From positions 19,150 through 83,149 of the forward strand of contig DATJXC010000008.1 in NCBI GenBank assembly GCA_035500495.1: a DNA stretch of 64,000 bases. The letters run 5' to 3'. Positions 1-64,000 of the stretch are shown here, piece after piece. The translations under genes and the position numbers were made by a program. Every line of letters begins with the position of its first letter. Within the stretch, counting starts at the first letter, position 1. This DNA comes from Gemmatimonadales bacterium. Lineage in GTDB: Bacteria > Gemmatimonadota > Gemmatimonadetes > Gemmatimonadales > GWC2-71-9. Below the pieces are notes generated by a model that had not been told where the DNA came from, did no database searches, and saw only the letters and a list, made by a program, of their open reading frames with translations.

Positions 1-705
1 GGGGCAAATCGGGACGCTCCCCAGGTCCTCGGCCGACCCCGTATGCCATTTCGCGGCATAGGTCAGGATCGGCCAACTCCCCTCCGGCATGCCGGTGAAA
101 TCGATCTCGGAAACCGGGAGGACCCGTTGGCCCACAAACCCGACGTTGAACTCCCGTCCGGGCACGTACTGTTGCACGAGGACCTCGTCGAACTGCTCGG
201 TCATCGCGGCCAGCCGGCTCCGCAGGCCCTTGCGGTCCGTGACGACCGAGCCCTTGTCGAGTCCGGCGCTGGCGTCTTCGGCGGCCGGCTTGACGATGGC
301 GGGGAGGGGGAAGTCGTCGGCGACCCGGTTGCCTTGCGCCAGCTGCCAGCGGGGCACCGGCAACCCCGCCTGCATCAGGATCGCGTTGGCGATCGCCTTG
401 CGGCGGCAGGCGGCGAGGGTCCAGGGACCGCAGCCGGTGACGGGGACGCCGGCGAACTCCAGCATCCCGACCACGTGCTCTTCCCAGGCGGAGATCCCGT
501 GGACGCCTTCGCAGAGGTTGAAGGCCAGATCGGCGCGGCGGGTCTCGGCGAACCAGCGCATGTCGTGCCGCACGGGAATCTTCCGGACGACATGACCCAT
601 CGCATCGAAAATGCGGGCGACTTCGTTGACGGCCTTCAGGACCCCGGCGATGTCCTCAGCGGTCCAATCCTCGGCCCCTGGGTCGTAGAGGACGACGACC
701 CTCAA
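1..705 (-). CDS. ATP-grasp enzyme of the D-alanine--D-alanine ligase family (3' end runs off the left edge)
   Basis: Absent from the ORF track because there is no stop in the window. Manual minus-strand translation from TTG 705..703 gives LRVVVLYDPGAEDWTAEDIAGVLKAVNEV...LPAIVKPAAEDASAGLDKGSVV...VQQYVPGREFNVGF... and stays open to position 1. The TTG overlaps the TGA of the upstream paralog (TTGA). Confidence 0.7.
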   Translation of the reverse strand, partial: MRVVVLYDPGAEDWTAEDIAGVLKAVNEVARIFDAMGHVVRKIPVRHDMRWFAETRRADLAFNLCEGVHGISAWEEHVVGMLEFAGVPVTGCGPWTLAACRRKAIANAILMQAGLPVPRWQLAQGNRVADDFPLPAIVKPAAEDASAGLDKGSVVTDRKGLRSRLAAMTEQFDEVLVQQYVPGREFNVGFVGQRVLPVSEIDFTGMPEGSWPILTYAAKWHTGSAEDLGSVPICP

Positions 706-1754
706 GCCGTGGCCTCGGCCACCGCGAACAGATCCACCCCCCGCACGCGCCGCCAGGCGATCTGGACGACCTCCTGGATCAGCTCGTCGTAGGTGTATCC
801 GGCGGCCCGCGCCGCCTTGGGGAAGCAGGAGTTCATCCGCGGGTCCGGGATGATCCCGGGCAAGGGGTTCAGCTCCACGATGTTCGGGACCCCGGCCTCG
901 TCCAAGCGCACGTCGACCCGGCACCAGTCCCGGCATCCCAGGGCGTGGTAGGCGTCGAGGGCGACCCGTTCCACGTCACGGTACATCCCTTCAGGGACGC
1001 GCGCGGGGCACTCAAAGATGTCGAGCTGGTGCTCGGCGGTGTCCCAGATCCACTTGGCCTCGAAGCCGTACACCGGGGTGGCACCGGGCGGCAGGGTGGA
1101 GAAATCGAATCCCACGATGGGGAGGCAGCGGGCGTCGGATCCGTTTCCGAGAATGGCCACCGTGAACTCGGGCCCCGGGAGATAGCTCTCGACCAGGACC
1201 GGCTGCTTATAGGTGGAAAGCAGGAACTGCACGCGCTCCCGGAGCTGCGCGCGGGAATTACATAAGTTATTGGCGAATATGCCTTTACCTGATCCCTCGG
1301 CCACCGGTTTTACGAACAACGGGTAGCGCAGGCGCACCCGCGCCAGATCTCCCGGCTCGCTCACCAGCGCGAATCGCGCGGTGGGGACACCCCGGAATGC
1401 GAGGATCTCTTTGGCGCGCGATTTGTCGAGCGTGAGCGACAGGGTGAGCGGGTCGCTCGCCGTGTAGGGGACGTTCAGGTATTCGCAGATCGCCGGGACG
1501 TGCGCTTCGCGGTTCGTGCCGTACAGTCCCTCGGCCATGTTGAAGACGAGATCGGGACGCGTGCGGGCGAGCTTCTGGGGAAACGTGGCGTCAGCCTGGA
1601 GACGGACGACGCTGCCGAAGATGCCGAGTGCCTGCTCCACCGCGTCGATGGTGGACGGGTCGTCCCACTCGGCGTAGACGTCGGTGATACTGGCGGGATC
1701 GTCCGGAGTGGCGTCGGCTTCGGGCTTCTGATTGTAAGCGAGACCGATACGCAT
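702..1754 (-). CDS. ATP-grasp enzyme of the D-alanine--D-alanine ligase family
   Basis: 350-aa ORF with Ddl-like/ATP-grasp layout (LFVKPVAEGSGKGI, ESYLPGPEFTVAI, VELNPLPG). An AGGAGG lies 14 nt upstream of the ATG. Confidence 0.8.
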   Translation of the reverse strand: MRIGLAYNQKPEADATPDDPASITDVYAEWDDPSTIDAVEQALGIFGSVVRLQADATFPQKLARTRPDLVFNMAEGLYGTNREAHVPAICEYLNVPYTASDPLTLSLTLDKSRAKEILAFRGVPTARFALVSEPGDLARVRLRYPLFVKPVAEGSGKGIFANNLCNSRAQLRERVQFLLSTYKQPVLVESYLPGPEFTVAILGNGSDARCLPIVGFDFSTLPPGATPVYGFEAKWIWDTAEHQLDIFECPARVPEGMYRDVERVALDAYHALGCRDWCRVDVRLDEAGVPNIVELNPLPGIIPDPRMNSCFPKAARAAGYTYDELIQEVVQIAWRRVRGVDLFAVAEATA

Positions 1755-1776
1755 GTGGTCTCGGGTGACCTCCTAC

Positions 1777-1803
1777 AAAAAAAGGCCGTGCGGTGCACGG
1801 TCC
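1777..1803 (-). terminator. Rho-independent terminator-like hairpin plus T7 tract (minus strand)
   Basis: The minus strand reads GGACCGTGC-ACC-GCACGGCC followed by TTTTTTT (plus-strand A-run at 1777-1783). It lies downstream of thyX and upstream of the ATP-grasp gene. Confidence 0.55.
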
Positions 1804-1832
1804 GAGCGAAATGACTGCCGCGATGCTGGACT

Positions 1833-1861
1833 ACAATATGAAATACTGGAACGATACGCAA
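1833..1861 (-). promoter_or_regulatory. Candidate sigma70-type promoter (TTGCGT-N17-TATTGT) on the minus strand
   Basis: An AT-rich island in GC-rich DNA. The -35 is the rc of 1856-1861 and the -10 is the rc of 1833-1838, with a 17-nt spacer. Confidence 0.25.
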
Positions 1862-1886
1862 TAGGGTGCGGCGATTTTTTTTCGAG

Positions 1887-2639
1887 TCAGACTTTGTGGT
1901 AGGTGACACGCGCGGACTCGCTCTTGTCGTCCGCGACGTAGATCTCGAAGTCGGAGAAGAGCGCGGGTGCCTCGCGTTGCAGTACGCGGAGACAGGCGAT
2001 CGCCATGCGACGGATTTCCTGCTCGGCGCCCTCGCCACAACGCAGCTCGAGCATGGTGCGCCACGCACGCGCGTTCGCCGAGACGACGATCTTCGTCTCC
2101 GTGGCGTTTGGAAGCACGCTGCGGGCCGCCTCCCGCGCCATCTTGCGGCGATGGATCTTGTCCTCCACCCAGGCGTGCTTCTTCATCAGAGCTTCGACCG
2201 CCTGCACGTACGCCGACTGCGCGGTCTCCATCTGCCGGGCCCATTCTGCCTCGAGCGCCGCGTCTCCCAGGATCGCCGGCGGCACCACGAAGGCCGCGTG
2301 CGATTCGTCGACGTAGCGCTGCGACAGCTGGGAGTAGCCGAAGCCCGCGCGATGGCGCACCAGCTCGTGGGAGCAGGAGCGCGAGACGCCCTCGATGAGC
2401 AACACGTAGACCGCGTGCTCGATCACCGAGCCGTGCCCCTGCTTCTTTATGTTCTCGAGGTATTCCGCGGTGGAGCGTTGCGCCGGATTGTGCTGGCTCA
2501 TGTAGCAGATGCGGCCCGCGAATTCGGCCAGCCGCTCCCCGTCGGTGGAGTCGCCCTTCCACTGTACCGCCAGATGGGCGGGTTCCACGAATTGCGGGCG
2601 GGCGACGAGGGTGACGCGTGGGGCGCGGAAGATTTCCAT
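1887..2639 (-). CDS. thyX: FAD-dependent thymidylate synthase ThyX
   Basis: 250-aa ORF carrying the ThyX signature RHRAGFGYSQLSQRY (RHR...S.RY). Confidence 0.93.
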   Translation of the reverse strand: MEIFRAPRVTLVARPQFVEPAHLAVQWKGDSTDGERLAEFAGRICYMSQHNPAQRSTAEYLENIKKQGHGSVIEHAVYVLLIEGVSRSCSHELVRHRAGFGYSQLSQRYVDESHAAFVVPPAILGDAALEAEWARQMETAQSAYVQAVEALMKKHAWVEDKIHRRKMAREAARSVLPNATETKIVVSANARAWRTMLELRCGEGAEQEIRRMAIACLRVLQREAPALFSDFEIYVADDKSESARVTYHKV

Positions 2640-2672
2640 GCAGGTGCCAGGGGTCAGGGGTCAGAGGTCAGA
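2638..2672. repeat. Single-arm tandem heptamer array (GGTCAGR x4, plus one degenerate unit)
   Basis: Plus strand reads atgcagg tgccagg ggtcagg ggtcaga ggtcaga. The array spans the stop codon of the FAD oxidase gene (2661-2663), the 21-nt intergenic gap and the thyX start codon. Confidence 0.7.
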
Positions 2673-4250
2673 CGATCGGGCCAGGTCGAGCTTCGGCACG
2701 GCCCAGCCGCCGGATCGCTCGATCTCCCGCAGACGGCGGGCGATGTCATCGGGTATCGGCGCCGCCTCGGGTCCCACCTTTAGGTCCCCGAGCGGCGCCC
2801 AGTCGGCCGGGGGGAGTATAACACCGGGATTCAGGATGGTCAGCGGATCGTACGCGTGTTTCACCCTCGCGAACAGTTCCATCACGCGAGGACCGAAGAA
2901 CCGCTCGAGCACCCCCGCGCGCAACCGGCCATCGCCGTGCTCCCCGCTCGGCGTCCCCCCCAGCCGTTGCAGCAACGCAACGCCATCCTCGTAGAGCCCG
3001 GCCACGTCGTCCCGCCAGCCGGCGCGAGTGACGTCCGCCAACGCGTTGACGTGCACGTGACCATCGCCCGCATGACCGAACAGGGCCACCGGAAGATGGC
3101 GGGCCGCGGCGGCGGTACGTAACCCCGCGATGTAATCGGAAAGCCGGTCGATCGGGACACACCCGTCCTCGATGACCTGGAGCGACCGCCTCGTCTCCGG
3201 AAGTCGGGCCAGGCTCGAGCTGGCTCGACGCCGCACCGCCCAGAGCTCGTCCAGGCCGTGCCGGTCCACGGCGCTGCGCACCTCGAGCACCCCACGCTGC
3301 TGCTGAACCCCCCGTGCCGCGTCCCCCACGACGGCGTGCGCGGCCGACGCCAGCTCTCGCTCGAATTCGACCAACAGCAGGCAGGCCGTCCCGGGGGGTA
3401 CCGCATCGGCGTCCATGAAGCCGAGCAAGGTCCCGTCCAACAGCTCCACCGCCGAGGGGTTGAGCGACAACAGGAAGGGAACGAGGTCCTTAAGCACGGC
3501 CAGGTCGGCGCAGGCAATCGCCAATCCCGCGGCGTCGGGGGGGATCGGCTCGAGCCGCCACTCCACCTGCGTTACGACGGCGAGGGTGCCTTCGGACCCG
3601 ACCAGAAGGTCGATTTCGTCGCCCGACGCGGCGTAGGCGTCGAGCGCGTAGCCGCTTGAGTTCTTCCGGGTTCTGGGAAAGCGGTCGGCCACGAGCCGCC
3701 GCTCATCCGGGCTCAGCACGAACCGCTCTCCGCTTCTCTCTCCCCGCCGCGTCCAACGAATCGCCCCATCGGCACCCACCACCTCCAGCGCCTGGACCCA
3801 TGGTCGCACGCTGCCGTAACGGACCGTCCGCGGGCCGGAGGCGTTGGCCGCCACCATCCCGCCGCAGGTGGCGAACGCGCCCGAGGAGGGATCGGGGGGA
3901 AGCCGCAAGCCGTAGGGCCGCGCGGCGTCGGCGAGCTGCTGCCAGGTGATCGAGGCGCCAGTACGAGCCTGGCGGCGATGCGGGTCTATTTCGAGATCGC
4001 GGAACCCCTGGCTGAGATCGAGGATGACACCTCGACCCACGTTGCCTCCCGGCATCCCGGAGCCCGCGCCCCGAGGGACGAGCGGCGTGCGCTGCTGGGC
4101 GGCCCACCTGATAACGTCGGCGACTTCCTGGGAGGATGCAGGGATGGCGACCGCTTCGGGAACCATCCGATAGATGCCGGCCCCCTCGGCATAGGCGGCG
4201 CGGACGCGTGGGTCAGTTTCGAAGCGAACCTTGGGGATGGGGCGGGTCAC
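2661..4250 (-). CDS. FAD-linked oxidase (GlcD / D-lactate dehydrogenase family)
   Basis: FAD_binding_4-like N-terminus (AVAIPASSQEVADVIRWAAQQRTPLVPRGAGSGMPGG) and an FAD-oxidase C-terminal domain. The Arg/Gly-rich first 59 aa of track ORF 2661..4427 look spurious. In-frame GTG 4250..4248 overlaps the upstream gene's TGA (GTGA). Confidence 0.85.
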   Translation of the reverse strand: MTRPIPKVRFETDPRVRAAYAEGAGIYRMVPEAVAIPASSQEVADVIRWAAQQRTPLVPRGAGSGMPGGNVGRGVILDLSQGFRDLEIDPHRRQARTGASITWQQLADAARPYGLRLPPDPSSGAFATCGGMVAANASGPRTVRYGSVRPWVQALEVVGADGAIRWTRRGERSGERFVLSPDERRLVADRFPRTRKNSSGYALDAYAASGDEIDLLVGSEGTLAVVTQVEWRLEPIPPDAAGLAIACADLAVLKDLVPFLLSLNPSAVELLDGTLLGFMDADAVPPGTACLLLVEFERELASAAHAVVGDAARGVQQQRGVLEVRSAVDRHGLDELWAVRRRASSSLARLPETRRSLQVIEDGCVPIDRLSDYIAGLRTAAAARHLPVALFGHAGDGHVHVNALADVTRAGWRDDVAGLYEDGVALLQRLGGTPSGEHGDGRLRAGVLERFFGPRVMELFARVKHAYDPLTILNPGVILPPADWAPLGDLKVGPEAAPIPDDIARRLREIERSGGWAVPKLDLARSSDL

Positions 4251-4783
4251 GTACCGAGCTTCTTCTGCATGGCCTCCAGCAAACGGTGAGCCAGCTCGTA
4301 CCCCGCCGACGCCTCCGGCACGATCACTTCGAGATCCCGCTCCATCCGGGAAGGGTCGAGGATGGGGCGATACACCGCCTCTACGGTCAGCTGGCTCTTC
4401 CCGGGCGTGTACGGGTCCACCCAACAACGGATCTTGATCGTGGCGAGGAGATCACCTGGGTCGCTCGTCCCTGTGACGCTTTGCCGGGTGGAGGTATTGA
4501 ACCAGGCGGTTTCGACGTAGCCGTCCTGCGGACTGGTCCATTCCACCCGGAGCCCCTCGCCGTTGAGCCAGGCGTCAAGCTCCGGCACCACCTGATCCGT
4601 CGGCGCATTCACGATGGACGTGAGCGCCTGGGGATACGGGAGGAACGCGGGACGGGTGGAGGCGGGGTTGCAGGCGAGGAGAGCCAAAACCAGAGTGCGA
4701 AGTGCGAAGTGCGAAATGCGAAGTGTCCGCTTGGGGCACGAGCCCAATGAGTCACTTCGCACTTCGCACTTCGCATTTCGCAC
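4247..4783 (-). CDS. Putative lipoprotein (function unknown); the true start is probably internal, for example TTG 4747
   Basis: Lipobox LVLALLAC followed by a 140-aa mature region. The listed GTG start (4783) lies inside a heptamer hairpin, and no usable start codon exists downstream of the hairpin. The signal-peptide n-region (RISHFALRT) is encoded by the second hairpin arm. Confidence 0.6.
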   Translation of the reverse strand: MRNAKCEVRSDSLGSCPKRTLRISHFALRTLVLALLACNPASTRPAFLPYPQALTSIVNAPTDQVVPELDAWLNGEGLRVEWTSPQDGYVETAWFNTSTRQSVTGTSDPGDLLATIKIRCWVDPYTPGKSQLTVEAVYRPILDPSRMERDLEVIVPEASAGYELAHRLLEAMQKKLGT

Positions 4784-4784
4784 T
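4694..4784. repeat. Inverted tandem-heptamer hairpin element: (AGTGCGA)4 + 27-nt spacer + (TCGCACT)4
   Basis: Left arm 4694-4725 is agtgcga agtgcga agtgcga aatgcga agtg. Right arm 4753-4784 is cact tcgcact tcgcact tcgcatt tcgcact. 30 of 32 positions are complementary. The element begins 1 nt after the stop of gene 4786..5337. Confidence 0.9.
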
Positions 4785-4785
4785 G

Positions 4786-5337
4786 TCAGTGCTCCGCGTG
4801 TGCCGAATCCGTCCCGGCATCATGATCGTGGTCGTGATCTTCTTCTCCGGGGCCGTGGTGGTGCCCCGCCTCCCGGTTCTTGATCTCCGATTCCATCGTC
4901 GCCTTGGGGATCCCGGCGGCGTGCTCGAAGACGAGCTGCCCGCCGAGCATGCCGGTGCGCACCAGAATGGCGAGCCCAAAGAGGGTAATTCCCCGGATCA
5001 GCCAGGACTCGGCGCGCCCTTCGTTGAAGCGCCGCCAGAGTTTCCAAACGAGCACCACAGTGAAGATGCTCATGGTGACGATGGCCCAGGTCTCGTGGCT
5101 CTCCATCAGCTCGTGGATCGCCTCACCGTGCTCGATGATATCTGAAGCCCGCTCACCGGCCAGGACCGCGATCCAGCCGCCGATCACCCCCAGCCACAGG
5201 GTCCAGATGCTCGCCCACTTCAGGGACTCGCGTTTCCAGATCAGGGCCCCCAGGTCGAACAGCACGGTGGCGACGAGCAGGGCGGCGGGGAAGTCGTTGA
5301 CCGCGGCATGAAACCGGGGCCAGTCGTAGCCGAACAT
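4786..5337 (-). CDS. DUF2231-like integral membrane protein with a His/Asp-rich C-terminal tail
   Basis: 183-aa ORF with four hydrophobic segments and the tail HHHGPGEEDHDHDHDAGTDSAHAEH. Confidence 0.7.
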   Translation of the reverse strand: MFGYDWPRFHAAVNDFPAALLVATVLFDLGALIWKRESLKWASIWTLWLGVIGGWIAVLAGERASDIIEHGEAIHELMESHETWAIVTMSIFTVVLVWKLWRRFNEGRAESWLIRGITLFGLAILVRTGMLGGQLVFEHAAGIPKATMESEIKNREAGHHHGPGEEDHDHDHDAGTDSAHAEH

Positions 5338-5361
5338 CGCAGATTCCGTCCGAGGTGAGGG

Positions 5362-6249
5362 TTAGAGGCCGAGGCTCGAGACCACCGGTGGATTCGCGGC
5401 GTAGTCGTAAAAGCCCTTACCGCTCTTCTTCCCGTGCATTCCCGCGAGCACCATCCGTTTGAGCAACGGGGGAGCCGCGTATTTCTGCTCTTTGTACTCT
5501 GCGAACATGATTTCGGCGATCCTGTAGGTCGTGTCCAGCCCGACGAAGTCGAGCAGCGTCAGGGGGCCCATCGGGTAGCCGCACCCGAGCTGCATGGCCT
5601 TGTCGATGTCGGTCACACTCCCCACGCCGTGCTCCAACGCCCGGATGGCGTCGAGCAGGTAGGGGACTAGGAGCAGGTTGACGATGAACCCGGAGTTGTC
5701 CTTCGCGGCCACGGGCTCCTTCTTGAGCGACTTGGCGAAGGCGAAGGCGCGCGCGAACGTCTCCTCCGATGTCGTGACGGTGCGGACGACCTCGACCAGG
5801 GGCATCAGCGGGACCGGGTTGAAGAAGTGCAGGCCCACGAACCGGTCGGGGCGCTTGGTGGCCGCCGCCATCGCGGCGATCGTCAGGGACGACGTGTTGG
5901 AGGCGAAGATCGTCTGCGGGCCGCAACGGCCGTCCAACTCCTTCCACAGGCCGTTCTTCAGGTCGAGGTCTTCGGGGACCGCCTCGATGACGATGTCGCA
6001 CGCCTGGAGATCGGCGGCGGCCGTCGTGAACGAGAGCCGTCCCAGAATGGCGTCGCGGTCAGTGGGCGGGAGCTTGCCCTTCTCCACGAACTTGGCGAGT
6101 GATTTCTCGATCACGGACTTGGCCTTGTCGAGAATCGGCTGCGTCACGTCGCGGACCTTCGTCTCGTAGCCGGCGGTCGCGGCGACCTGGGCGATCCCGT
6201 TCCCCATCAGGCCGCAGCCCAGCACTCCCACTTTCTTGATGTCGCTCAT
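5362..6249 (-). CDS. 3-hydroxybutyryl-CoA / 3-hydroxyacyl-CoA dehydrogenase
   Basis: Rossmann motif VGVLGCGLMGNGIA and a 3HCDH C-terminal domain. The start is moved to ATG 6249 (MSDIKKVGVLG), which has a GGGAGA RBS upstream. Confidence 0.9.
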   Translation of the reverse strand: MSDIKKVGVLGCGLMGNGIAQVAATAGYETKVRDVTQPILDKAKSVIEKSLAKFVEKGKLPPTDRDAILGRLSFTTAAADLQACDIVIEAVPEDLDLKNGLWKELDGRCGPQTIFASNTSSLTIAAMAAATKRPDRFVGLHFFNPVPLMPLVEVVRTVTTSEETFARAFAFAKSLKKEPVAAKDNSGFIVNLLLVPYLLDAIRALEHGVGSVTDIDKAMQLGCGYPMGPLTLLDFVGLDTTYRIAEIMFAEYKEQKYAAPPLLKRMVLAGMHGKKSGKGFYDYAANPPVVSSLGL

Positions 6250-6278
6250 GGTTCTCCCGATGGTCACCCTTGGCAGGG

Positions 6279-7088
6279 TCACAGAAAGTTCTTGCGAAGC
6301 TCATCCGCGATGCGCACGAAGGCACTGGCGCGAGGACCCGGAAGGGCATGCTCCGGCCGGATCTCACCCCGCTCCAGACGGTCGAGCACCTGCTCGAGCC
6401 CTACCTGCACCCGCTCGTCGGCGGAGGCGTGGGTGCGGGCCACCGCCCAGCCGCCCATCCCGAACGCCACGAGCGGAACGGCGGCGAACAGGCCGAAGAC
6501 GCCCATCAACGCCATGGCCGCCGTACCGGCCAGGCCGAGGCCGGCGAGAACGCCTGCGCCGCCGAGCCGCCGGGCCCGGACATTGCGGACATCCGCCGCG
6601 AGACTGACGTGACAGAACCCGCTCTCCAGCGGCAGGACCCGGCCGGAAACCTCGGCGGCCTGGCTCAACGCGTAGGTCTTCCCGCCCGCCCGGAGTCCCC
6701 GCTGCATCGAGGCCAGAAACCCGACCTGTGGCTCCCAGCTCACCCGGTCCGCGAACCGCCGCTTCACCCGCAGCAGTTCCTCTTCTTCCATCCAGAGACC
6801 AATCGCTCGCTCCACGGCGGCGCGCTCGCCCGGGACGACCCGTTCGGCCACGAGCCGTGGAGGTCCGGCGAGCCACTCCCACTGATCGGGAACCAAAGCG
6901 GGCCCGCGCGTCTGCTCTTCCAGCAGGGCCTGCCTCAGATATCGTGTCGGGATCCCGACGTCCTTCCCGAGGGCGATCAACTCCTCCTCGGTCAGCCCCT
7001 CGCCGATGTCCCGCTCACCCGCCTGGAGCTCAGCCGCCCGCTGGATGATGCGCTCCAGCTGGTCGCGCCGGATCAGCTCTCCCGCCAT
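6279..7088 (-). CDS. Hypothetical membrane-associated protein (helical N-terminal domain, Gly/Ala-rich TM segments)
   Basis: 269-aa ORF with good GC3 bias, starting 1 nt after the stop of the SPFH gene. I recognise no family. Confidence 0.55.
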   Translation of the reverse strand: MAGELIRRDQLERIIQRAAELQAGERDIGEGLTEEELIALGKDVGIPTRYLRQALLEEQTRGPALVPDQWEWLAGPPRLVAERVVPGERAAVERAIGLWMEEEELLRVKRRFADRVSWEPQVGFLASMQRGLRAGGKTYALSQAAEVSGRVLPLESGFCHVSLAADVRNVRARRLGGAGVLAGLGLAGTAAMALMGVFGLFAAVPLVAFGMGGWAVARTHASADERVQVGLEQVLDRLERGEIRPEHALPGPRASAFVRIADELRKNFL

Positions 7089-7089
7089 C

Positions 7090-7938
7090 TCAGGCCTTCG
7101 TGGTGTCCCGGGGCGCGGATGGGGCCGGCAGGCGTTCGCCCCCCGTGGAGGCCGGCAGGGCCGGTGTGGCGGGGGCCGCGCCTTCGCTGCGACGACCCAC
7201 GGCGTCGATGATGCCCCGGAACAGGTCGATGGGAATGGGGAAGATCGTGGTGGAGTTCTTTTCCGACGCGATTTCCGTCACGGTCTGGAGGTAGCGCAGC
7301 TGGATCGCCGCAGGCTCGCGGCCGATGACCGCCGCCGCTTGTGCCAGCTTCTCCGACGCCTGCAGCTCCCCCTCGGCGTTGATCACTTTGGCCCGCCGCT
7401 CGCGCTCGGCCTCCGCCTGGCGCGCGATCGCGCGCTTCATCTCCGGGGGCAGGTCCACGTCTTTCACTTCGACCGCGCTGACCTCGACTCCCCATTCCTC
7501 GGCGCGGGAATCGATGATCTTCTTCAGGATGGCGTTGATCTTCTCCCGGTTGGCGAGCAGCTCATCGAGCTCCGTTTCCCCCAGCACCGAGCGCAGCGTG
7601 GTCTGAGCCAGCTGGCTCGTGGCGTAGAGATAGTTCTCGACTCCGATCACCGCTTTGACTGCGTCCTTCACCCGCATGTACAGGACGGCGTTCACCTTGA
7701 TGGAGATGTTGTCCCGGGTGATCACGTCCTGCGGCGGGATGTCGAGCGCCATGACCCGCAGGCTCACCTTCTGCATCCGCGCGAACAGCGGTGGGAGAAA
7801 GATCAACCCCGGTCCCTTGGCGCCCCAGGAGCGGCCGAGAAAGAAGTACACGGCGCGCTCGTACTCCCGCAGCACCCGCAAACCACCGAACAGGTAGATC
7901 CCCACTCCCAGCAGAATCGTCAGCACGGCGTCGGTCAT
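7090..7938 (-). CDS. SPFH/Band-7 (stomatin-like) protein
   Basis: An N-terminal TM segment, then [13 protein letters not shown]...[22 protein letters not shown], which is typical of the stomatin/prohibitin family. Confidence 0.88.
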
Positions 7939-9137
7939 GAGTATGCCTCCACGATCACAGCCAAACCCTGACCGCCGCCGATGCAGGCGGACCCCAGGCC
8001 GAATCGTTTGCCCTGCTTCCGCAAGGCGTGCAGCAGGTGGATGGTGATGCGGGTCCCGCTTGCGGCCAGAGGGTGACCGATCGCGATGGCGCCGCCGTGG
8101 ACGTTGGTCTTGGCGCGGTCGAGTCCCAGCTCCCGCTCCACGGCGAGGTACTGCGGCGCGAAGGCCTCATTCACCTCGACCAGGTCCATCTGCTCCAACT
8201 TCATGCCTGCCTTGGCCAGCGCCTTCCGGGCGGCTGGAGCGGGGCCGATCCCCATGTACTTGGGCTCGACGCCGACCACGGCCCAGGCGACCAGCCGGCC
8301 GAGCGGCTTCAGGCCGTGCGCTTTGGCGTACGCCTCGCTCGCGATCACGGTGGCCGCGGCGCCGTCACAGATTCCCGACGCGTTTCCCGCCGTGACCACG
8401 CCGTCCTTTTTGAAGTACGGCTTCAGGCCGGCCAGGCCGTCGAGGGTCGTGTCGGGCCGCATGTGCTCGTCGGCCGCGTAATCCACCGTCTGACCCTTCC
8501 TCTTTACCGGGACGGGAACCACCTCGTCCTTGAAGACGCAGGCGTCCCAGGCCTGCTTGGCCCGTTGCTGCGAGGCCAGCGCGATCTCGTCGACGTCCCG
8601 CCGGGCGAGCTTGTACTTGTCGGCCAGGTTCTCGGCGGTCTCCGCCATCGAGAAGCCGCATTGCGGATCCTTGAGGGACTCCCACAGCAGGTCCTCCAGT
8701 GGGGCGGCCGGACCCAAGCGCAGCCCCCAGCGGGCTCCCCGCACCACATGAGGGGCCTGGCTCATCGATTCGGCTCCACCGGCGAGGACCGTATCCGCCT
8801 CCCCGAGGAGGATCAGCTGGGCACCCTGCGTGATGCTTTCGAACCCGGAGCCGCAGAGCCGGTTGACGGTGACCGCCGGCACTTCGATCGGGAGCCCGGC
8901 CTGGAGGGACACGTGACGGGCCATGTAGATGGCGTCGGGGCTCGTCTGGAGGGCGTTGCCGAACACCGTATGACCGATTTCGCCGGCGGGAACGCCCGCC
9001 CGCTCGACGGCGTGCCGAGCCGCGACCGCGCCGAGCGCGATGGCCGTGTGATCCTTGAGGGACCCCCCGAACGTCCCGAATCCCGTGCGGACTCCGGAGA
9101 GGAAGACGACATCCAAATTCTGGCCTTGAGTCTTCAT
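7935..9137 (-). CDS. Acetyl-CoA C-acetyltransferase (thiolase II)
   Basis: 400-aa ORF with thiolase signatures: [10 protein letters not shown] (active-site Cys), [24 protein letters not shown]. Confidence 0.93.
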
Positions 9138-9205
9138 GGCAGGAAATCCTTAGGAGGCGCGACTTGTGTGCGGCGGAATATAGCAGGGGCGGGGGGGAGG
9201 AGCCG

Positions 9206-10516
9206 CTACCGACGCCGCTTCCAAAACAGGTACGCCGGCGTCCCCGCCAGCACGATCCCCACGCCGGCCAGCCCCTGGACCGGCCGGGCTACGATCGTGT
9301 TCAGCACGATGGCTCCCGCCGCGACGATAAACAGGGCCGGAGTCCACGGGTATCCCGGAACCCTGAAAGGCCGGGGCATTTCGGGGCGCCGCTTCCGCAA
9401 CACGAACACGCTCGCGGCGGCCAGGGCGGCAAACAGCCAGCTCGCAAAAACGACGTAGGTGAAGAGCTGTTCGAACGTACCGGTGAGGGTCAACAGCATG
9501 GCCCAGGCGGTACCGGTGACGATGGCGACGGCCGGCGTCCCATATCGGGGGTGCACCTGGGCCAGGCGGCGGAAGAATACCCCGTCCTGCGCCATGGCGA
9601 AGTAACAGCGCGGCCCCGTGAGGGCGAGGCCGTTGGTGGCGCTGAACATCGAAACCAGGATGGCCACGGTGATGACCTTGGCGACACCCGGCCCCGCCAG
9701 AACGCGCACCGCGTCCGCGGCCACGTGGTCGGTGGAGGCGACCGCCTGCGGTCCGAGCGCCGCCAGGTAGCCGAGGTTCGCGGTGAGGTAGATGACGATC
9801 AGCGCGGCCGTGCCGATCACGATGCCGCGGGCGAAATTGCGCTGCGGGTCGATCGTCTCTCCCGCGGAATTCGTGACGTTCTGCCAGCCTTCGTACGCCC
9901 ACAATACGGCGAGCATGCCGACGCCCGCTCCGGACAAGAGTGCTCCGGTGACGGGAGTGGTGAAGCTCTGTTGCGCCGCGGCGGTCCATCCGTGGCCCAG
10001 GGCGAATGCGGCGATCGACAGCACCACAATGACGCCGACCTTCACCCCGGTGCTCCAGTTCTGGACGGTGGCCGCGCGCCGCGTGCCGCGCACATTCACG
10101 ATCGCGACGGCCGCGAGCATCCCCAGGGCGACCAACCGATGGGCGACGGGTCCCAGCGGCACGATCTGGCCGGCGTAATTGGCGAAGGCGACGGCGAGCG
10201 TGGCCTGCGAACCCGTGCTGATGGCCAGGAACAACGTCCAGCCCAGGAGAAACGCGAGAAAGGGCCCGAAGGCTTCGCGAACGTAGGCGTAGCTGCCCCC
10301 GGCCTCGGGGATCATCGCACCCAGCTCGCCGAAGGTCAGCGCACCCAAGAGCGAGCATACCCCCCCGATCAGCCACACGAGCAGGGCGACCCCGACGTCG
10401 CCACCCACGTCGCGCAGCACGGCGCCGGGGACGAGCCAGATCCCCGACCCGATGACGGTGCCGACGACGACCAGCACGAGGTCGCCGAGTCGGAGGGTGC
10501 GTCGGAGATCGGACAA
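9206..10516 (-). CDS. APC-family amino acid permease
   Basis: 436-aa polytopic membrane ORF (about 12 TM) with N-terminus LVVVGTVIGSGIWLVPG, as in the APC superfamily. Confidence 0.85.
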   Translation of the reverse strand: MSDLRRTLRLGDLVLVVVGTVIGSGIWLVPGAVLRDVGGDVGVALLVWLIGGVCSLLGALTFGELGAMIPEAGGSYAYVREAFGPFLAFLLGWTLFLAISTGSQATLAVAFANYAGQIVPLGPVAHRLVALGMLAAVAIVNVRGTRRAATVQNWSTGVKVGVIVVLSIAAFALGHGWTAAAQQSFTTPVTGALLSGAGVGMLAVLWAYEGWQNVTNSAGETIDPQRNFARGIVIGTAALIVIYLTANLGYLAALGPQAVASTDHVAADAVRVLAGPGVAKVITVAILVSMFSATNGLALTGPRCYFAMAQDGVFFRRLAQVHPRYGTPAVAIVTGTAWAMLLTLTGTFEQLFTYVVFASWLFAALAAASVFVLRKRRPEMPRPFRVPGYPWTPALFIVAAGAIVLNTIVARPVQGLAGVGIVLAGTPAYLFWKRRR

Positions 10517-10520
10517 GTGT

Positions 10521-11561
10521 CTAGAGGCGTTCCAGGACCGCGGTTGCTACGGCCGCGGTGCTCGCGGCGCCACCCAAGTCCGGTGTCCGGGCGCCTTTGG
10601 CGAGCGCGCCCCGGACGGCCTGCTCGACGGCGTGTGCGGCTTCGGGGTGGCCGAGCTGCTCGAACAGCAGAGCGCCGGTGAGCATGGCCGCCATCGGATT
10701 CGCCACCCCCTTACCGGCGAGGAGGGGCGCCGAGCCATGGACCGGCTCGAACAGGCCGGGACGCCCGGGGTGCAGGTTCGCGCTGGCCGCGAGTCCCAGG
10801 CCGCCGACGAGTCCGGCGCCCAGGTCCGAGAGGATGTCGCCGTAGAGATTGTTGGTGACGATCACCTGAAACCGCTGGGGCTCGCGGACCATTTCCATCG
10901 CCAGCGCGTCGACGAAGCGATGCTCGGCCGTGACGCCCGGATAATCCGCGGCGACCGCCTTGAACTTCTCTTGCCAGACGCGGTGCGCGGGGACCGCGTT
11001 GGACTTGTCGCTCATGGTGATCCGCGTCTTGCCGTGGGCCCTGGCCCAGTCGAAGGCGGCGCGGATGATCCGCTCGACGCCCTTCCCGGTATTCACCTCC
11101 TCGGCGATGTACTCATCCCCTTCCGTTCGCCCCCTCCCGAGGTAGACGCCCTCGGTGTTCTCCCGGAAGATGACGAAATCGATCCCTCGACCGTCCTTGA
11201 CCGTCTTCAAAGGCGTGAGGTCGGGATGCAGCAGTTGGACCGGCCGAAAGTTGATATAGAGATCGAGCCGGAACCGCAGGCCGAGGAGGATGTCGCGCGC
11301 GTGCTCGTTCTTGGGGATCCGCGGGTCGCCGACCGCGCCGAGGAGAATCGCGTCGACGTCGTCGCGCAGGTGTCGGAAGGCGTGGTCGGGGAGCGTTTCT
11401 TTGGTCTTGAGATAGTGATCGGCGCCGTAGGGCAGCCGTTCCCAGACGAGCCCGAACCCGTGCTGCGACGCGGCCCGATCCAGAACGGGGATCGCGGCCT
11501 CGATCACCTCCGGCCCGATGCCGTCGCCCGCGATGACGGCGACACGATGGGAAGGAGCCAT
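10521..11561 (-). CDS. Isocitrate/isopropylmalate dehydrogenase family protein (3-IPM or tartrate dehydrogenase-like)
   Basis: VAVIAGDGIGPEV N-terminus and NLYGDILSDLGAGLVGGLGLAASAN motif. The exact substrate cannot be told from sequence alone. Confidence 0.85.
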   Translation of the reverse strand: MAPSHRVAVIAGDGIGPEVIEAAIPVLDRAASQHGFGLVWERLPYGADHYLKTKETLPDHAFRHLRDDVDAILLGAVGDPRIPKNEHARDILLGLRFRLDLYINFRPVQLLHPDLTPLKTVKDGRGIDFVIFRENTEGVYLGRGRTEGDEYIAEEVNTGKGVERIIRAAFDWARAHGKTRITMSDKSNAVPAHRVWQEKFKAVAADYPGVTAEHRFVDALAMEMVREPQRFQVIVTNNLYGDILSDLGAGLVGGLGLAASANLHPGRPGLFEPVHGSAPLLAGKGVANPMAAMLTGALLFEQLGHPEAAHAVEQAVRGALAKGARTPDLGGAASTAAVATAVLERL

Positions 11562-11571
11562 CAGCGGCTCC

Positions 11572-12252
11572 TCACTCGAATCCCGTGGCGCGTCCGCACC
11601 CGATGCAGTACGCCCATCCCACGTCCACTTCGCTACCGCACGCGGGGCACTTCAGCTCGCCGGATGGCGGCTGGCCGCAATGCGGGCAGAAGTTGACCTT
11701 GCGGGACGTGGGAAGGGAGCCGCCGCAGTAGGGGCATTGATTGGGCGCGTGCGCCTCGGTGTCGGCCAGCTCGAAGGTCGGCTCAGAATGGGGAGAGGGG
11801 AGAGGGGAGAGGGAAACCGGCGGGATCGGGTTTTCTGACGTCCAACTGATCGGCTCGCTCTCGTCTTCCGCTTCGGCGGACGCCTCGACCGGCGGCGCGA
11901 ACGCGGCCTGTCCCCGCAGGAATCGCTCGGCCGCCATGCGGTTCACCAGCACGCGGCTGTCGGGAAAGTTCCGGAACAGACCGGTCTCCGGATTGACCGC
12001 CGTGACTTCCCGCTGGAAGCCTTCGCGCACGTCGTCCGGATCGAGGTGCACATAAGACCGCTCACCGGCGAGCAGGCGCAGCACCGTCATCTCGTAATCC
12101 TGATGGCTCGCCACGCGCAGCGTCGAGCGGTTGGAGCGATACGGGACGAGCCGCTCGTAGACCTCGGACGCCGCGAACGGAATGGCGAGCCGCGCGTCCT
12201 TGGCCAGCGCCCGCACCAGCAGCTCGAATAGCCGATCCAGTTCGTCAGGCAT
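11572..12252 (-). CDS. Hypothetical protein with a C-terminal double zinc-ribbon
   Basis: C-terminus CPYCGGSL...FCPHCG...KCPACGSEV...YCIGCG. The linker contains a heptamer-array-encoded segment (PVSLSPLPSPHS). Confidence 0.6.
   Translation of the reverse strand: MPDELDRLFELLVRALAKDARLAIPFAASEVYERLVPYRSNRSTLRVASHQDYEMTVLRLLAGERSYVHLDPDDVREGFQREVTAVNPETGLFRNFPDSRVLVNRMAAERFLRGQAAFAPPVEASAEAEDESEPISWTSENPIPPVSLSPLPSPHSEPTFELADTEAHAPNQCPYCGGSLPTSRKVNFCPHCGQPPSGELKCPACGSEVDVGWAYCIGCGRATGFE
11790..11817. repeat. Single-arm tandem heptamer array (GGGGAGA)3 + GGGAAAC inside a CDS
   Basis: Plus strand reads ggggaga ggggaga ggggaga gggaaac, within gene 11572..12252. A degenerate complementary stretch (ctcgctctcgtcttccgcttc) follows about 40 nt to the right. 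Confidence 0.7.
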
Positions 12253-12270
12253 GATTCACCGGCTCCCGAA

Positions 12271-12328
12271 GTACCTCACCCCCTGACCCCCTCCCCGTAA
12301 CCGGAGAGGGGGCCGGGGAGTGAGGTAC
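12271..12328. repeat. C-rich/G-rich imperfect inverted repeat (hairpin) built from heptamer-like units
   Basis: gtacctcaccccctgaccccctcc (12271-12294) pairs with ggagagggggccggggagtgaggtac (12303-12328) at about 21 of 24 positions. It lies between the cupredoxin gene stop (12352) and the zinc-ribbon gene start (12252). Confidence 0.8.
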
Positions 12329-12351
12329 CAACGAGTGGAAACCAGAGGTGC

Positions 12352-13425
12352 TCATTTCACCACCACCACGCCCTTCATGAAGGGATGCGGCAGGCAGTGG
12401 TAGCGGTACACCCCCGGCTTGGCGAACCGCTTGGTGTAGGTCCCGCCGGCGGCGATTTCTCCCGAGCCCACCTCCTGGGGATCATCGAAGGTCACGGTGT
12501 GGACCAGCGGATCCTGATTGCTCCACCGCACGGCCTGGCCGGCCTGGATCGCCACGGAATCGGTGCGGAATCCCATCGAGCGCACCTCGATCGTAGCCTC
12601 CACCGGCCCGCTTTCTCCCGGCGCCGCGTGGCTGTTCTCCTTCCCGAACCACGGCCCGAACCGCTTCAAGTGCAGCGGAATCGTGAACTCGAAGCCGTAC
12701 AACACCGCCTTGGCGCAGAGCGACTTGGGACAGCCGATGGAGGCTCCCTGGATCGTGGTGCTGAGGGCGTTGCTCGCCTGCAGCGAGAAGGTGTGGGGTG
12801 CACCGGGAATCTGGAAACTGATCGCCGCGCTCCAGGCCGCGAGCACCGTCGGGTTCAGGAACGAAGCGACGTCGCCGCTGAACGCGATGTACCGGGTGAC
12901 GCGCACGACGGCACCCCCGGCCAGGGCCCCGCGGGCCTTGTTGCTGGAGCCCAGGCCGTGCTGGGCCATCCGGATCGAGCCCGACAACGTGAGCGGGCGC
13001 CAGTTCCAATCCACTTGCACGTCGCCGTCCACGCTCTGAGCCGCAAAATTGTACGCCGGGGTGAACGACACGTTGACCCCCGGCTGTCCTTCCGCTCCGC
13101 CCCACACGCGCCAGCGCGCGAACACCTCGGTTTCATTCGTGGAGGTCGCGTTCGCCAGGTCGTAGTAGTGGATTCCCTTCGTGGCGAACAGCGTCCCCAG
13201 GGAGAGTCCATGCCCGATCCCGGCCGCCAGCGTGAAGGTGGGGAAATTGTTGAACCCGTTGGCCGGCGACGGGGAAACGTAGAACCGGTGCAGAAAGTTG
13301 AACTGCACCACCGCCGCGTCGGGCACCCACGTCCCCCCCATATTCGGGGAGCGGTAGAGGAGGGACTGGGCCGAGAGGGGGGAGGCGAGGGACGCGAGCG
13401 CGAGACCGACGACGACTCGTTTCAT
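12352..13425 (-). CDS. Secreted protein: beta-barrel-like N-terminal domain fused to a C-terminal type-1 copper (cupredoxin) domain
   Basis: Signal peptide MKRVVVGLALASLASPLSAQS. About 260 aa of alternating beta-strand-like sequence. C-terminal plastocyanin-like domain with candidate Cu ligands H (LVHTVTF) and C-x2-H-x2-M (YHCLPHPFM). Confidence 0.75.
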   Translation of the reverse strand: MKRVVVGLALASLASPLSAQSLLYRSPNMGGTWVPDAAVVQFNFLHRFYVSPSPANGFNNFPTFTLAAGIGHGLSLGTLFATKGIHYYDLANATSTNETEVFARWRVWGGAEGQPGVNVSFTPAYNFAAQSVDGDVQVDWNWRPLTLSGSIRMAQHGLGSSNKARGALAGGAVVRVTRYIAFSGDVASFLNPTVLAAWSAAISFQIPGAPHTFSLQASNALSTTIQGASIGCPKSLCAKAVLYGFEFTIPLHLKRFGPWFGKENSHAAPGESGPVEATIEVRSMGFRTDSVAIQAGQAVRWSNQDPLVHTVTFDDPQEVGSGEIAAGGTYTKRFAKPGVYRYHCLPHPFMKGVVVVK

Positions 13426-13460
13426 GGTTACGGCTCCCGGAGTGGGATGTGTAACAATCT

Positions 13461-13562
13461 ATTGCGGATTGCGGATTGCGGATTGCGGAATAGCTGGTAA
13501 GGCTCGCATCGCCAGTTCGAACTGTCCACTCAATCCGCAATCCGCAATCGACAATCCGCAAT
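13461..13562. repeat. Inverted tandem-heptamer hairpin element: (ATTGCGG)4 + about 40-nt spacer + (CAATCCG)4
   Basis: Left arm 13461-13491 has four perfect ATTGCGG units. Right arm 13531-13562 is caatccg caatccg caatcga caatccg caat. The element lies between the dCMP deaminase stop (13567) and the cupredoxin gene start (13425). Confidence 0.9.
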
Positions 13563-13566
13563 TGTC

Positions 13567-14070
13567 TCACCTCCACTCCCTCACCCACCGATCATACAAC
13601 ACCGGCACGACGCCGCCCTGCTGCAGGACCTCGATTCCCGACGGGTCACGATAGGCGCGGCGATAGAAGAGGTGCGTCACGCCGGAGTTGATGATCAGCT
13701 TGGCGCACATCACGCATGGAGAAGCGCTCACGAAGACGACTTTGTCGCGCACGATCCCGGGGGCCTTCACCAGGGCATTCATCTCCGAATGGATGCAGCC
13801 GCAGCTCCCCGGCACGGCGGAATCGCAGCGGTTGGGGAGCCCCCGCGCGTTGCCGTTGTAGCCGATCGCCACGACGTTTTCGAGGCGCTGATCGGTCACG
13901 ACCGTGCCGACCTGGAGCCGGACGCAGGTGGAGCGCTTGGCCAGCTCCTCGGCCATCCGCATGTACACCTCGTACAGCGGAATCCGGTCGACGGCCGGTT
14001 GCGGCGTTCCCTCGGGAAGCAGATTGAGGCTGTGCGTGTTGGCCGCCACGCCATCCTTATAAACGGTCAT
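13567..14070 (-). CDS. dCMP deaminase (CMP/dCMP-type zinc deaminase)
   Basis: Motifs HSEMNA and PCVMCAK. The Arg-rich first 98 aa of track ORF 13567..14364 overlap rnhA in another frame and are discarded; start set at ATG 14070 (MTVYKDG). Confidence 0.88.
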   Translation of the reverse strand: MTVYKDGVAANTHSLNLLPEGTPQPAVDRIPLYEVYMRMAEELAKRSTCVRLQVGTVVTDQRLENVVAIGYNGNARGLPNRCDSAVPGSCGCIHSEMNALVKAPGIVRDKVVFVSASPCVMCAKLIINSGVTHLFYRRAYRDPSGIEVLQQGGVVPVLYDRWVREWR

Positions 14071-14644
14071 AGATCTCCCGGTCGGGATCGAACTGGGCAA
14101 ACCGGCCGCGGGCCTGCTGCGTCGTGAGCCACGTTTCCAGATCCGAAGGCACGAGCCCGTTGGAGCGCTCCTGCCGCTCGGCCGCCCGCGTCGCCAGAAG
14201 ATCGGCGTACTCGTTCTTCGCCGAATCGGCATGTCCGCGTACCCATTCCCAGCGGACCTCGTGGGCCAGGGCCGCCTGATCGAGCTTCTGCCACAGCTCG
14301 AGGTTCTCGATCGGCCCGCTCTTGCGCCGCCACCCGCGCGCCTTCCACGCCGGCATCCATTCATTCATCCCCTTCACCAGGTACTCCGAGTCGGAAACGT
14401 AGAAGATCTGGGCGTGCTGCCACTGCCGGCGAATCCACTCGAGCGCGGCGATGGCGCCCGCGAGCGCCATGCGATTGTTGGTGGTGGCGGGGGAGCAGTC
14501 GAAGAAGTCGAACCGGGCGACGCTGTCGCCGGCGCGGAACTCGATGAGCGCGCCGTTGCCGCCCGGACTCGGCACGTCGCTGCGGTTGCCGAGGCAGCTC
14601 TCGTCCGCGTGGACCAGCACCGGGGTCGGAGGTCGCGCGGTCAC
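14057..14644 (-). CDS. rnhA: Ribonuclease HI
   Basis: RNase H fold motifs (VHADESCLGN, TNNRMALAGAIAAL, YVSDSEYLV, VRGHADSAKNEYAD), followed by a C-terminal extension. Confidence 0.88.
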   Translation of the reverse strand: MTARPPTPVLVHADESCLGNRSDVPSPGGNGALIEFRAGDSVARFDFFDCSPATTNNRMALAGAIAALEWIRRQWQHAQIFYVSDSEYLVKGMNEWMPAWKARGWRRKSGPIENLELWQKLDQAALAHEVRWEWVRGHADSAKNEYADLLATRAAERQERSNGLVPSDLETWLTTQQARGRFAQFDPDREIYDRL

Positions 14645-15396
14645 GGCTGGATCACCACCGGAATGACGGTCTGAGTCAAGATCTCTTCCGCGTGAGAGGC
14701 GAGTCGCGGCGCTCCCAGACGGCTGCGAGGCACGTGGGCTCCTGCGAAGAGGGCGTCGGCCCGGGCCTCACGAACCACCCGGGCGACCACGTCGGCGGGC
14801 TCGCCCGCCTCGACATGGGACACGAACGATACTCCGAGAAGCGACAGGGCGGCTTCGGCTCCGCCCAGGATCGCCACCCCCGCCGCCCGATCGGCGTTGG
14901 CGTGAATGACATGAACCGTGCTGCCGACCACACTCGCGAAGCGCCCGGCGAGCTGCAGGGCGCGGGTGTTGCGGCCGTCCCAGGCCACCGCGCAGCTTCG
15001 CATCGGCGTGGGCACGGGACCGCAGACGATCACCGGGCGTCGCGCGAGCCGCACGACCGAAGCCGCCACCTTTCCGAGCACCCCGGCGCCAGGCCGGGTC
15101 GCCGAGCCATGGCGTCCGATCAAGGTCGCATCCACGTCGCCCGCCAGTTCGGCGAGCGTCGCGTCGGGCGCGCCATGGCGGACCAGGCTTTCGCCCTTGA
15201 GCCCGCCCGCCTCCACCCGAAAGGCGCCCCGGGCCGCGAGCTGCTCCGCCTCCCCGCTACCCTCTCCCGCCTCCCGTGCCGCCACGCACGCCACCAGGAT
15301 CGTCGACCGGAACCGCCGCCCCAGGATCACCGCCTGTTCGAGTGCCGCATCCGCCTGGGGGCTTTCGTCGAGCCCGACCAGCAGCCGGGTGAACAT
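14641..15396 (-). CDS. Universal stress protein (tandem Usp domains)
   Basis: 251-aa ORF with two Usp-like halves (LLVGLDESPQADAAL..., RRPVIVCGP, VIPVVIQP). Confidence 0.75.
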   Translation of the reverse strand: MFTRLLVGLDESPQADAALEQAVILGRRFRSTILVACVAAREAGEGSGEAEQLAARGAFRVEAGGLKGESLVRHGAPDATLAELAGDVDATLIGRHGSATRPGAGVLGKVAASVVRLARRPVIVCGPVPTPMRSCAVAWDGRNTRALQLAGRFASVVGSTVHVIHANADRAAGVAILGGAEAALSLLGVSFVSHVEAGEPADVVARVVREARADALFAGAHVPRSRLGAPRLASHAEEILTQTVIPVVIQP

Positions 15397-15401
15397 GGCC
15401 G

Positions 15402-15638
15402 CTAGGGCAGCACGGCGAAGGATTCCAGCTCCCGCAGCCGGAAGGTCAGCACCTCACCGGTCATCGGTAGCCTCGCGTGCAGCCGCTCGTCGGGGTCGCT
15501 CGTATCCAGACGCACGGCGACCACGACGTATTCGTTGCCCCGGCGCATCAGGGCGACCCGGCGTTGCTCCCGGACCGCCGTTTCCAGCGCGTCCAGCGCC
15601 TCGGGGGTGAGCGCGCGGAATTCCCGGATCGGGTTCAT
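15402..15638 (-). CDS. Hypothetical small protein (78 aa)
   Basis: ORF with GC3 bias, tightly packed between selD (4-nt gap) and the Usp gene (5-nt gap). No recognisable motif. Confidence 0.5.
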   Translation of the reverse strand: MNPIREFRALTPEALDALETAVREQRRVALMRRGNEYVVVAVRLDTSDPDERLHARLPMTGEVLTFRLRELESFAVLP

Positions 15639-15642
15639 CGCC

Positions 15643-16683
15643 TCACCGGACCACGATCGTGCCGGGTTCGCCCGCGACGACGCGCCCGATCACCGCCGCA
15701 ACCGGCGTTCGCTCCCGTTGTAACGCCTTGACGAGCGAGTCCGCGCGACTCTCCGGCACGGCGAGGAGGAGTCCGCCGGACGTTTGGGCATCGGCCAACA
15801 ATACCCGGATCTCGGGCGGGACGTGCTCCGTGAAGCGGACGGTTCCGGTCAGCGCCTCCAGATTGCGCGATGTGCCACCCGGGACGCTCCCCTTGGCGGC
15901 CAGCTCCCCGGCCCGTGGAAACAGCGGCACGTCGGCCGCGATGATTTCCGCCGCCGCGCCACTGGCTCGGAGCAGGCTGTGGAGATGGCCGAGCAGGCCG
16001 AACCCGGTGACGTCGGTAGCCGCATCGACGCCGGTCGCCACCGCGGCGCGAGCGGCCCCGGCGTTGAGCGTCGCCATCACCGCGACGACCGGGGCCAGCG
16101 ACGCGGCGTCGAGCAGGTCGCGTTTCAGGGCGGTCGTCAAGATCCCCGTGCCGATCGGCTTGGTGAGCACCAGCACGTCCCCTGGACGAGCCCCGGCGTT
16201 GGTCACGATGCGGTCGGGATGCACCTCGCCGATCGCGACCATCCCGTATTTCGGCTCCGGATCGTCCACCGAATGCCCGCCCAGCAGGAAGGCCCCCGCC
16301 TCCCGCGCCACATCCGCCCCTCCGCGGAGCACCTCGCCCAGGAGATCGAGCGGCAGTTTTTCTCGAGGCCAGGCGACCAGGTTCAAGGCGAAGAGCGGGG
16401 TCCCTCCCATCGCGTAAACGTCGGAGAACGCGTTCGCGGCCGCGATCCGGCCGAAGTCGTAGGCGTCGTCCACGATGGGCGTGAAAAAGTCCACGGTCGC
16501 CACGATCGCCCGTTCCGGCGCCACCTGAAACACGGCGGCATCATCGCGGCTCGATGCGTCGACCAGGATCCGGGGATCCGTCGCGTGCGGCACGTGACGC
16601 AGGACCTGCGTCAACTCGGCTGGCCCGAGCTTACAGGCTCAGCCGGCGCCGTGCGAGAAGGCCGTGAGGCGATAGGCGGTCAT
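15643..16683 (-). CDS. selD: Selenide, water dikinase SelD, with in-frame UGA (selenocysteine) at codon 15
   Basis: Track ORF 15643..16614 lacks the catalytic N-terminus. Extending upstream in frame gives ATG 16683 and MTAYRLTAFSHGAG-U-ACKLGPAELTQVLRHV, with TGA at 16641..16639. This aligns with the conserved SelD motif SHGAGCGCK, where Cys or Sec occupies this position. Confidence 0.9.
16603..16641 (-). other. UGA-Sec codon plus candidate bacterial SECIS hairpin
   Basis: The mRNA just 3' of the UGA can fold. Lower stem: GCCUGU (16638-16633) pairs with GCAGGU (16609-16604). Upper stem: 7 bp, AGCUCGG (16631-16625) with CCGAGUU (16619-16613). Apical loop: GCCAG. Confidence 0.5.
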
Positions 16684-16700
16684 GGTGTGCGAAATATGGC

Positions 16701-16794
16701 GCAAACGGACAAACAGCAAAGAGCAAAGAGCAATTAACTAGAGAACAACGATCCAGCCTCTTGACCTTCGCTCCTTGCTCTTTGCTCCTTGGCT
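16701..16794. repeat. Inverted tandem-heptamer element: (AGCAAAG-like)5 + spacer + (YTTGCTC-like)4
   Basis: Left arm is gcaaacg gacaaac agcaaag agcaaag agcaatt (16701-16735). Right arm is ttcgctc cttgctc tttgctc cttggct (16767-16794). The element fills the gap between the stop of gene 16797..17120 and the selD start. Confidence 0.8.
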
Positions 16795-16796
16795 TC

Positions 16797-17120
16797 TTAC
16801 CGCAGCCGCCATGCGAGCATCCCCCCGGCCCCGACATAGCGCACGACGGTCACGAGCACCGACACGAGGCCCGGACGACCGGGAAGCCCGGCGGCGAGCA
16901 GCCCGATCAGGGCGAACAGGAGCCACCATCCCCCGTGCCCGAGGGAATCGAACCACAACGAGGCGACCAGGGTTATGACCACACTCTCGCCGAGCGTGGC
17001 GAAGACCCAGGCGCGCGTCGGCGTGATGGTCGTGATCCGGAGCCGCGGGGCCAGCCATCCCACGAGAAGAAACCAGACGGCGACCGGGAGCCACGCGAGG
17101 AAGAGTCGGGGGAGCGTCAA
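16797..17120 (-). CDS. Small integral membrane protein (about 107 aa, 3-4 TM)
   Basis: The hydrophobic C-terminal part of track ORF 16797..17543. TTG 17120..17118 overlaps the TGA of the upstream amidohydrolase (TTGA). The rest of the listed ORF is Arg-rich shadow overlapping that gene. Confidence 0.55.
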   Translation of the reverse strand: MTLPRLFLAWLPVAVWFLLVGWLAPRLRITTITPTRAWVFATLGESVVITLVASLWFDSLGHGGWWLLFALIGLLAAGLPGRPGLVSVLVTVVRYVGAGGMLAWRLR

Positions 17121-18838
17121 CGAGAGCGGGTCCGCAGCTCGAGCGGGACGTACCCGGGCCCGTAAAGCCCGACGCCCGGTCGGGCATCGGTGAGCTTGCC
17201 GCGGGAGATGACGATCTTCCCGTTCACGAGCACGTACTCGATGCCGACCGACAGCTGATGCGGCTGCTGGAACGTGGCCCGGTCGTTCACCGTCTCCGGG
17301 TCGAAGACGGTGATGTCGGCGGCCATCCCGGCGTGCAGCAGGCCGCGGTTTTTCAGTCCCACCCGCTGCGCCGGGAGTGAGGTCATCTTGCGCACCGCGA
17401 ACTCGAGCGGGATCAGCTTCAGGTCGCGGACGTAGTGCCCCAGGATCCGCGGGAAGGTGCCATAGGCGCGTGGGTGGGTGTAGTCCTTCCCGAGGGGGCC
17501 GTCGGGAGCGGCGCCAGAGGCGTCGCAGTCCACTCCTACCCACGACGTCTTGAGTCCCGCCTGGACGTCGTCCTCGTTCATTTCGAAATAGATGGCCCCG
17601 GTCCGCGAGCGATCGGCGATGACGATGTCGAACAGCGTTTCGACCGGGTCCCGATGCCGGGCCCGCGCGATGTCACCCAGCCGCCGGCCATCGAGGGAGC
17701 GGAGCGAATCCTGGAACACGCCGGCGATCATCACGCCGTCGGCCCCGCCCGAGTTCGACCAGGGGTTCTCCTCGCCGGCGCCGGTCAGGATCTCCTGGCG
17801 CAGCCGGGCTCGCGTCGCGGGATCCTTGAGTCGGGCGATCAGGGAGTCGGTGCCCCCGGCGTGGGCCCATTGAGGGATCGAAGCATCGAGCGACGTGGCG
17901 GCGGCGGTGTAGGGATACTGATCGGCGGTCACGTCGAGACCGGCGGCGCGGGCCGAATCGATGCGCGCCAACACGCGCGGCATGCGGCCCCATTGCGGCT
18001 TCCCCGCCGCCTTCAAGTGCCAGATTTCGACCGGGATGTTCGCCTCCCGCCCGATCCGGAATGCTTCGTCGAGCGCCGCGTCTTCGTGCGCCGCCTCGTT
18101 GCGGATGTGACTGGCATAGATGCCGCCGTGACGCCGCGCCGCCTTCGCGAGGCCGATCAGCTCTTCGGTGGGCGCGTAGATCGCGGGCGCGTACATCAGG
18201 GCGGTGGAGACGCCCAGCGCGCCCTGCAGCATCATCGAATCCACGAGCGCTTCCATATGCGCCTGCTCGGCCGGCGTCGCCTTGCGGTTCTCGAATCCGA
18301 TCACCGCCATGCGCACCTGGGTCGCCCCGACGAAGGTCGCCAGGTTGATCGTCGAGGCCTGGGCGCCACGGCCGAAGTTCGCGAAGTACCCGTCCAGATC
18401 GCGCCAGGACTCGGAGACGTGGTACTTCTTCATGAAGTCCGAATCGAGCGCCACCAGGGCGTCCGTCAGAGGCGCCACCGAGCCGCCTTCACCGGTGACC
18501 TCGGTCGTGATCCCCTGGGTGACCTTGGAGAGCACGCGGCCGTCGATCATCAGCGCGGTTTCCGACTGCCCCAGCATGTCGATGAATCCCGGGGCGACCA
18601 CCAACCCCGTGACATCCAGCGTTTCCGCCGCCGCGATCCCGGGGAGGAACCCGACCCCCGCGATCCGGTCACCTTGAACGGCCACGTCGCCCTGGTACCG
18701 CGGGTTCCCCGTGCCGTCCACGATCCAGCCGTTGCGCAACAGGAGGTCGGCGCGCGGCCGCGAGGCTCCGCCAACCGACCCCCGCCCGCACCCGAGGAGC
18801 AGGAGGCCGAGGCACGCCAGCTGTTTCAACGTTTCCAT
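17117..18838 (-). CDS. N-acyl-D-amino-acid deacylase (D-aminoacylase) family amidohydrolase
   Basis: Starts at ATG 18838 (METLKQLACLGLLLLGCG, a signal/lipobox), then ADLLLRNGWIVDGTGNPRYQGDVAVQGDRIAGVG...APGFIDMLGQSE, typical of D-aminoacylases. The first 203 aa of the listed 776-aa ORF are discarded. Confidence 0.85.
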   Translation of the reverse strand: METLKQLACLGLLLLGCGRGSVGGASRPRADLLLRNGWIVDGTGNPRYQGDVAVQGDRIAGVGFLPGIAAAETLDVTGLVVAPGFIDMLGQSETALMIDGRVLSKVTQGITTEVTGEGGSVAPLTDALVALDSDFMKKYHVSESWRDLDGYFANFGRGAQASTINLATFVGATQVRMAVIGFENRKATPAEQAHMEALVDSMMLQGALGVSTALMYAPAIYAPTEELIGLAKAARRHGGIYASHIRNEAAHEDAALDEAFRIGREANIPVEIWHLKAAGKPQWGRMPRVLARIDSARAAGLDVTADQYPYTAAATSLDASIPQWAHAGGTDSLIARLKDPATRARLRQEILTGAGEENPWSNSGGADGVMIAGVFQDSLRSLDGRRLGDIARARHRDPVETLFDIVIADRSRTGAIYFEMNEDDVQAGLKTSWVGVDCDASGAAPDGPLGKDYTHPRAYGTFPRILGHYVRDLKLIPLEFAVRKMTSLPAQRVGLKNRGLLHAGMAADITVFDPETVNDRATFQQPHQLSVGIEYVLVNGKIVISRGKLTDARPGVGLYGPGYVPLELRTRSR

Positions 18839-20190
18839 GTGGCTCGCAGCGAATCCGGTCGAATGATGCGCCCGCGGGTCATCACCCAGGCGACGTGCCG
18901 GACCGCCGTGATGCTGTCCGCGGGGTTCGCGGCCAGTACGACCAGGTCGGCCACCTTCCCGGGGGCGATGACTCCGATCGAGTCGGTGTGCAGGACCTCG
19001 GCGCCGCGGCGCGTGGCGGCGGTTATGGCATCGACATTGGACCACCCGGCTGCGACGAGCAGCGCCATTTCCTCGTGCAGCGCCGTACCCGGGGGGAGCA
19101 GCGGGTTGCCGGCGCCCGAGCCCGCGGCCACGATCCCGCCGGCCGCCCTGAACTCCCGCACGAACTGGTTCTCGCGCGCGCGCGCGGCCCGGAACGCCGC
19201 GAAGTCCTGGGGCTTCCACCCGCTGCGCCGCAGCAGCGTGGACACGTCGCGGACCGGATTGGCGCTGTCGGCGGGAACGTCCGCCATCTCGGGGCGTTGC
19301 AGGCGGGTCGGGTCGTCCAGGTGCGACCACAGCTCGTGCACGGCGAGGGTAGGGACCATGGCGACGCGCGTGGCGGCGAGGGCCTTGGCCGCGCGGGCGA
19401 CACTCGCGGAATCGAGCGTGGCCCAGGCCTGCTCCTCCGCCGTCCATCCCGCGTAGAAGAGATCGTGCGCCCGTTCGATCGCCTGCGCGTTGCGGGCCGC
19501 GAACTGCGTGATTCCCGAGAGCCCTTCGATCGTCGCCACGCCGGCGCGCGCGGCGGCCAGCGCGTCGATCTTGCCGAGCTCGGCGGCGACCGGGAGGTGC
19601 AGCGTCGCCGCTTCATCCATGATCCCCTTCAACAGCTCCGGGGTGATCTTGGTCGCGATCACCACGTAGTCGGCGTCGGCCACGGCGCGCTGATCGACCG
19701 CCCGGCGCGCTTCCTCGTCCGTAGCGACCGCGGTCGCGCCGCTCTGGGTCGCCGGGACCCCGTCGATCAACGCCCCCGAGGTGTACACGCGCGGCCCGAG
19801 GATCGAGCCGAGATTCACATCCTTCTTCAGCGTGGTCCCGGTGTCGCCCCCCGACCCGAAATCGCGCACGCTGGTGACGCCCCAGGCCAGATACTGCGGC
19901 GCGGCCCACGGCTCGACCCGCGCGTGCGCGTCGACCAGGCCGGGAATGATCGTCTTCCCGATCAGCTGGATCCGCTGGGCGCCGCGAGGGACCGGGATCT
20001 CGTTGACCCGGGCGACGTCCTCGATGTGGCCGTCTCGGATGAGAATCAGCGCGTCGCGCTTGGGGGGACCGCCCGCGCCGTCGATCAGCGTGGCGCCCTC
20101 GAGGGCGATCATCCCTTTGCCCGGCGACGTGCACGCGGGCAGGACCAACAGGCAGCCGCCGAGGAGCCACGCGCGCCAGCGGGCCGTCAC
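18826..20190 (-). CDS. Amidohydrolase family protein (secreted or lipoprotein)
   Basis: Signal/lipobox LLVLPAC, then GATLIDGAG...IIPGLVDAHA (metal-binding HxH-like region) and a C-terminal GKVADLVVL amidohydrolase motif. Confidence 0.8.
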   Translation of the reverse strand: MTARWRAWLLGGCLLVLPACTSPGKGMIALEGATLIDGAGGPPKRDALILIRDGHIEDVARVNEIPVPRGAQRIQLIGKTIIPGLVDAHARVEPWAAPQYLAWGVTSVRDFGSGGDTGTTLKKDVNLGSILGPRVYTSGALIDGVPATQSGATAVATDEEARRAVDQRAVADADYVVIATKITPELLKGIMDEAATLHLPVAAELGKIDALAAARAGVATIEGLSGITQFAARNAQAIERAHDLFYAGWTAEEQAWATLDSASVARAAKALAATRVAMVPTLAVHELWSHLDDPTRLQRPEMADVPADSANPVRDVSTLLRRSGWKPQDFAAFRAARARENQFVREFRAAGGIVAAGSGAGNPLLPPGTALHEEMALLVAAGWSNVDAITAATRRGAEVLHTDSIGVIAPGKVADLVVLAANPADSITAVRHVAWVMTRGRIIRPDSLRATWKR

Positions 20191-20323
20191 GGCTTCGCGT
20201 CCGCCGTGGGATCGCCCAGCGGGACTTTAGGCGCCGCACAGCCGGCGAGCACCGCGGCCGCAAACCACGCACCACGCACGTCGTACCTCTTCGTTCCAGG
20301 GTTGGGGGAACGTACTTTCCCGC

Positions 20324-21163
20324 ATGGCCGACGCAACCCCGCGACCGGGCGAGCGAGCCGGAGGGCGACCACCGTCCGGCGGCTCGGAGCTGCCGCTGTT
20401 GGGACCGAAAGTGCCGCGGCCGGACGGCGGCTTCCTGTGGGAAGGAATCGTCAACGGCCCCGTGCGGTCGCGCCGGCTGGGCACGAGCCTGGGTTTGAAC
20501 CTGATTCCGCTGCGCTCCAAGCTCTGCACCTTCGATTGCCCTTACTGTGAGTGCGGGTTCAACACCGCCAAGGCGCCCGACGCGCGCTGGCCGTCACCGG
20601 ACGAAGTCGGCCACAGCCTGCGGCGCGCCCTCGAGCGCCTTCCCCGGGCACCGGATTGGATCACGCTGGCCGGCAATGGGGAGCCGACCATGCACCCGCG
20701 CTTTCCTTCGGTGGTGGACCGGGTGCTCGCGGTGCGAACGGAGCTCGCCCCGACCACGCGCGTCGCGGTGCTCTCCAATGGACTCGCGGCGGGGAAGGCC
20801 GCGGTCCGCGACGCCTTGTTGGCGCTGGACGCCAGGATGATGAAGCTCGATCCGGGTCCCGCCGAGCGCGTGAACGGGCTCAAATTCGACCAGGCGGCCC
20901 TCGTCTCGAGCTACCGCGCCTTGAAGCCCTACACCCTCCAGGCGATGGTCTGTCGCGGAACGGACTGGGATGGGTCGAGCGAGGGATCACTGGCTGCGTG
21001 GCGCGATCTCGTTGCCCAGGCCGACCCGGATTGCGTGCAGCTGTACTCCCTCGATCGCGCGCCTGCCGATCCGACCATCCACAACGTGCCGCGGGAGCGC
21101 TTGCTCGAGATGGCGGCGGCCATCCGGCAAGCGCTCCCGCGGTGCGTCGTCGAAGTGTACTAG
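20324..21163 (+). CDS. Radical SAM domain protein
   Basis: CxxxCxxC cluster motif (LCTFDCPYCECG) near the N-terminus, followed by GNGEPT. The start codon is uncertain; the listed N-terminus is Pro/Gly-rich. Confidence 0.75.
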   Translation: MADATPRPGERAGGRPPSGGSELPLLGPKVPRPDGGFLWEGIVNGPVRSRRLGTSLGLNLIPLRSKLCTFDCPYCECGFNTAKAPDARWPSPDEVGHSLRRALERLPRAPDWITLAGNGEPTMHPRFPSVVDRVLAVRTELAPTTRVAVLSNGLAAGKAAVRDALLALDARMMKLDPGPAERVNGLKFDQAALVSSYRALKPYTLQAMVCRGTDWDGSSEGSLAAWRDLVAQADPDCVQLYSLDRAPADPTIHNVPRERLLEMAAAIRQALPRCVVEVY

Positions 21164-21164
21164 A

Positions 21165-21461
21165 CTAGCGGCGGCGCTTCGATCGCTTCGCGACCCGCTT
21201 CCGGGACTTGGCCCGCGTCGCTTTCTTCTTCCTTCTGACTTTCGGCTTCGCCCTCCGGGCCTTCTTCTTGGCCTTGGGCTTCGCCGTCTTTCTCCGCCGG
21301 CGCGCGGGCGCGCGGCGCACCGCGACCTCTTCCTCGATCACCACTTCGTCGATCAATAGCGGGGCGGGTTCCGGCATCGCCTCAGGGGCCGGGGGAAACA
21401 CCGGCTCCAGGAATCCCGGTCCACCCAAACCAGTGCCCATCGTCGTCTCCAGTTCGCGCAT
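21165..21461 (-). CDS. Small protein with an extremely Lys/Arg-rich (histone H1-like) C-terminal half
   Basis: 98-aa ORF with an acidic/Pro-rich N-terminal half, then RRAPARRRRKTAKPKAKKKARRAKPKVRRKKKATRAKSRKRVAKRSKRRR. It has a strong RBS (GGAGGA 7 nt upstream of the ATG) and G/C-ending codons. Confidence 0.65.
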   Translation of the reverse strand: MRELETTMGTGLGGPGFLEPVFPPAPEAMPEPAPLLIDEVVIEEEVAVRRAPARRRRKTAKPKAKKKARRAKPKVRRKKKATRAKSRKRVAKRSKRRR

Positions 21462-21539
21462 ATATGTCCTCCACTGGCTGGTTGAGTCTCAAGAGGGCCT
21501 ATAGCTTACCGCGGTAACTCTCCGGCGCAAGCTATCCCA

Positions 21540-24140
21540 ATGCGGTCATTCCTCACGGTTTTGTGGCTCACCCCCGCGCTGCTGACCGCGCAGACCGCAC
21601 GGTCGCCCATCTCATTGGCGTGGCGGCGCTTCGACGTCGACCTCAACGGTCCGGCGCGGCCCTACGGGTACGCCAGCGCCGTCGGCCGGCGCGCCGTTCT
21701 GCTCGGCACGGAAACCGGGACATTCGAGGCGTGGACCTGGCCGCTCAAGCTGCTGCACGACTTTCAACTCGCTTTCAAAACTCCGCTGTATGACACGCCG
21801 ATTGCCGGCCCTGACATCGCCCGCGCGGTGGAGGTATCCCCGGCCGGCGTCACGATTCACTACGTGCATCCGGCGTTCACGGTCACGGAGCGGATTTTCG
21901 CTCCGCTCGACCTGCCGGGGATCGTCGTCGTCCTGGATGTGGATGCGGTCCGCCCCATCGAGATCATCGCCCAGTTCCGGCCGGATCTTCAGTATGCCTG
22001 GCCGGCGGCCCAGGGCGGCCAATACGTGGCCTGGGATGACGGGGAGAAGGCGTTCGTGCTGTCGGAGAGCCGGCGTCAGGTGAACGGCTTCTTCGGGTCG
22101 CCCAGTGCCACCTGGGCCACGAACAACCCCTCTCACATGCTCGCCGATGCCCCAAGCGAGCTGCACATCGCCGTCGGCGAGCAGGGCGCCGCCGTCATGC
22201 CCAAACCCGGAGAGCCCGCCGGGCGCCTGACAGAGGTGCATGACCGGATCCCAATCGTAATGGTCGGGGGCGTGATGCCCCGCGATTCCTTGCGTGCGGT
22301 CTATCGATACGTTCTTGCCAACGTCGACCCGTTGTACCAGGCGCGGGCGGCACACGCCCAGGCCGTCCTCGACTCGACCGTCGCCGTGCGGTCTCCCGAC
22401 CGATCGCTCGACCTGGCGGTGCGATGGGCGAGCCTGAACCTGGACGGCGCGATGGCGTGCAACCCCGACCTGGGCTGCGGCCTCGTGGCCGGCTACGGCC
22501 CTTCGGGAGCCACCAGCACACGGCCCGGCTTCGGGTGGTACTTCGGAGGCGACGCTTCGATCAATTCGCTCGCGATGAGCTCGGTGGGACTGTGGGCGGT
22601 GGCGCGTGACGGCCTCGCCTTTTTCGCCCAGTACCAGGGCCAACAGGCGCCGAACCTGGGCAAGATTCCCCACGAAATCTCCCAAGGGGCGAAGCGGATC
22701 CGCTGGTTCGAGGACTACCCCTACGCGTTCTATCACGGCGACACCACGCCGTTCTGGATCCTCGCCCTCTCCCAGTACTGGCAGGCCTCCGGGGATACCG
22801 CCACGATCCGCCGGCTGTGGCCCAATATCCGCCTCGCCTACGACTGGGCCAAATCAACCGACGCGGATGGCGACGGGTTGATGGACAACGCCAGGGCCGG
22901 CGCCGGCGCGATCGAGGTGGGCGACCTGCAGATCGGCCTGCAATCGGACATCTACATGTCCGCCGTGTGGGTGAAGGCGCTCGAGGTGCTGCCGCGGATG
23001 GCGGACGCGATGCATGACGGCCGCGTGGCGACTGAGGCCCGGAAACTGCACGACCGAGCACTCGCCACTCTGCAGGACAGGCTCTGGTTGCCCGACGCGC
23101 GGCGCTATGCCTTCGCCCTGCTCGAGGGCGGCAAGCTGTCTCACGAGCTCACCGTGTGGCCGGCCACGGCGCTCGCGCTCGGGCTGTTCGACGAGACGCG
23201 AGGACAATCCACGGCGGCCTCACTCGCCGGCGCGGGGATCACCACCGACTGGGGCGCAAGGACCCTCGCTCCTGCTTCCCCGTTGTTCGATCCCCTGCAC
23301 TACAACAACGGGACGGTGTGGCCGTTCGTCACCGGATTCGACGCTCTCGGGCTGTACCGCTACCACAATGCCACCATGGGCTTCGCCGCGACCACCGCCG
23401 TCGCGCGGACGGCGTTCATCTGGGGCCTGGGCGCGAATCCCGAAGTGTTCTCCGGCAGCGATTTCGAGCCGCTCGAAACGGCCGTGCCGCAGCAGTTCTT
23501 TTCGACCTCCATGCTGCTTACGCCGTTGGTCCGCGGGCTGGTCGGCTGGGAAGCCGATGTTCCGGACGATCGCGCTGCGCTCGCTCCGCACCTCCCGGCG
23601 ACCTGGGATTCACTCACCGTGGAGCGGCTCCCGGCAGGGACCGGCCGCTATCGCGTCACCTTCCGCCAGACGCCGGAATCGCTGCTGGCCAACATCACCC
23701 GGACGACGGGTCGGGGTGTCGACACGCTCCTCTTTTCACCGGCATTGCCGCTCGGCGCGAGGATTCTGGGCGTCACCGTGAATGGGGCCCCGGTGACCGC
23801 GTTCGCTTCCCGTGAGACCGGCGCCGACGTCCACCTCGATCTTCGCCTCGCCATCCGGGACACGCTCGCCATCCTGGTACGTCACTCACCCGGGTTCGCC
23901 GTCCTGCTGGATCCGCCGACGCCGGAGCGCGGCGCGCGCTCCAGCGCGCTCAAGCTCATCTCCCAGCGGCTCGCGGGCGACACGCTGGTTCTGTTGGTGC
24001 AGGGGGTGGCCGGACGGAGCTACCGGTGGGCGGTCCAGACGCCCACGGGAATCGCGAACGTGGAGGCCACGATGCCGGAGCCCGGCGATCCCGTCGATGG
24101 GTATGCGTCGCGCGAGGTTCGGGTCACCGGTCCGCGTTGA
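21540..24140 (+). CDS. Secreted (alpha/alpha)6-barrel glycoside hydrolase-like protein (GDE_C / GH15-like)
   Basis: Signal peptide, then segments typical of six-hairpin glycosidases (GFGWYFGGDASINSLAM, DTTPFWILALSQYW, NGTVWPFVTGF). The family assignment is approximate. Confidence 0.6.
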   Translation: MRSFLTVLWLTPALLTAQTARSPISLAWRRFDVDLNGPARPYGYASAVGRRAVLLGTETGTFEAWTWPLKLLHDFQLAFKTPLYDTPIAGPDIARAVEVSPAGVTIHYVHPAFTVTERIFAPLDLPGIVVVLDVDAVRPIEIIAQFRPDLQYAWPAAQGGQYVAWDDGEKAFVLSESRRQVNGFFGSPSATWATNNPSHMLADAPSELHIAVGEQGAAVMPKPGEPAGRLTEVHDRIPIVMVGGVMPRDSLRAVYRYVLANVDPLYQARAAHAQAVLDSTVAVRSPDRSLDLAVRWASLNLDGAMACNPDLGCGLVAGYGPSGATSTRPGFGWYFGGDASINSLAMSSVGLWAVARDGLAFFAQYQGQQAPNLGKIPHEISQGAKRIRWFEDYPYAFYHGDTTPFWILALSQYWQASGDTATIRRLWPNIRLAYDWAKSTDADGDGLMDNARAGAGAIEVGDLQIGLQSDIYMSAVWVKALEVLPRMADAMHDGRVATEARKLHDRALATLQDRLWLPDARRYAFALLEGGKLSHELTVWPATALALGLFDETRGQSTAASLAGAGITTDWGARTLAPASPLFDPLHYNNGTVWPFVTGFDALGLYRYHNATMGFAATTAVARTAFIWGLGANPEVFSGSDFEPLETAVPQQFFSTSMLLTPLVRGLVGWEADVPDDRAALAPHLPATWDSLTVERLPAGTGRYRVTFRQTPESLLANITRTTGRGVDTLLFSPALPLGARILGVTVNGAPVTAFASRETGADVHLDLRLAIRDTLAILVRHSPGFAVLLDPPTPERGARSSALKLISQRLAGDTLVLLVQGVAGRSYRWAVQTPTGIANVEATMPEPGDPVDGYASREVRVTGPR

Positions 24141-24188
24141 CAAGTTAGCTTGACAACAGCACTTACGAGCGTTTACGTTCGCCCTGCG

Positions 24189-26489
24189 ATGAGCTTCCGT
24201 CGAGCGCCTATCATCTATCTGGCTCTGGTCGGCGCCATGATTCCGGACCTGGGCGCGGCCCAGAACGTGGCCGATCTCCAGGTGGCGCCGCCCTCGGTGA
24301 CGATCAAGGTGGGCGAACGCACCGGCCTTCTGGCCACCGCTTTTGATCGAGCGGGCAACGTGATTCCGACCGCCCGGATCACCTGGTCTTCCAACAACGT
24401 CAAAGTCGCTCGCGTGGACAACAACGGCACGGTGGTCGGCGTGTCCGGGGGGACCGCGTTGATCCAGGCGACCGCGGGTCAACGGAAGGGCTCGGTCGTC
24501 GTTCAGGTGACGGGGACGGCGGCTCCCGCCGAACCGGCGGCCAGCCCTGGTCAGCCGGCTCCCGTCGTCGCTGCGCCGGCCGCCGCCGCGGGCAACGACG
24601 CCTACGCCGGTCAACCCGCGGGTGTCGGCGCCCCGGCCGCGCTGCGCATCGACCCGCCCACGATCTACCTGCTGCCCTCTGAGAACATGCGTGTCTTCCC
24701 GCGCGCGCTGCGGGAGGACGGCTCGCCCGCCGCGCCGGTGCAGGTAACCTGGAAGTCGCTCAAGGAAGATGTCGCGAGCGTCGATGCGAACGGCAACGTG
24801 GTCGGGCTCGCCGCGGGTCAGGGAACGGTGCTGATGACCGGGCCGGGGGGGCTGACGGCGACCGCGCCGGTGATCGTCGATCAAGCGGAATTCAGCATCC
24901 TGGAGGGAACCTCGGTCACGCTATCCCCCGGCGACCTGGATACCATGCATGTGATCGTCCGGTCGCAGGGCAACCGGCTGGTCAGTGCCCTCGCTTCGCT
25001 CCAATGGACTTCGAGCGATCAGAGCGTGGCGCAGGTGAGCCTCACGGGTGTGGTGAAGGCCGTCGGCTCAGGGAAGGCGACCCTCACCGCAGCCGGCCTG
25101 CGCCAGCAGAAATCCATCGACATCCTGGTGCACCGCGCGGTGGAAGCCTTGGCGGTGCGGCCCAAAGCCTCCGCCGATGTCCCAGTGCCCCTCACCGCCG
25201 TCGTGCGGTTCTTCGCGCAACCGCTTGCGGCCGACAACAATCCGGTCCCCGAGGCCAAGATTCGGTGGGTCCTCGCGGATACCACGATTGCGTCCTTCGA
25301 CACGACGACCGGCGCGTTGACGGGGCGGAAGATCGGGCGGACGCAGCTCACCGCGCGGGGCCCCGGAGCCCAGCCCGCGACGGCCACCTGGAACGTCAAT
25401 GTGATCGCGGGCGCCGTGAAGCTTGCCGCCGTGAGGCTGGGGTTGGTTCAAGGGGGCCGCACCACCCTGAAGGCGAGCTTCGCCGACGATTCCGGTACGA
25501 TACTCGGCCCCGCCACCGGGCTCTCATGGTCGTCGGATGCGCCGGCGGTCGCGACGGTCGGAGAGGACGGAACGGTTTCCGGAGTGGCCTACGGTCGTGC
25601 CCGCATCACCGCGACCGCCCCTGGAGGGAAAACCGCCAGCGCCGTCGTCTTCGTTGGCGCCGAGCTGGTGGTGGCGAGCACGCGCGGCGGGAAGCCGCAG
25701 CTCTATTGGGTGGACCGGCAGAACCTGGCCGACCTGCACCGGGTCACCGCGCCCCAGGACACCGCCGTGGCCGGCGATCCCGCCTTCTCCCCCGACGGCT
25801 CGCGCATCGCCTTCGTCTCGACGCGGGACGGCAACCCCGACATCTACGTGATGGACGCGGACGGGTCGAGCCCGCTCCGCCTCACCACCGATCCCCAGGC
25901 CGACGGACATCCGGTGTTTTCAGCCGATGGTAACACGGTTTTCTTCCACTCCCAGCGCACCGGGAAGTCGCAGATCTACTCCGTCGGGATCGATGGGAGC
26001 GGGCTCAAGGTCCTCACAACCGATTCGGTGAGCCAGACGCCGGCGGTGTCGCCGGACGGGCGGACCGTCGCCTACGTGTCGTTCCGGAACAAGAGCTACG
26101 ACGTCTGGCTGATGTCGCCCGACGGATCCAACCAGCGGGCGTTCACGCGGACGGCGGCGCCGATGCAGGAAGTGGAGCCGCGATTCCTGCGGGACGGCTC
26201 CTTGCTCTACGTGCAGGAACGCCGGGAGGCCAACAAGACCGTTCGGCAGGTGATCAAGGCCGACCTGGCGACCGGCACGACGACACCGGTCACGGGCACC
26301 GAGCAGTGGATCAGCTCCTTTGCCGCCTCTCCGGCGGGCGACGTCCTGGCGCTCGTGGTCCCCGGGGACCCCGACAACAAGAAGAACCCCATGGCGCGGA
26401 TCTTCCTCCAGCCCGTAAGCGGCGGCACTCCGGTGCAGATCCCGACCACCGGGGCGGAGCAGACCCTCGCGCCCGCCTTCCTGCCCTAG
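24189..26489 (+). CDS. Secreted protein with multiple Big_2 (bacterial Ig-like) domains and a C-terminal TolB-like PD40 beta-propeller
   Basis: Repeated VARVDNNGTV.G...G.A.I.AT-type Big_2 modules, then PD40 repeats (PAFSPDGSRIAFVSTRDGNPDIYVMDADGS, PVFSADGNTVFFHSQRTG). Start moved to ATG 24189; the track starts at TTG 24150. Confidence 0.8.
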   Translation: MSFRRAPIIYLALVGAMIPDLGAAQNVADLQVAPPSVTIKVGERTGLLATAFDRAGNVIPTARITWSSNNVKVARVDNNGTVVGVSGGTALIQATAGQRKGSVVVQVTGTAAPAEPAASPGQPAPVVAAPAAAAGNDAYAGQPAGVGAPAALRIDPPTIYLLPSENMRVFPRALREDGSPAAPVQVTWKSLKEDVASVDANGNVVGLAAGQGTVLMTGPGGLTATAPVIVDQAEFSILEGTSVTLSPGDLDTMHVIVRSQGNRLVSALASLQWTSSDQSVAQVSLTGVVKAVGSGKATLTAAGLRQQKSIDILVHRAVEALAVRPKASADVPVPLTAVVRFFAQPLAADNNPVPEAKIRWVLADTTIASFDTTTGALTGRKIGRTQLTARGPGAQPATATWNVNVIAGAVKLAAVRLGLVQGGRTTLKASFADDSGTILGPATGLSWSSDAPAVATVGEDGTVSGVAYGRARITATAPGGKTASAVVFVGAELVVASTRGGKPQLYWVDRQNLADLHRVTAPQDTAVAGDPAFSPDGSRIAFVSTRDGNPDIYVMDADGSSPLRLTTDPQADGHPVFSADGNTVFFHSQRTGKSQIYSVGIDGSGLKVLTTDSVSQTPAVSPDGRTVAYVSFRNKSYDVWLMSPDGSNQRAFTRTAAPMQEVEPRFLRDGSLLYVQERREANKTVRQVIKADLATGTTTPVTGTEQWISSFAASPAGDVLALVVPGDPDNKKNPMARIFLQPVSGGTPVQIPTTGAEQTLAPAFLP

Positions 26490-26531
26490 CCCGCACCCCC
26501 GTCGTCACCTGGTTGTCACGGGGTGAGCTCC

Positions 26532-27572
26532 ATGCGCGCCGGTGTTCTACTAGCCAAGGGGGGACTCGAGCACCTCGCGGTAGCGGAGGTGGCGAGCGCG
26601 CCGGAGCCCGGCCCCGGCGAAGTGCGGGTCGCGCTCCACGCCGCCGCCCTCAATCATCTCGATCTCCACGTCGTTGCGGGGCTTCCCGGCATCCCCTATC
26701 CGCCGCGGAAGGTTCTCGGAGCTGACGGCGCGGGAGTGATCGAGGACGTCGGCCCCGGTGTGACGCACGTCCGCCCGGGCGATCGAGTGCTCATCAATCC
26801 CGGGGTCGCCGACTACAGCTGCGACTTCTGTCGCGCCGGCGAGCACAACCTCTGCGTCAACTACGGGATTCTGGGTGAGCATCTCCCCGGGACCCTGGCC
26901 GAATTCATCACTATCCCCGGCGCGAACGTCGCCCCGATTCCGCCACTCGACCCGCCACTCACCTGGGCCGAGGCGGCGGCGTTTTCCCTTGTGACCCTCA
27001 CCGCCTGGCGGATGCTCGTGACCCGCGCACGCGTGCGGTCCGGCGAAACGGTGCTGATCTGGGGGATCGGCGGCGGCGTGTCGCTCGCCGCCCTCCAGGT
27101 CGCCAAGCTCCACGGGGCGCGCGTCATCGCCACGTCGTCCAGCGACGCCAAGCTGGCCCGGGCCCGCGCCCTCGGCGCGGATGTCACGCTGAATCACACG
27201 ACTCAGTCCGTTGCGAAGGAGGTCCGCACACTCACCGCCAAGCGGGGCGTGGACGTGGTGGTCGAGAACGTCGGCGAGGCGACCTGGGAAGACTCCTTGA
27301 AGAGCCTTGGTAAGGGCGGACGGCTCGTGACCTGCGGCGCGACCACCGGGCCGCTGGTGGTGAGCGACGTGCGCCGCCTGTTCTGGAATAACTTGACGAT
27401 CATGGGCTCCACGATGGGCAACGCCGCGGAGTACCAGGAGATCGTCCGCGTGCTGGGGACGGGCGCGCTGCGGCCGATCGTGGATCACGTCTACCCGCTC
27501 TCCCAGGTTCGCGCCGCCTTCGAGCGCTTGCAGCGAGGCGAGCAACTCGGCAAAATCACGGTCGAGATATAG
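26532..27572 (+). CDS. Zinc-type alcohol dehydrogenase / quinone oxidoreductase (MDR family)
   Basis: MDR layout with a GHE-like region, nucleotide-binding VLIWGIGGGVSLAALQVAK, and C-terminus GKITVEI. The start is ATG 26532 or GTG 26523. Confidence 0.85.
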   Translation: MRAGVLLAKGGLEHLAVAEVASAPEPGPGEVRVALHAAALNHLDLHVVAGLPGIPYPPRKVLGADGAGVIEDVGPGVTHVRPGDRVLINPGVADYSCDFCRAGEHNLCVNYGILGEHLPGTLAEFITIPGANVAPIPPLDPPLTWAEAAAFSLVTLTAWRMLVTRARVRSGETVLIWGIGGGVSLAALQVAKLHGARVIATSSSDAKLARARALGADVTLNHTTQSVAKEVRTLTAKRGVDVVVENVGEATWEDSLKSLGKGGRLVTCGATTGPLVVSDVRRLFWNNLTIMGSTMGNAAEYQEIVRVLGTGALRPIVDHVYPLSQVRAAFERLQRGEQLGKITVEI

Positions 27573-27583
27573 CCGATTCCGAG

Positions 27584-27612
27584 TTGCATTTCTCTGTCTA
27601 AGTGTTTAGTTT
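27584..27612 (+). promoter_or_regulatory. Candidate sigma70-type promoter upstream of gyrA (TTGCAT-N17-TAGTTT)
   Basis: Lies in the only AT-rich island of the gyrA upstream region (27584-27625). The hexamers were read by eye. Confidence 0.3.
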
Positions 27613-27642
27613 TTATAAACTTAGGACGCTGTATGGCCGTTG

Positions 27643-27677
27643 CCCTGACCCCTGGTCCCTGACCCCAGGCCCCTGCC
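27643..27677. repeat. Single-arm tandem heptamer array (CCCTGAC-like x5) in the gyrA 5' leader
   Basis: ccctgac ccctggt ccctgac cccaggc ccctgcc, ending 4 nt before the gyrA ATG. The complementary strand is GGGG-CCT-GGGG-TCA-GGG-ACCA-GGGG-TCA-GGG. Confidence 0.8.
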
Positions 27678-27681
27678 TTTT

Positions 27682-30225
27682 ATGACCGCACCTAACGCCC
27701 GCGAACGCATCCTCCCGCGCCTGATCGAGGATGAGCTGAAGGAATCGTTCCTCGACTATTCGATGAGCGTCATCGTGCAGCGCGCGCTGCCCGATGTGCG
27801 CGACGGCTTGAAGCCCGTCCATCGCCGGATTCTCTACGCGATGAACGAGCTGGGACTGCTCCCCGGTCGGCCCTACAAGAAGAGCGCCACGGTCGTGGGC
27901 GACGTGCTCGGCAAGTACCACCCGCACGGTGACCTCGCGGTCTACGACTCCCTGGTTCGCATGGTGCAGGAATTTTCCTTGCGCTACCCGCTCATCGATG
28001 GGCAGGGGAACTTCGGCTCGGTGGACGGCGACTCCGCGGCGGCCTATCGCTACACCGAGGCGCGGCTCACGCGGGTCGCCATGACGATGTTGGAGGACAT
28101 CGAAAAGAACACCGTCGATTTCGTCCCCAATTTCGATGACCGGCTGCAGGAGCCGACGGTCCTCCCGGGCAGACTCCCGAACCTGATCGTCAACGGCTCG
28201 TCGGGGATCGCGGTCGGCATGGCCACCAACATTCCGCCGCACAACCTGGGCGAGACGGTGGCCGCGATCGTCCACCTGGCGGACCACCCCGACGCCGGGA
28301 TCAAGGACCTCCGCAAGTTCATCAAGGGACCCGATTTCCCCACCGGCGGCATCATCTACGGGCGAGAGGGGATCAAGGAGTGCTACGAGAAGGGGCGCGG
28401 CCGCATCGTGATCCGGGCGCGCGCACAGACCGAAGAGGTCAAATCCACCGGGCGGTATCAGCTCGTCGTCACCGAATTCCCCTACCAGGTGAGCCCCGAG
28501 CGGGTGATCGAGCAGATCCGCGATCTGGTGCTGGGGAAGAAGCTCGAGGGGATCTCCGACCTGCGCAACGAATCCGATCGCGAGGGGATCCGGGTCGTGA
28601 TCGAGCTGAAACGCGACGCCGTGCCGGCGGTCGTGTTGAATCAGCTCTACAAGCACACCCAGATGCAGGTGACCTTCGGCGCCATCATGCTGGCCCTGGT
28701 GGACGGCGCGCCGAAGGAGATGGCGCTGAAGGAGCTGCTCCAGCACTTCATCGATCACCGCCACACCGTCATCACCCGCCGGACCCAGTTCGACCTCGAC
28801 CGGGCGCTCGACCGGGAGCATATCCTCGAAGGCTTGAAGATCGCCGTCGACAACATTGACGAGGTCATCAAGATCATCCGCAAGTCGAAGGACACCCCCA
28901 CCGCCGATGCGGCTCTGCGCAAGCGCTTCAAGTTCTCCGAACGGCAGTCGGCCGAGATCCTGAACATGCGGCTTGCGCGCCTCACCGCCCTCGAGATCTC
29001 CAAGCTCGAGGCCGAGCTGAAGGACGTGCGCCGGTTCATCAAGGAATGCCGGGAGATTCTGGCCTCGAAGCCCCGCCGCATGAAGATCCTCAAGGAGGAA
29101 CTGACGGAGGTGGCGCACGGCTTCGGCGACGAGCGGCGTACCGAGATCGTGGCCGACCAGGGCGAGTTCTCGATCGAGGATCTGATCGCCGAAGAGGACA
29201 TGGTCATCACCGTGTCCCACTCGGGCTACATCAAGCGTTTGCCGGTTTCGTCGTATCGCCGGCAGCGGCGCGGCGGGCGGGGGGTGACCGCCGCGCACAC
29301 CAAGGAAGACGACTGGGTCGAGCATCTGTTCATCGCCTCGACCCACGACTATATGATGTTCTTCACCCAGGACGGCCAATGCTACTGGCTGAAGGTGCAC
29401 GAGATCCCGCAGGCCGCCCGGGCGGCGCGCGGCAAGCCGATCGCGCACTGCGTGGCGATGAAGCCGGAGGAACGGCTCGCGGCGCTCGTCCCCGTGCGCG
29501 AGTTCTCCGAGGAGCAGTTCCTCTTCTTCGCGACCAAGAAGGGCGTGGTCAAGAAGACCCGGCTTTCGGAGTTCGGCAACCCGCGCTCCAACGGCATCCG
29601 GGCGATCAACATCGAGACCGGCGACGAGCTGATCGACGTCCAGGTCACCGACGGCAAGAACGACATCGTGCTGGCCACGCGCCGCGGGATGAGCATCCGG
29701 TTCCATGAGCAGGACGTGCGGGACATGGGCCGCGCGGCGACCGGCGTGTGGGGGATTTCGCTCGACAAGAAGGACGCCTGTATCGATCTCGTCGTGATTC
29801 GCCGCGCCTCGACGCTGCTCGCCGTCACGGAAAAGGGCATGGGCAAACGCTCGGAGCTCGACGAGTATCGGGTGCAGCACCGCGGCGGCCGCGGCATCAT
29901 CACCCTCAAGCAATCCGACAAGACCGGGGACATCGTCGCCCTGAAGGAAGTGCTTCCCGAGGACGAGCTGATGATGATCACCAAGAAGGGAATCATGATC
30001 CGGGTCCCGGTGGACGGGATCCGCATCTCCGGGCGCAACACGCAGGGGGTCCGTGTCATGAACCTCACTCCCGGAGACCTGGTGGTGGACGTGGCGCGGG
30101 TCGTGAAGGAAGAGGAGGAGGACGCGGGCGCGGAGGACGAGTCCGAGGAGGCCCCCCCCGCCTCCCCGAGCCCCGCGACGACTGCCGCAGCGCCCCGGAA
30201 GGCCCGGGCCCCGGCGAAGCGGTGA
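27682..30225 (+). CDS. gyrA: DNA gyrase subunit A
   Basis: 847-aa ORF with canonical GyrA N-terminus ([33 protein letters not shown]), C-terminal beta-pinwheel repeats and an acidic tail. Confidence 0.97.
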
Positions 30226-30226
30226 C

Positions 30227-31165
30227 GTGACCATCACCGATCAGGACATCCGCGACGCCGCCGCGGCGCTGCGCGGCATCGCCGTCCGCACGCCGCTGCT
30301 CTGGGTGCCGGCCCTCTCCGCCTACCTGAAACGCGAAGATCTCCAGCCGGTCGGCGCCTTCAAGGTGCGTGGCGCCTACAACGCCGTGCGGCGTCTGTCG
30401 GACGCGGTCCGCCGGCGCGGCGTCATCACCTATTCGAGCGGCAATCACGGGCAGGCGCTGGCCTTCGCCGCCAAGCAGTTCGGCGTCCGCGCGGTGGTCA
30501 CGATGCCCGAGACCGCCCCCACGATCAAGGTCGAGGGCGTCAAACGGTGGGGCGGGGAAGTCGTGCTGGCCGGTCGCACCTCCGAGGACCGCCGCCTCGT
30601 CGCCGAGGAGATCGCGGCCCGGGAAGGGCTGGCGATCGTGCCGCCGTTCGATCATCCGGACATCGTGGCCGGTCAGGCCACCGTCGGCCTGGAGATCGCC
30701 GAAGAGCTCCCCGAGGTGGCCACGGTCGTCGTCCCCGTGGGCGGGGGCGGGCTCGTGTCGGGTGTCGTCCGCGGGCTCGCCGCGGCGCGGAGCCGGGCGA
30801 TGGTGTGGGGAGTGGAGCCGGCCGGGGCTCCCAAGCTCTCGCGATCCTGGGCCGCCGGGCATCCGGTGCGCCTGGAGCAGTCGGCCAGCGTGGCGGACGG
30901 GCTCATCACGCTCACGGTGGGGGCGATCCCGTTCGCGGTGCTGCAGGAGCAGCGCGATCGGTTCGCCGGTGTGGTGACGGTCGAGGATGACAGCATCCGC
31001 GAAGCAGTGCATTTTCTACGGCGCGAGTGCGGGCTGGTGGTGGAGCCTTCGGGCGCCGCCACGACGGCCGCGCTGCGATCCGGGGCCGTTCACCAGGCGG
31101 CGGCCGGACCGACCGTGCTCGTGGTCAGCGGGGGCAACCTGGACCCCGCCTTGCTCGAGGCCTGA
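30227..31165 (+). CDS. PLP-dependent threonine/serine dehydratase (threonine ammonia-lyase, short form)
   Basis: GAFKVRGA (PLP lysine), SSGNHGQALA and VPVGGGGL motifs. GTG start 1 nt after the gyrA stop. Confidence 0.85.
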   Translation: MTITDQDIRDAAAALRGIAVRTPLLWVPALSAYLKREDLQPVGAFKVRGAYNAVRRLSDAVRRRGVITYSSGNHGQALAFAAKQFGVRAVVTMPETAPTIKVEGVKRWGGEVVLAGRTSEDRRLVAEEIAAREGLAIVPPFDHPDIVAGQATVGLEIAEELPEVATVVVPVGGGGLVSGVVRGLAAARSRAMVWGVEPAGAPKLSRSWAAGHPVRLEQSASVADGLITLTVGAIPFAVLQEQRDRFAGVVTVEDDSIREAVHFLRRECGLVVEPSGAATTAALRSGAVHQAAAGPTVLVVSGGNLDPALLEA

Positions 31166-31178
31166 GATCTCGGACCCC

Positions 31179-32624
31179 ATGACCGCGACGCCACCCCCCG
31201 GCTTCAAGATCCTGCTGGCCGACGACGACGAGTCGCTGGTCCGGACCCTGTCCTGGATCCTGAAGGAGCACGGCTACGAGGTCGTGGTGACGCACAGCGG
31301 CGAGAACCTGCTGCCACTCCTGGAGGAGGAGAAGCCGCACCTCCTGCTCCTCGACATCATGATGCCGCAGATCGACGGGCTGGCGCTGCTCGAGCGGTTG
31401 AAGAGTGATCAGCGCTTCAAGGACCTTCCCGTGCTGATGCTCTCGTCGATGCCGCCCGAAGAGGCGACGGTGAAGTCCCTGGGGTTGGGCGCCGCCGACT
31501 TCATCGCCAAGCCGTTCCGCGTGCGCGAGCTGCTCGCGCGCGTGGACGCGCACCTCCGCGTGGGGCAGGCCCTCTCCACGGCCCGCGAAGAGGCGCGGAG
31601 CCGCGCGGCGATGGTGGACATCCTGCACGAGGTCACCGACTCCCTCAAGCCGGACGAGATCTACCACATCCTCGCCCGGCGGGTGGCGCGCGTCCTCAAC
31701 ATCTCCAAGTGCTCGATGGTGCTCGCCAAGCCGGGGGACACGGTCGGGATCGTGGTCGCGGCGTATGAAAACCCGATGCTCCGCAATCTCGAAATCGATC
31801 TGTCGCGGTATCCGGAAATCCAGCAGGCGCTCGGCTCGGCGCGCACCGTGCTGGTCACGGACGTCGCGCAGGACCCCCTGTACGAGAAGGAACGCGAGCG
31901 TTGGAAGAAGGAAAACGTGCAGGTCCCCACCCGCTCCGCCGCCGCGCTGCCGTTCTACATGCGGGACCGCCAGGTCGGTGTCTTCTTCCTCCGCACCACG
32001 GGGGACGACCCCGCGCTGACGCGGGCCGACACGCAGTTCGCCGAGACGGTCATCAAGACCGCGGTGTCCGCGATCGAGAAGGCGTACGATTTCGAATCCA
32101 CCGTGTCCGACAAAGAGCGGCTCGAGAAGCTCGCGGTCACGGATGCCCTGACCGGCACGCTCAATCGCCGGGGGTTGGCCGAGGCCCTCGAAAGCGAGCT
32201 GGACCGGGCCCGCCGCTATGGCTTCTCGGTCAGCATTCTGCTCGCCGACATCGATCACTTCAAGCGGATCAACGACGAACGGGGCCATCTGGCGGGGGAC
32301 TCGGTGTTGCGGCAAGTTGGTGACCTGCTGCGCCGCGAGGCTCGCTCCGTGGACATCGTGGCTCGCTATGGCGGCGAAGAATTCGTCGTCGTGATGCCGG
32401 AGACGACGCTCCCGGGCGCGGCCATTTTTGCCGAACGCCTGCGCCAGCGGATCGCGCAGCGCGACTTCGCGGATCCGGGAGGAGATCCCCTGAACTTCAC
32501 GGTGAGCATCGGGCTGGCCAGCTTCCCGAACGAGCGCGTCACGAGCGCGGACAGTTTCGTCGCCCTCGCGGACCAGGCGTTGTATCGCGCCAAGCACGAA
32601 GGCCGCAACCTGGTGCGCGAATGA
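31179..32624 (+). CDS. Response regulator with REC-GAF-GGDEF domains (diguanylate cyclase)
   Basis: REC (ILLADDDE...LLLLDIMMPQIDG...KPF), a central GAF-like region, then GGDEF (DIDHFKRINDERGHLAGD, RYGGEEFVVVM). Start moved to ATG 31179. Confidence 0.88.
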   Translation: MTATPPPGFKILLADDDESLVRTLSWILKEHGYEVVVTHSGENLLPLLEEEKPHLLLLDIMMPQIDGLALLERLKSDQRFKDLPVLMLSSMPPEEATVKSLGLGAADFIAKPFRVRELLARVDAHLRVGQALSTAREEARSRAAMVDILHEVTDSLKPDEIYHILARRVARVLNISKCSMVLAKPGDTVGIVVAAYENPMLRNLEIDLSRYPEIQQALGSARTVLVTDVAQDPLYEKERERWKKENVQVPTRSAAALPFYMRDRQVGVFFLRTTGDDPALTRADTQFAETVIKTAVSAIEKAYDFESTVSDKERLEKLAVTDALTGTLNRRGLAEALESELDRARRYGFSVSILLADIDHFKRINDERGHLAGDSVLRQVGDLLRREARSVDIVARYGGEEFVVVMPETTLPGAAIFAERLRQRIAQRDFADPGGDPLNFTVSIGLASFPNERVTSADSFVALADQALYRAKHEGRNLVRE

Positions 32625-33730
32625 GCCAGCGCCGCTGCCCCAAGTGCAAGACGGTCTATTCCGACGCCGCCCGCTTCTGCCCCAAGGACGGGTCGATGCT
32701 GGTGGACGTGCAGGGCACGGCCACCCCGCCGCCGGCCGCCCCGTCCCCCGCGGGGGGAAGCGCCACGGCCGTCCGGACGCCTGCCGCCGCCAAAGCCAGC
32801 CCCATCCCCGACCGCGCCTCCACCCTGTCCAATCAGATTCTGGACGGGCGCTATCAGGTGATGAAGAAGCTCGGCGAAGGCGGGATGTCCTACGTCTATC
32901 TGGCCAAGGAGCTTTCGTCGGGCACCGAGGTCGCGATCAAGGTCCTCTCGCCCCGGCTCGCCAGCGACAAGAGCTCGGTCGAGCGGCTGCGCCGGGAGGC
33001 GGGTCTGGCGATGCGGCTCGATCATCCCAACGTCTGCCGCATCTTCCGGCTGGGGGAATCCGAAGACGGCCTAATCTACCTGGTGATGCCCTTCCTCCAC
33101 GGCGACCTGCTCTCCGACCGCGAAGTGAAGGGCGGCCCCATGGACGTGGAGACCGGGGTCAAGTTCCTCCGCCAGGTCTGCGCCGGCCTGCAGCACGCGC
33201 ACGAGCTGCAGATCGTGCATCGCGATTTGAAGCCCGAGAACATCATGATCATCGGCGACTCCGACGGGGGCGAACGGGCCGTCGTGATGGACTTTGGGTT
33301 GGCCAAGGAACGGCGTGCCGACCCGTCGATCGCCAAGCTCACCGCTACCGGGATCATCCTCGGCACCCCGGAGTTCATGAGCCCCGAGCAGATCCGCGGT
33401 AAAGCCCTCGATGCCCGCTCCGACATCTACGCGCTCGGGATCGTGGCCTTCGAGATGTTCACCGGGAAGCTGCCGTTCCAGGGCCGCAACGCGCAGGAAA
33501 TGATGATCGCCCGCCTGCGCGGCAGCCCCCTGCCGCTGCGCCAGGTGCGCCCCGACATGCCGGAGTGGCTCGAGAAGGCGCTGGCCAAGGCCATGGAGAC
33601 CAATCCCGACAGCCGCTACTCGACCGCGCTGGAATTCGCCGAAGCCCTGTCGCCGAACACTGGTTCGGGGGGCGGCTCCGGCGCGGGAGGTGGGGGGCTG
33701 TTCGGGAAGCTGAAAGAGAAGTTCAAGTGA
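32621..33730 (+). CDS. Ser/Thr protein kinase with an N-terminal zinc-ribbon
   Basis: CPKCKTVYSDAARFCPKDG, then Hanks kinase motifs (AIKVL, HRDLKPENI, DFGLA, GTPEFMSPE). Overlaps the upstream gene by 4 nt. Confidence 0.9.
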   Translation: MSQRRCPKCKTVYSDAARFCPKDGSMLVDVQGTATPPPAAPSPAGGSATAVRTPAAAKASPIPDRASTLSNQILDGRYQVMKKLGEGGMSYVYLAKELSSGTEVAIKVLSPRLASDKSSVERLRREAGLAMRLDHPNVCRIFRLGESEDGLIYLVMPFLHGDLLSDREVKGGPMDVETGVKFLRQVCAGLQHAHELQIVHRDLKPENIMIIGDSDGGERAVVMDFGLAKERRADPSIAKLTATGIILGTPEFMSPEQIRGKALDARSDIYALGIVAFEMFTGKLPFQGRNAQEMMIARLRGSPLPLRQVRPDMPEWLEKALAKAMETNPDSRYSTALEFAEALSPNTGSGGGSGAGGGGLFGKLKEKFK

Positions 33731-33731
33731 A

Positions 33732-34817
33732 GTGAAGCGCTTTCCCGCCTTCGATCCACCGGAGTACCTCGAGTGGAAGCCCGATCCCCGCCTCGTTCGG
33801 GCCTACCGGAAGACCATCGAAGACGATCCGGAGCGCTCGGTGCGCGTCGCCGGCCTCTCCAAGGAGCAGCGCCTCGAGCTCTACGCCGGCCTGCTGCGGT
33901 TCCGCCTGCACGACATCACCCTGAAGCGCTGGGTCAAGACGGGCGTCATCTCCAAGGCGTGGCTCGGTACCGGGGAAGAGGCCACGACGGTCGGACCGGT
34001 GCAGGCGCTGCAGCGCGACCGCGACGTCGTCGCCCCGATGATCCGCAACGCCGGCGCGGTGATCGAAATGGGAGTGCCGATCACCGCCGCGCTGCGCGCC
34101 TACCTCGGCACGGCGGATGCGCCCTCACATGGACGAGATCTGCACGTCGGGGACCTGGGGCGCGGCGTGCTGCAGCCGATCTCCCACGTCGGCGACGTCG
34201 TCCCGGTGATCGCCGGTATCGCACTCACCTTCAAGATGCGACGGGAGCCGCGGGTCGCCCTGACGTGGATCGGCGACGGCTCGACCAAGACCGCGGCAGC
34301 CCACGAAGGAACGAATTTCGCGGCGGTGCAGCACCTCCCCGCCATCCTCATCATCCAGAACAACCAGGTCGCCCTCGGCACCCGGCTGGCGCAGCATCAT
34401 CTTCCCAAGAACTTCGACGACTGGGCGGCTTCGTACGGAATCTGGGGGCTCACCTTCGACGGCAACAACGTGCTCGATGCCTGGGCCGCAACGCGGCTCG
34501 CGGCCGAGCGCTGCCGGGCGGGGAATGGGCCGGCGCTGCTCGTGGCGGAGACATTCCGCATGGGCGGCCACGCCACCCACGACGAGCGCGAGGCGCGCGA
34601 GACGTTCCCGGCCAAGTTGTTTGCGGAGTGGGGAAAGCGGGATCCCATCGGATTGTACGAGGAGTATCTGAAGGAGGATGGCTGGACCGAGCCCCAGCTG
34701 CTCCAAGTTGAAGCGGCGGTAACGGCTCAGGTGGAACGGGCCGAGCAAGAGGCAATCGCGAGCCGGGGAGCGATGCCGGCAGGGGAGAGCGCGGTGACGG
34801 GGGTGTATGCGGGCTAG
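33732..34817 (+). CDS. TPP-dependent 2-oxoacid dehydrogenase E1 component, alpha subunit
   Basis: TPP-binding motif IGDGSTKTAAAHEGTNFAAV...IIQNNQVALGT. GTG start 1 nt after the kinase stop. No E1 beta or E2 gene follows. Confidence 0.85.
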   Translation: MKRFPAFDPPEYLEWKPDPRLVRAYRKTIEDDPERSVRVAGLSKEQRLELYAGLLRFRLHDITLKRWVKTGVISKAWLGTGEEATTVGPVQALQRDRDVVAPMIRNAGAVIEMGVPITAALRAYLGTADAPSHGRDLHVGDLGRGVLQPISHVGDVVPVIAGIALTFKMRREPRVALTWIGDGSTKTAAAHEGTNFAAVQHLPAILIIQNNQVALGTRLAQHHLPKNFDDWAASYGIWGLTFDGNNVLDAWAATRLAAERCRAGNGPALLVAETFRMGGHATHDEREARETFPAKLFAEWGKRDPIGLYEEYLKEDGWTEPQLLQVEAAVTAQVERAEQEAIASRGAMPAGESAVTGVYAG

Positions 34818-34841
34818 CGGTGAGTCGATGGTTGGCGGGGC

Positions 34842-36386
34842 ATGCGCGCGTTAGGTCGATGCACCCTCATGGCCGTCCTGCTCGGAGGGCGGCTTGCGGC
34901 GCAGCAGCGCTCGGTCGACATCGAATCGTACTCCTTCGAGTTGACCCTCCCGGATAGCGGCACTCTGCTGAATGGAACGGCCCACATCCGCTTCAAGAAC
35001 CTGGTCGGCGACACCCTGTGGTTGGATCTCGTGGGCATGTCGATCGACCAGGTGAGCGCTCCGTTTTCATACGACGGACGCAGCCTGAAGATCGCCGTGA
35101 ACGCCCAGTCCGTCTCCATCACCTATCACGGGGTCCCCCAGGATGGGCTGATCATTCAGACCAATGCGCGGGGCCAACGGAGCGCGTTCGGTGACAACTG
35201 GCCCGAGCGGGCTCGGTTTTGGCTCCCCACAGTGGACCATCCCAGTGACAAAGCGGCTGTGGAGTTCTCAGTGAAAGCGCCCGCGGGATGGAGGGTCGTC
35301 GCCAACGGGAGGCCCTGCGTTGCCGTGGCAACCTGCTTCACCGAGGTTCGACCCATCCCGGCCTACACCATGGTCATCGGTGCGGGGGTGTTCACCGTTT
35401 CCCAGCACCGCCCCATCATCCACGGCCGCGACACGATCCCCATGGAAGTCTGGACCTACCCCGAGGATTCCGCCTTCGCCGATTCCGGCCCCTTCAAGAA
35501 CGCCACCGAAATCGTCGAGACGCTGGAGCGGATCGTGGGACCGTTCCCCTACGAGAAGCTGGCGCACGTCGAGTCATCGACTCGCTACGGGGGCATGGAG
35601 AACTCGAGCGCGATCTTCTATGCCGAACAACCCTACGTGCGGCGCACCATGCGCGAAGGGGTGGTGCGCCACGAGACGGCGCACCAGTGGTTCGGCGACG
35701 CGGTCACCGAACGCGACTGGCATCACCTCTGGCTCTCGGAGGGGTTCGCGAGCTACTTCGATCTCGTGGTCGGCGCCGCGCTGCACGGCGATTCGGTGCT
35801 CGTGAGCGGCATGCGGGGCGACGCCGCCGAGTACTTCAAGTCCGGCGTCGTGAACCGGGCGATCATCGATACGACCACCGACGATCCCAACAAGCTCTTG
35901 AACGCCAACGTCTATCCCAAGGGCGCGTGGGTGCTGCACATGCTGCGGGAGCAGATCGGGGACTCGGCGTTCTTCCGGGGCATCCGGGACTACTATCACC
36001 GCTACCGGGACTCGACCGCGCTGTCCGAGGATTTCCAGCAGGTGATGCAGCAGGCCTCGGGCCAGCGGCTCGACTGGTTCTTCAACCAATGGCTGCGCCA
36101 GCCGGGGTACCCGCAGTTGACCTGTGCCTGGAGCTACGACCGCGCGACTCACGCCCTGACCGTGCACGTGCACCAGGCACAGCCGCAGGCGTGGGGGTTG
36201 TTTCGGCTCCCCGCCCTGGTGATCGAAGCAAGCGGCCCGGACCAGGCTACCGGGTCACGGGTAAGACAGTCCGTCGCGGTCGATGGGCGCGACGTCACCG
36301 CGCGGTTCACCGTACCGTTCGCTCCGACCGGTGTCGCCCTCGACCCGGACGGCCGGTTCCTGATGACGAGCAAAGTGACCCACTGA
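34842..36386 (+). CDS. M1-family zinc metallopeptidase (aminopeptidase N-like), secreted
   Basis: Signal peptide, GMENSS, and HETAHQWFGD...WLSEGFASY (HExxH-x18-E). Confidence 0.9.
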   Translation: MRALGRCTLMAVLLGGRLAAQQRSVDIESYSFELTLPDSGTLLNGTAHIRFKNLVGDTLWLDLVGMSIDQVSAPFSYDGRSLKIAVNAQSVSITYHGVPQDGLIIQTNARGQRSAFGDNWPERARFWLPTVDHPSDKAAVEFSVKAPAGWRVVANGRPCVAVATCFTEVRPIPAYTMVIGAGVFTVSQHRPIIHGRDTIPMEVWTYPEDSAFADSGPFKNATEIVETLERIVGPFPYEKLAHVESSTRYGGMENSSAIFYAEQPYVRRTMREGVVRHETAHQWFGDAVTERDWHHLWLSEGFASYFDLVVGAALHGDSVLVSGMRGDAAEYFKSGVVNRAIIDTTTDDPNKLLNANVYPKGAWVLHMLREQIGDSAFFRGIRDYYHRYRDSTALSEDFQQVMQQASGQRLDWFFNQWLRQPGYPQLTCAWSYDRATHALTVHVHQAQPQAWGLFRLPALVIEASGPDQATGSRVRQSVAVDGRDVTARFTVPFAPTGVALDPDGRFLMTSKVTH

Positions 36387-36406
36387 GAATCGACGGAGGC
36401 GAGTCG

Positions 36407-37543
36407 ATGGTCCCCCCCCGGCAGCTCCTGCTCGCCGCCCTGGTCCTGGGCGGCTGCGCCAAGAACCCTCCAGCGTCCGCCCAGCAGATCCCGGCCGACT
36501 TTCAACCGCACGTGGTCGCGGATAACCGCCTGCTGTATCTCCCGCCAGGCTTCAAGATCGGCCTCTACGCCCAGCACCTGGACGGGATCCGCAACATCGT
36601 GCTCGGCCCCGGCGGCGTCCCCTACGCGGTCTACCGCACGGGCAGCGTCGTGAAGCTCCCCGACACCAACGGCGACGGCGTGGCCGACACGGTCATCACC
36701 GTCGTCTCCGGTTTGAACCGTCCCTTCGGCCTCGCGTTCCGTGGAGACACCATGTACGTGGGGGAGACCGACGGGGTGAAGCGGTACCTGCCGGGTAATT
36801 CGGTGCCGCAGCAGATCGTCTCAGGGCTACCGGGCGGCGGCAACCATTGGACCCGGACACTCGCCTTCGGGCCGGACGGAAAGCTGTACGTCTCGATCGG
36901 GTCCTCCTGCAACATCTGCGACGAGACCGACCGGCACCGCGCCACGGTCACGCGGTACAACTCCGACGGATCGGGCGAGCACATTTTCGCCACCGGGTTA
37001 CGAAACTCCGTGGGCCTCGCGTTCAATCCCACGACGGGCGAGCTCTGGGCCACGAACAATGACCGGGACAACCTGGGCGACGACCGGCCTCCTGAGAAGA
37101 TCAACATCTTGAAGGACGGCAGATTCTACGGCTGGCCGACCTGCTGGCTCCCCGGCGAGCGCAATCCGGAGTACCCGCAGGCCGACTGTAGCACCGTCCA
37201 GCCGCCGGCCATTACCTACCAGGCGCACTCGGCGCCGCTCGGGATGGCGTTCTACACGGGAACGCAGTTTCCCGCTGATTACCGGGGCGATGCATTCGTG
37301 GCGTTCCACGGATCGTGGAATCGGTCGGTCCCAACGGGAGACAAGGTGGCCCGGTTCCGGGTGAAGGACGGGAAGCCGGTGGGGCTCGAGGACTTCATCG
37401 TCGGGTGGCAGCTCCCGAACGGGAGCCGCTGGGGGCGGCCCGTGGCGATACTCGTCATGCCGGATGGGGCGATGCTCGTCTCGGACGACGATGGAGCGCG
37501 GGTGTGGAGGGTGGCATACGGGGAACAGCGGGATAAGCAATGA
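36407..37543 (+). CDS. PQQ-dependent sugar dehydrogenase (soluble aldose/sorbosone dehydrogenase family), lipoprotein
   Basis: MVPPRQLLLAALVLGGC lipobox, then beta-propeller SGDH-like sequence (GPDGKLYVSIGSSCNICDE, RNSVGLAFNP.TGELWATNNDRD). Only the last 378 codons of track ORF 35288..37543 are used. Confidence 0.82.
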   Translation: MVPPRQLLLAALVLGGCAKNPPASAQQIPADFQPHVVADNRLLYLPPGFKIGLYAQHLDGIRNIVLGPGGVPYAVYRTGSVVKLPDTNGDGVADTVITVVSGLNRPFGLAFRGDTMYVGETDGVKRYLPGNSVPQQIVSGLPGGGNHWTRTLAFGPDGKLYVSIGSSCNICDETDRHRATVTRYNSDGSGEHIFATGLRNSVGLAFNPTTGELWATNNDRDNLGDDRPPEKINILKDGRFYGWPTCWLPGERNPEYPQADCSTVQPPAITYQAHSAPLGMAFYTGTQFPADYRGDAFVAFHGSWNRSVPTGDKVARFRVKDGKPVGLEDFIVGWQLPNGSRWGRPVAILVMPDGAMLVSDDDGARVWRVAYGEQRDKQ

Positions 37544-37614
37544 CGGTACGCTGGGGGTGGGGGCGCCGTCGCGTGGGACGCCCGGCGCCCCCACCCCCAG
37601 CGTACTGTCGCTGC

Positions 37615-38937
37615 CTAGTGCCTGACGCGCTGTTCTACGATCCACGCCCGCGCGCGATCCAGCACTGCGTCCGTGCCCGCCTGAAACTCGCTCACCTTCT
37701 CATCGACCTTGATATCCGGCGCCAGGCCGCGCCCGTTGATTTCGGTTCGGTCGGGCAGCTCTTCACGGGTGATCGTCACGCGCAGACGCCAGTCTCGGTA
37801 AAGGGGAATTTCGCTGACCTGGCCGGTCGCTCCGGCGCTCGCGTGTCCGACGATCGTACCCCGCCCGGCGTTCCGAAACGCCGCGAGGAAATCCTCCGCC
37901 GCTCCGGCGGTGCGGGATGACGCGAGCACCGCGACGGGGCCCGTGAATCGGGGCTTGTCCTGCCGCGGCTGGATCGTGTCCGGTGGGATCGCCAGCCACA
38001 GAAAACTTGAGTCCGCACCCCCTTCGTCGCTGCGGTACAAGGGACGATAGACGGCGGTCTGCCATCGCGAGCCGACGAACGGTTTGCTGGCCAGGCGGGC
38101 GAGCAGCTGGTAGGCGATCTCCCGTCCACCGCCGGTGCCGCTGTTGTCGCGCAGGTCGATGATCAGCCCGTGGACGCCGTCCCAGGTCGGGAAGGCGTGG
38201 TCGATCTGCCGGATCACCTCGGGGTCGCTGAAGCTGGACAGATGGAGGACCGCCGTGCTGTCCTGCAGGCGGACGATGGCCAGGGCCGGTGGGTCGAACG
38301 GCCAGGGCGCGCCCTCGGCGATGGTCCGGGTGAGGCTCGCCCCACGGGCATCCATGCCCTGCGCCTGGAGCTGGAGCTGGAGGGCCGTGCCGCGCTCCCC
38401 GTCCAACAGGTGCGCGACGGCGCGATCCCACCGCGCGTCCGCCGTCCCGGCGCCGATCTCGGGGAGAATCGAATCGCGGATCCACTGGTCGGCCGGGATC
38501 CCCTGGACTGAGACGACCTCGGCGAGTCGTTCGGGGCGCGCGATGCTGGTCTCGTCGTTTTCCGTATAGTCCGTGATGAACGGACGCCCCTCGACGCTCA
38601 CGAGGGCGAGGGGCGGCCGCGCCAACTGGACCGCGACACGCGAGGGAGGGATCACCGCCGCCTGGCCGTCATTGAGCAGCGCAACGAAGCGCCGTAAGCG
38701 GCGGTAATAGAGGAGGTCCGGCTGGCGCTGGGCGGCCTGGCCGAGCAGGGCGGCGATGCCGGAGTCCAGGTCGGCGCGTACGCGGTCGCGCCCGGCGTAG
38801 TTATAGTGCGCTTCGGACCAGAGGGCGGCTGCGAGCCGAGCGCGCTCGACCGGGGTGAGCGTTTGTTGGCCCGCGCTCGTGGCTGGTCCCACGAGTCCGA
38901 GGAGCACGGCTCCCCACGAGGACCATCGGAGCGGCAT
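37615..38937 (-). CDS. S41-family peptidase (tail-specific protease-like), secreted
   Basis: Signal peptide MPLRWSSWGAVLLGLVGPATSAGQQ and an S41 core (LIIDLRDNSGTGGG, VAVLASSRTAGAAEDFLAAF). Confidence 0.8.
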   Translation of the reverse strand: MPLRWSSWGAVLLGLVGPATSAGQQTLTPVERARLAAALWSEAHYNYAGRDRVRADLDSGIAALLGQAAQRQPDLLYYRRLRRFVALLNDGQAAVIPPSRVAVQLARPPLALVSVEGRPFITDYTENDETSIARPERLAEVVSVQGIPADQWIRDSILPEIGAGTADARWDRAVAHLLDGERGTALQLQLQAQGMDARGASLTRTIAEGAPWPFDPPALAIVRLQDSTAVLHLSSFSDPEVIRQIDHAFPTWDGVHGLIIDLRDNSGTGGGREIAYQLLARLASKPFVGSRWQTAVYRPLYRSDEGGADSSFLWLAIPPDTIQPRQDKPRFTGPVAVLASSRTAGAAEDFLAAFRNAGRGTIVGHASAGATGQVSEIPLYRDWRLRVTITREELPDRTEINGRGLAPDIKVDEKVSEFQAGTDAVLDRARAWIVEQRVRH

Positions 38938-40189
38938 GGCGATAATCTATCTGCTTCTTCTTCTCTCGCCGCAGGTATTGCTGTACCTGTACCTGCGGGA
39001 GCGCCTCCCCGATCCGTCACGTCCCGGGCGGGTGCGTCTCGTCCGGCTGAGTCTCGCCATCGTCTTCGTCGTCTTCAACCTGCCGTGGCTCGTCGTCCTG
39101 CGTCGCATGCTGTCCGGGTCGGTGTGGGGGGTCGGCCGCGTCCCCTATCTCGCGCCCTGGATCGCGTGGCAGCTGCTCGGCTGGGTGTTTTGCGCGCTGG
39201 TCGCGGTGTACGTGATCGGGAAGAGTCTGGTGTGGGTGGGTCAGCGGCTCGTCAGGCTGGGGAGAGGGGAGAAGGGAGAGGGGGGAGGGCCTGCAACGGC
39301 GCGAACGCCTTCCCTCTTCCCTCTCCCCTCTCCCGTCTCCCGGATTACGCGGCGGCGCTTCCTCGCGACGGCCACCTATGCATATGCCGGTGCCGGGCTC
39401 GCGCTGTCAGGCTATGGCATCTGGGACGCCGAGCGTCTGCCGGATGTGACGCGCACGACCCTCTTCCTTCCCGGCCTGCCGCGCGCCTTCGACGGGCTGC
39501 GGGTGCTCCACCTGTCGGACGTGCACGCCGGGGTCCACATGGAGCGGGACAAAATGCAGGCGATCGTGGCGCTCGCGAACGCGGAACGTGCCGATCTGAT
39601 CCTCCAGACCGGCGACATGATCGACATCTCGCCCGCCTATGTTCCGGAGTACGTTCGCGCCTTTCGCGACCTCTCCGCTCCCCTGGGCGTCGTCACCTGT
39701 CTCGGCAATCACGATCGCTACACCGGCGAGACGATCGTCGTGAAGGGGGTGCGGGACGCCGGTCAGATCTTCGTCAAGAACTCCGCGCACCTGATCGAGC
39801 GGGACGGCGCCGTTCTGGCCCTCCTGGGAATCGACGACCCGCACGCCTGGACCGCCGACGATCCACAGCACGGCGACATCGACCTGGCGTTGCGCGCGGC
39901 GCCGAAAGAGGCCTACCCGATCCTGCTGGCCCACCGGCCGGGTGCGTTCGATGGGGCGGCGCCGCGCGGCATTCCGCTCACGTTGGCGGGGCACATTCAC
40001 GGCGGGCAGATCTACGTTCCGCTCTTGCGGTGGTCGGCGGGGAGCCTGATCACGAAGTACGTGATGGGACACTTCCGGCAGGGTTCGAGTCAGCTGTACG
40101 TGAGCCGGGGCATCGGGGTCGTCGGCGTGCCGATCCGGTTGTTTGTGCCGCCGGAGATCGCCCTGCTGCAGCTGCGGACGGCTGTCTAG
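38936..40189 (+). CDS. Membrane-anchored metallophosphoesterase (YkuE/YaeI-like calcineurin-fold)
   Basis: N-terminal TM segments and a Tat-like TRRRFLATATYAYAGAGLA. Motifs are LHLSDVHAG, TGDMID, LGNHD, LAGHIHGGQ. The start is uncertain, and an 84-nt heptamer hairpin sits in frame between the TM region and the RRRF motif. Confidence 0.8.
   Translation: MAIIYLLLLLSPQVLLYLYLRERLPDPSRPGRVRLVRLSLAIVFVVFNLPWLVVLRRMLSGSVWGVGRVPYLAPWIAWQLLGWVFCALVAVYVIGKSLVWVGQRLVRLGRGEKGEGGGPATARTPSLFPLPSPVSRITRRRFLATATYAYAGAGLALSGYGIWDAERLPDVTRTTLFLPGLPRAFDGLRVLHLSDVHAGVHMERDKMQAIVALANAERADLILQTGDMIDISPAYVPEYVRAFRDLSAPLGVVTCLGNHDRYTGETIVVKGVRDAGQIFVKNSAHLIERDGAVLALLGIDDPHAWTADDPQHGDIDLALRAAPKEAYPILLAHRPGAFDGAAPRGIPLTLAGHIHGGQIYVPLLRWSAGSLITKYVMGHFRQGSSQLYVSRGIGVVGVPIRLFVPPEIALLQLRTAV
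39259..39342. repeat. Inverted tandem-heptamer hairpin element inside a CDS: (GGGGAGA)4 + 18-nt spacer + (TCTCCCC)5
   Basis: Left arm is ggggaga ggggaga agggaga gggggga ggg (39259-39289). Right arm is ccttccc tcttccc tctcccc tctcccg tctcccg (39308-39342). Total 84 nt, i.e. 28 codons, translated as GRGEKGEGGGPATARTPSLFPLPSPVS. Confidence 0.9.
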
Positions 40190-40803
40190 TCCTGAGCGGC
40201 CGGCCGCTCTCCGGCCGTTCGTTCCCCCTTACTCGCGATCGCGTCCCACCCGGCGTCCGCGCAGGCGCGCACCCCGGCGCTCGCGACCCCCCAATCCCGC
40301 GCCAGGATCCGCTCCAGGGCGACGCGAACGACCGCCAACCAGGCGGAGGCCCATAGGTCCGCTCCGCCGGGTCGTACCGACCCATCCGCCTTCCCCTGCG
40401 CGATGAGGCCTTCCAGCGCGGTGCGGAATTCCCGGTTGGCTTCCCGGGATTTCTCGTCCAATAAGGCGGCGTAGTCCTGGAAGAAGAACAGGCGCACGAC
40501 GGCGGGCTCGCGCACGGCACCGTCCGCCAGGAGCTCGGCGAGTTTGCGAAACCGTTCCGGCGTGGTCGTCCCGGCGGCCTCCGCTTCCTTGACGAGTCTT
40601 GCCGCCCACCGTGCCCCGCCGCGGTACAACTCGTTCAGGAGGTGTTGTTTGCTCTCGAAGTGGCGGTAGATCGTGCCTTCGGCGATCCCGGCTCGCTTGG
40701 CGAGCTGGGGTGTGGTGGTCACGTGGTAGCCCTGCGCGGTGAACAGTTCCAGCGCGGCGCGCACGAGTCGCGCACGAGTGAGGTCACCCTGGGGTGGGGG
40801 CAT
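40186..40803 (-). CDS. TetR/AcrR-family transcriptional regulator
   Basis: N-terminal HTH (RLVRAALELFTAQGYHVTTTPQLAKRAGIAEGTIYRHFESK). Confidence 0.88.
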   Translation of the reverse strand: MPPPQGDLTRARLVRAALELFTAQGYHVTTTPQLAKRAGIAEGTIYRHFESKQHLLNELYRGGARWAARLVKEAEAAGTTTPERFRKLAELLADGAVREPAVVRLFFFQDYAALLDEKSREANREFRTALEGLIAQGKADGSVRPGGADLWASAWLAVVRVALERILARDWGVASAGVRACADAGWDAIASKGERTAGERPAAQD

Positions 40804-40920
40804 CGGCCGCGAATCTAACGGAAGGGCAGGGCCACCGCTGCGCTTCCTGCCCCCAGTGAGGGCGACTACCTTTCCGCCGCGCGGTTCTCGGTCTCATTTT
40901 CCTTTGGAGAAGCTCGTAGC

Positions 40921-42063
40921 ATGCGGATGCTCGTTCTTGGCGCGGGCTTGCAAGGTTGCGCCTGTGCCTTCGATTTGTTGCAGCAGGACGCCGTGTCGGC
41001 CGTCACGCTCGCCGATGTCCAGCCCGACCGCGCCGCGGGATTCGTGAAACCCTTTGTGGGCAAGAAACTGTCGCTGGTGAAGCTCGACGTGCGGGACGGC
41101 GGGGGAGCGGCCCTGCGGCGGGCGATGTCCGGTCACCTCGCCGTCATGAACGCGCTCCCGTATTACTTCAATCTCGAGGTGAGCCGCGCGGCCGTCGAGG
41201 CCGGCCTGCATTACTGCGACCTCGGCGGGAACACGGAGATCGTCTTCAAACAGAAGAAGCTCGGGCCGGAGGCGGAGCGCGCCCGCGTCTCGGTCATCCC
41301 GGACTGCGGTCTGGCTCCCGGCATGGTCAACATTCTCGCGGCCGAGGGGATCCGCCGCGTCGGCGACGCCGAAAGCGTGAAGATCTACGTCGGCGGCCTG
41401 CCCCAGCGTCCCGAGCCGCCCCTCAACTATCAGATCGTCTATTCGCTCGAGGGCGCGCTCGACTACTACACGACGCCGTCGTGGGTCCTGCGGGACGGTG
41501 CCCCCACCAGGGTCGACGCCCTGTCAGAGCTGGAAAGCCTGTCGTTCCCCGCGCCGGTCGGGGCCCTCGAGGCCTTCCACACGGGCGGCGGGATCTCGAC
41601 TCTGCCGTGGGCCTACGAGGGCAGAGTTCGTACGATGGAATACAAGACCCTCCGCTACCCCGGACACCTCGCCATCATGCGGCCGATCCGCGAGCTGGGG
41701 CTGCTCGACCTGGCACCGGTCAAGGTGAAGGGGAAGGAGATCGTCCCGCGGGATGCCTTCATCACGATCGTGTCGCCCAAGCTCACCAAGCCGCAGGGCC
41801 GCGACCTCGTCGCGCTGCGGGTGGTCGCGCTGGGTAAGAACGGGAAGCGGGTGGCGTGGGAGCTGCTCGACTACTACGACGAGGCGCGCGGGATCAGCGC
41901 TATGATGCGCACCACCGGGTATTCGCTCTCCATCACGGGCCTGATGCAGGGGGACGGCCGCATCACGAGCCGCGGTGTCCACACCCCGGACGAAGCGGTG
42001 CCGTTTGACGGCTACGTGACAGAGCTGAAGCGACGGGGAGTGGAGATTAGAGAGGTCGTCTAA
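40921..42063 (+). CDS. Saccharopine dehydrogenase-like NAD(P)-binding oxidoreductase
   Basis: MLVLGAGLQGCACAFDL Rossmann start and a Sacchrp_dh C-terminal-like region. Divergent from the TetR gene. Confidence 0.7.
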   Translation: MRMLVLGAGLQGCACAFDLLQQDAVSAVTLADVQPDRAAGFVKPFVGKKLSLVKLDVRDGGGAALRRAMSGHLAVMNALPYYFNLEVSRAAVEAGLHYCDLGGNTEIVFKQKKLGPEAERARVSVIPDCGLAPGMVNILAAEGIRRVGDAESVKIYVGGLPQRPEPPLNYQIVYSLEGALDYYTTPSWVLRDGAPTRVDALSELESLSFPAPVGALEAFHTGGGISTLPWAYEGRVRTMEYKTLRYPGHLAIMRPIRELGLLDLAPVKVKGKEIVPRDAFITIVSPKLTKPQGRDLVALRVVALGKNGKRVAWELLDYYDEARGISAMMRTTGYSLSITGLMQGDGRITSRGVHTPDEAVPFDGYVTELKRRGVEIREVV

Positions 42064-43238
42064 TAGCTCCACGTCGTCCCGAACAGGAACTGTCCGCCCT
42101 CGCTGCCCCAGCCTCCACCGATCACGACGATTGTATTGCGGCCGATGCGGAGCATCGCTTCCGCGCCACCGGATTGGTGCAGCCCCTCGGTGGTCAACCG
42201 GAACCCCTCGGCCTCCGTGAACACGCGGCCGGCGTCCCAGAAGCCGACGATCTTGAACTCGAAGATCGCCGGCGCGTTGATCAGGGCCCAGCGCGCCTCG
42301 AGCCCCCCCACCAGTTTCCCGGGACCCGCGAACCGCGAATCGTAGTATCCTCGCAGCGAGCTGTATCCCCCCAGGGCGATCGTCGGCCGCTGGGTGCGCT
42401 CGATCGTCTGCATGAGCGAGATCTCCGAGGTGCCGGTGATCTCCTCGCCCGCGATCCGGCCCGCCAGGATCAGGCGCGGGGTCGGGTTGACGTAGCCCTG
42501 CAGCCTGACCGTCGTGCGGTGGTAGTGCTGCCCGGCGGCGTAGAGCGCCTCGACCGCTCCTCCACGGTGCGGGTCGAGCTCGTTGTCACGCGCGTCCAGG
42601 ACCAGCCCCCCCCGCGCCGCCAGATCGGAAAACGGACTGCCGTCGATGACGCCGAGTGCGGCGTCGTGCTGGAACTGGCTGGTGCCCGGCAATTCCCGGA
42701 AGGTCGTGTGCTCGTAGACGGCGCCGACCAGCACGCGCAGCGGTCCGATGATGCGCCGTTGCACATTGAGGCGGCCCAACTGGGTAGTCCGGCTGACGGA
42801 AAAGAAATAGGGACTGGTGCTCGTGACGCTGTCCGCGACGTGCTGGGTAGCGTTCCCGATCCCGTAGTAGCCGAGGCGGTTCGCCCGGGCCGCGGTGAGA
42901 GAGAGGCCGAGGCGCCAGCCGTCCCAGTACGCCGGGGCGTCCGCGTCGAGATCCAGGTAGTAGCTCCCGGCAGTGCTGGCGCCACCCTGGATGCGGAGCG
43001 ATGCCGACCACGGCTCCGGGCGGCGGTAATCGGCGATCGGCTGGTAATAAGAGAAGTAGCCGGCGAGCCACCACTGATCGACCGAGCTGTAGTAGAAGTA
43101 CGGGGTGACGGTATAGTCCCAAGCTGGCCTCACGTTCGCCTGCTGTGCCACAGCCGGCGTGGTGAGCGCAATCGCGCCGGCGACGAGGCGCGAAATGCGA
43201 AGTGCGAAGTGCGAAGTAGAAATGGAAGGTTCTTCCAC
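42060..43238 (-). CDS. Omp85/bacterial surface antigen (D15)-family outer-membrane beta-barrel protein
   Basis: Signal peptide ending AVA-QQ, SSLRGYYDSRFAGPG and FWDAGRVF motifs, and a C-terminal aromatic residue (TTWSY). The GTG start at 43238 is the only usable start upstream of the signal peptide. Confidence 0.8.
   Translation of the reverse strand: MEEPSISTSHFALRISRLVAGAIALTTPAVAQQANVRPAWDYTVTPYFYYSSVDQWWLAGYFSYYQPIADYRRPEPWSASLRIQGGASTAGSYYLDLDADAPAYWDGWRLGLSLTAARANRLGYYGIGNATQHVADSVTSTSPYFFSVSRTTQLGRLNVQRRIIGPLRVLVGAVYEHTTFRELPGTSQFQHDAALGVIDGSPFSDLAARGGLVLDARDNELDPHRGGAVEALYAAGQHYHRTTVRLQGYVNPTPRLILAGRIAGEEITGTSEISLMQTIERTQRPTIALGGYSSLRGYYDSRFAGPGKLVGGLEARWALINAPAIFEFKIVGFWDAGRVFTEAEGFRLTTEGLHQSGGAEAMLRIGRNTIVVIGGGWGSEGGQFLFGTTWSY
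43190..43217. repeat. Single-arm tandem heptamer array (GCGAAAT + GCGAAGT x3) inside the 5' end of the Omp85-like CDS
   Basis: Same unit as the 4694-4784 hairpin. On the coding strand it reads ACTTCGC x3 and encodes TSHFALRIS, the n-region of the signal peptide (codons 8-16). Confidence 0.85.
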
Positions 43239-44297
43239 TCAGCTCGGGACAGGATTGTCGTAGACGTGCGCGGTATCCAGGAGCTTCGCTTCCTGGCCGT
43301 CGTGCACCGCGAACCGGCTGGGGTAGAGCGCTGCGGCGCCGAACTCCCCTTTCTTGTTGATCGCGTAGAAGTCGAGCTGCAACCGGGGTTTGCCCTCCGG
43401 CGTCAGCAGCCGTTTTTCGGTCAACTGGACGACGCGCTTCAGCGTCTCGAGGCAGGCGTCGGTCGGCTTCATCCCGCGCCGCATATGGTCCACCGTCAGG
43501 AATCCGCCGCAGACCTTGATGTTCGCTTCGCCGAGCCCCGTGGACCCGGCCGCGCCGACGTCGTTGTCGCAATACTGGCCGGCTCCGACGATGGACGAGT
43601 CACCCACCCGGCCCGGGATCTTGAAGGCGAGCCCGGCCGTAGTGGTGACCGACGAGAGGTCGCCCTGGGGAGTCACGGCCTCGCAGGTGATGGTGCCGGT
43701 GGGGGGATGCACCACCATCGGCGTTCCGCCGGGGACGTCCAAGTAGTTGTCGTTGGGGTTCAGGTTGGCCCGCCATTCGAGCCACAGCTGCCGTGAGGCG
43801 TCGGTGAGCAGGTCCTCTTCCTTGAACCCATACGACAGGGCGAACCGCTTGGCTCCCTCGCCCACGAGGAAGATGTGGGTCGTGTACTTGAGAACGAGTT
43901 TCGCGACTTCGGACGCCGTCTTGATGTTCTCGAGGGCGCCGACCGCGCCGGCCCGCTTGGTCGGGCCGTGCATGCAGGACGCATCGAGCTGCACCACCCC
44001 GTCGGCGTTGGGAAGGCCGCCGTACCCCACCGACTGATCGGTCGGATCGAGCTCCTGGATCTTGACCCCTTCGACCACGGCGTCCAGGGTGTCGGCTCCC
44101 TGCATGATGAGGTCGAACGCCTTTTGAACCGCGCGGAATCCGTTGGCCGAGGCGATCACGATGGGCTTCGCGGCCCAGCGGTGACGCGGGGGGAGGGGAC
44201 GGAACGGGCGCATCAGCCATGCCGGGTTCACGCCGGCCCCCGCGGCCAGCCCAGCGGTCGATGAGAGAAACTCGCGACGCGAAACGCGGTTGGACAC
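43239..44297 (-). CDS. Asparaginase_2 family Ntn-hydrolase (glycosylasparaginase / isoaspartyl peptidase) with a Tat signal
   Basis: Tat motif SRREFLSSTAGLAAGAG and Ntn-hydrolase core (HDTVGAVA-like region, GAGSTGLGEANIK). Confidence 0.8.
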   Translation of the reverse strand: MSNRVSRREFLSSTAGLAAGAGVNPAWLMRPFRPLPPRHRWAAKPIVIASANGFRAVQKAFDLIMQGADTLDAVVEGVKIQELDPTDQSVGYGGLPNADGVVQLDASCMHGPTKRAGAVGALENIKTASEVAKLVLKYTTHIFLVGEGAKRFALSYGFKEEDLLTDASRQLWLEWRANLNPNDNYLDVPGGTPMVVHPPTGTITCEAVTPQGDLSSVTTTAGLAFKIPGRVGDSSIVGAGQYCDNDVGAAGSTGLGEANIKVCGGFLTVDHMRRGMKPTDACLETLKRVVQLTEKRLLTPEGKPRLQLDFYAINKKGEFGAAALYPSRFAVHDGQEAKLLDTAHVYDNPVPS

Positions 44298-44368
44298 GCG
44301 TAGGTTTTAGCCGTGGCGCCCGTGGCTGTCAACTTGCTCCCATGAACGGACCTCCCTAGGTTCTCGCC

Positions 44369-44830
44369 GTGACCGACGTAGAACCCCCCCGTCCGCGTCA
44401 GGTGGCCGGACGGCTCCTCGGAGTCGCGCTCGCGCTGGCCATGGTGGCCCTGCCCGTCGACTGGGCGGAGTCGGGTTCGGTTTCCTGGCAGCTGGTCGGG
44501 GTGATCGGCATCCTGTGGGGCGTCCGGAGTTTCGTCACCGGGCTGTTCGACGACGTGCTGGAACCTCTCGGCCGCTTCGCGAGCAGCGTCTTCGCGGGCA
44601 GCGGGCCGGAGATCCCCGGTGCCCGGTTCACGATCGATGAAGAGACGACCAAGCTGGAGCGCATGATGGACCAGACGCTCCCCGCGCACCGGGAGATCCT
44701 GATCGGCATCCGGCTGGCGGAAATCTACCGGACCCACGAGCATGATCCCGCCAAGGCTTCGCAAATGATGGATCGCCTGCGCGCCAAGTACCCGGATGCC
44801 TCCGAGCTGCGTCATGCCGACTCCGGTTGA
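44369..44830 (+). CDS. Hypothetical membrane protein (153 aa)
   Basis: Two predicted TM segments (LLGVALALAMVALPV, LVGVIGILWGV) and a helical C-terminus. No recognised family. Confidence 0.5.
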   Translation: MTDVEPPRPRQVAGRLLGVALALAMVALPVDWAESGSVSWQLVGVIGILWGVRSFVTGLFDDVLEPLGRFASSVFAGSGPEIPGARFTIDEETTKLERMMDQTLPAHREILIGIRLAEIYRTHEHDPAKASQMMDRLRAKYPDASELRHADSG

Positions 44831-45536
44831 CGTCTCCCTCGTCATTCCGGTCTACAACGAGCGCGACAGCCTCCGGGTGCTCGTCGAAGAAATCGCCGCC
44901 GCGCTGGCCGGTCGGCGCTACGAGATCGTCACCGTGGACGACGGCTCGACCGATGGGTCGTTCGACCTACTGAAAGAGCTCAAACGCACCCATCCTGAGC
45001 TGCACCTCGTGGGGTTCGCGGCCAACGCGGGGCAGACCGCGGCCTTCGCGGCCGGGTTCCGGGCGGCGCGGGGTCGGGTGGTGGTGACCCTCGACGCCGA
45101 CCTCCAGAACGACCCGGCCGATATCCCGGCTCTGTTGGCCGAGCTCGAGCGGAGCGGAGCCGCCGCGGTGGCCGGTTACCGGGCCGACCGCCAGGACACC
45201 GGGTGGAAGAAGCTCCAGAGCCGCATCGCCAACGGCGTCCGCAATTGGCTCAATCATGAGACGATTCGGGATACCGGCTGCTCGCTCAAGGCCTTCCGCG
45301 TCGAGGCGGTGCGCGAGCTGCCCCTGTTCACCGGGATGCATCGGTTCTTGCCCACGCTGGTGAAGATGTACGGGGGCAGCGTATCGGAGGTCCCGGTGCG
45401 GCACCGCCCGCGCCGGTTCGGGGCCACCAAGTACGGCATGTGGAACCGGGTGTTTCGCGCGCTCGCGGATGCCTTCGCGGTGCGGTGGATGCAGCGGCGG
45501 GCGCTGCGCTACCGGGTGCGAGAGGAAATCGTGTAG
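44814..45536 (+). CDS. Family-2 glycosyltransferase (polyprenol-phosphate sugar transferase-like)
   Basis: VSLVIPVYNE...VTVDDGSTDGS...LDADLQNDP, the GT2 DxD signature. Start moved to ATG 44814. Confidence 0.85.
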   Translation: MPTPVDVSLVIPVYNERDSLRVLVEEIAAALAGRRYEIVTVDDGSTDGSFDLLKELKRTHPELHLVGFAANAGQTAAFAAGFRAARGRVVVTLDADLQNDPADIPALLAELERSGAAAVAGYRADRQDTGWKKLQSRIANGVRNWLNHETIRDTGCSLKAFRVEAVRELPLFTGMHRFLPTLVKMYGGSVSEVPVRHRPRRFGATKYGMWNRVFRALADAFAVRWMQRRALRYRVREEIV

Positions 45537-46595
45537 ATGGCGCGCAAGACGCGGCTCGAACCGTCGATCTTCCATCTTCCCGTCGAGCGCATGCGCGACG
45601 GGTACTACTCCGACAAGTACTTCGTCCGCACGCGGGAGGTGCTGCAGCGCGACCGGCACCGGCCCCGCGTCACGATGCAGGTGTTCGGCAAGGCGCAGGG
45701 CTACCTCGGCGGGATCGACGAGACCATCGCCATCCTCAAGTTGTGCTCCGAATCCTGGGACGAGCTCACCGTCCACGCGCTGTACGACGGGGAAGCGATC
45801 GCGCCGTGGGAGACGGTGTTGCTGATCGAGGGGCCGTATGACGCCTTCGCCCATCTCGAAACCCTGTACCTGGGGGTGCTGGCTCGGCGCACGCGGGTGG
45901 GCACCAACACGCGGCGGGTGGTCGACGCCGCCCATCCCAAACAGGTGATGTTCTTCCCGGCGCGGCACGACCACTGGCTGGTGCAGACCGGCGACGGCTA
46001 TGCCGCGCACATCGCCGGGGCGATCGGCGTGTCCACCGACGCGCAGGCCTCCTGGTGGGGGTCGGAGGGGATCGGGACCGTGCCGCACGGGCTGATCGCG
46101 GCCTACGGCGGCGACACGGTCCGCGCCTCCCGCAAATTCGCCGACCTGACGGATCCCGCGATCCGCCTCATCACCCTCGTGGATTTCGAGAACGACTGCG
46201 TGCGAACCTCGCTCGAGGTGGCGCGGGCCCTGGGGGATCGGCTCTACGGGGTCCGGCTGGACACCTCGGAGACGCTGGTGGACCGCTCCATCGTTCCCCA
46301 GATGGGGATGTTCCGCCCCACCGGGGTGAATCCCCAGCTCGTCCGGAACGTGCGTGAAGCGCTGGACCGCGAGGGATTCCGGCATGTCCGGATCGTCGTC
46401 TCGGGCGGGTTTACCGTCGACAAGATCCGCCACTTCGAGGAGCAGAGCGTGCCGGTCGACATGTACGGCGTCGGATCGAGCCTGTTCCAGGGGCGGTTCG
46501 ATTTCACCGCGGACGTGGTCCTGCTCGAGGGGAAGCCCTGCGCGAAAGTGGGGCGGAGCTACCAGCCGAACCCGCGGTTGGAGCGCGTAGAGTAG
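45537..46595 (+). CDS. Nicotinate phosphoribosyltransferase family protein (short type)
   Basis: N-terminal DGYYSDKYF and a type II PRTase barrel-like sequence. The assignment is by resemblance only. Confidence 0.65.
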   Translation: MARKTRLEPSIFHLPVERMRDGYYSDKYFVRTREVLQRDRHRPRVTMQVFGKAQGYLGGIDETIAILKLCSESWDELTVHALYDGEAIAPWETVLLIEGPYDAFAHLETLYLGVLARRTRVGTNTRRVVDAAHPKQVMFFPARHDHWLVQTGDGYAAHIAGAIGVSTDAQASWWGSEGIGTVPHGLIAAYGGDTVRASRKFADLTDPAIRLITLVDFENDCVRTSLEVARALGDRLYGVRLDTSETLVDRSIVPQMGMFRPTGVNPQLVRNVREALDREGFRHVRIVVSGGFTVDKIRHFEEQSVPVDMYGVGSSLFQGRFDFTADVVLLEGKPCAKVGRSYQPNPRLERVE

Positions 46596-46608
46596 CGGTC
46601 CCGCCGTC

Positions 46609-46636
46609 TTGCATCCCGCGCGGTTCTGCATAACTT
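46609..46636 (+). promoter_or_regulatory. Candidate promoter for argC (TTGCAT-N16-TAACTT), implying a leaderless or near-leaderless mRNA
   Basis: The hexamers were read by eye. The predicted TSS falls within a few nt of the argC ATG (46646), and there is no Shine-Dalgarno upstream of the ATG. Confidence 0.3.
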
Positions 46637-46644
46637 ACCGCGCT

Positions 46645-46662
46645 CATGAATAATAATGCACG
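46645..46662 (+). promoter_or_regulatory. ARG-box-like operator (putative ArgR/AhrC site) overlapping the argC start codon
   Basis: cATGAATAATAATGCAcg compared with the ARG box consensus wnTGAATwwwwATTCAnw (TGAAT 5/5, wwww 4/4, ATTCA 4/5). It is a 15-nt AT island in GC-rich DNA and encodes MNNNA using AAT codons, against the local GC3 bias. Confidence 0.45.
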
Positions 46663-47605
46663 CACCCCGGTGGGCCTGCTCGGCGCGACGGGCTACGTCG
46701 GCGCCGAGCTGTTCCGGCTGCTCGGGTCCCACCCGCGGGTCGCGGTCGCCTGGGCCACGGCGGAATCCGGCGCGGGCCAGGTGCGGGACGGCCTCCGGCT
46801 GGTCAAGGCCGGCGACGCGTCGTTCGGCGCCGTCGAGATCGTGCTGTCGGCGCTGCCGCACGGCGTCTCCGGTCGCTGGGTGAAGCAGGCGCGCGCGGCC
46901 GGACGGCGCGCCGTCGACCTCTCCGCCGATTACCGCCTCGATCCGACCGCGGTGTATGGCCTCACCGAGTTCGCGCGCCCGCAGGTGGCGGCCGCGGACC
47001 TGGTCGCGAACCCCGGCTGCTATCCGACCGCCGCCCTGCTCGCGCTGATCCCGCTCGCCCGGGCCGGGCTGATCGACCATGACCGCGAAGTGGTGATCGA
47101 TGCGGCGTCCGGCGTCACGGGGGCGGGCCGCAATCCCCGACCGGACCTGCTCTTCGGCGAAGTCAGCGAGAACTATCGCGCTTACGCCGCCGGGAATACC
47201 CATCGCCATCTGGCGGAGTTGAAGGCGAGTCTCGCCCGGGAGGCGGATTTCATTGGGGACGTCGTATTCACCCCGCACCTGCTCCCGGTCAAGCGCGGCA
47301 TCCTCGAGACGATTCACGTTCCGCTGACCCGCCGGCTGGAGCGGCCGGACGCCGAAGCGATCTACGGTGCGGCGTATCAGGCGGAGCCGTGCGTCACGAT
47401 CCACCCCGGGGGCCTGCCATCGCTGCAGGATGTCGTGTTCCGGAACCGGGTGGCCTTGGGCGTCGTCCCGGTGGAGCAGGTACAGCGCCCGCGTCTGACC
47501 GTCATCGCGTGCATCGACAATCTCGTGAAAGGCGCGGCGGGGCAGGCGATTCAGAACCTGAACGTCATGCTGGGGCTTCCCGAAACGATGGGGCTCACAT
47601 GCTGA
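46646..47605 (+). CDS. argC: N-acetyl-gamma-glutamyl-phosphate reductase
   Basis: GATGYVGAEL N-terminus and active-site region ANPGCYPTAALLAL. Confidence 0.93.
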   Translation: MNNNARTPVGLLGATGYVGAELFRLLGSHPRVAVAWATAESGAGQVRDGLRLVKAGDASFGAVEIVLSALPHGVSGRWVKQARAAGRRAVDLSADYRLDPTAVYGLTEFARPQVAAADLVANPGCYPTAALLALIPLARAGLIDHDREVVIDAASGVTGAGRNPRPDLLFGEVSENYRAYAAGNTHRHLAELKASLAREADFIGDVVFTPHLLPVKRGILETIHVPLTRRLERPDAEAIYGAAYQAEPCVTIHPGGLPSLQDVVFRNRVALGVVPVEQVQRPRLTVIACIDNLVKGAAGQAIQNLNVMLGLPETMGLTC

Positions 47606-48360
47606 GGGTCGTCAAACTCGGCGGCAACGAGCTCGACCGCGCCGGATGGCTCGAAGCCTGGGCGCGGGAAGTCGCCCAGGCCGGCCCGGTGGTCATCGTA
47701 CACGGCGGGGGCCGGGCGATCTCCGCGCTCTCCGGGCGTTTGGGTCTCCCGATCGTGCAGCGCGACGGCCTCCGGGTCACCTCTCCGGAAGTGGCCGAGG
47801 TCGTGGAGATGGCGCTCGCCGGACCGGTGAGCCGAGTCGTGGTCGGCGCGTTGAGCCGGGCCGGCGTCGACGCGGTCGGCGTATCGGGGATCGACGGCGG
47901 GTTGCTCGTGGCGGAGCGCTACGACCAGAATCTGGGCGAGGTCGGACGAATAACCAGCGTTCATCCGGCTCTCCTGACGGCTCTTCTCGCCGCCGGCTTC
48001 ACGCCGGTAGTGGCGCCGATGGCGCCGGCTCCGGACGGTTCGATGATGAACGTGAACGCCGATGATGCCGCGACGGCCATCGCGACGGCGCTCCCGGCTT
48101 CCGAGCTGCTCTTCGTCTCCGATGTCCCGGGGGTGGTGCTGCAGGGCGTGGCGGCCGCCGAGCTTCCCGTCGCTGAGGTCGAGCCCCTCATCGGCCGGGG
48201 CGTCGTTACCGGGGGCATGGCGGCCAAGTTGCGCGCCGCCGCGACCGCCCTGGCCGGCGGCGTGAGCCGGGTGCGCATCGGCGGAAGAGAGATGCTGACG
48301 GCGCCGGCGGCCGGCACGCGGCTCGTCGCGACCACTGTCAACGCGGCACTCCCTGCGTGA
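47599..48360 (+). CDS. argB: Acetylglutamate kinase
   Basis: Starts MLRVVKLGGNEL; motifs IVHGGG and NVNADDAA. The ATG overlaps the argC stop by 7 nt. The upstream part of the track ORF is discarded. Confidence 0.9.
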   Translation: MLRVVKLGGNELDRAGWLEAWAREVAQAGPVVIVHGGGRAISALSGRLGLPIVQRDGLRVTSPEVAEVVEMALAGPVSRVVVGALSRAGVDAVGVSGIDGGLLVAERYDQNLGEVGRITSVHPALLTALLAAGFTPVVAPMAPAPDGSMMNVNADDAATAIATALPASELLFVSDVPGVVLQGVAAAELPVAEVEPLIGRGVVTGGMAAKLRAAATALAGGVSRVRIGGREMLTAPAAGTRLVATTVNAALPA

Positions 48361-49520
48361 CCGCGGCCCCCGGTATCGCCTCGGCGTTGCTCGGCGTGTA
48401 CGCGCGCGTCGGCCCCACGTTCGTGGCGGGCGAAGGCGTGGAGCTGATCGCCGCGGACGGCCGCCGCTACCTGGACTTTGTCGCCGGGATCGGCGTGAAC
48501 GCGCTGGGCTACGACTCTCCCGTCATCCGCGACGCGATCACGCGGGCCCTCGATTCCGGTCTGGTGCACGTTTCGAATCTCTACCGCACCGAGCCGGGAG
48601 AGCGCTTGGCGGAGCTGCTCGTGGCGCGCTCGTTCGCCCAGCAGGTGTTCTTCTGCAACTCCGGGGCTGAGGCCAATGAGGCCGCCTTCAAGTTCGCGCG
48701 CAAGTTGACCGGTAAGCCCGGAATCGTGGCGTTCAGCGGGTCGTTTCACGGCCGGCTCTTCGCTTCCCTCGCCGCCACCGACCGGCCCGACTATCGCCGG
48801 CCGTTCGAGCCGCTCGTCCCGGAGGTGCGGATCATCCCGCTGGGCGATCGGGCCGCGGCCGAGGCGGCGATCACTCCTGACCGCACGGCGGCCGTGATCA
48901 TCGAGCCGGTGCAGGGTGAAGGTGGCGTGCGTCCGGTTTCGACCGAGTGGGTCGCGTTTCTCCGGCGGCTGTGCCGCGATCGACGGGTGGTCTTGATCTT
49001 CGACGAGGTACAGTGCGGACTGGGACGGACGGGAACGGCGTTCGCCTACGAGCAGACCGGCGTCACCCCCGATCTCCTGACCCTCGCCAAGCCCTTGGCG
49101 GGCGGGCTGCCGATGGGGGCGGTGCTCCTCACCGACGAAGTGGCGGGCGCGCTGGCGCCCGGCGATCACGCGACCACGTTCGGCGGGGGCCCCCTCGTCG
49201 CCGCGGTCGCGCAGGCGGTGGTGGAGACGATTTCCGCACCGGACTTTCTGGCGCGGGTACGGGAGAGCGGGGCGCACCTCGCCGGCCGCCTCGCGGGATT
49301 CCCCGGGCGCATGCGCGCCGTGGCGGAGGTGCGGGGTCGGGGTCTGATGTGGGGGATCGTGCTCCGCGAGCCCGCCGCGCCGGTCGTCGCCGCCGCGCGC
49401 GAGCGCGGTCTGCTGGTCACCACGGCCGGACCAACCGTGATCCGGCTGGTGCCGCCGCTCGTCATTTCCCAGGCCGACCTGGATCGCGGCGTCGACACGC
49501 TGGCGGAGGTTCTTGCATGA
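48357..49520 (+). CDS. argD: Acetylornithine aminotransferase (class III PLP aminotransferase)
   Basis: FCNSGAEANEAAFK, DEVQCGLGRTG and LAKPLAGGLPMGA motifs, within the arg cluster. Confidence 0.9.
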   Translation: MTAAPGIASALLGVYARVGPTFVAGEGVELIAADGRRYLDFVAGIGVNALGYDSPVIRDAITRALDSGLVHVSNLYRTEPGERLAELLVARSFAQQVFFCNSGAEANEAAFKFARKLTGKPGIVAFSGSFHGRLFASLAATDRPDYRRPFEPLVPEVRIIPLGDRAAAEAAITPDRTAAVIIEPVQGEGGVRPVSTEWVAFLRRLCRDRRVVLIFDEVQCGLGRTGTAFAYEQTGVTPDLLTLAKPLAGGLPMGAVLLTDEVAGALAPGDHATTFGGGPLVAAVAQAVVETISAPDFLARVRESGAHLAGRLAGFPGRMRAVAEVRGRGLMWGIVLREPAAPVVAAARERGLLVTTAGPTVIRLVPPLVISQADLDRGVDTLAEVLA

Positions 49521-50020
49521 GCGCCATCCCGCTCCCCGCGCTGGCGCACCGGCCGGCGCCCGGCTCTCCCCTTACCCGTCCGGCCATGCTCGGCGACGTG
49601 CCTCGCCTCGAAGCGCTGATGGCGCCGTTCGTGGCGACGGGTGACCTGCTGCCGCGCAGCAACTACGACCTCTGCCGGCACATCAAGGAGTACGTGGTGG
49701 TCGAAGCGGATGGAGAGATCGTGGCCTGCGGCGCCCTCAAGGTGTACAGCGCCGCTCTGGCCGAGGTCGGGGCGCTGGCGGTTCACGACGGCTGGCAGGG
49801 TCGTGGGCTTGGCCGAGTGGTCGTGGCAGCGTTGATCGCTGTGGCGCGAGAGCTGGGGCTCCAGGAAGTGTTCGCGCTGACCCGGAAGCCGGCGTTCTTT
49901 CTCCGGCTCGGATTCGGACCCGCGGAGCGGGAGCAGTTCCCGCTCAAGGTCTGGGCGGACTGCGCCCGCTGCCCGCGCCAGTCTTGCTGTGACGAAATCG
50001 CGGTGACGTTGCCGCTCTGA
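49517..50020 (+). CDS. GNAT N-acetyltransferase (short N-acetylglutamate synthase-like)
   Basis: GNAT core AVHDGWQGRGLGRVVVAAL. The ATG overlaps the argD TGA (ATGA). Position in the arg cluster suggests an ArgA-like role (inference). Confidence 0.75.
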   Translation: MSAIPLPALAHRPAPGSPLTRPAMLGDVPRLEALMAPFVATGDLLPRSNYDLCRHIKEYVVVEADGEIVACGALKVYSAALAEVGALAVHDGWQGRGLGRVVVAALIAVARELGLQEVFALTRKPAFFLRLGFGPAEREQFPLKVWADCARCPRQSCCDEIAVTLPL

Positions 50021-50156
50021 GCAGGCCCCCCTGAAACGTCTGTGGGATTAGGATGAAGGCCGCCTTGGCGCGGCCGGCGCGTGGTTGACACCTCGTCTTC
50101 CGTCCCGAGAGATTCCCTTCACAACCGTATTCCTCCCCGGACTGAAGAGGCAGTCG

Positions 50157-50822
50157 ATGGCGCGCGTCATTTTCTGGGACGTTGACACCCAGTACGACTT
50201 CATGCGGGCGGACGGCAAACTGTACGTGCCGGACGCGGAGCACATCATCCCCAACCTGAAGCATCTGACCGACTACGCGCACGGGCACGGCATCCGCATC
50301 ATCGCCAGCGCGGACGACCATGTCCCGGGCCACCGCGAGCTGTCGGCCACGCCGAATTTCAAGGACACCTTTCCCAACCACTGCATGCGCGGCACGCCCG
50401 GACAGCAGAAGATCCCCGAGACCGCTCTCCGCTCGCCGCTCGTGATCGAGCCCGACCCCCAGGATCCGCAGCAGCTGGCCGAGCGGGTGCGGCGTCACTC
50501 CGGCGATATTCTCTTCAACAAGCACTGGTTCGACGTCTTCACCAACCCCAACGTGCTCCCGGTCGTGGATGCGCTCGACCCCCAGGACATCGTGCTCTAC
50601 GGCGTGGCCCTGGACGTATGTGACCGGTACGCGCTCGAGGGGCTGATGGAGCATCGTCCGGGGATCCGTCTCTTCGCCGTCACCGACGCGATGAAGCCGA
50701 TCGACCGCGACGCCGCGGAGCAGATGCTGCGGGGATGGGGAGAAGAAGGGGTGCGGCTCGTGAAGACCAGTGAGGTAGTCATGGGAGGGCTGGTGGACGA
50801 TCTGACGAAAGCGAGCGTATGA
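50157..50822 (+). CDS. Isochorismatase-family cysteine hydrolase (nicotinamidase-like)
   Basis: FWDVDTQYDF (catalytic Asp region) and YGVALDVCDRY (catalytic Cys region). Start moved to ATG 50157. Confidence 0.75.
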   Translation: MARVIFWDVDTQYDFMRADGKLYVPDAEHIIPNLKHLTDYAHGHGIRIIASADDHVPGHRELSATPNFKDTFPNHCMRGTPGQQKIPETALRSPLVIEPDPQDPQQLAERVRRHSGDILFNKHWFDVFTNPNVLPVVDALDPQDIVLYGVALDVCDRYALEGLMEHRPGIRLFAVTDAMKPIDRDAAEQMLRGWGEEGVRLVKTSEVVMGGLVDDLTKASV

Positions 50823-51889
50823 GCTTCGGCAAGTTCTTTCTTCCCGGTCCCACGGACGTTCATCCCGACGTGCTGGCGGCGCAGAACCGCCCCATGATCG
50901 GGCACCGCTCGCAGGCCATGGAGCAGCTGTTGCGCAAAATGGCGCCCAAGCTCCAGGCGCTCTGCCGGACCTCGCGCACCGTGCTCGTCGGCACGAGCTC
51001 GGGCACGGGGTTCATGGAGATGGCGGTCCGCAACGGCGTGCGCCGGCGGGCCCTGTCGATCGTCAACGGCGCTTTTTCGGATCGCTTCGCGAAGCTCGTG
51101 ACGGCGGCGGGGAAAGAGTGCGTGCGGCTCGAGGTGCCGCTCGGCACGGCGGTCGAGCCCGACCAGCTGCGCGCCGCGCTCAAGAAGGAGCAGGTGGACG
51201 CGGTGACCCTCGTGCACTCGGAGACCTCGACCGGCGTGCTCCAGGACGTGCCCGCCCTGGCCGCCGTCGCGCGCGAATTCGACGACGTCTTCGTGCTCGT
51301 GGACGCCGTCACGTCGATGTGCGGTTCCCCCGTAGAGCCGGACGCCTGGGGACTCGACTTCGTCTTCACCGGCTCGCAGAAGGCGCTCGCCTTGCCGCCG
51401 GGTTTGGCGCTGGGCGTGGCCTCGGCGCGGATGGTTGAGCGGGCCAAGACCCTGCCCGCGCGCGGGCTGTATTTCGACCTGGTGTCGTTCGAGGAAGCCT
51501 CGAACAAGTTCCAGCCGACCAACACGCCCGCGCTGTCGCTGTTTTTCGCCCTCGACGTGCAGCTCGAGCGGATCGACCGGGAGGGCGGGGTAACGGCCCG
51601 CTGGCAGCGGCACGAAGCGATGCGCCGCCGCACGGAGCGCTGGGCGGCCGAGCACGGGATCGCCTATCTCCCGCTGGAAGGCCGTCGCAGCTGGACCGTT
51701 TCCTGCGTGAAGCTCCCCGCCGGCAAGAGCGCCAAGGATGTGACGGGCAAGCTCAAGCAGAACGGCTGGACGATCGGGTCGGGGTACGGATCGCTCAAGG
51801 ACTCGACGATTCGCATCGGCCACATGGGAGATCTGACCGAAGCGCATCTCGAGGCACTGCTGCCGCAGGTGTGGGAGGCGATGCAATGA
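50819..51889 (+). CDS. Class-V aminotransferase (serine-pyruvate/alanine-glyoxylate type; probable phosphoserine aminotransferase role)
   Basis: PLP-lysine motif FTGSQKALALPPG. Translationally coupled to serA (ATGA). The SerC-like role is an inference from context. Confidence 0.82.
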   Translation: MSFGKFFLPGPTDVHPDVLAAQNRPMIGHRSQAMEQLLRKMAPKLQALCRTSRTVLVGTSSGTGFMEMAVRNGVRRRALSIVNGAFSDRFAKLVTAAGKECVRLEVPLGTAVEPDQLRAALKKEQVDAVTLVHSETSTGVLQDVPALAAVAREFDDVFVLVDAVTSMCGSPVEPDAWGLDFVFTGSQKALALPPGLALGVASARMVERAKTLPARGLYFDLVSFEEASNKFQPTNTPALSLFFALDVQLERIDREGGVTARWQRHEAMRRRTERWAAEHGIAYLPLEGRRSWTVSCVKLPAGKSAKDVTGKLKQNGWTIGSGYGSLKDSTIRIGHMGDLTEAHLEALLPQVWEAMQ

Positions 51890-53481
51890 CCGCGCGCGTC
51901 GTGGTGGCCGATCGGCTGGCCGAGGGCGGCCTCAAGATGCTGGCCGAGTCCCCGGAGGTGGAGGTCGTGAACGTGGCCGGGAAGCCGCGCGAAGAGTTGC
52001 TGCAAGCGCTCGCGGGCGCCCAGGCGCTGATCGTGCGGAGTGAAACCCGCGTCACCCCGGAGCTGATGAACGCCGGACCCGAGCTCAAGGTGATCGCCCG
52101 CGCCGGCATCGGGGTGGATACGATCGACGTTACCGCGGCCACGCGGCGGGGGATCGCGGTGATGAACGCCCCGGGCGCCAACACCGTCAGCGCGGCCGAG
52201 CATGCCTTTGCCTTGCTGCTGGGCCTCGTGCGGCGGATCCCCTGGGCCGCCGAGTCGATGCGCAAAGGCGATTGGGACCGCAAGAAGTTCGAGGGGACCG
52301 AGCTGCGCGGCAAGACGATCGGCATCGTGGGACTCGGGCGGATCGGCGGTCACGTGGCGGGGATCGCCCGGGCGTTCGGGATGACCGTCGTCGGGCACGA
52401 TCCCTACCTGCTGCCCGAGCGTGCTGCCGAGCTGCAGGTCAAGCTCCTGCCCCTCGATCAGCTGTTGAAGGCGGCCGACGTCGTGACGCTCCACGTCGCC
52501 CTCACCGAGCAGACGCGTCACCTGATCAACGCCGAGCGGCTGGCCTCGATGAAGAAGACGGCCGTGCTGATCAATACCGCCCGGGGCGAGTTGGTCGATG
52601 AGGCCGCGCTCGCGGACGCCATCACCCGAAAGGCGATCGCCGGGGCGGCGGTGGACGTGTTCTCCCAGGAGCCGCTCCCCGCGGACGCACCGCTCCGTAG
52701 TCTCGAGCGGGTCATCCTGACGCCCCACCTCGCCGCCTCGACCGCCGAAGCGCAGGACCGCGTGTCGACGGAGATCTGCGCGGCGGTGCGCGACGCCCTG
52801 CTCGGCGGCGATCTCTCGATGGCGATCAACGTTCCCGGGATCTCCGGGGACGTCCTCCGGCGTGCCGCCCCGCTGCTCGCCCTGGCTCGCCGGCTCGGAC
52901 GCCTGGCGCTCGCCCTCGCCGAAGGCGGGGGGCCGGTGACGAGCGTCGAGGTGGACTACGGCGGAAAAGACGAAGCGGCGGCCCGGCCCGTCCTCATCGC
53001 CGCCCTTGAAGGCCTGCTGTCGGGACTGCAGCTGGGACCGGTGAGTCTCGTCAATGCCCAGGTGATCGCCGAAGAGCGGGGGATCCGTCTCAGCCGCAAG
53101 ACGAGCACCTCCGAGCCGGGGTACGAGACGTCGGTGGCCGTGGTGGTCGAGACGGCCCAAGGCCGGGTCCGGGTCGTCGGCGCACCCGTCGGCACCGCGG
53201 GGCGGGTGATCCGGATCGACGACTACATGGTGGACGTCGCGCCCGAAGGGTGGATGCTCGTCATTCGCAACCGGGACGTCCCCGGAGTCATCGGGCGCGT
53301 GGGCACGCTCATTGGTGAGGCGGGAGTCAACGTGGCGAGCTGGCACCAGGCGCGGAACGGCGTAGGAGGCCAGGCGCTGGCCGCGATCACCCTCGATCAC
53401 CCGATCGGCGACGCGGTGCGGCAGCGCATCGCCGCGCTCCCCGACATCGTGCAGGTGCGGCTGGCGTACTTCGGAGAGTGA
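51886..53481 (+). CDS. serA: D-3-phosphoglycerate dehydrogenase (long form with ASB/ACT domains)
   Basis: 2-hydroxyacid dehydrogenase core (GKTIGIVGLGRIGGHVA, NTARGELVDE, LTPHLAAST) plus a C-terminal ACT domain (NRDVPGVIGRVGTLIGEAGVNV). Confidence 0.92.
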   Translation: MTARVVVADRLAEGGLKMLAESPEVEVVNVAGKPREELLQALAGAQALIVRSETRVTPELMNAGPELKVIARAGIGVDTIDVTAATRRGIAVMNAPGANTVSAAEHAFALLLGLVRRIPWAAESMRKGDWDRKKFEGTELRGKTIGIVGLGRIGGHVAGIARAFGMTVVGHDPYLLPERAAELQVKLLPLDQLLKAADVVTLHVALTEQTRHLINAERLASMKKTAVLINTARGELVDEAALADAITRKAIAGAAVDVFSQEPLPADAPLRSLERVILTPHLAASTAEAQDRVSTEICAAVRDALLGGDLSMAINVPGISGDVLRRAAPLLALARRLGRLALALAEGGGPVTSVEVDYGGKDEAAARPVLIAALEGLLSGLQLGPVSLVNAQVIAEERGIRLSRKTSTSEPGYETSVAVVVETAQGRVRVVGAPVGTAGRVIRIDDYMVDVAPEGWMLVIRNRDVPGVIGRVGTLIGEAGVNVASWHQARNGVGGQALAAITLDHPIGDAVRQRIAALPDIVQVRLAYFGE

Positions 53482-53483
53482 CG

Positions 53484-53539
53484 CAGGGAGCAGGTGTCAG
53501 GTGCCGGGTGTCAGCCTATCCGCCCTACCCCTGACCCTA
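53484..53539. repeat. Heptamer array (CAGGTGY x4-5) followed by a partly complementary C-rich segment
   Basis: cagggag caggtgt caggtgc cgggtgt cagccta, then ccctacccctgacccta. It fills the convergent gap between the serA stop (53481) and the MCP stop (53537). Confidence 0.6.
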
Positions 53540-55723
53540 GCTTGCTGGTACCACCTGCAATAATCCGGGCTCCGGGGTGGGTCGCTGGGGTGGCGAGGCG
53601 GCCGGTCCCGGCGAGTCTCCGGTCAGCCGGAACGACTTGACCGCTCCCGTCAATCGGTCGGCGGCCTCGGCCAGCTGATTGGCGGACGAGGCGATCTCCT
53701 CGGTCGACGCCGATTGTTGCTGGCTCGACGCGGCGATCTCCTGCGAGGCGGCAAGCAGGCCGTCGGTTGCGAGACGGACCGACGTGAGCCGTGTCACGAT
53801 CTCCTCGACCAACCGACGCGCTTCCCCAGCCGATGCGGCGATCTCCTGGCTCCAGGCGTCGTTCGCCAGCGCTTCCGTGGACACCGTCCCGAGTCCCGCG
53901 GCTGCGCTCTGCGCCGCCTCGCGGGCTGTGGCGCCCGACTGGGCCAATCGCTTCAGCCGGTCCCGGGTTGCCTGGACGCGCCCCAGGACGTCGCGCACCG
54001 TGTCCGCGGTCTCGGTGGCCGCGGCCGCGGCGACCGACGCGAGCTTGCGGACTTCGTCGGCCACCACGGCGAAGCCGCGACCCTGGGGACCGGCGCGGGC
54101 CGCCTCGATCGCCGCGTTCAGCGCCAGCGTGTTGGTCTGCGTGGCGACGGCTTTGGCCTGGGCCACGAAGCGCTGGATCTCCCCCGAAGCCTGCGCGAGC
54201 GCATCGGCTTCTTTCGCCCCCCGGTCGACCTCCTCCGCCAGCCGATCGAGGTGACCGGTGCTCTGATCCAGCATGGCCTTGTGTTCCCGGGCGAGTTTGG
54301 CGAGAGCCGCGTTGCGCCGCACCGATTCCTCGGCGCCCGCCGCGAGGGCGGTGGCGATGTGGAGGATCTGGTTGGCGTCTTCCGCCGCGCCACGCACCAG
54401 GTGCGCCTGCTCGCCAGCGCGCTTGGACAGGTCTTGCGTGGTGGCCGACATCTCCTGGGTCGAGGCGCTCATCTCCTGGGTGGAGGCGGCGATCTCGGAG
54501 GCCATCGCGGCGGCCTCGTCCGCGGACGTCCGGATCGCCCCCACCAGCTGGCGCAGCGCGGCCACCATCGTCCGCACCGACTGCATCAATTCACCGACCT
54601 CCTGGGACTCCGCCTCCCCACCGCCGATCGCCGTGGCGGTGACGACCGTCAGATCCCCGGCGGCCACTCTGGAAGCGATCTCGCCGGCGCCGCGGACCGG
54701 CTCGACCACGCGAAGCCGGAGCCACCGCCCGAGCCACAGCGACACCAGAACGGCCACGATGAAGACGCCGATCGCGCCCGCCCAGATGTAGCGCTGCACC
54801 GCACGGGCCGTGGCGTACGCCACCGCCGTCGGCTGATGAAACAGCACCCAGTAGTAGGCCTGGTTCGCCGGGAACCGCCCCCGGGTCACCGGCACCGCCA
54901 CGATGAGCTCCCGACCGTGCGAGGTCTCGAGAATCCGCCGCTGCGGCCCGTCCGCGTCGTACAGGCTCCTGTCCTGCGGGACCTCACGCAACTCGGCCTC
55001 GTCCGGGCCGAAGAGGAGGTTCCCGTACCGATCCACGAGTTGGAGATATGCGCTGTCCCCGAGATCGATCCCGGTGAGCAGGACGCCGAGCCGGTCGAGC
55101 TGGTATACGGCCTCCAGCACCCCTACCGGGCGAGCCGTTTCCGAGGGGCGAACGGCCGCGGCGTAACGCACGGTGACCGACCGTGAGGAGGAATCGATCG
55201 CCGGATCACTCTCCGCGGCGCCGTCGCGCATCGCGCGTTGCCACAAGCCGTCGCCGGCGTGCGCAAACAGGTCGGGTGGGCTGGATGCCACCACGGTGAA
55301 CCCATGGATTTCGGTGAACGCCAGGTCCGTGAACTCGGAGCGCTCAGGGTAACCCTTCAGGTACTGTGAGAGCTCGGGATCCCCGCCGAGTTGGCGGGTG
55401 GCGCCGAACGTCCGCTCCAGCGTGGCGGGGGGAACCTGGGGGAGCCCGCGCGCACTGGCCGATTGCGCCGCCGCCACCATCGCCTGGTAGAAGAACGGGT
55501 TGATCGCCAGCTGATCGGCTTCGCGATGGCGCTCGCGGACGATTGTTGCGACCAGCGTCGCGGCCCGGCCGGCCACGGCGGTGCCGCGCTCATCGGCCAG
55601 GCGGTCGAGCGTGCGGGTGGCACCGGTGCCGGCGAGCAGTCCGAGGCCGAGGACGACGACGAGGGCGACTCCGGCGGCCCAGAGGGTGAATCGCCTGAGG
55701 ATGTCCTGGAGGGTCGAGCCCAT
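53537..55723 (-). CDS. Methyl-accepting chemotaxis protein (periplasmic sensor domain, HAMP, MA signalling domain)
   Basis: Two TM segments flank an approximately 290-aa sensor domain. HAMP follows, then the conserved MCP hairpin ([33 protein letters not shown]). Confidence 0.92.
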
Positions 55724-55783
55724 TCGTCGCGCAAGCTACGCCGGGTTTCTTGAGGGAGCAAGTCTGTGTAATTTCAGACACTT

Positions 55784-58192
55784 ATGCCGCCGGTCCCCAC
55801 GTACGATCCGCAGGCCATCGAGGCCACCTGGCAGCAGCGCTGGGCCGAGGGCCACATGAACGAGCCGGATCTCGATCATCCGAGGCGGCCGTTCTTCAAC
55901 CTCATGATGTTCCCCTACCCGTCGGCCGAGGGGCTGCACGTCGGCAACCTGTTCGCGTTCACCGGTGCGGACATCTACGGGCGGTTCAAGCGGCTCCAGG
56001 GGTTCGACGTGTTTCAGCCGATGGGGTTCGATGCCTTCGGGATCCACTCGGAGAATTTCGCGCTGGCCACGGGCACCCATCCGTCCCTGCTGATCCCGAA
56101 GAACATCGAGAACTTCCGCCGCCAGCTGCGGCGCTTCGGGGGGATGTTCGACTGGCGCCACGAGCTGGCGACGACCGATCCGGCCTACTACAAATGGACC
56201 CAGTGGCTGTTCCTGCAGCTCTACAACGCCGGCCTCGCCTACAAGAAGCGGGCGGCGGTGAACTGGTGCCCCAGGGACAAGACCGTGCTCGCCAACGAGC
56301 AGGTCATCAATGGACACTGCGAGCGGTGTGACGCGCTCGTGGAGCAGCGCTTTCTCGATCAGTGGTTCTTCCGGATCACCGACTTCGCCGAGCGTCTGCT
56401 CAGCGACCTCGACACCCTCGATTGGTCGGCGTCCACGGTCGCGCTGCAACGCAACTGGATCGGCCGCAGCACGGGGGCCGAGCTTGCCTTCGAGACCCCG
56501 GCGGGGACGCGGATCGCGGTGTTCACGACGCGCCCCGATACGATTTTCGGGGCCACCTACCTGGTGCTCGCCCCGGAACACCCGCTGGTCGAGGAGCTGA
56601 CGGCGGCCGAGCAAAAGACGGCCGTCAAGGCGTACCAGCGGGACGTCCAGGCCAGAGACGTAGTCTCCCGCCGGGTCGGCGACAAGACCAAGACGGGCGT
56701 GTTTCTCGGCTCCTATGCCCGGAATCCCGCCACGGGGGACGGGATCCCCGTCTGGATCGCTGATTACGTGCTGATGGAGTACGGCACCGGGGCGATCATG
56801 GCGGTCCCCGGGCACGACAAGCGGGATCACGAATTCGCCACCCAGTTCCAGCTGCCGATCCGCCAGGTCGTGCAGGTCCCGGGCGAGCCGCTGCCGTCGG
56901 TTTCCGAAGAGGGCACCCTCGTCAACTCCGGGTCGTTCGACGGGTTGTCGTGTCGGGAGGGGGCGCGCCGCATCGTGGCCTGGCTCGAGCAGAAGGGTGC
57001 GGCGACGTCGCGGGTCCAGTACCGGATTCATGACTGGTGCATCTCCCGCCAGCGCTACTGGGGGCCGCCGATCCCCATCATTTACTGTGACGGCTGCGGC
57101 ACCGTCCCCGTCCCCGAGCAGGATCTCCCGGTGGTGCTGCCGGCCATCGAGGACTTCAAGCCCGATGACACCGGCGTCTCGCCGCTGGCGCGACACGCCG
57201 AGTGGTATTTCGTGAAGTGCCCACGCTGCGGGAAACAGGGCCGCCGCGAGACCGACGTCTCGGACACCTTCCTGGACTCGTCCTGGTATTTCCTGCGCTA
57301 TCCCTCCACTGAATTCGCGGATCGGGCATTCGACCCGGCGCGCACCAAGACCTGGCTTCCCGTCACCTCTTACATCGGCGGGAACGAGCACGCCGTGCTG
57401 CACCTGCTCTACTCCCGCTTCATCACCATGGTGCTGCACGACCAGGGGATGCTGGGCTTCGATGAGCCGTTCCCCCGGTTTCGGGCCCACGGTCTGATCA
57501 TCAAGGACGGCGCCAAGATGTCCAAGTCGCGGGGCAACGTCGTCGTCCCCGATGCCTACATCAAACGCTGGGGGGCGGATGCCTTCCGGATGTACCTGAT
57601 GTTCCTTGGGCCGTTTCAGGAAGGGGGCGACTTCCGCGACGAAGGAATCACGGGAATCCGGCGCTTTCTCGATAAGGTGTGGGTACTCACTCATGAGGCA
57701 TTACAGGCCGCTCCGGCGGAATTGCCACCCCCGGTCGTCCGCAAGCTCCATGAGACGATTCGCAAAGTCACGGCGGACACCGAGAGTCTCGACTACAACA
57801 CCGCCATCGCGGCGATGATGGAGTACGTCAACGAACTGCGCGGTGCGAAGTGCGAAGTGCGAAGTGCCGTGGAGCCGCTGGTCGTCATGCTGGCACCGTA
57901 CGCTCCTCACATGGCCGAGGAGCTGTGGTCAGCGCTCGGCGGGAAGGGTCGTTCCGTGCTCGACCAGGCGTGGCCCAGTTACGATGAAAAGCTGGCTGCG
58001 GCCGGAGACGTAGAGATCGCGGTGCAGGTGAACGGCAAGCTGCGCGGCCGGCTGATGGTGCACCGGGGCACGGGCCAGCAGGAGGTCGTGACCCGGGCTC
58101 AATCCGACGAGAGCGTGAAGCGGTTCGTCGATGGCAAGGAAATCAGAAAAGTGGTGTTTGTTCCGGATCGGTTGGTGAATCTGGTGGTGTGA
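55784..58192 (+). CDS. leuS: Leucyl-tRNA synthetase
   Basis: 802-aa class I aaRS with PYPSAEGLHVGN (HIGH-type) and KMSKSRGN (KMSKS), plus a CP1 editing domain. Confidence 0.97.
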   Translation: MPPVPTYDPQAIEATWQQRWAEGHMNEPDLDHPRRPFFNLMMFPYPSAEGLHVGNLFAFTGADIYGRFKRLQGFDVFQPMGFDAFGIHSENFALATGTHPSLLIPKNIENFRRQLRRFGGMFDWRHELATTDPAYYKWTQWLFLQLYNAGLAYKKRAAVNWCPRDKTVLANEQVINGHCERCDALVEQRFLDQWFFRITDFAERLLSDLDTLDWSASTVALQRNWIGRSTGAELAFETPAGTRIAVFTTRPDTIFGATYLVLAPEHPLVEELTAAEQKTAVKAYQRDVQARDVVSRRVGDKTKTGVFLGSYARNPATGDGIPVWIADYVLMEYGTGAIMAVPGHDKRDHEFATQFQLPIRQVVQVPGEPLPSVSEEGTLVNSGSFDGLSCREGARRIVAWLEQKGAATSRVQYRIHDWCISRQRYWGPPIPIIYCDGCGTVPVPEQDLPVVLPAIEDFKPDDTGVSPLARHAEWYFVKCPRCGKQGRRETDVSDTFLDSSWYFLRYPSTEFADRAFDPARTKTWLPVTSYIGGNEHAVLHLLYSRFITMVLHDQGMLGFDEPFPRFRAHGLIIKDGAKMSKSRGNVVVPDAYIKRWGADAFRMYLMFLGPFQEGGDFRDEGITGIRRFLDKVWVLTHEALQAAPAELPPPVVRKLHETIRKVTADTESLDYNTAIAAMMEYVNELRGAKCEVRSAVEPLVVMLAPYAPHMAEELWSALGGKGRSVLDQAWPSYDEKLAAAGDVEIAVQVNGKLRGRLMVHRGTGQQEVVTRAQSDESVKRFVDGKEIRKVVFVPDRLVNLVV
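57843..57868. repeat. Tandem heptamer array (GTGCGAA x3 + GTGCC) inside the leuS coding sequence
   Basis: gtgcgaa gtgcgaa gtgcgaa gtgcc encodes G-AKCEVRS-A in a length-variable surface region preceding the conserved LAPYAPH segment. The unit is the same as at 4694-4784 and 43190-43217. Confidence 0.85.
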
Positions 58193-58271
58193 TTGCGGAT
58201 TGTGGATTGCGACTTGCGGATTGAGATGACCCACCATTGGAATCCGCAATCCGCAATCCGCAATCCGCAAT
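58192..58271. repeat. Inverted tandem-heptamer hairpin element: (ATTGCGG-like)4 + 17-nt loop + (AATCCGC)4
   Basis: Left arm is attgcgg attgtgg attgcga cttgcgg attg. Right arm has four perfect aatccgc units plus aat. It begins at the last base of the leuS TGA and ends 1 nt before the stop of convergent gene 58273..59385. Confidence 0.9.
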
Positions 58272-58272
58272 G

Positions 58273-59385
58273 TCAGAGCAGTTTCCCAACCAGCCCCCCC
58301 ACCACATACCCCACCCCCGCCACCCCCAGCCCCACGACGAACATGTCGATCCCGCTGCGGAAGATGCCCCGGCCGGTGAAGAAGCTGCGCGCCGCTCCTA
58401 CAATGAAATGTGACCCCATCGCGATCGTAAACGCGGTCCATACCGCCGCCTGGCCCTGCAGCACCAGGAACGGCGCCACCGGGATGAAGGCGCCTACGGC
58501 CGTCGCCACTCCCGTGATCCACCCTTCTTTGAGCGGGGTCGAGCGTGCGGCCCCGATCTTCAGCTCTTCGCGCACCTGCTCCTCGAGCGCCCGCTTCGGA
58601 TCCTTCATCACCTCGGCGGCCATTTCGCGCGCGCGGCCGGGTTCGATTCCCTTGGCCTCGTAGACGAGTGCCAGCTCCTCCGCCTCGACCTCCGGCATCA
58701 GCCGCAGCTCTTCCTGCTCCATCGCGATCTCGTGCGCGTAGACCTCTTGCTCGCTCTTGGCCGCGAGGTAACCGGACGAGCCCATCGACAGGGCATCGGC
58801 GAGCATTCCTGAGACGCCGGAGATTAGGATCACATGCGGCTGCACCGCGGCGCCGATCACCCCTGCGACGAGCCCGAAGTTGGCCGTCAGCCCGTCGTTG
58901 AAGCCGTAGACCACGCTGCGCAGGAACCCACCCGACTCGGTCTTGTGCCATGGCTCGGCCCCGTCGCCGGTGAGCCCGGCCAGCGTCTCCGCGTGGGCCG
59001 CGGATTCCTTGGCCAGGGTCAGGGACACCGCCCGGGCGGCCTCCCCGCGCGACTCCCGGTGCAGGTCGATATAGCCCTTCACCTCGCGCCCTTCTTCGCG
59101 CAACAGCAAGGGAAGCAGGTACTGCGTCCCGATGCGCCGCCCCAACCAGGCGCGAAGCCGCGCGTTGAAAGACGGGGGGGCGCCCCCAGCCGGCATCGCG
59201 TGGCCGTTGTCGGCGAGGAGTTTGGCCCACAGGGCGGTGTGCCGCCGTTCGACGTCGGCCAGCTTTTCGTAGGTAACTTTGCGCTTCGGATCGGCTTCCT
59301 GGTTCGCCAGCACCGCGTAGAGAAACGCCGCGTCGGACTCGTCCTGGTAGTGGTGCAGCCAGGTTTTGAGGCTCGTGTCAGGCAT
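58273..59385 (-). CDS. VIT1/CCC1-family iron/manganese transporter with an N-terminal ferritin-like (rubrerythrin-type) domain
   Basis: The N-terminal approximately 150 aa are ferritin-like helices (DESDAAFLYAVLA...ERRHTALW). The C-terminal VIT1 membrane domain contains GFNDGLTANFGLVAGV and SMGSSGYLA. Confidence 0.8.
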   Translation of the reverse strand: MPDTSLKTWLHHYQDESDAAFLYAVLANQEADPKRKVTYEKLADVERRHTALWAKLLADNGHAMPAGGAPPSFNARLRAWLGRRIGTQYLLPLLLREEGREVKGYIDLHRESRGEAARAVSLTLAKESAAHAETLAGLTGDGAEPWHKTESGGFLRSVVYGFNDGLTANFGLVAGVIGAAVQPHVILISGVSGMLADALSMGSSGYLAAKSEQEVYAHEIAMEQEELRLMPEVEAEELALVYEAKGIEPGRAREMAAEVMKDPKRALEEQVREELKIGAARSTPLKEGWITGVATAVGAFIPVAPFLVLQGQAAVWTAFTIAMGSHFIVGAARSFFTGRGIFRSGIDMFVVGLGVAGVGYVVGGLVGKLL

Positions 59386-59418
59386 GAAAGCAAGATAGGG
59401 GGCCGGAGGGCAAGTTAC

Positions 59419-59490
59419 TAGCTGGCAATACGTTACACTTAGCTGTCAGGTCTCACCCTTCAGCGGTCAGCTAAGCTGATAGCTGACAGC
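59419..59490. promoter_or_regulatory. Cluster of four TAGCTGNCAG-like motifs (three direct, one inverted) in a divergent promoter region
   Basis: TAGCTGGCAA 59419-28, TAGCTGTCAG 59440-49, cggtcagcta 59464-73 (rc TAGCTGACCG) and TAGCTGACAG 59480-89. The last two form an 11-nt-arm palindrome around AGCTGA. Direct copies start 21 and 40 bp apart. Confidence 0.45.
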
Positions 59491-59542
59491 CGATACCTGA
59501 AAGCAGAGTGCGACCATTTCTGTAGTACAGACATCTCAAACT

Positions 59543-60088
59543 ATGGACTGCATGACACTTTCGATCCCCGTGCCCGACCTCTTGGTGGCGCGCGCCAAGG
59601 CCGGAGACCTCGAGGCACTCGAGGGGCTGTATCGCGCCTTCGAGACCCCGGTCTACAACCTGGCGCGGCGGATGCTCCGCCACCCGGAAGATGCCGAGGA
59701 CGTGTTGCAGGAGACGTTCCTGGAAGTGGTGAAAAGCATCAGACAGTATCGCGGGGATGGACATCTGTGGGGCTGGATCCGGCAGATCGCCGCATCCAAG
59801 GCGTTGATGCGGTTGCGCCGGGAGAAGCTCCGGGCCACCGAAGTGCTGGAGGAGCACACCGCGGGCGGACCGCCGGCGGCCGTGGGTTCCCGGATCGATC
59901 TCGAGAAAGCGTTCGAGCAGTTGTCCGATGTTTCCCGGGCGGTGGTGTGGCTCCACGACGTCGAAGGCTTCACGCATGAGGAGATCGCGGAGCGTATGGG
60001 CAAGACGGTGAGTTTTTCGAAGTCGCAGTTGGCGCGTGCGCATGCCAGAATGCGGGCTCTGCTCGCCGCCGAAGGAGGAGACGCGTGA
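59543..60088 (+). CDS. ECF-type RNA polymerase sigma factor (sigma-70 family)
   Basis: Region 2 (VYNLARRMLRHPEDAEDVLQETFLEV) and region 4 HTH (VVWLHDVEGFTHEEIAERMGKTVSFSKSQLARA). Confidence 0.9.
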   Translation: MDCMTLSIPVPDLLVARAKAGDLEALEGLYRAFETPVYNLARRMLRHPEDAEDVLQETFLEVVKSIRQYRGDGHLWGWIRQIAASKALMRLRREKLRATEVLEEHTAGGPPAAVGSRIDLEKAFEQLSDVSRAVVWLHDVEGFTHEEIAERMGKTVSFSKSQLARAHARMRALLAAEGGDA

Positions 60089-60660
60089 TGCATTGCACGA
60101 TGGACGAGTTGCTGGCGCTGCGCAGCGGCGACGGATCGGTGTGGGCGCGGCAGCACATCGAGAGCTGCGAGGCCTGCCGCGCCGAGCTCGACGCGGTGTA
60201 TCAGCGCGTCGCGGGGCTCAAAGCCCTGCCGGCGCTGCGACCGCCGCGGGACCGCTGGTCGTCGGTTCGCGCCGTGATCGTGGCCGACCGGGCCCACCGC
60301 CGGCGGCGCTGGACCGGCCTGGCGCTCGCGGCCGCGGCGGGCCTCGCCGGCATTCTCGTGATCCGACCGATCATGGGTGACAAGGTGTACGCCGAGGAGC
60401 TGGCACAGGCCAAACAGCAGTCGGCCCAGCTCGAGTCGACCTTGCGGAACTATGACAGCGATAGCCGTGTGGTGAGCGGACGATCCGCGGCGCTCTGCGC
60501 GCAGCTGGAGGAGCAGATCGCCCAGCTCGATGGGCAGCTCACGCAGTCGGCGATCGCGGCGCAGGACCGCGCGCTCCTCGATTTGTGGCGTCAGCGGGTG
60601 GATCTGATGCAGCAGCTGGTTGCGGTGCGCGTCACGCGCGCCGCTTACGTCGGACTCTGA
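60085..60660 (+). CDS. Anti-sigma factor (zf-HC2 type, single TM)
   Basis: H-x3-C-x2-C motif (HIESCEAC), a TM segment (WTGLALAAAAGLAGILVI), and a 4-nt overlap with the sigma gene. Confidence 0.75.
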   Translation: MMHCTMDELLALRSGDGSVWARQHIESCEACRAELDAVYQRVAGLKALPALRPPRDRWSSVRAVIVADRAHRRRRWTGLALAAAAGLAGILVIRPIMGDKVYAEELAQAKQQSAQLESTLRNYDSDSRVVSGRSAALCAQLEEQIAQLDGQLTQSAIAAQDRALLDLWRQRVDLMQQLVAVRVTRAAYVGL

Positions 60661-60689
60661 CCGAGCTTGGAAAGGACAGGCACCGAATC

Positions 60690-61742
60690 ATGAATCGTCA
60701 TTGGATGTGGGCGGCCGTGGGGTTGGCCACGCTGGCGACGGGCCTCGCAGCCCAGGAGCCCCCCCCCAAGCCGCGGCGCGCCCCCACGGCCCAGGCGGAA
60801 CCGCGGGGGTACAGCTTCTCCTACGGCGGCAATCGCGGACGGATCGGGGTCATCGTCAACACCGCCGCCAACGCCGAAACCGACAAACTCGGTGCCCGGA
60901 TCGATGCGATCACGCCCGGGGGCCCGGCGGAGAAGGCCGGTCTCAAGGCGGGGGACGTCATCACCAAGTTCAACGGCACGTCGCTCGCCGGCGTGGCCGC
61001 GGAAGAAGAGGACCAGTCGGGCCCCGGGATGAAGCTGATCAACCTGGCCCACGCGCTCGACCCCGGCGACACGGTCCGGGTGGAATACCGCCGCGGCACC
61101 GCGGGCAAGACGGCGACGTTCGTCGCCGAAGAGATCAATGACGCGGTCATGACCGACGTCATGCCGCCGGGGGGGCGCGTGTTCGTGGAGCCGCGGATGG
61201 TGCTGCCACGCACCCCGATGCCCATGGGGATGGGCGAGCACGGGGAGTTCTCGTTCTGCTTCGGGGACAGTTGGTGCGACCTGGATCTCGTGAAGCTGAA
61301 CCCGGATCTGGGCGACTACTTCGGCTCGCCTGACGGGATTCTGGTCGTGAAGGCGCCGGCGGATTCGGCGCTGCCGCTCAAAGGCGGGGACGTGATTCTG
61401 GCGATCGGCGGCCGCAAACCCACCAACCCCGCGCACGCCATGCGGATCCTGCGGTCCTACGAGGCCGGAGAGACGGTGACCATCGACGTGCTGCGCAAGC
61501 AGAAGCGCCTCTCGCTCACCTACAAGGTTCCCGAAGCGCGTCGCAGCTGGTGGCGTGATAACGGGCCCGGTGATCAAAGCCTGCGGCGGATGCTCGAGGA
61601 TGCCCAGAGCGCCTGGCGCGTGGCACAGCGTCAATTCACACAGCAGCTGCACGAGACCATCGGTGCGCAGGTGGACCGCCAGCTGCTCGAGGCCACGCGC
61701 ACCCTCCGATCGATGCGGGTGCGGCGGAGCGTATCGCTCTGA
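60690..61742 (+). CDS. Secreted tandem-PDZ domain protein (no protease domain)
   Basis: Signal peptide MNRHWMWAAVGLATLATGLAAQE and two PDZ-like modules (ITPGGPAEKAGLKAGDVITKFNG; PADSALPLKGGDVILAIGG). Start moved to ATG 60690. Confidence 0.75.
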   Translation: MNRHWMWAAVGLATLATGLAAQEPPPKPRRAPTAQAEPRGYSFSYGGNRGRIGVIVNTAANAETDKLGARIDAITPGGPAEKAGLKAGDVITKFNGTSLAGVAAEEEDQSGPGMKLINLAHALDPGDTVRVEYRRGTAGKTATFVAEEINDAVMTDVMPPGGRVFVEPRMVLPRTPMPMGMGEHGEFSFCFGDSWCDLDLVKLNPDLGDYFGSPDGILVVKAPADSALPLKGGDVILAIGGRKPTNPAHAMRILRSYEAGETVTIDVLRKQKRLSLTYKVPEARRSWWRDNGPGDQSLRRMLEDAQSAWRVAQRQFTQQLHETIGAQVDRQLLEATRTLRSMRVRRSVSL

Positions 61743-61803
61743 AACGGGAAACGAAACGAACGACGGGGACCAGGCGTAGGTAACCGGTCACGCGTTGTTG
61801 TCG

Positions 61804-61858
61804 AAGAACAAGGAGCAGGGAGTACGCCCCCTCAGCGTGCCGACTGCTCCTTGGTCTT
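61804..61858. repeat. Hairpin (15-nt arms, 14/15 complementary, 25-nt loop) followed by TTTT; probable terminator for the PDZ gene, built from heptamer-like units
   Basis: aagaacaaggagcag (61804-18) pairs with ctgctccttggtctt (61844-58), then tt. Confidence 0.6.
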
Positions 61859-61861
61859 TTC

Positions 61862-61899
61862 CCCCTGTCGAGCTCGCCCTCTCCCTGCTCCCCGCTCCC
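61862..61899. repeat. C-rich period-7 array (cctctcc ctgctcc ccgctcc ...) abutting the stop codon of the M14 peptidase gene
   Basis: CTCC recurs at 61881, 61888 and 61895 (period 7). The complement reads GGGAGCG GGGAGCA GGGAGAG, related to the GGGGAGA unit. Confidence 0.55.
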
Positions 61900-64000
61900 T
61901 CAGCGCTTCGGCCCCACCAGGATCGCATTCGTCACCAGGCGCGCCGTCCCGCGCCAGAACCCGCGGAACAGCGGATCACCCAGGAACAGCACGACCCGAC
62001 CGTCACCGCGGTTCTCGACCACCGCCCAGGTGGTGTTCTTGAGCAGGCGTTCGGTGTTGTCCGGCCAGGTGTACCCGGAGAGAGTCAGGCCGCCGCTGGC
62101 CCCGCCGGTGAACGCCACCGGGTTGGCTCCTCCCTTGGACGGTTTCCAGAAGGTGCTGCCGTCCAGGTACACGGCCAGCTCCGGCTGCTCGTAGCCGAGG
62201 GTGAGCCAGTGGGTCCGGTCGAGCGTCGCTCGGAAGATCGAGCCCGGAAGCCACTCGGGCTTGTCGCGGGACGGCGCCGTGGAAGAGGCGATCGGCGGCG
62301 CATCGCCCTTGATGGTGGTGTCGGCTTTGGCGCCGGTATCCGCACCGACGGCCACGATGGTCGAGAGACCGACGTCTTTGTTCGCGGCGAAGTCTCCGGC
62401 GCCCCCGATGCCGATGAGGACCCCACCCGAGCTGACCCAGGCCTTGAGCTTCGTCACCCCGTCGTCGCCCAGCTGCCGTTTGATCATGCTGCCCGAGCCG
62501 TCGGGGATGATGATCGTGTTGAAGCGCGCCAGGTCGTCCATCGAGCCGAGGCTGCGCAGGGCCACCGGGGTGAACGGGGTCGAGAGGTCCTGCTGCAGGA
62601 AGTACCAGACCCAGCCGTAGCTCGTTTCCGAAATGCCGTCGCCCGCGGCGACCAGAATCCTCGGGGGCTGGAGGCTGACCACCGGGTCCGAGCCGGTCCC
62701 CACGTTGCCGCTGTCGGCGAAGGCGCTTTGCACCGCGGTGACGGCGACCCCGTTGGCGGGTCCGAGCGCGGCGATGCGTTCGTGAAGAGTGGCGGGATTG
62801 CGCTGCACCCGCGCGATGAAGCTGCCACGCGGCCAGGAGCGGCCATCGGCGCGAACCGGCTGCAGCGCCACGGCGACGCGGAACCCCTCTCGCTCGAGGG
62901 CGAGCGCCAGACGCGCCGCCCCGAGGTTGTCGTTGGTGAAGACGTAAGCGGAGGCGGCGTGGGCGGGGGGCGCGGGCGACGGCAGCGTGGTGTCGGTGAC
63001 GGCGGTGGCCGTCACGGTGCCGGCATCCTCGGTCCAGTACGCTTCGAGGTTGAAGGTGTACGGCAATGACCACGCGGTCACATCGTAGAACCCGTACTCC
63101 TCTTTGTCGGCATCTTCGCCGCGGCGGCGGTTCCGGGTGTAGCGCGCCAGCTGCTCGGAGACGAACGACCGGTCGAGCACGGCGTCGGGCTCGAGCAACG
63201 CCTTCGCGAGCCGGCGCTGTGGCTGATTCAGGTCGATCACGTAACTGCCGGCCGGGAGGGTGCGGCGTCCCGCCGTGCCGCCGAGATAGGGGTGCGCGGT
63301 AGAGGCGACAGCGTCCTGACTCAATCGCGACACTTCGATTCCGCTATGCAGCAACAGCCCCACCACGTGGGCCGTCATCCGCGGATCGGTCCCGGGAACC
63401 AGGACGATTCGTTTCATTTTGTCGGTCGCCGCTTCGTCGAGCGCCGACCGACGGAATGCGTCGTAATCGCGCAGCCTGGCCTCGCGGTTCTTGGCGGCGG
63501 TCTCCAGGGTCGTGAGCGATGCGATGAAGTGATGGGCGATCCCGTCCCGGAAAGTCGAGATGGTGCCGTCGTCCCGGCGGGTGGCGTAGGACGGCCCGCC
63601 GTCGGTCTCGTAGGTCATCCCCGTGGCACCCTGGAACGAGGACCATTCATCCCAATAGCCGACGTAGAAGAAGTCGAACACGCCGCGCACGAAATACTGC
63701 CACCCGTAATGGTCGAACGCCGCCCCGTTGGCCCGGCCGAACACGTCGAACCAGCGGGTGGTCTGGACGGGGAGATTCTGGTTGACGGCGGGCGCCACGG
63801 GCGGGAAGAAGAACGTCTGGGTCGTGCTGTGATGGTCGACGAACACCTGCGGATGCCACCGCAACAGGCCGTCCATCAGGACGCGCGCCTCGGGCTGGCT
63901 CTGCGCGACGAGATCCCGGTTCATGTCGAAACGGAAGTGGGTGTAGCGGCCGGTGATACTCCACGGCTCGTCGTTCTCGAAGGCCGCGGGGAGGGCGTCG
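61900..64000 (-). CDS. M14-family zinc carboxypeptidase-like protein with a large C-terminal domain (5' end beyond the right edge)
   Basis: The frame stays open upstream of the listed ATG (63924) to the window edge (...DALPAAFENDEPWSITGRYTHFRFDMNRDL..QPE...VFVDHHS), matching the M14 core (DxNRD, QPE, DxH). Confidence 0.8.
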   Translation of the reverse strand, partial: DALPAAFENDEPWSITGRYTHFRFDMNRDLVAQSQPEARVLMDGLLRWHPQVFVDHHSTTQTFFFPPVAPAVNQNLPVQTTRWFDVFGRANGAAFDHYGWQYFVRGVFDFFYVGYWDEWSSFQGATGMTYETDGGPSYATRRDDGTISTFRDGIAHHFIASLTTLETAAKNREARLRDYDAFRRSALDEAATDKMKRIVLVPGTDPRMTAHVVGLLLHSGIEVSRLSQDAVASTAHPYLGGTAGRRTLPAGSYVIDLNQPQRRLAKALLEPDAVLDRSFVSEQLARYTRNRRRGEDADKEEYGFYDVTAWSLPYTFNLEAYWTEDAGTVTATAVTDTTLPSPAPPAHAASAYVFTNDNLGAARLALALEREGFRVAVALQPVRADGRSWPRGSFIARVQRNPATLHERIAALGPANGVAVTAVQSAFADSGNVGTGSDPVVSLQPPRILVAAGDGISETSYGWVWYFLQQDLSTPFTPVALRSLGSMDDLARFNTIIIPDGSGSMIKRQLGDDGVTKLKAWVSSGGVLIGIGGAGDFAANKDVGLSTIVAVGADTGAKADTTIKGDAPPIASSTAPSRDKPEWLPGSIFRATLDRTHWLTLGYEQPELAVYLDGSTFWKPSKGGANPVAFTGGASGGLTLSGYTWPDNTERLLKNTTWAVVENRGDGRVVLFLGDPLFRGFWRGTARLVTNAILVGPKR

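Follow-up and report, generated by a model that had tools for sequence, protein, structure and literature searches.

Prokaryotes have a general excess of simple heptanucleotide repeats (Mrazek et al., 2007, cited in PMC4679880 and PMC4692102). The closest system that has been described is in Xanthomonas, which is GC-rich and contains about 186 arrays of the heptamer GGGAATC, 89–93% of them intergenic (Rehm et al., 2015, PMC4692102). These arrays lie near or overlap the stop codon of the upstream open reading frame and form convergent inverted pairs in 70–75 cases (PMC4692102). We analyzed a 64,000-nt stretch (the window) of a short-read metagenome contig from a soil bacterium of the order Gemmatimonadales. 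An initial annotation of the window had suggested that inverted heptamer arrays might be new in GC-rich bacteria other than cyanobacteria, but the Xanthomonas repeats had already been described. Our arrays resemble this little-studied class and are not a novel kind of element. Both have 7-nt units, typically about 4 copies, and a GC-rich non-cyanobacterial host; both are mostly intergenic, near or overlapping the upstream stop codon, with many convergent inverted pairs in which the G-rich strand comes first; and in both, the location is kept from one related species to another, with variation in length and sequence. However, Xanthomonas has one dominant unit, which can form a G-quadruplex, whereas each genome here has several unrelated families of units, most of which cannot. 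Complete turnover of units between relatives, whole hairpins in coding sequence, and the host phylum (Gemmatimonadota) also set our arrays apart.

The STRR repeats of cyanobacteria and the TAACTGA repeats of Beggiatoaceae (PMC4679880) are also dispersed, mainly intergenic tandem heptamers, with 2–6 copies. In contrast to ours, their units are fixed, they are direct in nearly every case (1 of 170 sets is inverted, PMC4679880), they are mostly just upstream of start codons, and they come from other lineages with other GC content. Rickettsia palindromic elements (RPEs) and the tandem repeats of Borgs (PMC9879509) are similar in being tolerated in frame within genes, where they add surface or disordered segments or take the place of such segments. 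But RPEs are a conserved mobile family of 100–150 bp, and Borg repeats are direct, with lengths selected as multiples of 3 (PMC9879509). Our unit is 7 nt and the frame is kept by total length only.

The best functional analogy is with the REP and BIME elements of enterobacteria, which protect mRNA 3' ends and bind gyrase. These too are hairpins dispersed outside genes, at the ends of operons and between convergent genes. However, the REPs of a species share a consensus (about 35 nt) and have a link to RAYT transposases, whereas our elements lack a consensus and are built of tandem units, and the gene lists for roughly 62 kb of the contig include no RAYT. Finally, quasi-palindrome mutagenesis by template switching (studied by Ripley and by the Lovett laboratory) uses one arm of an imperfect palindrome as the template for the other, which would hold arms complementary without selection. 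It is known as a mechanism for point-mutation hotspots in E. coli and phage T4, and we know of no report that it yields dispersed heptamer palindromes or a G-first polarity.

Heptamer arrays between genes

TRF reported period-7 arrays at 2648, 4694/4753, 11790, 13461/13531, 16710/16765, and 39259/39312 and, in the rest of the window, at 43190, 53491, 57832, 58191/58241, and 61872. A separate scan of the window for period 7 and at least 3 copies found 11 arrays, versus 0.1 on average across 20 dinucleotide shuffles; the arrays are real. Periods 5, 6, and 8–15 gave 0–1 arrays each, so the enrichment is for period 7 only. Related Gemmatimonadota loci contained 36 period-7 arrays in 900 kb (other periods, 3–15), and 502 kb of control loci contained none; the Gemmatimonadota sequence covered was about 1 Mb, all surrounding a few genes. 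As the window is a short-read metagenome contig, the arrays might have been artefacts of assembly or sequencing. This is effectively refuted: they recur in independent assemblies of the same species, with identical elements in contigs of five other samples and three assembly sources. (The same arrays, unchanged in length, are in L209, L212–L214, L216–L219, and L221, which are 99.6–99.9% identical to the window.) Also, every element is shorter than a read pair, and arrays within coding sequence leave the reading frames intact.

The intergenic arrays are as follows (positions in the window; strand where one was assigned):

2641..2672, single array (CAGGGGT)x~4 (TRF and window scan)
13461..13562, inverted array (ATTGCGG)x4.1 / 41-nt spacer / (CCGCAAT)x4.6 (TRF and scan)
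16701..16794, inverted array (AGCAAAG)n / 31-nt spacer / (CTTTGCT)n (TRF and folding)
53484..53539, weak inverted array (CAGGTGT)x3 / CCCTGACCC (TRF)
58192..58271, inverted array (ATTGCGG)x4.7 / 17-nt spacer / (CCGCAAT)x4.4 (TRF and scan)
59440..59512, degenerate inverted array, GTCAGCN-type (TRF and folding)
61862..61899, degenerate array (GGGAGCN)n as read on the minus strand (TRF score 33–44)

The array at 2641..2672 overlaps the FAD-oxidase stop codon (2661–2663, minus strand), fills the 21-nt gap ahead of the thyX start (2639), and is unstructured on folding; in the relative L206 it is missing, and the stop codon overlaps the start (GCTGATGG). At 13461..13562 (minimum free energy, MFE, −55/−58 kcal/mol), the deaminase stop is 4 nt upstream and the cupredoxin start is 36 nt on. 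This element is unchanged in a strain at 99.8% identity, and relatives have a 34–38-nt gap, which in L206 contains one single GGATTGCGG. The element at 16701..16794 begins 2 nt past the stop of a 107-aa gene, with selD downstream. Its entire ~95 nt, including the spacer, is additional relative to L204 and L206, and L206 has a short degenerate remnant. The element at 58192..58271 (MFE −54/−48 kcal/mol) exactly fills the convergent LeuRS/VIT1 gap; this gap is 3–15 nt in 11 relatives, and L004 and L008 have an inverted GCACGGA element there. Neither 53484..53539, which fills the convergent serA/MCP gap, nor 61862..61899, which adjoins the M14 peptidase stop, has a counterpart in L082 or L083. The element at 59440..59512, which the initial annotation did not list, lies between the divergent VIT1 and ECF-sigma genes with conserved promoter-like blocks on either side. 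In about 10 relatives, the orthologous cores have heptamer arrays made of different units, either inverted or direct; with these orthologues, the element is a hypervariable inverted array.

Most intergenic elements do abut stop codons, as had been described, starting 0–6 nt past the stop. Beyond the element, 18–95 nt remain to the next start codon, and in divergent gaps 40–65 nt remain on each side. The previously listed heptamer arrays included five clear inverted arrays (4694–4784, 13461–13562, 16701–16794, 39259–39342, and 58192–58271), which stand, and three loci that contain no heptamer array. These three, and another hairpin that was not on that list, are:

12271..12328, near-perfect hairpin of 58 nt, non-heptameric, C-rich arm first (folding)
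27643..27677, plus strand, C-rich gyrA leader with a period of about 14 (TRF)
37544..37607, perfect hairpin of 27 bp, GCTGGGGGTGGGGGCGCCG.., period 6, G-rich arm first (folding)
61804..61858, terminator-like hairpin followed by TTTT, in the convergent PDZ/M14 gap (folding and orthologue comparison)

The gyrA leader has a TRF period of 14, is conserved in L208, and shows no structure on folding; it probably does not belong to the fast-evolving family. The sequence at 61804..61858 forms a hairpin but lacks heptamer repeats.

Arrays within coding sequence

The elements had been described from the non-coding gaps, but not all of them are there. At least four loci are within coding sequence, and a fifth is so at least in part:

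4691..4784, inverted array (AGTGCGA)x4.6 / 27-nt spacer / (TCGCACT)x4.6 (TRF and scan)
11786..11813, single array (GGGGAGA)x3.4, inside the Zn-ribbon coding sequence (11572–12252, minus strand)
39259..39342, inverted array (GGGGAGA)x4.4 / 19-nt spacer / (TCTCCCC)x4–5 (TRF, scan, and folding)
43190..43217, single array (GCGAAGT)x4 (TRF and scan)
57837..57867, plus strand, array (GTGCGAA)x3.5, within the coding sequence of LeuRS

They encode a loop of LeuRS, linkers of the metallophosphoesterase and the Zn-ribbon protein, and the signal-peptide regions of an Omp85-family protein and a lipoprotein, and they occur only in segments that are hypervariable among homologues. The inverted array at 4691..4784 (MFE −65.7/−64.9 kcal/mol, z about −10.5) starts 2 nt past the stop of the DUF2231 gene. 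On the minus strand, the ORF of the lipoprotein (4783..4247) runs through 4694–4784, and the 178-aa gene call includes the array, with the 3' arm encoding the n-region of the signal peptide (..RISHFALRT). L206 has a similar but weaker arrangement, with the lipoprotein start codon within the 5' arm. The array at 39259..39342 is wholly within the metallophosphoesterase gene (38936–40189, plus strand; 417 aa on the contig) and encodes the linker GRGEKGEGGGPATARTPSLFPLPSPVS, which is hypervariable in 12 homologues. In L208 and L210, this linker is encoded by other sequences that are also G-rich and then C-rich, and that of L208 folds at −54 kcal/mol. The Zn-ribbon linker (..PVSLSPLPSP..) is hypervariable in L204 and L206 and identical in the independent contig L209. 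On the minus strand, 43190..43217 is codons 8–16 (TSHFALRIS) of the Omp85-family signal peptide (gene call of 392 aa, start 43238), and L208 has a degenerate (CTTCGCN)n there.

The LeuRS array encodes the loop RGAKCEVRSA and is not an insertion. Across genomes, the length of the loop is kept and all of the units change together. Relative to sister strains, it has 3 synonymous differences in 16 nt, all of them toward the perfect periodicity of the window's allele. (The probability of three SNPs within that segment is about 7e-5.) Such perfecting of one strain's array by three synonymous changes is new here.

Hairpins, polarity, and possible functions

On folding, the five clear inverted arrays had MFEs between −29 and −66 kcal/mol on either strand and stems of up to ~30 bp, well beyond shuffled sequences (z between −3.7 and −10.9); the weak array at 53484–53539 was not (z = −0.7), and single-arm arrays showed no structure. 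Also, all four convergent gaps of at least 50 nt contain a hairpin (strong at 37544, 58192, and 61804; weak at 53484–53539). The one at 37544..37607 fills its gap (MFE −75 kcal/mol); it is identical in L221 and missing in L208, whose two stop codons overlap there (GCTAGC). The PDZ/M14 hairpin is conserved with compensatory stem changes: its stems differ in L082 and L083, and L082 has a T6 run.

These observations suggest one explanation, that the elements are selected RNA structures (bidirectional terminators without U-tracts, 3'-end stabilizers, or translational-coupling hairpins) and that heptamer repetition is the fastest evolutionary path to a long stem. The high stability on both strands, the starts just past upstream stop codons, and the T-run of the PDZ/M14 hairpin would fit, as would the L206 lipoprotein start codon, which sits in the 5' arm beside a TAATG stop/start overlap. 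Also in its favor, canonical terminator-like sites are no more frequent than expected by chance. However, a hairpin of −66 kcal/mol lies within coding sequence, the most persistent inverted-array site is between two divergent promoter-like blocks, most relatives lack the elements, and most elements lack a U-tract. Single-arm arrays are unstructured, and the sense RNA was more stable than the antisense RNA in 5 cases versus 3, which is not a systematic excess. Thus, the role as terminators or 3'-end stabilizers that had been suggested does not hold in general, given one full hairpin and several arrays within coding sequence and the arrays between divergent promoter-like blocks, and we consider selection for RNA structure to be rather unlikely as the overall explanation. 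For the convergent-gap hairpins only, a role as terminators or insulators is plausible.

Nor would a symmetric stem explain the polarity of the elements. The 5' arm was the G-rich one in all inverted heptamer elements of one comparison set, in all 12 inverted (GCGAAGT)n pairs taken from metagenome contigs unrelated to each other, and in 16 versus 0 period-7 hairpins from a general scan. As the order is the same whether the context is convergent, co-directional, divergent, or coding, the polarity is a property of the palindrome and is not dictated by neighboring genes. A 5' arm that is almost always G-rich, independent of gene orientation, is new here.

Another possibility is that the elements act as DNA: as cruciform or supercoil sinks, as BIME-like gyrase sites, or as Chi-like arrays whose heptamers, facing a fragile palindrome center, stop RecBCD or AddAB after cleavage. 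Several known Chi sites are G-rich 5–8-mers, and an exonuclease that starts from a central break would read the G-rich strand 5' to 3' on both sides. The elements also occupy convergent and divergent gaps, where transcription-driven supercoiling accumulates. But the units vary between loci and genomes, so there is no single recognition sequence; 107 of the 119 arrays found elsewhere are single-armed; and coding locations are a poor fit. We regard this explanation as very improbable.

Turnover and origin of the arrays

The elements at 58192, 53484, 37544, 16701, 13461, and 2641 are missing from relatives at about 81–83% DNA identity, and at these empty sites, stop codons overlap or abut instead. 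Across a syntenic ~55 kb, one relative has 2 arrays versus 11 in the window. The absence of most elements at this distance is new here, as is the lack of copy-number variation among strains at 99.7% identity, where copy number is constant; therefore, the arrays are not hypermutable over short times. Some unlinked loci share a unit (GCGAAGT at three, ATTGCGG at two, and GGGGAGA at two), in agreement with the initial annotation. More broadly, units are identical in 12% of locus pairs within a genome; the share is 1.4% for pairs between genomes and 0.4% when units are shuffled. This sharing of units among one genome's unlinked loci is also new here.

Whole elements at sites that are empty in relatives could point to a system that is dedicated or mobile: a non-autonomous element of the REP/MITE kind moved in trans, or an enzyme that adds G-rich heptamers to 3' break ends. 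If both break ends were extended and then joined, the product would be (unit)n - filler - (reverse-complement unit)n. This would predict exactly the G-first polarity, the unique spacers resemble filler DNA, and identical units at unlinked loci and a burst-like five times the relative's array number would also fit. However, the filled sites that we compared showed neither target-site duplications nor terminal inverted repeats nor a conserved core, and orthologous sites of relatives have single-copy or degenerate "seed" units, which suggest a local origin. Together with the spacers, which are unrelated to each other, this upholds the earlier view that the elements are not one mobile sequence copied around. 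Also, each genome has several unit families, single-step differences in LeuRS units between genomes fit gradual drift, and the gene lists for roughly 62 kb of the contig include no transposase, RAYT, or reverse-transcriptase family. So, we consider a dedicated or mobile system improbable.

The explanation that we favor, with about an even chance of being right, is that the elements are products of a lineage-wide mutational process and not one functional element. Slipped-strand replication would amplify short sequences in 7-nt steps, and an inverted copy might arise if the nascent strand folded back on itself in an intramolecular template switch (as in quasi-palindrome correction), which would also hold the arms complementary as the units drift. 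G-rich single strands may fold back more readily, which we propose as a possible cause of the G-first polarity. Short conversion-like events would homogenize the units in an array and probably also between arrays of one genome. The products would survive only in unconstrained sequence: between stop codons, from a stop to the next ribosome-binding site, between divergent promoters, or, within genes, in surface loops, inter-domain linkers, and signal-peptide n-regions. Gene-end hairpins of 25–32 bp would fold in the RNA of either strand and are probably REP-like barriers, blocking 3' exonucleases, acting as a pause or insulator between convergent genes, or possibly serving as RNase III substrates.

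A hairpin-templated mechanism that generates repeats, one of the possibilities raised initially, is in our view the best fit to the evidence. Specificity for period 7, placement, turnover, and homogenization of units are observed; the RNA role and the origin by fold-back are inferred. Simple local slippage would leave unexplained the identical units at unlinked loci and the appearance of elements of 80–95 nt with unique spacers where relatives have 0–15 nt, and the constant copy number among strains at 99.7% identity also counts against the favored process. Concerted evolution is supported by the VIT1/ECF core, where arms made of different units are complementary in about 10 genomes, and by the LeuRS units, which shift jointly and acquired the three synonymous changes. 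(Complementary arms in these genomes, along with the hairpins in the convergent gaps, could instead reflect selection for structure.)

The hairpin at 12271..12328 is kin to the heptamer elements by location, not by architecture. It lies 23 nt past the cupredoxin stop (MFE −45.6/−55.4 kcal/mol) and is identical in L209. Its site has three states in three genomes: a 3-nt gap in L204, a direct (CCGGGAA)x4 in L206, and the hairpin in the window.

Tandem heptamers in the window and across the lineage

The window lies within a 93-kb metagenome contig (ENA ERZ27256576 k141_983980), has a GC content of 65-70%, and encodes a LeuRS that is 74-80% identical to the LeuRS of Gemmatimonadales MAGs. TRF found period-7 arrays at nearly every coordinate listed in the initial annotation. 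A scan of the window for arrays of at least three copies agrees: the count was 11 at period 7 (0.1 on average in dinucleotide-shuffled sequence) and 0-1 at each of the periods 5, 6, and 8-15. Tandem 7-nt units, which in Xanthomonas-type repeats number two or more copies, are over-represented in the window, and specifically at period 7. There are at least five unit families (GCGAAGT, ATTGCGG, GGGGAGA, CAGGGGT, and AGCAAAG), and only GGGGAGA and CAGGGGT contain G-tracts. Five loci are clear inverted arrays, and some arrays lie in coding sequence.

Inverted arrays, coding loci, and additional members (window positions)
4694-4784: clear inverted array; the lipoprotein ORF 4783..4247 runs through it, and the 3' arm encodes ..RISHFALRT immediately before the lipobox
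13461-13562: clear inverted array
16701-16794: clear inverted array
39259-39342: clear inverted array
58192-58271: clear inverted array
11786-11813: Pro/Ser linker of a Zn-ribbon protein, coding
43190-43217: Omp85 signal peptide (TSHFALRIS), coding
57837-57867: LeuRS loop array, coding
38936-40189: metallophosphoesterase gene, 417 aa, as defined by homologues
37544-37607 and 59440-59512: members absent from the initial annotation

RNA folding gave stems with as many as ~30 bp for the five inverted arrays, whichever strand was folded (−29 to −66 kcal/mol, z −3.7 to −10.9). No structure was seen for single arrays, and 53484-53539 folds no better than chance. The spacers are unrelated to each other, as had been claimed from the sequence. 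The same elements are present, at the same length, in contigs of five other samples (JGI, ENA, and Logan; 99.6-99.9% identical), which rules out an assembly artefact. Rfam 15 gave no match at the gathering threshold anywhere in the window, and scans of the window for tRNA and tmRNA genes were also empty.

Around LeuRS, 53 Gemmatimonadota loci (900 kb) contain 36 period-7 arrays (other periods, 3-15), and 27 non-Gemmatimonadota loci (502 kb) contain none. The unit sequences vary from genome to genome. The recurrence of one unit at unlinked loci was confirmed: identical units were found in 12% of unlinked locus pairs within a genome. When the loci came from different genomes, the share was 1.4%, and random units matched in composition gave 0.4% (P = 0.001 for units at most 1 base apart, Fisher exact test). 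The units are not dispersed genomic words, as monomers are not enriched beyond the arrays. We found no description of heptamer repeats in Gemmatimonadota in the literature that we searched. The repeat phenomenon is real and lineage-wide, and it is a variant of a type that has been described before but is little understood.

Elements at gene ends and within genes

The initial annotation placed the elements in non-coding gaps, typically abutting stop codons. This is right for part of the set. After correction of the gene models, intergenic DNA makes up no more than 4.6% of the window, and 6-7 of the 11 strict arrays fall in it; intergenic elements start 0-6 nt downstream of a stop codon. However, gene calls and homologues put 4-5 loci wholly or partly in coding sequence. 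In particular, the entire hairpin at 39259-39342 encodes a hypervariable linker between the membrane domain of the metallophosphoesterase and a conserved SRRRFLA segment. The homologues that give the 417-aa gene rule out a divergent promoter-region element at this site, and the same alignment supersedes a reading of the region as a Tat-signal N-terminus. For annotation, this means that some such hairpins are coding sequence and that intergenic "gaps" here may be repeat from end to end. We also note that 4694-4784 and 43190-43217 share an array, (ACTTCGC)n, and with it an encoded motif, SHFALR. The two exported proteins concerned, the lipoprotein and the Omp85-family protein, are unrelated, and in each the motif falls in the n-region of the signal peptide; degenerate forms of both are present in sister species (L206 and L208).

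Three loci do not belong to the family as first described: the hairpins at 12271-12328 and 61804-61858 have no period of 7 nt, and 27643-27677 is a conserved gyrA leader. Just upstream of this leader is an AT-rich, highly conserved block (27573-27642; ..TCTAAGTGTTTA.TTTTTATAAACTTAGGAC..), which is shared with L208, contains the inverted repeat TAAGTGTTTA/TATAAACTTA, and probably serves as promoter or operator of gyrA.

A role in termination or in stabilizing 3' ends had been suggested. A canonical intrinsic terminator has a short GC-rich stem, a loop of 3-8 nt, and then a U-tract. A scan with this consensus flagged none of the heptamer hairpins, its total counts were at chance level, and the T-run at 61804-61858 is only TTTT. 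There was one convincing canonical terminator (1786-1800, minus strand, downstream of thyX; CCGTGC-ACC-GCACGG followed by T7), so the lineage can use U-tract terminators. The elements might plausibly act as barriers or insulators at gene ends: every convergent gap of at least 50 nt contains a hairpin (of which three fold strongly), the PDZ/M14 hairpin is conserved and shows both a T-run and compensatory changes, and terminator-like sites of the canonical type are at chance frequency. This cannot be the general explanation: there are hairpins within coding sequence, the elements are missing from most relatives, U-tracts are not present, and one of the sites is unlikely to be transcribed. Sense RNA also has no stability advantage over antisense RNA: G.U asymmetry, which could reveal selection at the RNA level, showed no trend (5 versus 3). 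We consider it unlikely that the elements exist because their RNA structure was selected.

Two other observations concern gene ends. First, in relatives (L006, L007, L009-L012, L045, L082, L083, and L208), the stops of convergent genes often overlap (as CTAG or GCTAGC) and leave nothing between the two genes, and any terminator between such genes must fall inside the opposite gene. Second, the AIRS-family gene downstream of 16701-16794 is selD (minus strand), with an in-frame TGA (..SHGAG-U-ACKLG.., ~16614-16669) that is conserved in L204 and L206. Translation of selD in fact begins at the ATG near 16669, so simple ORF callers truncate the gene.

Turnover of units and polarity of the arms

We compared the loci at three depths: within the species (99.7% identity), with sister species at 81-83% DNA identity (L082, L083/84, L206, and L208, with L204 as a further relative), and within the wider family. 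This makes for a tractable comparative series, and it shows the birth of arrays between overlapping stops, homogenization without protein change, and strict arm polarity.

Within the species, neither copy number nor length changed at any array among strains that are 99.6-99.9% identical, which rules out hypermutable contingency loci (phase-variable SSRs). At 99.7% identity, the hairpins are almost free of SNPs. The exception is the LeuRS array, where sister strains have GGTGCGAAATGCGAAGTGCGGAGCGCC and the window has GGTGCGAAGTGCGAAGTGCGAAGTGCC. The three differences in 16 nt are all synonymous, and each of them moves the window allele to a perfect (GTGCGAA)3 while leaving the peptide unchanged (P ~ 7e-5 for three or more SNPs in this segment). 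The LeuRS array is homogenized at the DNA level with no visible effect on the protein. Separately, most of the 153 differences between the same-species contig L221 and L220 fall in L221 1-600 (window ~28936-29535, in gyrA), and this strain is otherwise 99.6% identical. Because the differences cluster in this way, the first ~600 nt suggest a recombination tract from a diverged donor.

Presence and absence do vary between species. The sister species lack elements at 58192, 53484, 37544, 16701, 13461, and 2641, and L204 also lacks those at 16701 and 13461. At the empty sites, the stop codons overlap (CTAG) or adjoin the next gene. Across ~55 kb of synteny, one relative has 2 arrays versus 11 in the window. 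Several empty sites retain a single unit or a degenerate remnant: the 13461 site in a relative has a single GGATTGCGG, and the lipoprotein start in a relative has TAATGCGAAGTGCGAG with a degenerate (CTTCGCN)4. These seeds, together with the unrelated spacers, rule out a single mobile element, and there were no target-site duplications at the sites compared.

Two neighbouring gaps and the LeuRS loop were followed across the family. In eleven genomes, LeuRS and VIT1 are 3-15 nt apart, and an inverted GCACGGA element occupies this gap in L004 and L008. In the divergent VIT1/ECF sigma gap, promoter-like flanks are conserved around a hypervariable core of inverted or direct heptamer arrays; the unit differs in almost every genome, and the arms remain complementary. 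The flanking blocks, as aligned between 59386-59542 and its orthologues in L002-L053, are CAAGTTCCTA..GGTAA.TACTTA on the VIT1 side and GCGAC..N16..GCATCTAAC.TTTCGGAC-ATG on the ECF-sigma side. They look like divergent promoters or operators, from which the mRNAs would be near-leaderless. In the LeuRS loop, 3-4 units change jointly (GGGAGCA, GGGAGTC, GGGAAGC, AGTGCGG, or GTGCGAA) at constant loop length, and this clade-wide constancy rules out an insertion. (In L007, the loop has a G-run that is expanded in frame with a period of 9.)

At the Gemmatimonadota loci, including the window, all inverted heptamer elements have the G-rich form of the unit in their 5' arm, so that the pairs are convergent. 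In a general hairpin scan, stems of period 7 were G-first in 16 cases and C-first in none. Other stems in Gemmatimonadota were 13 versus 3, for 29 versus 3 overall; long hairpins in the non-Gemmatimonadota control loci (L046-L081) were 1 versus 6. The polarity was the same in convergent, co-directional, divergent, and coding contexts, so it is a property of the palindrome and not of the neighbouring genes. Stability cannot explain it either, because stem thermodynamics are equal for both arm orders. A metagenome scan for (GCGAAGT)3 gave at least 119 contigs (L085-L203) among the matches listed, with up to 14 copies; 107 of these arrays were single and 12 were inverted, and all 12 were G-first. 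As the GC content of these contigs ranges from 27% to 74%, the unit is not specific to Gemmatimonadota. GCGAAGT includes GCGAAG, the core of d(GCGAAGC), a mini-hairpin of great stability. If the polarity reflects manufacture, then it points to a specific replication or repair reaction that is open to reconstitution. If it reflects function, then these are an unusual class of gene-end hairpins without U-tracts in a poorly studied phylum.

Origin of the elements and relation to known repeats

The best-supported reading, which we would call an even bet, is that the elements are the outcome of a mutational process. Slippage would proceed in 7-nt steps, template switching would create and maintain the inverted arm, and short conversion events would act on the units. 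The products would fill any unconstrained sequence, and some might be co-opted at gene ends. This does not account for three things: why unlinked loci share units, how elements of 80-95 nt with unique spacers arise suddenly, and why the polarity is G-first. These gaps keep alive selected RNA structure and also a dedicated reaction that writes the repeats, which we judge very unlikely.

In a further proposal, a polar, possibly enzyme-assisted process might write G-first heptamer palindromes and spread genome-preferred units across unlinked loci, even into essential genes such as LeuRS. This seems quite unlikely to us. Such a process might add repeats at the ends of breaks, or it might involve fold-back synthesis that starts from nascent 3' ends rich in G. 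If true, it would be a previously unrecognized bacterial mechanism by which hairpins, spacers between genes, and linkers in proteins arise de novo, and it would be common to Gemmatimonadota, Xanthomonas, and the many organisms with (GCGAAGT)n pairs of the same polarity.

Heptanucleotide repeats are the commonest class of long SSR in many bacteria, and to our knowledge nobody has explained their period or their role. The STRR of heterocystous cyanobacteria have CCCCAGT-type and other specific units; the units here differ, and the host belongs to Gemmatimonadales. Unlike REP/BIME, the elements share no imperfect-palindrome consensus: the spacers are unrelated, there are several arm families, and monomers are unenriched outside arrays. 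Also, no RAYT (Y1 transposase) Pfam family appears in gene lists covering ~62 kb of the 93-kb contig. MITEs have terminal inverted repeats, a target-site duplication, and a conserved body, while the bodies here are unrelated and no duplication was seen at the filled and empty sites compared. Unlike canonical terminators, the heptamer hairpins escape the consensus scan, and unlike contingency-locus SSRs, they keep a constant copy number between closely related strains. The elements are not STRR, REP/BIME, MITEs, CRISPR, or canonical terminators.

Among known repeats, the GGGAATC family of Xanthomonas comes closest, and its inverted pairs were described as convergent (PMC4692102). The suggestion that inverted heptamer arrays might be new for a GC-rich non-cyanobacterial genome was thus overstated. 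The two families are alike in period, copy number, and stop-adjacent position, both form convergent inverted pairs, and in both the sites are conserved but vary in length (PMC4692102); here too the elements are mostly intergenic, near or overlapping the upstream stop. In contrast to the one dominant, G-quadruplex-capable G-tract unit of Xanthomonas, a genome here combines several families of non-G4 units. Complete turnover of the units is a second difference, the presence of elements within genes is a third, and the hosts belong to another phylum. Three points merit further study: the rule of arm polarity, the birth between overlapping stops, and the synonymous homogenization in LeuRS.

Finally, some arrays in the compared loci have other arrangements. 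L059 has nested palindromes of two heptamer units at 2387-2507 and 8230-8359 (outer GTGAACG; inner GTGACCA or GGTGAGG), and L009 has a direct array of 15 copies at 13527-13633 (CGTGGGG/CGTGCGG).

Follow-up and report, generated by a model that had tools for sequence, protein, structure and literature searches.

Among the prokaryotic selenoprotein families, the selenophosphate synthetases (SelD) that contain selenocysteine (Sec) rank as the second most widespread (PMC13188914, PMC4561486). The described Sec-SelD/SPS-Sec proteins, including those of Haemophilus influenzae, Deltaproteobacteria and Clostridia, share with the selD locus of the soil-type Gemmatimonadales bacterium considered here the protein family, the column in which the UGA codon occurs and a SECIS element located within the coding sequence, 3' of the UGA. 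Misannotation by gene callers and repeated replacement of Sec by Cys are likewise common to both. The locus differs from the known Sec-SelDs in its host, which belongs to an uncultured Gemmatimonadales lineage, and Gemmatimonadetes are not named in the main text of the selenium utilisation surveys and reviews that were searched for them. The finding thus adds a Sec-SelD in Gemmatimonadales to a well-known type of recoding, for which misannotation is well documented.

The consensus for bacterial SECIS (bSECIS) elements, as modelled in bSECISearch (Zhang and Gladyshev 2005, quoted in PMC13188914), requires a stem of 4-16 bp that carries a loop of 3-9 nt, with a G among the first two loop nucleotides (usually as G[G/U]); the apical loop is separated from the UGA by 16-37 nt, and the MFE is <= -7.5 kcal/mol. 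Two arrangements of the SelD elements are described in Supplement S6 of Mariotti et al. 2015; in Proteobacteria stem2 is enclosed by stem1, while in Clostridiales stem2 follows stem1 and conforms to the model by itself. In the worked example of BSepDB for a SelD of the Synergistota, the canonical SECIS is placed on the first hairpin.

The selD reading frame and its catalytic column

In a plain list of the open reading frames of the window (the whole 64,000-nucleotide stretch of DNA that was analysed), selD appears on the minus strand at 15643..16614, as a 323-aa protein with a TTG start. A previous reading of the letters and open reading frames of this DNA (the sequence-only reading) held that this TTG is internal and that the catalytic N-terminus is lost when translation is begun there. 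This proved correct, as the frame upstream of the TTG is open to an ATG at 16683 and reads MTAYRLTAFSHGAG-TGA-ACKLGPAELTQVL. The following features can be distinguished:

15643..16683, minus strand: full selD coding sequence, 346 aa when translated with TGA as U, with Sec as residue 15
15645-15643, minus strand: TGA stop codon that ends the 346-aa frame
16641..16639, minus strand: Sec codon (codon 15), an in-frame TGA that occupies the catalytic site in GAG-U-ACK
16642..16683, minus strand: N-terminal extension MTAYRLTAFSHGAG, missed if the internal TTG is taken as the start
16612..16614, minus strand: internal TTG, the Leu codon of ...AEL..., mistaken for a start by plain ORF calling

With U written as C, the extended SelD aligned to the TIGR00476 profile with 391.4 bits (cut-off 125; residues 5-313 on profile positions 1-310) and to NF002098 with 385.5 bits (cut-off 299), the latter alignment also beginning at profile position 1, while the AIRS (PF00586) and AIRS_C (PF02769) domains were matched with 93 and 80 bits, respectively. 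The TIGR00476 alignment from profile position 1 requires the N-terminal extension. Thus the fourteen N-terminal residues belong to SelD and the TGA lies inside the Gly-rich catalytic loop. This loop, in which the catalytic Sec or Cys is followed by a Lys (GxG-U/C-xCK), is represented by SHGAG-U-ACK at residues 10-18 and aligns with GAGCACK of the Cys forms. The motif SHGAG(C/U)GCK, against which the UGA had been placed in the sequence-only reading, has the Sec/Cys at this position but differs in what follows, the actual motif being GAG-U-ACK and not G-U-GCK.

The majority of 61 related genomes were found to contain selD, mostly with a single internal TGA and less often with none. The internal TGA is always located on the same GAG(U/C)ACK column, where the forms without an internal stop have TGC or TGT. 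Eighty loci from other phyla (Chloroflexota, Actinomycetota, Marinimicrobia, Deltaproteobacteria and others) were added, and the f2-family relatives L063-L071 were left out of the alignment. Over all related and distant selD loci the catalytic column is TGA in 83 and TGC or TGT in 28. The presence of the TGA in one and the same column of 83 loci of many phyla, and of Cys there in a further 28, exceeds chance and places the UGA at the catalytic Sec/Cys position of SelD, as had been claimed. Furthermore, the (I/V)RLTxxSHGAG sequence upstream of the TGA is kept at the protein level in relatives from several phyla.

The output of the plain ORF list corresponds to an alternative in which the TGA is a true stop codon, following a separate peptide of 14 residues, and SelD starts at the TTG at 16614 without its catalytic loop. 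This is extremely improbable, as a SelD without the Gly-rich Sec/Cys-Lys loop would be without catalytic residues, while the fourteen upstream codons are protein-conserved across phyla and aligned to the SelD profile from its first position, the TGA column is occupied by Cys in 28 homologues, and the full Sec machinery is encoded in the genome (see below).

In a maximum-likelihood tree of 27 SelD sequences of Gemmatimonadales, the Cys forms are nested in the Sec forms, with three state changes, for which repeated replacement of Sec by Cys is the simplest reading. At least three apparent Sec-to-Cys replacements in SelD were observed within this order, in the loci L022, L034, L035-L040, L042, L052 and L054.

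Selenocysteine machinery and other selenoproteins of the genome

The host genome is a 3.36-Mb MAG of 139 contigs, with a G+C content of 68% and a completeness of 98.7%. The sequence-only reading implied that this organism has the machinery for Sec decoding and named the absence of selA, selB or tRNA-Sec from a complete genome as evidence against recoding. A search of the genome was positive for all three, each scoring above curated or gathering cut-offs:

C64:17407-18726: selA, 549 bits
C51:23318-25171: selB, 311 bits (338 including a C-terminal piece)
C15:3018-3111: tRNA-Sec, 80 bits in Rfam (gathering score 47)

The tRNA-Sec was delineated by ARAGORN as a 94-nt molecule with the anticodon TCA (UCA), an acceptor stem of 8 bp, a T stem of 5 bp and a long variable arm. 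It sits on another contig than selD, and ARAGORN detected no tRNA over the 64-kb window. The selU gene, encoding 2-selenouridine synthase, was looked for in the whole genome and not found, so that SelD apparently serves Sec synthesis only. A second ARAGORN call, a 77-nt 'tRNA-SeC' with the anticodon TCA (C137:27378-27454, minus strand), was considered as a UGA suppressor. It has a mismatched cloverleaf with no canonical T-loop and is unmatched by the Rfam tRNA-Sec model, and is probably a false positive.

The fragmentation of the MAG into 139 contigs and this second TCA call might be taken to suggest that the TGA in selD is a sequencing or assembly error, a lesion in a pseudogene, or a codon read by a suppressor tRNA that does not carry Sec. 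There is very little to recommend such explanations, given that the identical TGA occurs in dozens of independent assemblies and that the C137 candidate has a poor cloverleaf and is not matched by the Rfam tRNA-Sec model. The selD gene of this Gemmatimonadales bacterium almost certainly codes for a Sec-containing selenophosphate synthetase, in which the UGA is decoded via SelB and a SECIS within the coding sequence; insertion of Sec at this codon would be expected from the gene, its catalytic column and the presence of the machinery.

The genome was scanned for TGAs that lie in frame between two flanks of coding-like GC3. Among the 87 candidates, only selD and a gene for a Prx-like protein were credible, and nothing was gained from a relaxed redox-motif scan, in which the 215 matches were mostly wrong-frame noise. 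Since the genome scan is not exhaustive, the count of two selenoproteins should be read as a minimum. The second gene lies outside the window:

C109:69084-69653, plus strand: Prx-like AhpC/TSA selenoprotein gene (locus L152), with its TGA at 69315

The encoded protein reads ...VVIAFFYQARTRG-U-TIQMNAY..., behind an N-terminus that resembles a signal peptide, and matches PF00578 (AhpC/TSA) with 87 bits over a region that spans the TGA. As in the known bacterial Prx-like (AhpC/TSA) selenoproteins, Sec takes the place of the peroxidatic Cys (FFYQARTRG-U-T) and the PF00578 match extends across the TGA. The C109 gene is distinguished from these by the signal-peptide-like N-terminus and by the form of its SECIS hairpin, CGCGUAC-CGUGAUCA-GUACGCG, which has a stem of 7 bp, an 8-nt loop and a G-U at +26/27. 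This hairpin is identical at the nucleotide level in 20 loci, including the rare codons CGU and GAU. The TGA of the Prx-like gene is retained in 33/35 related genomes, some of which encode a Cys-form SelD, suggesting that the Sec machinery is still in use in the latter.

The sequence-only reading had anticipated further genes with in-frame UGA codons, such as fdhA and grdB. While the Prx-like gene agrees with the general expectation, no Sec-type molybdopterin enzyme was found. A search of the genome with PF00384 for a Sec-type FdhA gave six matches (five open frames), and an internal stop was present in none of them, which argues against a Sec-type FdhA in this genome. FdhA is the commonest bacterial selenoprotein, and a detectable selenoproteome made up of SelD and a Prx-like protein alone is thus unusual.

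Hairpins downstream of the UGA and the probable SECIS core

For the description of the folds 3' of the UGA, the U of this codon is numbered as nt 1, so that nt n corresponds to window position 16642-n. Three structures are relevant:

16613..16631, minus strand (nt +11..+29): upper stem-loop of hairpin 1, 7 bp (11-17 with 23-29) and the loop GCCAG, -10.4 kcal/mol alone
16604..16638, minus strand (nt +4..+38): nested hairpin, with the lower stem formed by nt 4-9 with 33-38, -18.8 kcal/mol, hairpin 2 not included
16596..16612, minus strand (nt +30..+46): hairpin 2, 7 bp of GACGCAG/CUGCGUC (30-36 with 40-46) and the loop G37-U38-C39, -10.7 kcal/mol

The nested hairpin is that of the sequence-only reading and can be drawn exactly as described there, with a lower stem of 6 bp, an upper stem of 7 bp and the loop GCCAG. 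In the window sequence it is less stable than a tandem fold, as the MFE structure consists of the upper stem of hairpin 1 followed by hairpin 2 (-21.1 kcal/mol for the pair; -23.5 kcal/mol overall). Nucleotides 33-38 are used in both the nested and the tandem fold, and the two are therefore mutually exclusive. The helices were compared over a gapless alignment of 80 distinct Sec-type sequences, against 28 Cys forms:

Hairpin 1, lower stem: paired cells 88.8% in Sec forms and 64.9% in Cys forms, two-sided changes in 2/6 pairs
Hairpin 1, upper stem: paired cells 83.8% in Sec forms and 75.5% in Cys forms, two-sided changes in 4/7 pairs
Hairpin 2: paired cells 93.8% in Sec forms and 52.6% in Cys forms, two-sided changes in 6/7 pairs

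The changes in hairpin 2 include those from GCGCAG/CUGCGC to GCUCAG/CUGAGU, GCCCAG/CUGGGC and GCGGAG/CUCCGC, and some of them are non-synonymous. Hairpin 2 is complete in 60/80 Sec forms versus 0/28 Cys forms, with mean free energies of -9.7 and -3.4 kcal/mol, respectively (Mann-Whitney p = 2.5e-11, uncorrected for phylogeny, which overstates independence as the sequences are related). Among the 80 Sec forms, position 37 is a G in 77 and position 38 a U in all 80, although this invariance is partly a constraint on the protein since a Val codon begins with G37-U38. In the Cys forms, too, the upper stem of hairpin 1 is for the most part kept, and its conservation may thus result in large part from the K-L-G..E-L codons.

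When compared with the published bSECIS rules, hairpin 2 agrees with all four, with a 3-nt loop that starts with G-U, a stem of 7 bp, -10.7 kcal/mol and a distance of 33 nt (nt +4..+36). Its loop is GUC, or GGUCC with the G36-C40 pair open. The apical stem-loop of hairpin 1, on the other hand, deviates in its spacing, with 14 nt (nt +4..+17) between UGA and loop, a value that lies below 16-37 and reaches 17 only when the count is begun at the U of the UGA. A G is present in its loop in the window (GCCAG), while the loop is CCC or CCCCG, with no G, in many close relatives. The G-U of hairpin 2 is found at +37/38, versus +26/27 in the Prx-like gene of the same genome and +23/24 in the SECIS of E. 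coli fdhF, and the spacing of hairpin 2 thus comes close to the longest that is accepted (16-37 nt). Hairpin 2 departs from the bSECISearch model in this spacing near the upper limit, in the presence of a second conserved hairpin in the spacer and in the competition of the nested fold for nt +33..+38. Searches with Rfam 15, SECIS families included, gave no match in the whole window at gathering scores, nor in 16540-16700 at E <= 10; bacterial SECIS elements are too diverse for one model, and a match in Rfam is not a defining feature.

In the arrangement of its stems, the locus resembles the Clostridiales type of SelD bSECIS (Supplement S6 of Mariotti et al. 2015), with two stem-loops 3' of the UGA, of which the downstream one, stem2, conforms to the bSECIS model by itself. 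The Gemmatimonadales sequence differs from this type in that it can also fold in the nested arrangement of the Proteobacteria type.

The conservation, covariation and fit to the bSECIS rules of hairpin 2 make it the better candidate for the SECIS core bound by SelB, and it probably plays this role. Its distant position and the first-hairpin example in BSepDB count against it, so that some weight must be given to a Sec-SelD whose functional SECIS is the nested two-part hairpin, or the apical stem-loop of nt +11..+29, instead of hairpin 2. Most genus-level relatives have the nested hairpin as their unconstrained MFE fold, nested SelD elements are known from Proteobacteria, and the Synergistota SelD element in BSepDB corresponds to the equivalent first hairpin. 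Similarly, four pairs of the upper stem of hairpin 1 show two-sided changes (for example, AGCUCGG/CCGAGCU versus AGAUCCG/CGGAUCU), the synonymous sites C6 and C15 hardly vary among the Sec forms, and the centre of the hairpin 1 loop, at approximately nt 20, is near that of the Prx-like gene and of E. coli fdhF. However, the almost equal retention of the upper stem in Cys forms, for which the coding of KLG..EL may account in large part, the short distance of 14 nt between UGA and loop relative to the consensus, and the lower stability of the nested fold in the window make this second assignment a distinctly less likely one. The small remaining share falls to a contribution by both hairpins. The hairpin of the sequence-only reading thus exists, but the adjacent hairpin 2 is better supported as the SelB-binding core.

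Two further observations concern these folds. Hairpin 2 decays after each of the Sec-to-Cys replacements, as in L022, for example, where the sequence is GACCGAAGUGCUGCGCC. Among the genus-level relatives L019-L033, nt +40..+42 mostly form the rare Leu codon UUG (CUG in the window), and in the MFE folds of these sequences the U of UUG pairs with the A of the UGA, by which the nested stem is extended over the stop codon.

Proposed model of decoding, annotation and genomic neighbourhood

In the proposed mechanism, translation would initiate at the ATG at 16683 and the UGA at codon 15 would be decoded by Sec-tRNA(Sec), delivered by SelB that is recruited by a SECIS located in the coding region directly after the UGA. 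With the UGA in the A site of the ribosome, nt +4..+9 would be within the mRNA channel, and the lower stem of the nested hairpin would thus not persist. Its melting would release nt +33..+38 and allow hairpin 2 to be completed, with the conserved G-U loop on the covarying 7-bp stem the most likely point of contact for SelB. The complex of SelB, GTP and Sec-tRNA(Sec) on this hairpin would then insert Sec, after which the enzyme would be finished to residue 346. The predicted product is a 346-aa enzyme with Sec in its N-terminal Gly-rich catalytic loop (SHGAG-U-ACK).

A more speculative extension of this scheme, which we consider rather doubtful, is that the SelD of many phyla contains a conserved two-hairpin SECIS module, in which hairpin 1 (nt +11..+29) serves as a foldable spacer and the nested fold sequesters the binding site. 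Hairpin 1 would bring the SelB-binding hairpin 2, with its G-U at +37/38, to the entrance of the ribosome, while the nested fold would hide the hairpin 2 site until nt +4..+9 are melted by the ribosome. If true, such a module would explain how a single SelB serves both selD and the Prx-like gene, in which the G-U sits 11 nt nearer to the UGA.

The importance of the locus lies mainly in annotation, and the current understanding of Sec decoding is unchanged. The selD gene is to be annotated as encoding a 346-aa selenoprotein and not a 323-aa protein without the catalytic loop, a correction that extends to most Gemmatimonadales MAGs, as well as to the Prx-like gene. The lineage keeps the whole Sec machinery for an apparent selenoproteome of two members, SelD and a putatively secreted peroxiredoxin-like protein, with neither a Sec-type formate dehydrogenase nor the selenouridine trait. 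Furthermore, the mixture of Sec and Cys forms of SelD in one genus, where the SECIS visibly decays once Sec has been replaced by Cys, provides a clean natural data set on the features of the hairpins that are under selection.

Two genes follow selD in the window:

15402-15638, minus strand: ORF of 78 aa without a Pfam match, starting 4 nt past the selD stop
14641-15396: tandem universal-stress-protein (USP) gene, located after the 78-aa ORF

These two genes and selD may belong to one transcript. On its upstream side, selD is preceded by an ORF for a small membrane protein and by an amidohydrolase gene, and no sigma-70-like site was detected in a promoter scan of the upstream region. Between the stop codon of the membrane-protein ORF and the selD ATG (16700-16785) lies a long hairpin (-43.7 kcal/mol, z = -4.5), which is built of inverted arrays of heptamers, AGCAAAG-like on one side and CTTTGCT-like on the other.

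Follow-up and report, generated by a model that had tools for sequence, protein, structure and literature searches.

Why does a hairpin built of seven-base repeats lie in the middle of a bacterial gene, and what keeps it there? As papers that cite Mrazek et al. 2007 report, heptanucleotides are the commonest class of long simple repeats (SSRs) in bacteria and are over-represented. We analyzed one such hairpin, from a Gemmatimonadales bacterium, at positions 39259-39342 of a 64,000-nt window (the whole stretch of DNA that was analyzed). An earlier note on this DNA had proposed two possibilities: that the element inserted into a tolerant linker of a metallophosphoesterase (MPP) without breaking the frame, or that two genes meet at it, the second of which encodes a Tat-exported enzyme. 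We favor a modified form of the first, to which we give a probability of roughly 75%: the element would be a translated, gene-less copy of a dispersed family of hairpin repeats, at a long-lived permissive site, and it would be maintained at the level of the DNA.

A hairpin inside one gene

The features of the locus, all on the + strand, are:

38936..40189 (+): one 417-codon gene for a polytopic YkuE-type metallophosphoesterase, with the hairpin in frame (ORF, Pfam, orthologs, synteny)
38936..39256 (+): N-terminal membrane part, residues 1-107, three hydrophobic helices (Kyte-Doolittle, AlphaFold)
39259..39289 (+): left, G-rich arm of the hairpin, GGGGAGA GGGGAGA AGGGAGA GGGGGGA GGG (TRF period 7; inverted-repeat arm)
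39290..39311 (+): loop, 22 nt, between the inverted-repeat arms
39312..39342 (+): right, C-rich arm, CCCTCTT CCCTCTC CCCTCTC CCGTCTC CCG (TRF period 7; 87% complementary to the left arm)
39347..39412 (+): twin-arginine motif T138-RRRFL-143, then a weakly hydrophobic fourth helix, residues 139-159 (alignment, AlphaFold)
39497..40000 (+): calcineurin-like metallophosphoesterase domain, residues 188-355, with DxH, GD, GNHD and GHxH (Pfam, alignment)

Tandem seven-base repeats do form an 84-base hairpin at 39259-39342. TRF reports 4.4 copies of GGGGAGA at 39259-39289 (87% matches) and 4.3 copies of the complementary unit, CCCTCTC, at 39312-39341; the genome median is 4.4. The two arrays are adjacent and reverse-complementary. 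Their inverted-repeat arms are 30 nt long (39260-39289 and 39312-39341), and the 22 nt in between include a mini-stem, GGCG (39298-39301)-CGAA-CGCC (39306-39309). The earlier note had described four GGGGAGA units, an 18-nt spacer, and five TCTCCCC units, or exactly 28 codons in frame. The inverted heptamer arrays are real, but most of the units are imperfect (2 of 4 units in the left arm and 1 of 5 in the right arm are perfect). The spacer is actually 20-22 nt, and 28+18+35 does not sum to 84. There is an in-frame linker of 28 residues, but the element is not aligned with the codons: these start at 39257 and 39260, so the 84 nt are out of codon register and residues L108-R136 are affected. The note's translation of the element, GRGEKGEGGGPATARTPSLFPLPSPVS, is correct; the left arm encodes GRGEKGEGGG, the loop encodes PATART, and the right arm encodes SLFPLPSPVS(R). 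None of the six frames of the element contains a stop codon.

The predicted RNA fold of the element has an energy of -66 kcal/mol (z = -4.3), and 0 of 200 dinucleotide shuffles were as stable. For the linker as a whole the energy is -79 kcal/mol (z = -5.1), lower than in any of 59 windows of the same length in the MPP gene. On the sense strand, the left arm also matches a G-quadruplex pattern (the regular expression G3+N1-7 x4). Words like GGGGAGAGGGGAGA occur 9 times in the window, compared with 1.3 expected. Our scan called no intrinsic terminator at the hairpin; the stem is followed on its 3' side by GGATTACGCGG, without a T-run. No Rfam 15 family matched the hairpin at the gathering threshold, and the sub-threshold matches were generic hairpin hits to miRNA-precursor models, at 18-42 bits vs. 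thresholds of 47-168 bits. No target-site duplication was found flanking the element.

The host gene encodes a Metallophos domain (PF00149, residues 188-355, E = 3.8e-10). Its full-length orthologs are 66-79% identical, and they share a conserved gene order of S41 peptidase (-), MPP (+), and TetR (-). The protein has Kyte-Doolittle (KD) hydrophobic segments at residues 1-21, 31-61, and 71-106, and AlphaFold predicts helices at 2-23, 30-60, and 72-109 and then at 139-159. As the earlier note had it, the element lies between this N-terminal membrane region and TRRRFL, and there residues 113-137 are predicted to be coil, with pLDDT < 50, flanked by the helices at 72-109 and 139-159. Many residues of the N-terminal membrane part are invariant across orthologs, as are R139, R140, F142, and L143 (in 38 orthologs) and the columns H192-LSD-H197, GDMID, and GNHD of the catalytic domain. 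Between these invariant blocks, the columns of the linker cannot be aligned. Both sides of the hairpin have a coding signature in the same frame (GC3 of 0.89 and 0.86). No 19-residue window of the fourth helix exceeds a KD score of 1.4, which is exceeded in the first three helices only. Pfam's Rieske Tat-signal model matches residues 137-156 weakly (E = 0.0099, below the cut-off).

Polytopic YkuE-like metallophosphoesterases are published candidates for dual Sec/Tat substrates (Tooke et al. 2017, PMC5449189). As in that family, our protein has three N-terminal helices, twin arginines directly before a weakly hydrophobic fourth helix, and positive charges past that helix, followed by the phosphoesterase domain. 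In contrast, the members published so far come from Firmicutes and Bacteroidetes, and a repeat hairpin before the twin arginines is undescribed. Judging from its sequence, the host protein fits the polytopic YkuE-type architecture, and Tat dependence of the last helix is only a candidate trait. We also considered the order's distant paralogous phosphoesterases as a comparison for the hairpin, but their N-terminal architecture is different and lacks RRxFL, which rules out a comparison.

The hairpin lies inside one gene. All of the best 120 homologs cover 99-100% of the protein, and in 58 genomes from 15 genera, a single open frame runs across the hairpin site. The frame is continuous at about 50 of the 52 loci of orthologs (~96%); one third would be expected without selection. 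The two exceptions (G001 and G112) are frame-shifted in the hairpin, with their halves in different frames; each is a single MAG and might reflect an assembly error. Because the frame is conserved, we infer that the hairpin is translated in vivo. The source genome is itself a MAG, of 139 contigs, in which a repeat could be mis-assembled, although two member sequences, from two contigs, are recorded for the identical protein.

Might there be two genes instead, with a small membrane protein, the hairpin as a terminator or insulator, and then a Tat-exported enzyme? Hairpins of this family are mostly intergenic, RRxFL resembles a Tat signal, and at the two frame-shifted loci the halves are in different frames. 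But there is no stop codon and no T-run past the stem, and the stretch from the hairpin to TRRRFL has no start codon (ATG, GTG, or TTG) in frame. Gene callers give full-length products, as do the 120 database proteins, and a polytopic YkuE protein with twin arginines before its fourth helix belongs to a described family (PMC5449189). With read-through at about 50 of 52 loci as well, we give almost no credence to a gene boundary at the hairpin, and this part of the earlier proposal can be dropped.

Persistence and turnover at the orthologous site

The earlier note had suggested asking if orthologs from distant species conserve this segment as protein. They do not: among 119 homologs, the 28 codons of the hairpin were found in this genome only. 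Nearly every ortholog, across 15 genera, has a different heptamer hairpin at the identical site, with units such as GGGAGCN, GGTGCGY, or GGGGNGT. Linkers of at least 27 amino acids are present in 38 of 47 orthologs, and nearly all of these fold as stems with a 7-nt period. Their mean minimum free energy is -0.57 per nt, compared with -0.40 for controls (median z = -4.3), and in 23 of the 33 loci that were scored, no other window of the gene is as stable as the linker. The other 9 orthologs have a short linker and no hairpin, and are derived losses. We rejected the G-quadruplex as a conserved feature of the site, as GGTGCGY and other cassettes there lack the pattern.

The hairpins at the site have turned over repeatedly. 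Across the 47 tips of the gene tree there are 24 changes of unit class (the minimum possible is 8, and the mean for shuffled classes is 32), and the cassettes are incongruent with the tree. Two alleles (L038 and L039) differ at 9 of 1118 nt (99.2% identical) outside of a block of ~115-155 nt that is wholly different. Two other loci (L040 and L045) are deletion derivatives. All of the cassettes begin at conserved R-G codons (CGY-GGG), and the linker lengths include pairs that are 7 amino acids apart (28/35 and 39/46), which corresponds to three units. Cassettes of the same class share their loop sequence across genera, and classes recur in distant branches.

The units at the site are also common elsewhere in the genomes that use them. 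Three copies of GGGAGCN in a row occur 43-111 times in 5 of the 8 user genomes that we sampled and 13-17 times in the other 3. Similarly, there are 10-23 arrays of the GTGCGTG type in 5 of the 9 genomes that use this unit at the site, and 0-3 in non-users. A genus-level search returned no genomes beyond those of the first search.

These comparisons indicate that hairpins of heptamer design have probably been at this site since before about 15 genera diverged, and that exchange, changes of size, and loss have recurred since then. Allelic recombination at the locus would account for the loop sequence that is common to a class at least as well as copying from other places in the genome would. As for insertion into a tolerant linker, the element is in frame, its flanks are coding, and it encodes a disordered coil, much as the earlier note had supposed; but "inserted" is too simple for a site that seems to have had hairpins before those genera diverged.

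Heptamer hairpins in the genome and in known repeat systems

Period-7 arrays exceed those of the neighboring periods in this genome, with 483 arrays as compared to 211 with period 6 and 178 with period 8. We counted 142 canonical heptamer units. GGGGAGA is the third commonest, with 28 dispersed arrays, which bears out the earlier view that an otherwise intergenic type of element is found here within an open reading frame. There are 75 inverted heptamer pairs (median of 4.4 units), and the G-rich arm is 5' in 73 of them and 3' in 2. While 67 of the 75 hairpins are intergenic (a tendency of the class, not a criterion for membership in it), 8 are intragenic, and the MPP copy is among these exceptions. 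Where the context of an intergenic hairpin could be determined, the neighboring genes were co-directional in 32 cases, convergent in 8, and divergent in 2.

The intragenic hairpins are not a random subset. They account for 8 of the 18 hairpins with purine-rich units and for none of the 57 others (P = 2.6e-6, Fisher exact test), and all 8 are in linkers or variable loops, in DnaG, DnaX, FtsK, HslU, EngB, and others. Avoidance of stop codons does not explain the purine-rich units, as the commonest units, AATCCGC and AAGTGCG, are also free of stops in all six frames. It is more likely that units within genes are filtered by how tolerable the peptide is. The EngB copy shares irregular stretches with the MPP copy in both arms (20/20 nt), while the loops differ, and the EngB loop is a second site with persistence and turnover like those of the MPP site.

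All 7 of the PF05635 genes in this genome are bracketed by inverted tandem arrays, with units of 7-17 nt. One of them is flanked by the AATCCGC family, which also forms 24 hairpins that lack a gene. We found no PF05635 cassette with GGGGAGA arms in the assembly. Cassettes with 23S rRNA IVS or PF05635 (S23p/Avd-like four-helix-bundle) genes resemble the MPP element in that an inverted-repeat stem brackets an insert; the MPP element, however, lies outside rRNA and has a 22-nt loop without an ORF, so at most it is a gene-less derivative of a PF05635-type cassette. Our literature search found no link between PF05635 and heptamer arrays, and no work on repeats of Gemmatimonadota.

The arrays themselves have close parallels in the convergent heptamer arrays of Xanthomonas (GGGAATC) and Nostoc/Anabaena (GGGGAYT), of the STRR class (Rehm et al. 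2015, PMC4692102). Those arrays also have 7-nt, G-rich units with G-quadruplex potential, most often with about 4 units per array; dozens to hundreds are dispersed in a genome, with many close inverted pairs that form stem-loops; and most of them separate co-directional genes, few separate divergent genes, and coding sequence has fewer than expected. The unit GGGGATT even occurs in one ortholog of the EngB site. In contrast to those systems, this genome has many unrelated units (the 142 above), and the copy that we studied is intragenic and in frame. Exchange of units at a fixed site, co-variation of the arms, and the 73:2 polarity are unreported in PMC4692102.

Repeats within genes also have precedents. 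Like our element, the tandem repeats of Borgs (PMC9879509) evolve quickly, are in frame and free of stops, and are translated into low-complexity disordered segments, and in both the constraint applies primarily to the DNA and only secondarily to the protein. In Borgs, however, the arrays are direct and the intragenic units are usually multiples of 3. Here the unit is 7 nt, so that translation passes through all three frames of it, and the arrays are inverted and pair as a hairpin. Another parallel, also palindromic, in frame, and translated, comes from Rickettsia. The Rickettsia palindromic elements (RPEs), which Ogata et al. are said to have described in 2000 as "selfish DNA in protein-coding genes", lie in frame in many unrelated and often essential genes, where they are translated as surface segments and the function of the protein is kept. 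RPEs differ from our element in that their copies are 100-150 bp with a conserved consensus, rather than arrays of short units, and we know of no RPE site at which different elements are exchanged between orthologs. Nor does our element look like a mobile palindrome of the MITE or RPE type: its copies have the units of the arms in common and not the loops, and the units vary between families.

What maintains the hairpin

The two arms of the hairpins evolve together. For example, U-A pairs changed to C-G in three successive units, each time at the corresponding position, and the change is seen in both arms. The linker also lacks a codon-position signature: in all 38 of 38 orthologs GC3 is lower there than in the remainder of the gene (0.71 vs. 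0.90). A stem of -50 to -80 kcal/mol that has long been kept with compensatory changes is also expected under structural selection. The hairpin might then be a selected mRNA structure, namely a ribosome pause or a processing site (e.g., for RNase III) that times the hand-over from Sec to Tat, between helices 1-3, inserted by Sec during translation, and helix 4 with the metal-binding domain, handled by Tat after translation. It is at an equal codon interval in most orthologs across 15 genera, besides being so often the most stable window, and the loop before the twin arginines is the hand-over point in the candidate dual Sec/Tat family (PMC5449189). Against this, the sense and antisense strands do not differ in folding (16 vs. 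21, P = 0.68), and the sense strand is not enriched in G-U pairs (79 vs. 90). Because both strands fold equally well, the data point to maintenance at the level of the DNA rather than to a selected mRNA structure. Also, 9 of 47 orthologs do without the hairpin; similar hairpins behave similarly in EngB (a cytoplasmic GTPase), DnaG, DnaX, HslU, and others, where there is no hand-over; and Rfam offers only generic hairpins below its thresholds. We consider a selected mRNA structure to be unlikely.

Alternatively, each hairpin might have expanded at the locus only, by slippage of a G-rich seed (CGY-GGG, encoding "RG") and fold-back copying, unrelated to other copies in the genome and with no exchange. 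This would explain why every cassette starts at the R-G codons and why linker lengths include pairs that are three units apart. Also, a single base distinguishes GGGGAGA, GGGGAGC, and GGGGAGT, and this base is homogenized in all units, and Mrazek et al. 2007, again via citing papers, attribute the over-representation of heptamers to slippage. But the unit class at the site tracks the dispersed families of each genome; the irregular 20-nt stretches of the arms are common to the MPP copy, the EngB copy, and others; near-identical alleles carry unrelated cassettes; and cassette classes recur in distant branches, loop sequence included. Purely local expansion therefore seems rather improbable, slightly more so than selection on the mRNA. 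A different view of the same repeats is that they form a contingency locus, in which the gain or loss of a single heptamer toggles the frame and turns an export-competent enzyme on or off. Heptamer SSRs drive phase variation elsewhere (e.g., in Haemophilus), one 7-nt step is a frame shift, and two orthologs are frame-shifted exactly in the hairpin. Yet each array is imperfect and has only about 4 units, the frame is kept at 96% of loci, and the two frame-shifted cases are the single MAGs that may contain errors. Phase variation is very improbable here.

This leaves our preferred reading, of a translated, gene-less member of a dispersed hairpin family that is kept by processes acting on DNA. 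The site would be the cytoplasmic loop that joins the third membrane helix to the twin arginines and the fourth helix. The hairpin would be transcribed and translated with the gene, to give about 28 disordered residues (Gly/Glu/Arg and then Pro/Ser/Leu) whose sequence would be unimportant to the protein. Larger relatives of the hairpin family would be those that bracket small PF05635 (23S-IVS-protein/Avd-like) genes. A heptamer hairpin would have been present in the common ancestor of the orthologs, which span at least 15 genera. Since then, units would have been homogenized one by one, in both arms; hairpins would have been resized, presumably in steps that preserve the frame; and cassettes would have been swapped by recombination or gene conversion, with an occasional deletion or frame shift. 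The complementarity of the arms would be kept on the DNA, and we infer a copying mechanism, likely slippage with intra-hairpin template switching or copying from family members. We found no mechanism of mobility for the element. Selection on the protein would be a mere filter on the outcome (the frame must stay intact and free of stops, and the low-complexity peptide must be tolerated), and because of this filter only purine-rich units would be found inside genes. The hairpin itself presumably has no function for the host.

A bolder version is that an active process writes and homogenizes hairpins at the level of the DNA, overwriting existing hairpins, as landing pads, with whichever unit families are currently active; PF05635 four-helix-bundle proteins, encoded in the loops of the largest hairpins, might be involved. 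We regard this as doubtful. If it is true, then the loop before the Tat helix of MPP and the EngB loop are stable intragenic landing pads, and the peptide is a by-product that is rewritten.

More broadly, the dynamics of heptamer repeats can be seen unusually clearly at the MPP locus, as the coding sequence on either side pins down the position in at least 15 genera. A hairpin remains there, its arms change together, and whole cassettes swap between near-identical alleles. What was a loosely defined set of "repeats" becomes a process that can be tested, with maintenance of hairpins at the DNA level and reuse of sites. Non-coding repeat DNA routinely becomes disordered linkers in core genes such as DnaG, DnaX, FtsK, HslU, and EngB, and for annotation, such hairpins inside ORFs should be taken neither as gene boundaries nor as assembly errors. 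For the study of Sec and Tat, polytopic YkuE-type enzymes accept essentially any 20-50 residues in the loop before their twin arginines.

The hairpin and its host gene

The YkuE-type metallophosphoesterase (MPP) gene contains a heptamer hairpin whose G-rich and C-rich arms are separated by a spacer of 20-22 nt:

38936-40189, + strand: MPP gene, starting with the ATG at 38936; 417-residue product
39259-39342: heptamer hairpin, encoding residues 108-136
5' part of 39259-39342: left arm, GGGGAGA GGGGAGA AGGGAGA GGGGGGA GGG
3' part of 39259-39342: right arm, CCCTCTT CCCTCTC CCCTCTC CCGTCTC CC(G)

TRF identified period-7 arrays of 4.4 + 4.3 copies, and a repeat finder identified an inverted repeat with 30-nt arms, 87% complementarity, and a 22-nt gap. 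The RNA folding energy is -66 kcal/mol (z = -4.3). The earlier note had the layout and the translation right, but the spacer is slightly longer than the 18 nt that it gave, and most units have one mismatch. GGGGAGA-type words occur 9 times in the window (1.3 expected). This unit family also supplies a perfect (GGGGAGA)x3.4 array at 11790-11813; TRF's output includes no inverted period-7 partner near it. A non-heptamer inverted repeat at 37534-37617 (35-nt arms, 89% complementary, 14-nt loop) fills the space where two convergent genes end, a dehydrogenase-like gene upstream (stop at 37543) and an S41 peptidase gene (stop at 37615).

Hydropathy and an AlphaFold model agree on three N-terminal helices (residues 2-23, 30-60, and 72-109) and a weakly hydrophobic helix (139-159) that directly follows T-RRRFL and precedes the catalytic domain (Metallophos domain, 188-355). 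Residues 113-137 are modeled as coil, with pLDDT below 50. The hairpin-encoded residues are a cytoplasmic loop immediately before the twin-arginine motif. This helix/RR/domain architecture matches the polytopic YkuE-like metallophosphoesterases of Tooke et al., who proposed joint insertion by Sec (helices 1-3) and Tat (helix 4 and the folded domain) (PMC5449189).

The earlier note left open whether the hairpin is an in-frame element in a tolerant linker or marks a real boundary between two genes. Two genes are contradicted by the same-frame coding signature on both flanks (GC3 of 0.89 and 0.86), by query coverage of 99-100% in the best 120 homologs, and by a single open frame in 58 of 301 family genomes, from 15 genera. 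Also, there is no in-frame start codon between the stem and TRRRFL, and no T-run 3' of the stem. Among about 52 loci that were read as DNA, the halves are out of frame in only two, from related MAGs: L029 (G001:C4, about 221370-221470) and L099 (G112:C260). Both shifts are within the hairpin; perhaps the gene is truly split or a pseudogene there, or perhaps the repeat was misassembled.

Several orthologs (P0006, P0007, P0010, P0011, P0109, and others) end in tails such as SPPTQPRSPAARPDGSRSTPS or GGQGGQGGRGGRGGQGG (C-terminal columns 478-524 of the protein alignment A1). These look like read-through into a repeat hairpin downstream, between the MPP gene and a convergent TetR gene.

Exchange of hairpins among orthologs

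We aligned the orthologs to see if they share the 28 codons. The GEKGE peptide was found in this genome alone among 119 homologous proteins, yet the linker (between the third helix and TRRRFL) has at least 27 residues in 113 of them. Read as DNA, almost all of the long linkers prove to be inverted tandem-heptamer hairpins that occupy this codon interval and are built from other units (including GGGAGCN, GGTGCGT, GGTGCGC, GGGGNGT, GGGGTGT, and GGGAMAC). So, the orthologs lack the 28 codons themselves but have a hairpin at the site. At 23 of the 33 loci scored, no other window of the gene is as stable as the linker. For linkers of at least 27 amino acids, the mean MFE per nt is -0.57, vs. -0.40 for control windows (median z of -4.3). 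Short stemless linkers are nested inside hairpin-bearing clades, and some retain remnants, so we consider them to be losses. The loop has held heptamer hairpins for a long time.

A 47-tip tree from which the linker was left out implies at least 24 changes of unit class (the possible minimum is 8 and the shuffled mean is 32). GGGAGCN and GGTGCGT require 6-7 events apiece. Contigs Ga0137396 (JGI metagenome record 3300012918) and Ga0137399 (record 3300012203) carry near-identical alleles: of the 1118 nt outside the linker, only 9 differ, and the cassettes are unrelated (GGTGCGC vs. GGGGAGT). The exchanged block reaches a few bases past the arms, as expected for recombination. Same-class cassettes from different genera share loop sequence, which implies that the locus draws on a small number of circulating cassette lineages. 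Unit classes found at the site come from families present in multiple copies in the genome concerned. For example, 5 of 8 sampled genomes that use GGGAGCN at the site have 43-111 copies of GGGAGCN x3 (13-17 in the other three), and GTGCGTG-type arrays number 10-23 in 5 of 9 users (0-3 in non-users).

Palindromic elements that lie in frame, such as RPEs, are already known. Heptamer arrays and inverted pairs of them have also been described (PMC4692102). In the literature that we searched, we found no account of cassette exchange at a fixed orthologous site.

Related hairpins across the genome

The source genome has 483 arrays of period 7, 211 of period 6, and 178 of period 8. The period-7 arrays form 75 hairpins, and the commonest units are AAGTGCG, AATCCGC, and GGGGAGA. 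In 73 of the 75, the 5' arm is G-rich and the 3' arm is C-rich (P = 1.5e-19, binomial test). The polarity holds whichever strand is considered, so the element itself is truly asymmetric. Where the context of intergenic hairpins could be determined, 32 lay between co-directional genes, 8 between convergent ones, and 2 between divergent ones, as with the heptamer arrays of Xanthomonas (PMC4692102).

Eight of the 75 are intragenic, all with purine-rich units (8/18 vs. 0/57 for other units, P = 2.6e-6) and all in linkers or variable loops. Besides MPP, these in-frame purine-rich hairpins are (C numbers are contigs):

C12:22035-22088: DnaG
C19:8966-9119: DnaX
C93:41748-41855: FtsK
C56:10418-10481: HslU
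C32:26007-26082 and 25231-25298: SucA-like enzyme
C110:11184-11348: RarA
C133:64352-64421: EngB/YihA GTPase, the turn that joins PGKT to DLPGYG holds a GGGGAGA hairpin (RRGEKGEERG...SPLPSPVS)

The RarA and DnaX hairpins have arms 107-109 nt apart, with coding sequence of their own between them. The EngB and MPP hairpins have irregular 20/20-nt stretches in common in both arms, and their loops differ. Among related genomes (loci L070-L090), the EngB turn holds an in-frame hairpin in twelve, with at least 7 different units (including GGGAGCN, GGGGAGT, GGGGATT, and GTGCGTG), and is bare (42-54 nt) in about nine. The EngB site acts like the MPP site.

All seven PF05635 (23S-IVS-protein / Avd-like) genes in the genome lie inside the loop of a large hairpin, flanked by inverted tandem arrays whose units measure 7, 8, 10 or about 17 nt:

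C12:32323-32748
C110:11889-12386
C103:29400-29875
C121:13950-14520
C25:45600-46160
C90:12990-13560
C59:49800-50400

One locus has ATTGCGG/AATCCGC arms, and AATCCGC is the second commonest gene-less family (24 hairpins). None of the seven has GGGGAGA arms. The association of PF05635 with arrays is real in this genome; it does not yet account for the MPP hairpin. Judging from sequence, the MPP hairpin is probably a gene-less copy of a dispersed hairpin-repeat family, translated and lodged in a permissive loop.

What is constrained

Alternatively, the hairpin might serve the host, for example by pausing translation as Sec hands over to Tat, or as a processing site. We disfavor this explanation: there is no strand bias, the hairpin was lost repeatedly among orthologs, and unrelated cytoplasmic proteins show similar behavior.

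In GGTGCGY cassettes, three consecutive units show the same U-A to C-G replacement at one shared position, and both arms are affected, so the arms evolve in concert and keep their complementarity. The linker lacks a codon-position signature: its GC at positions 1/2/3 is 0.77/0.67/0.71 (0.71/0.48/0.90 elsewhere in the gene), and its GC3 is the lower of the two in all 38 orthologs. The sense and antisense strands of the linker fold equally well, with similar numbers of G-U pairs, which implies Watson-Crick pairing on DNA; the pairing does not look tuned for mRNA. The process that maintains hairpins at the MPP site probably works on DNA, and the protein is a mere filter of the outcome.
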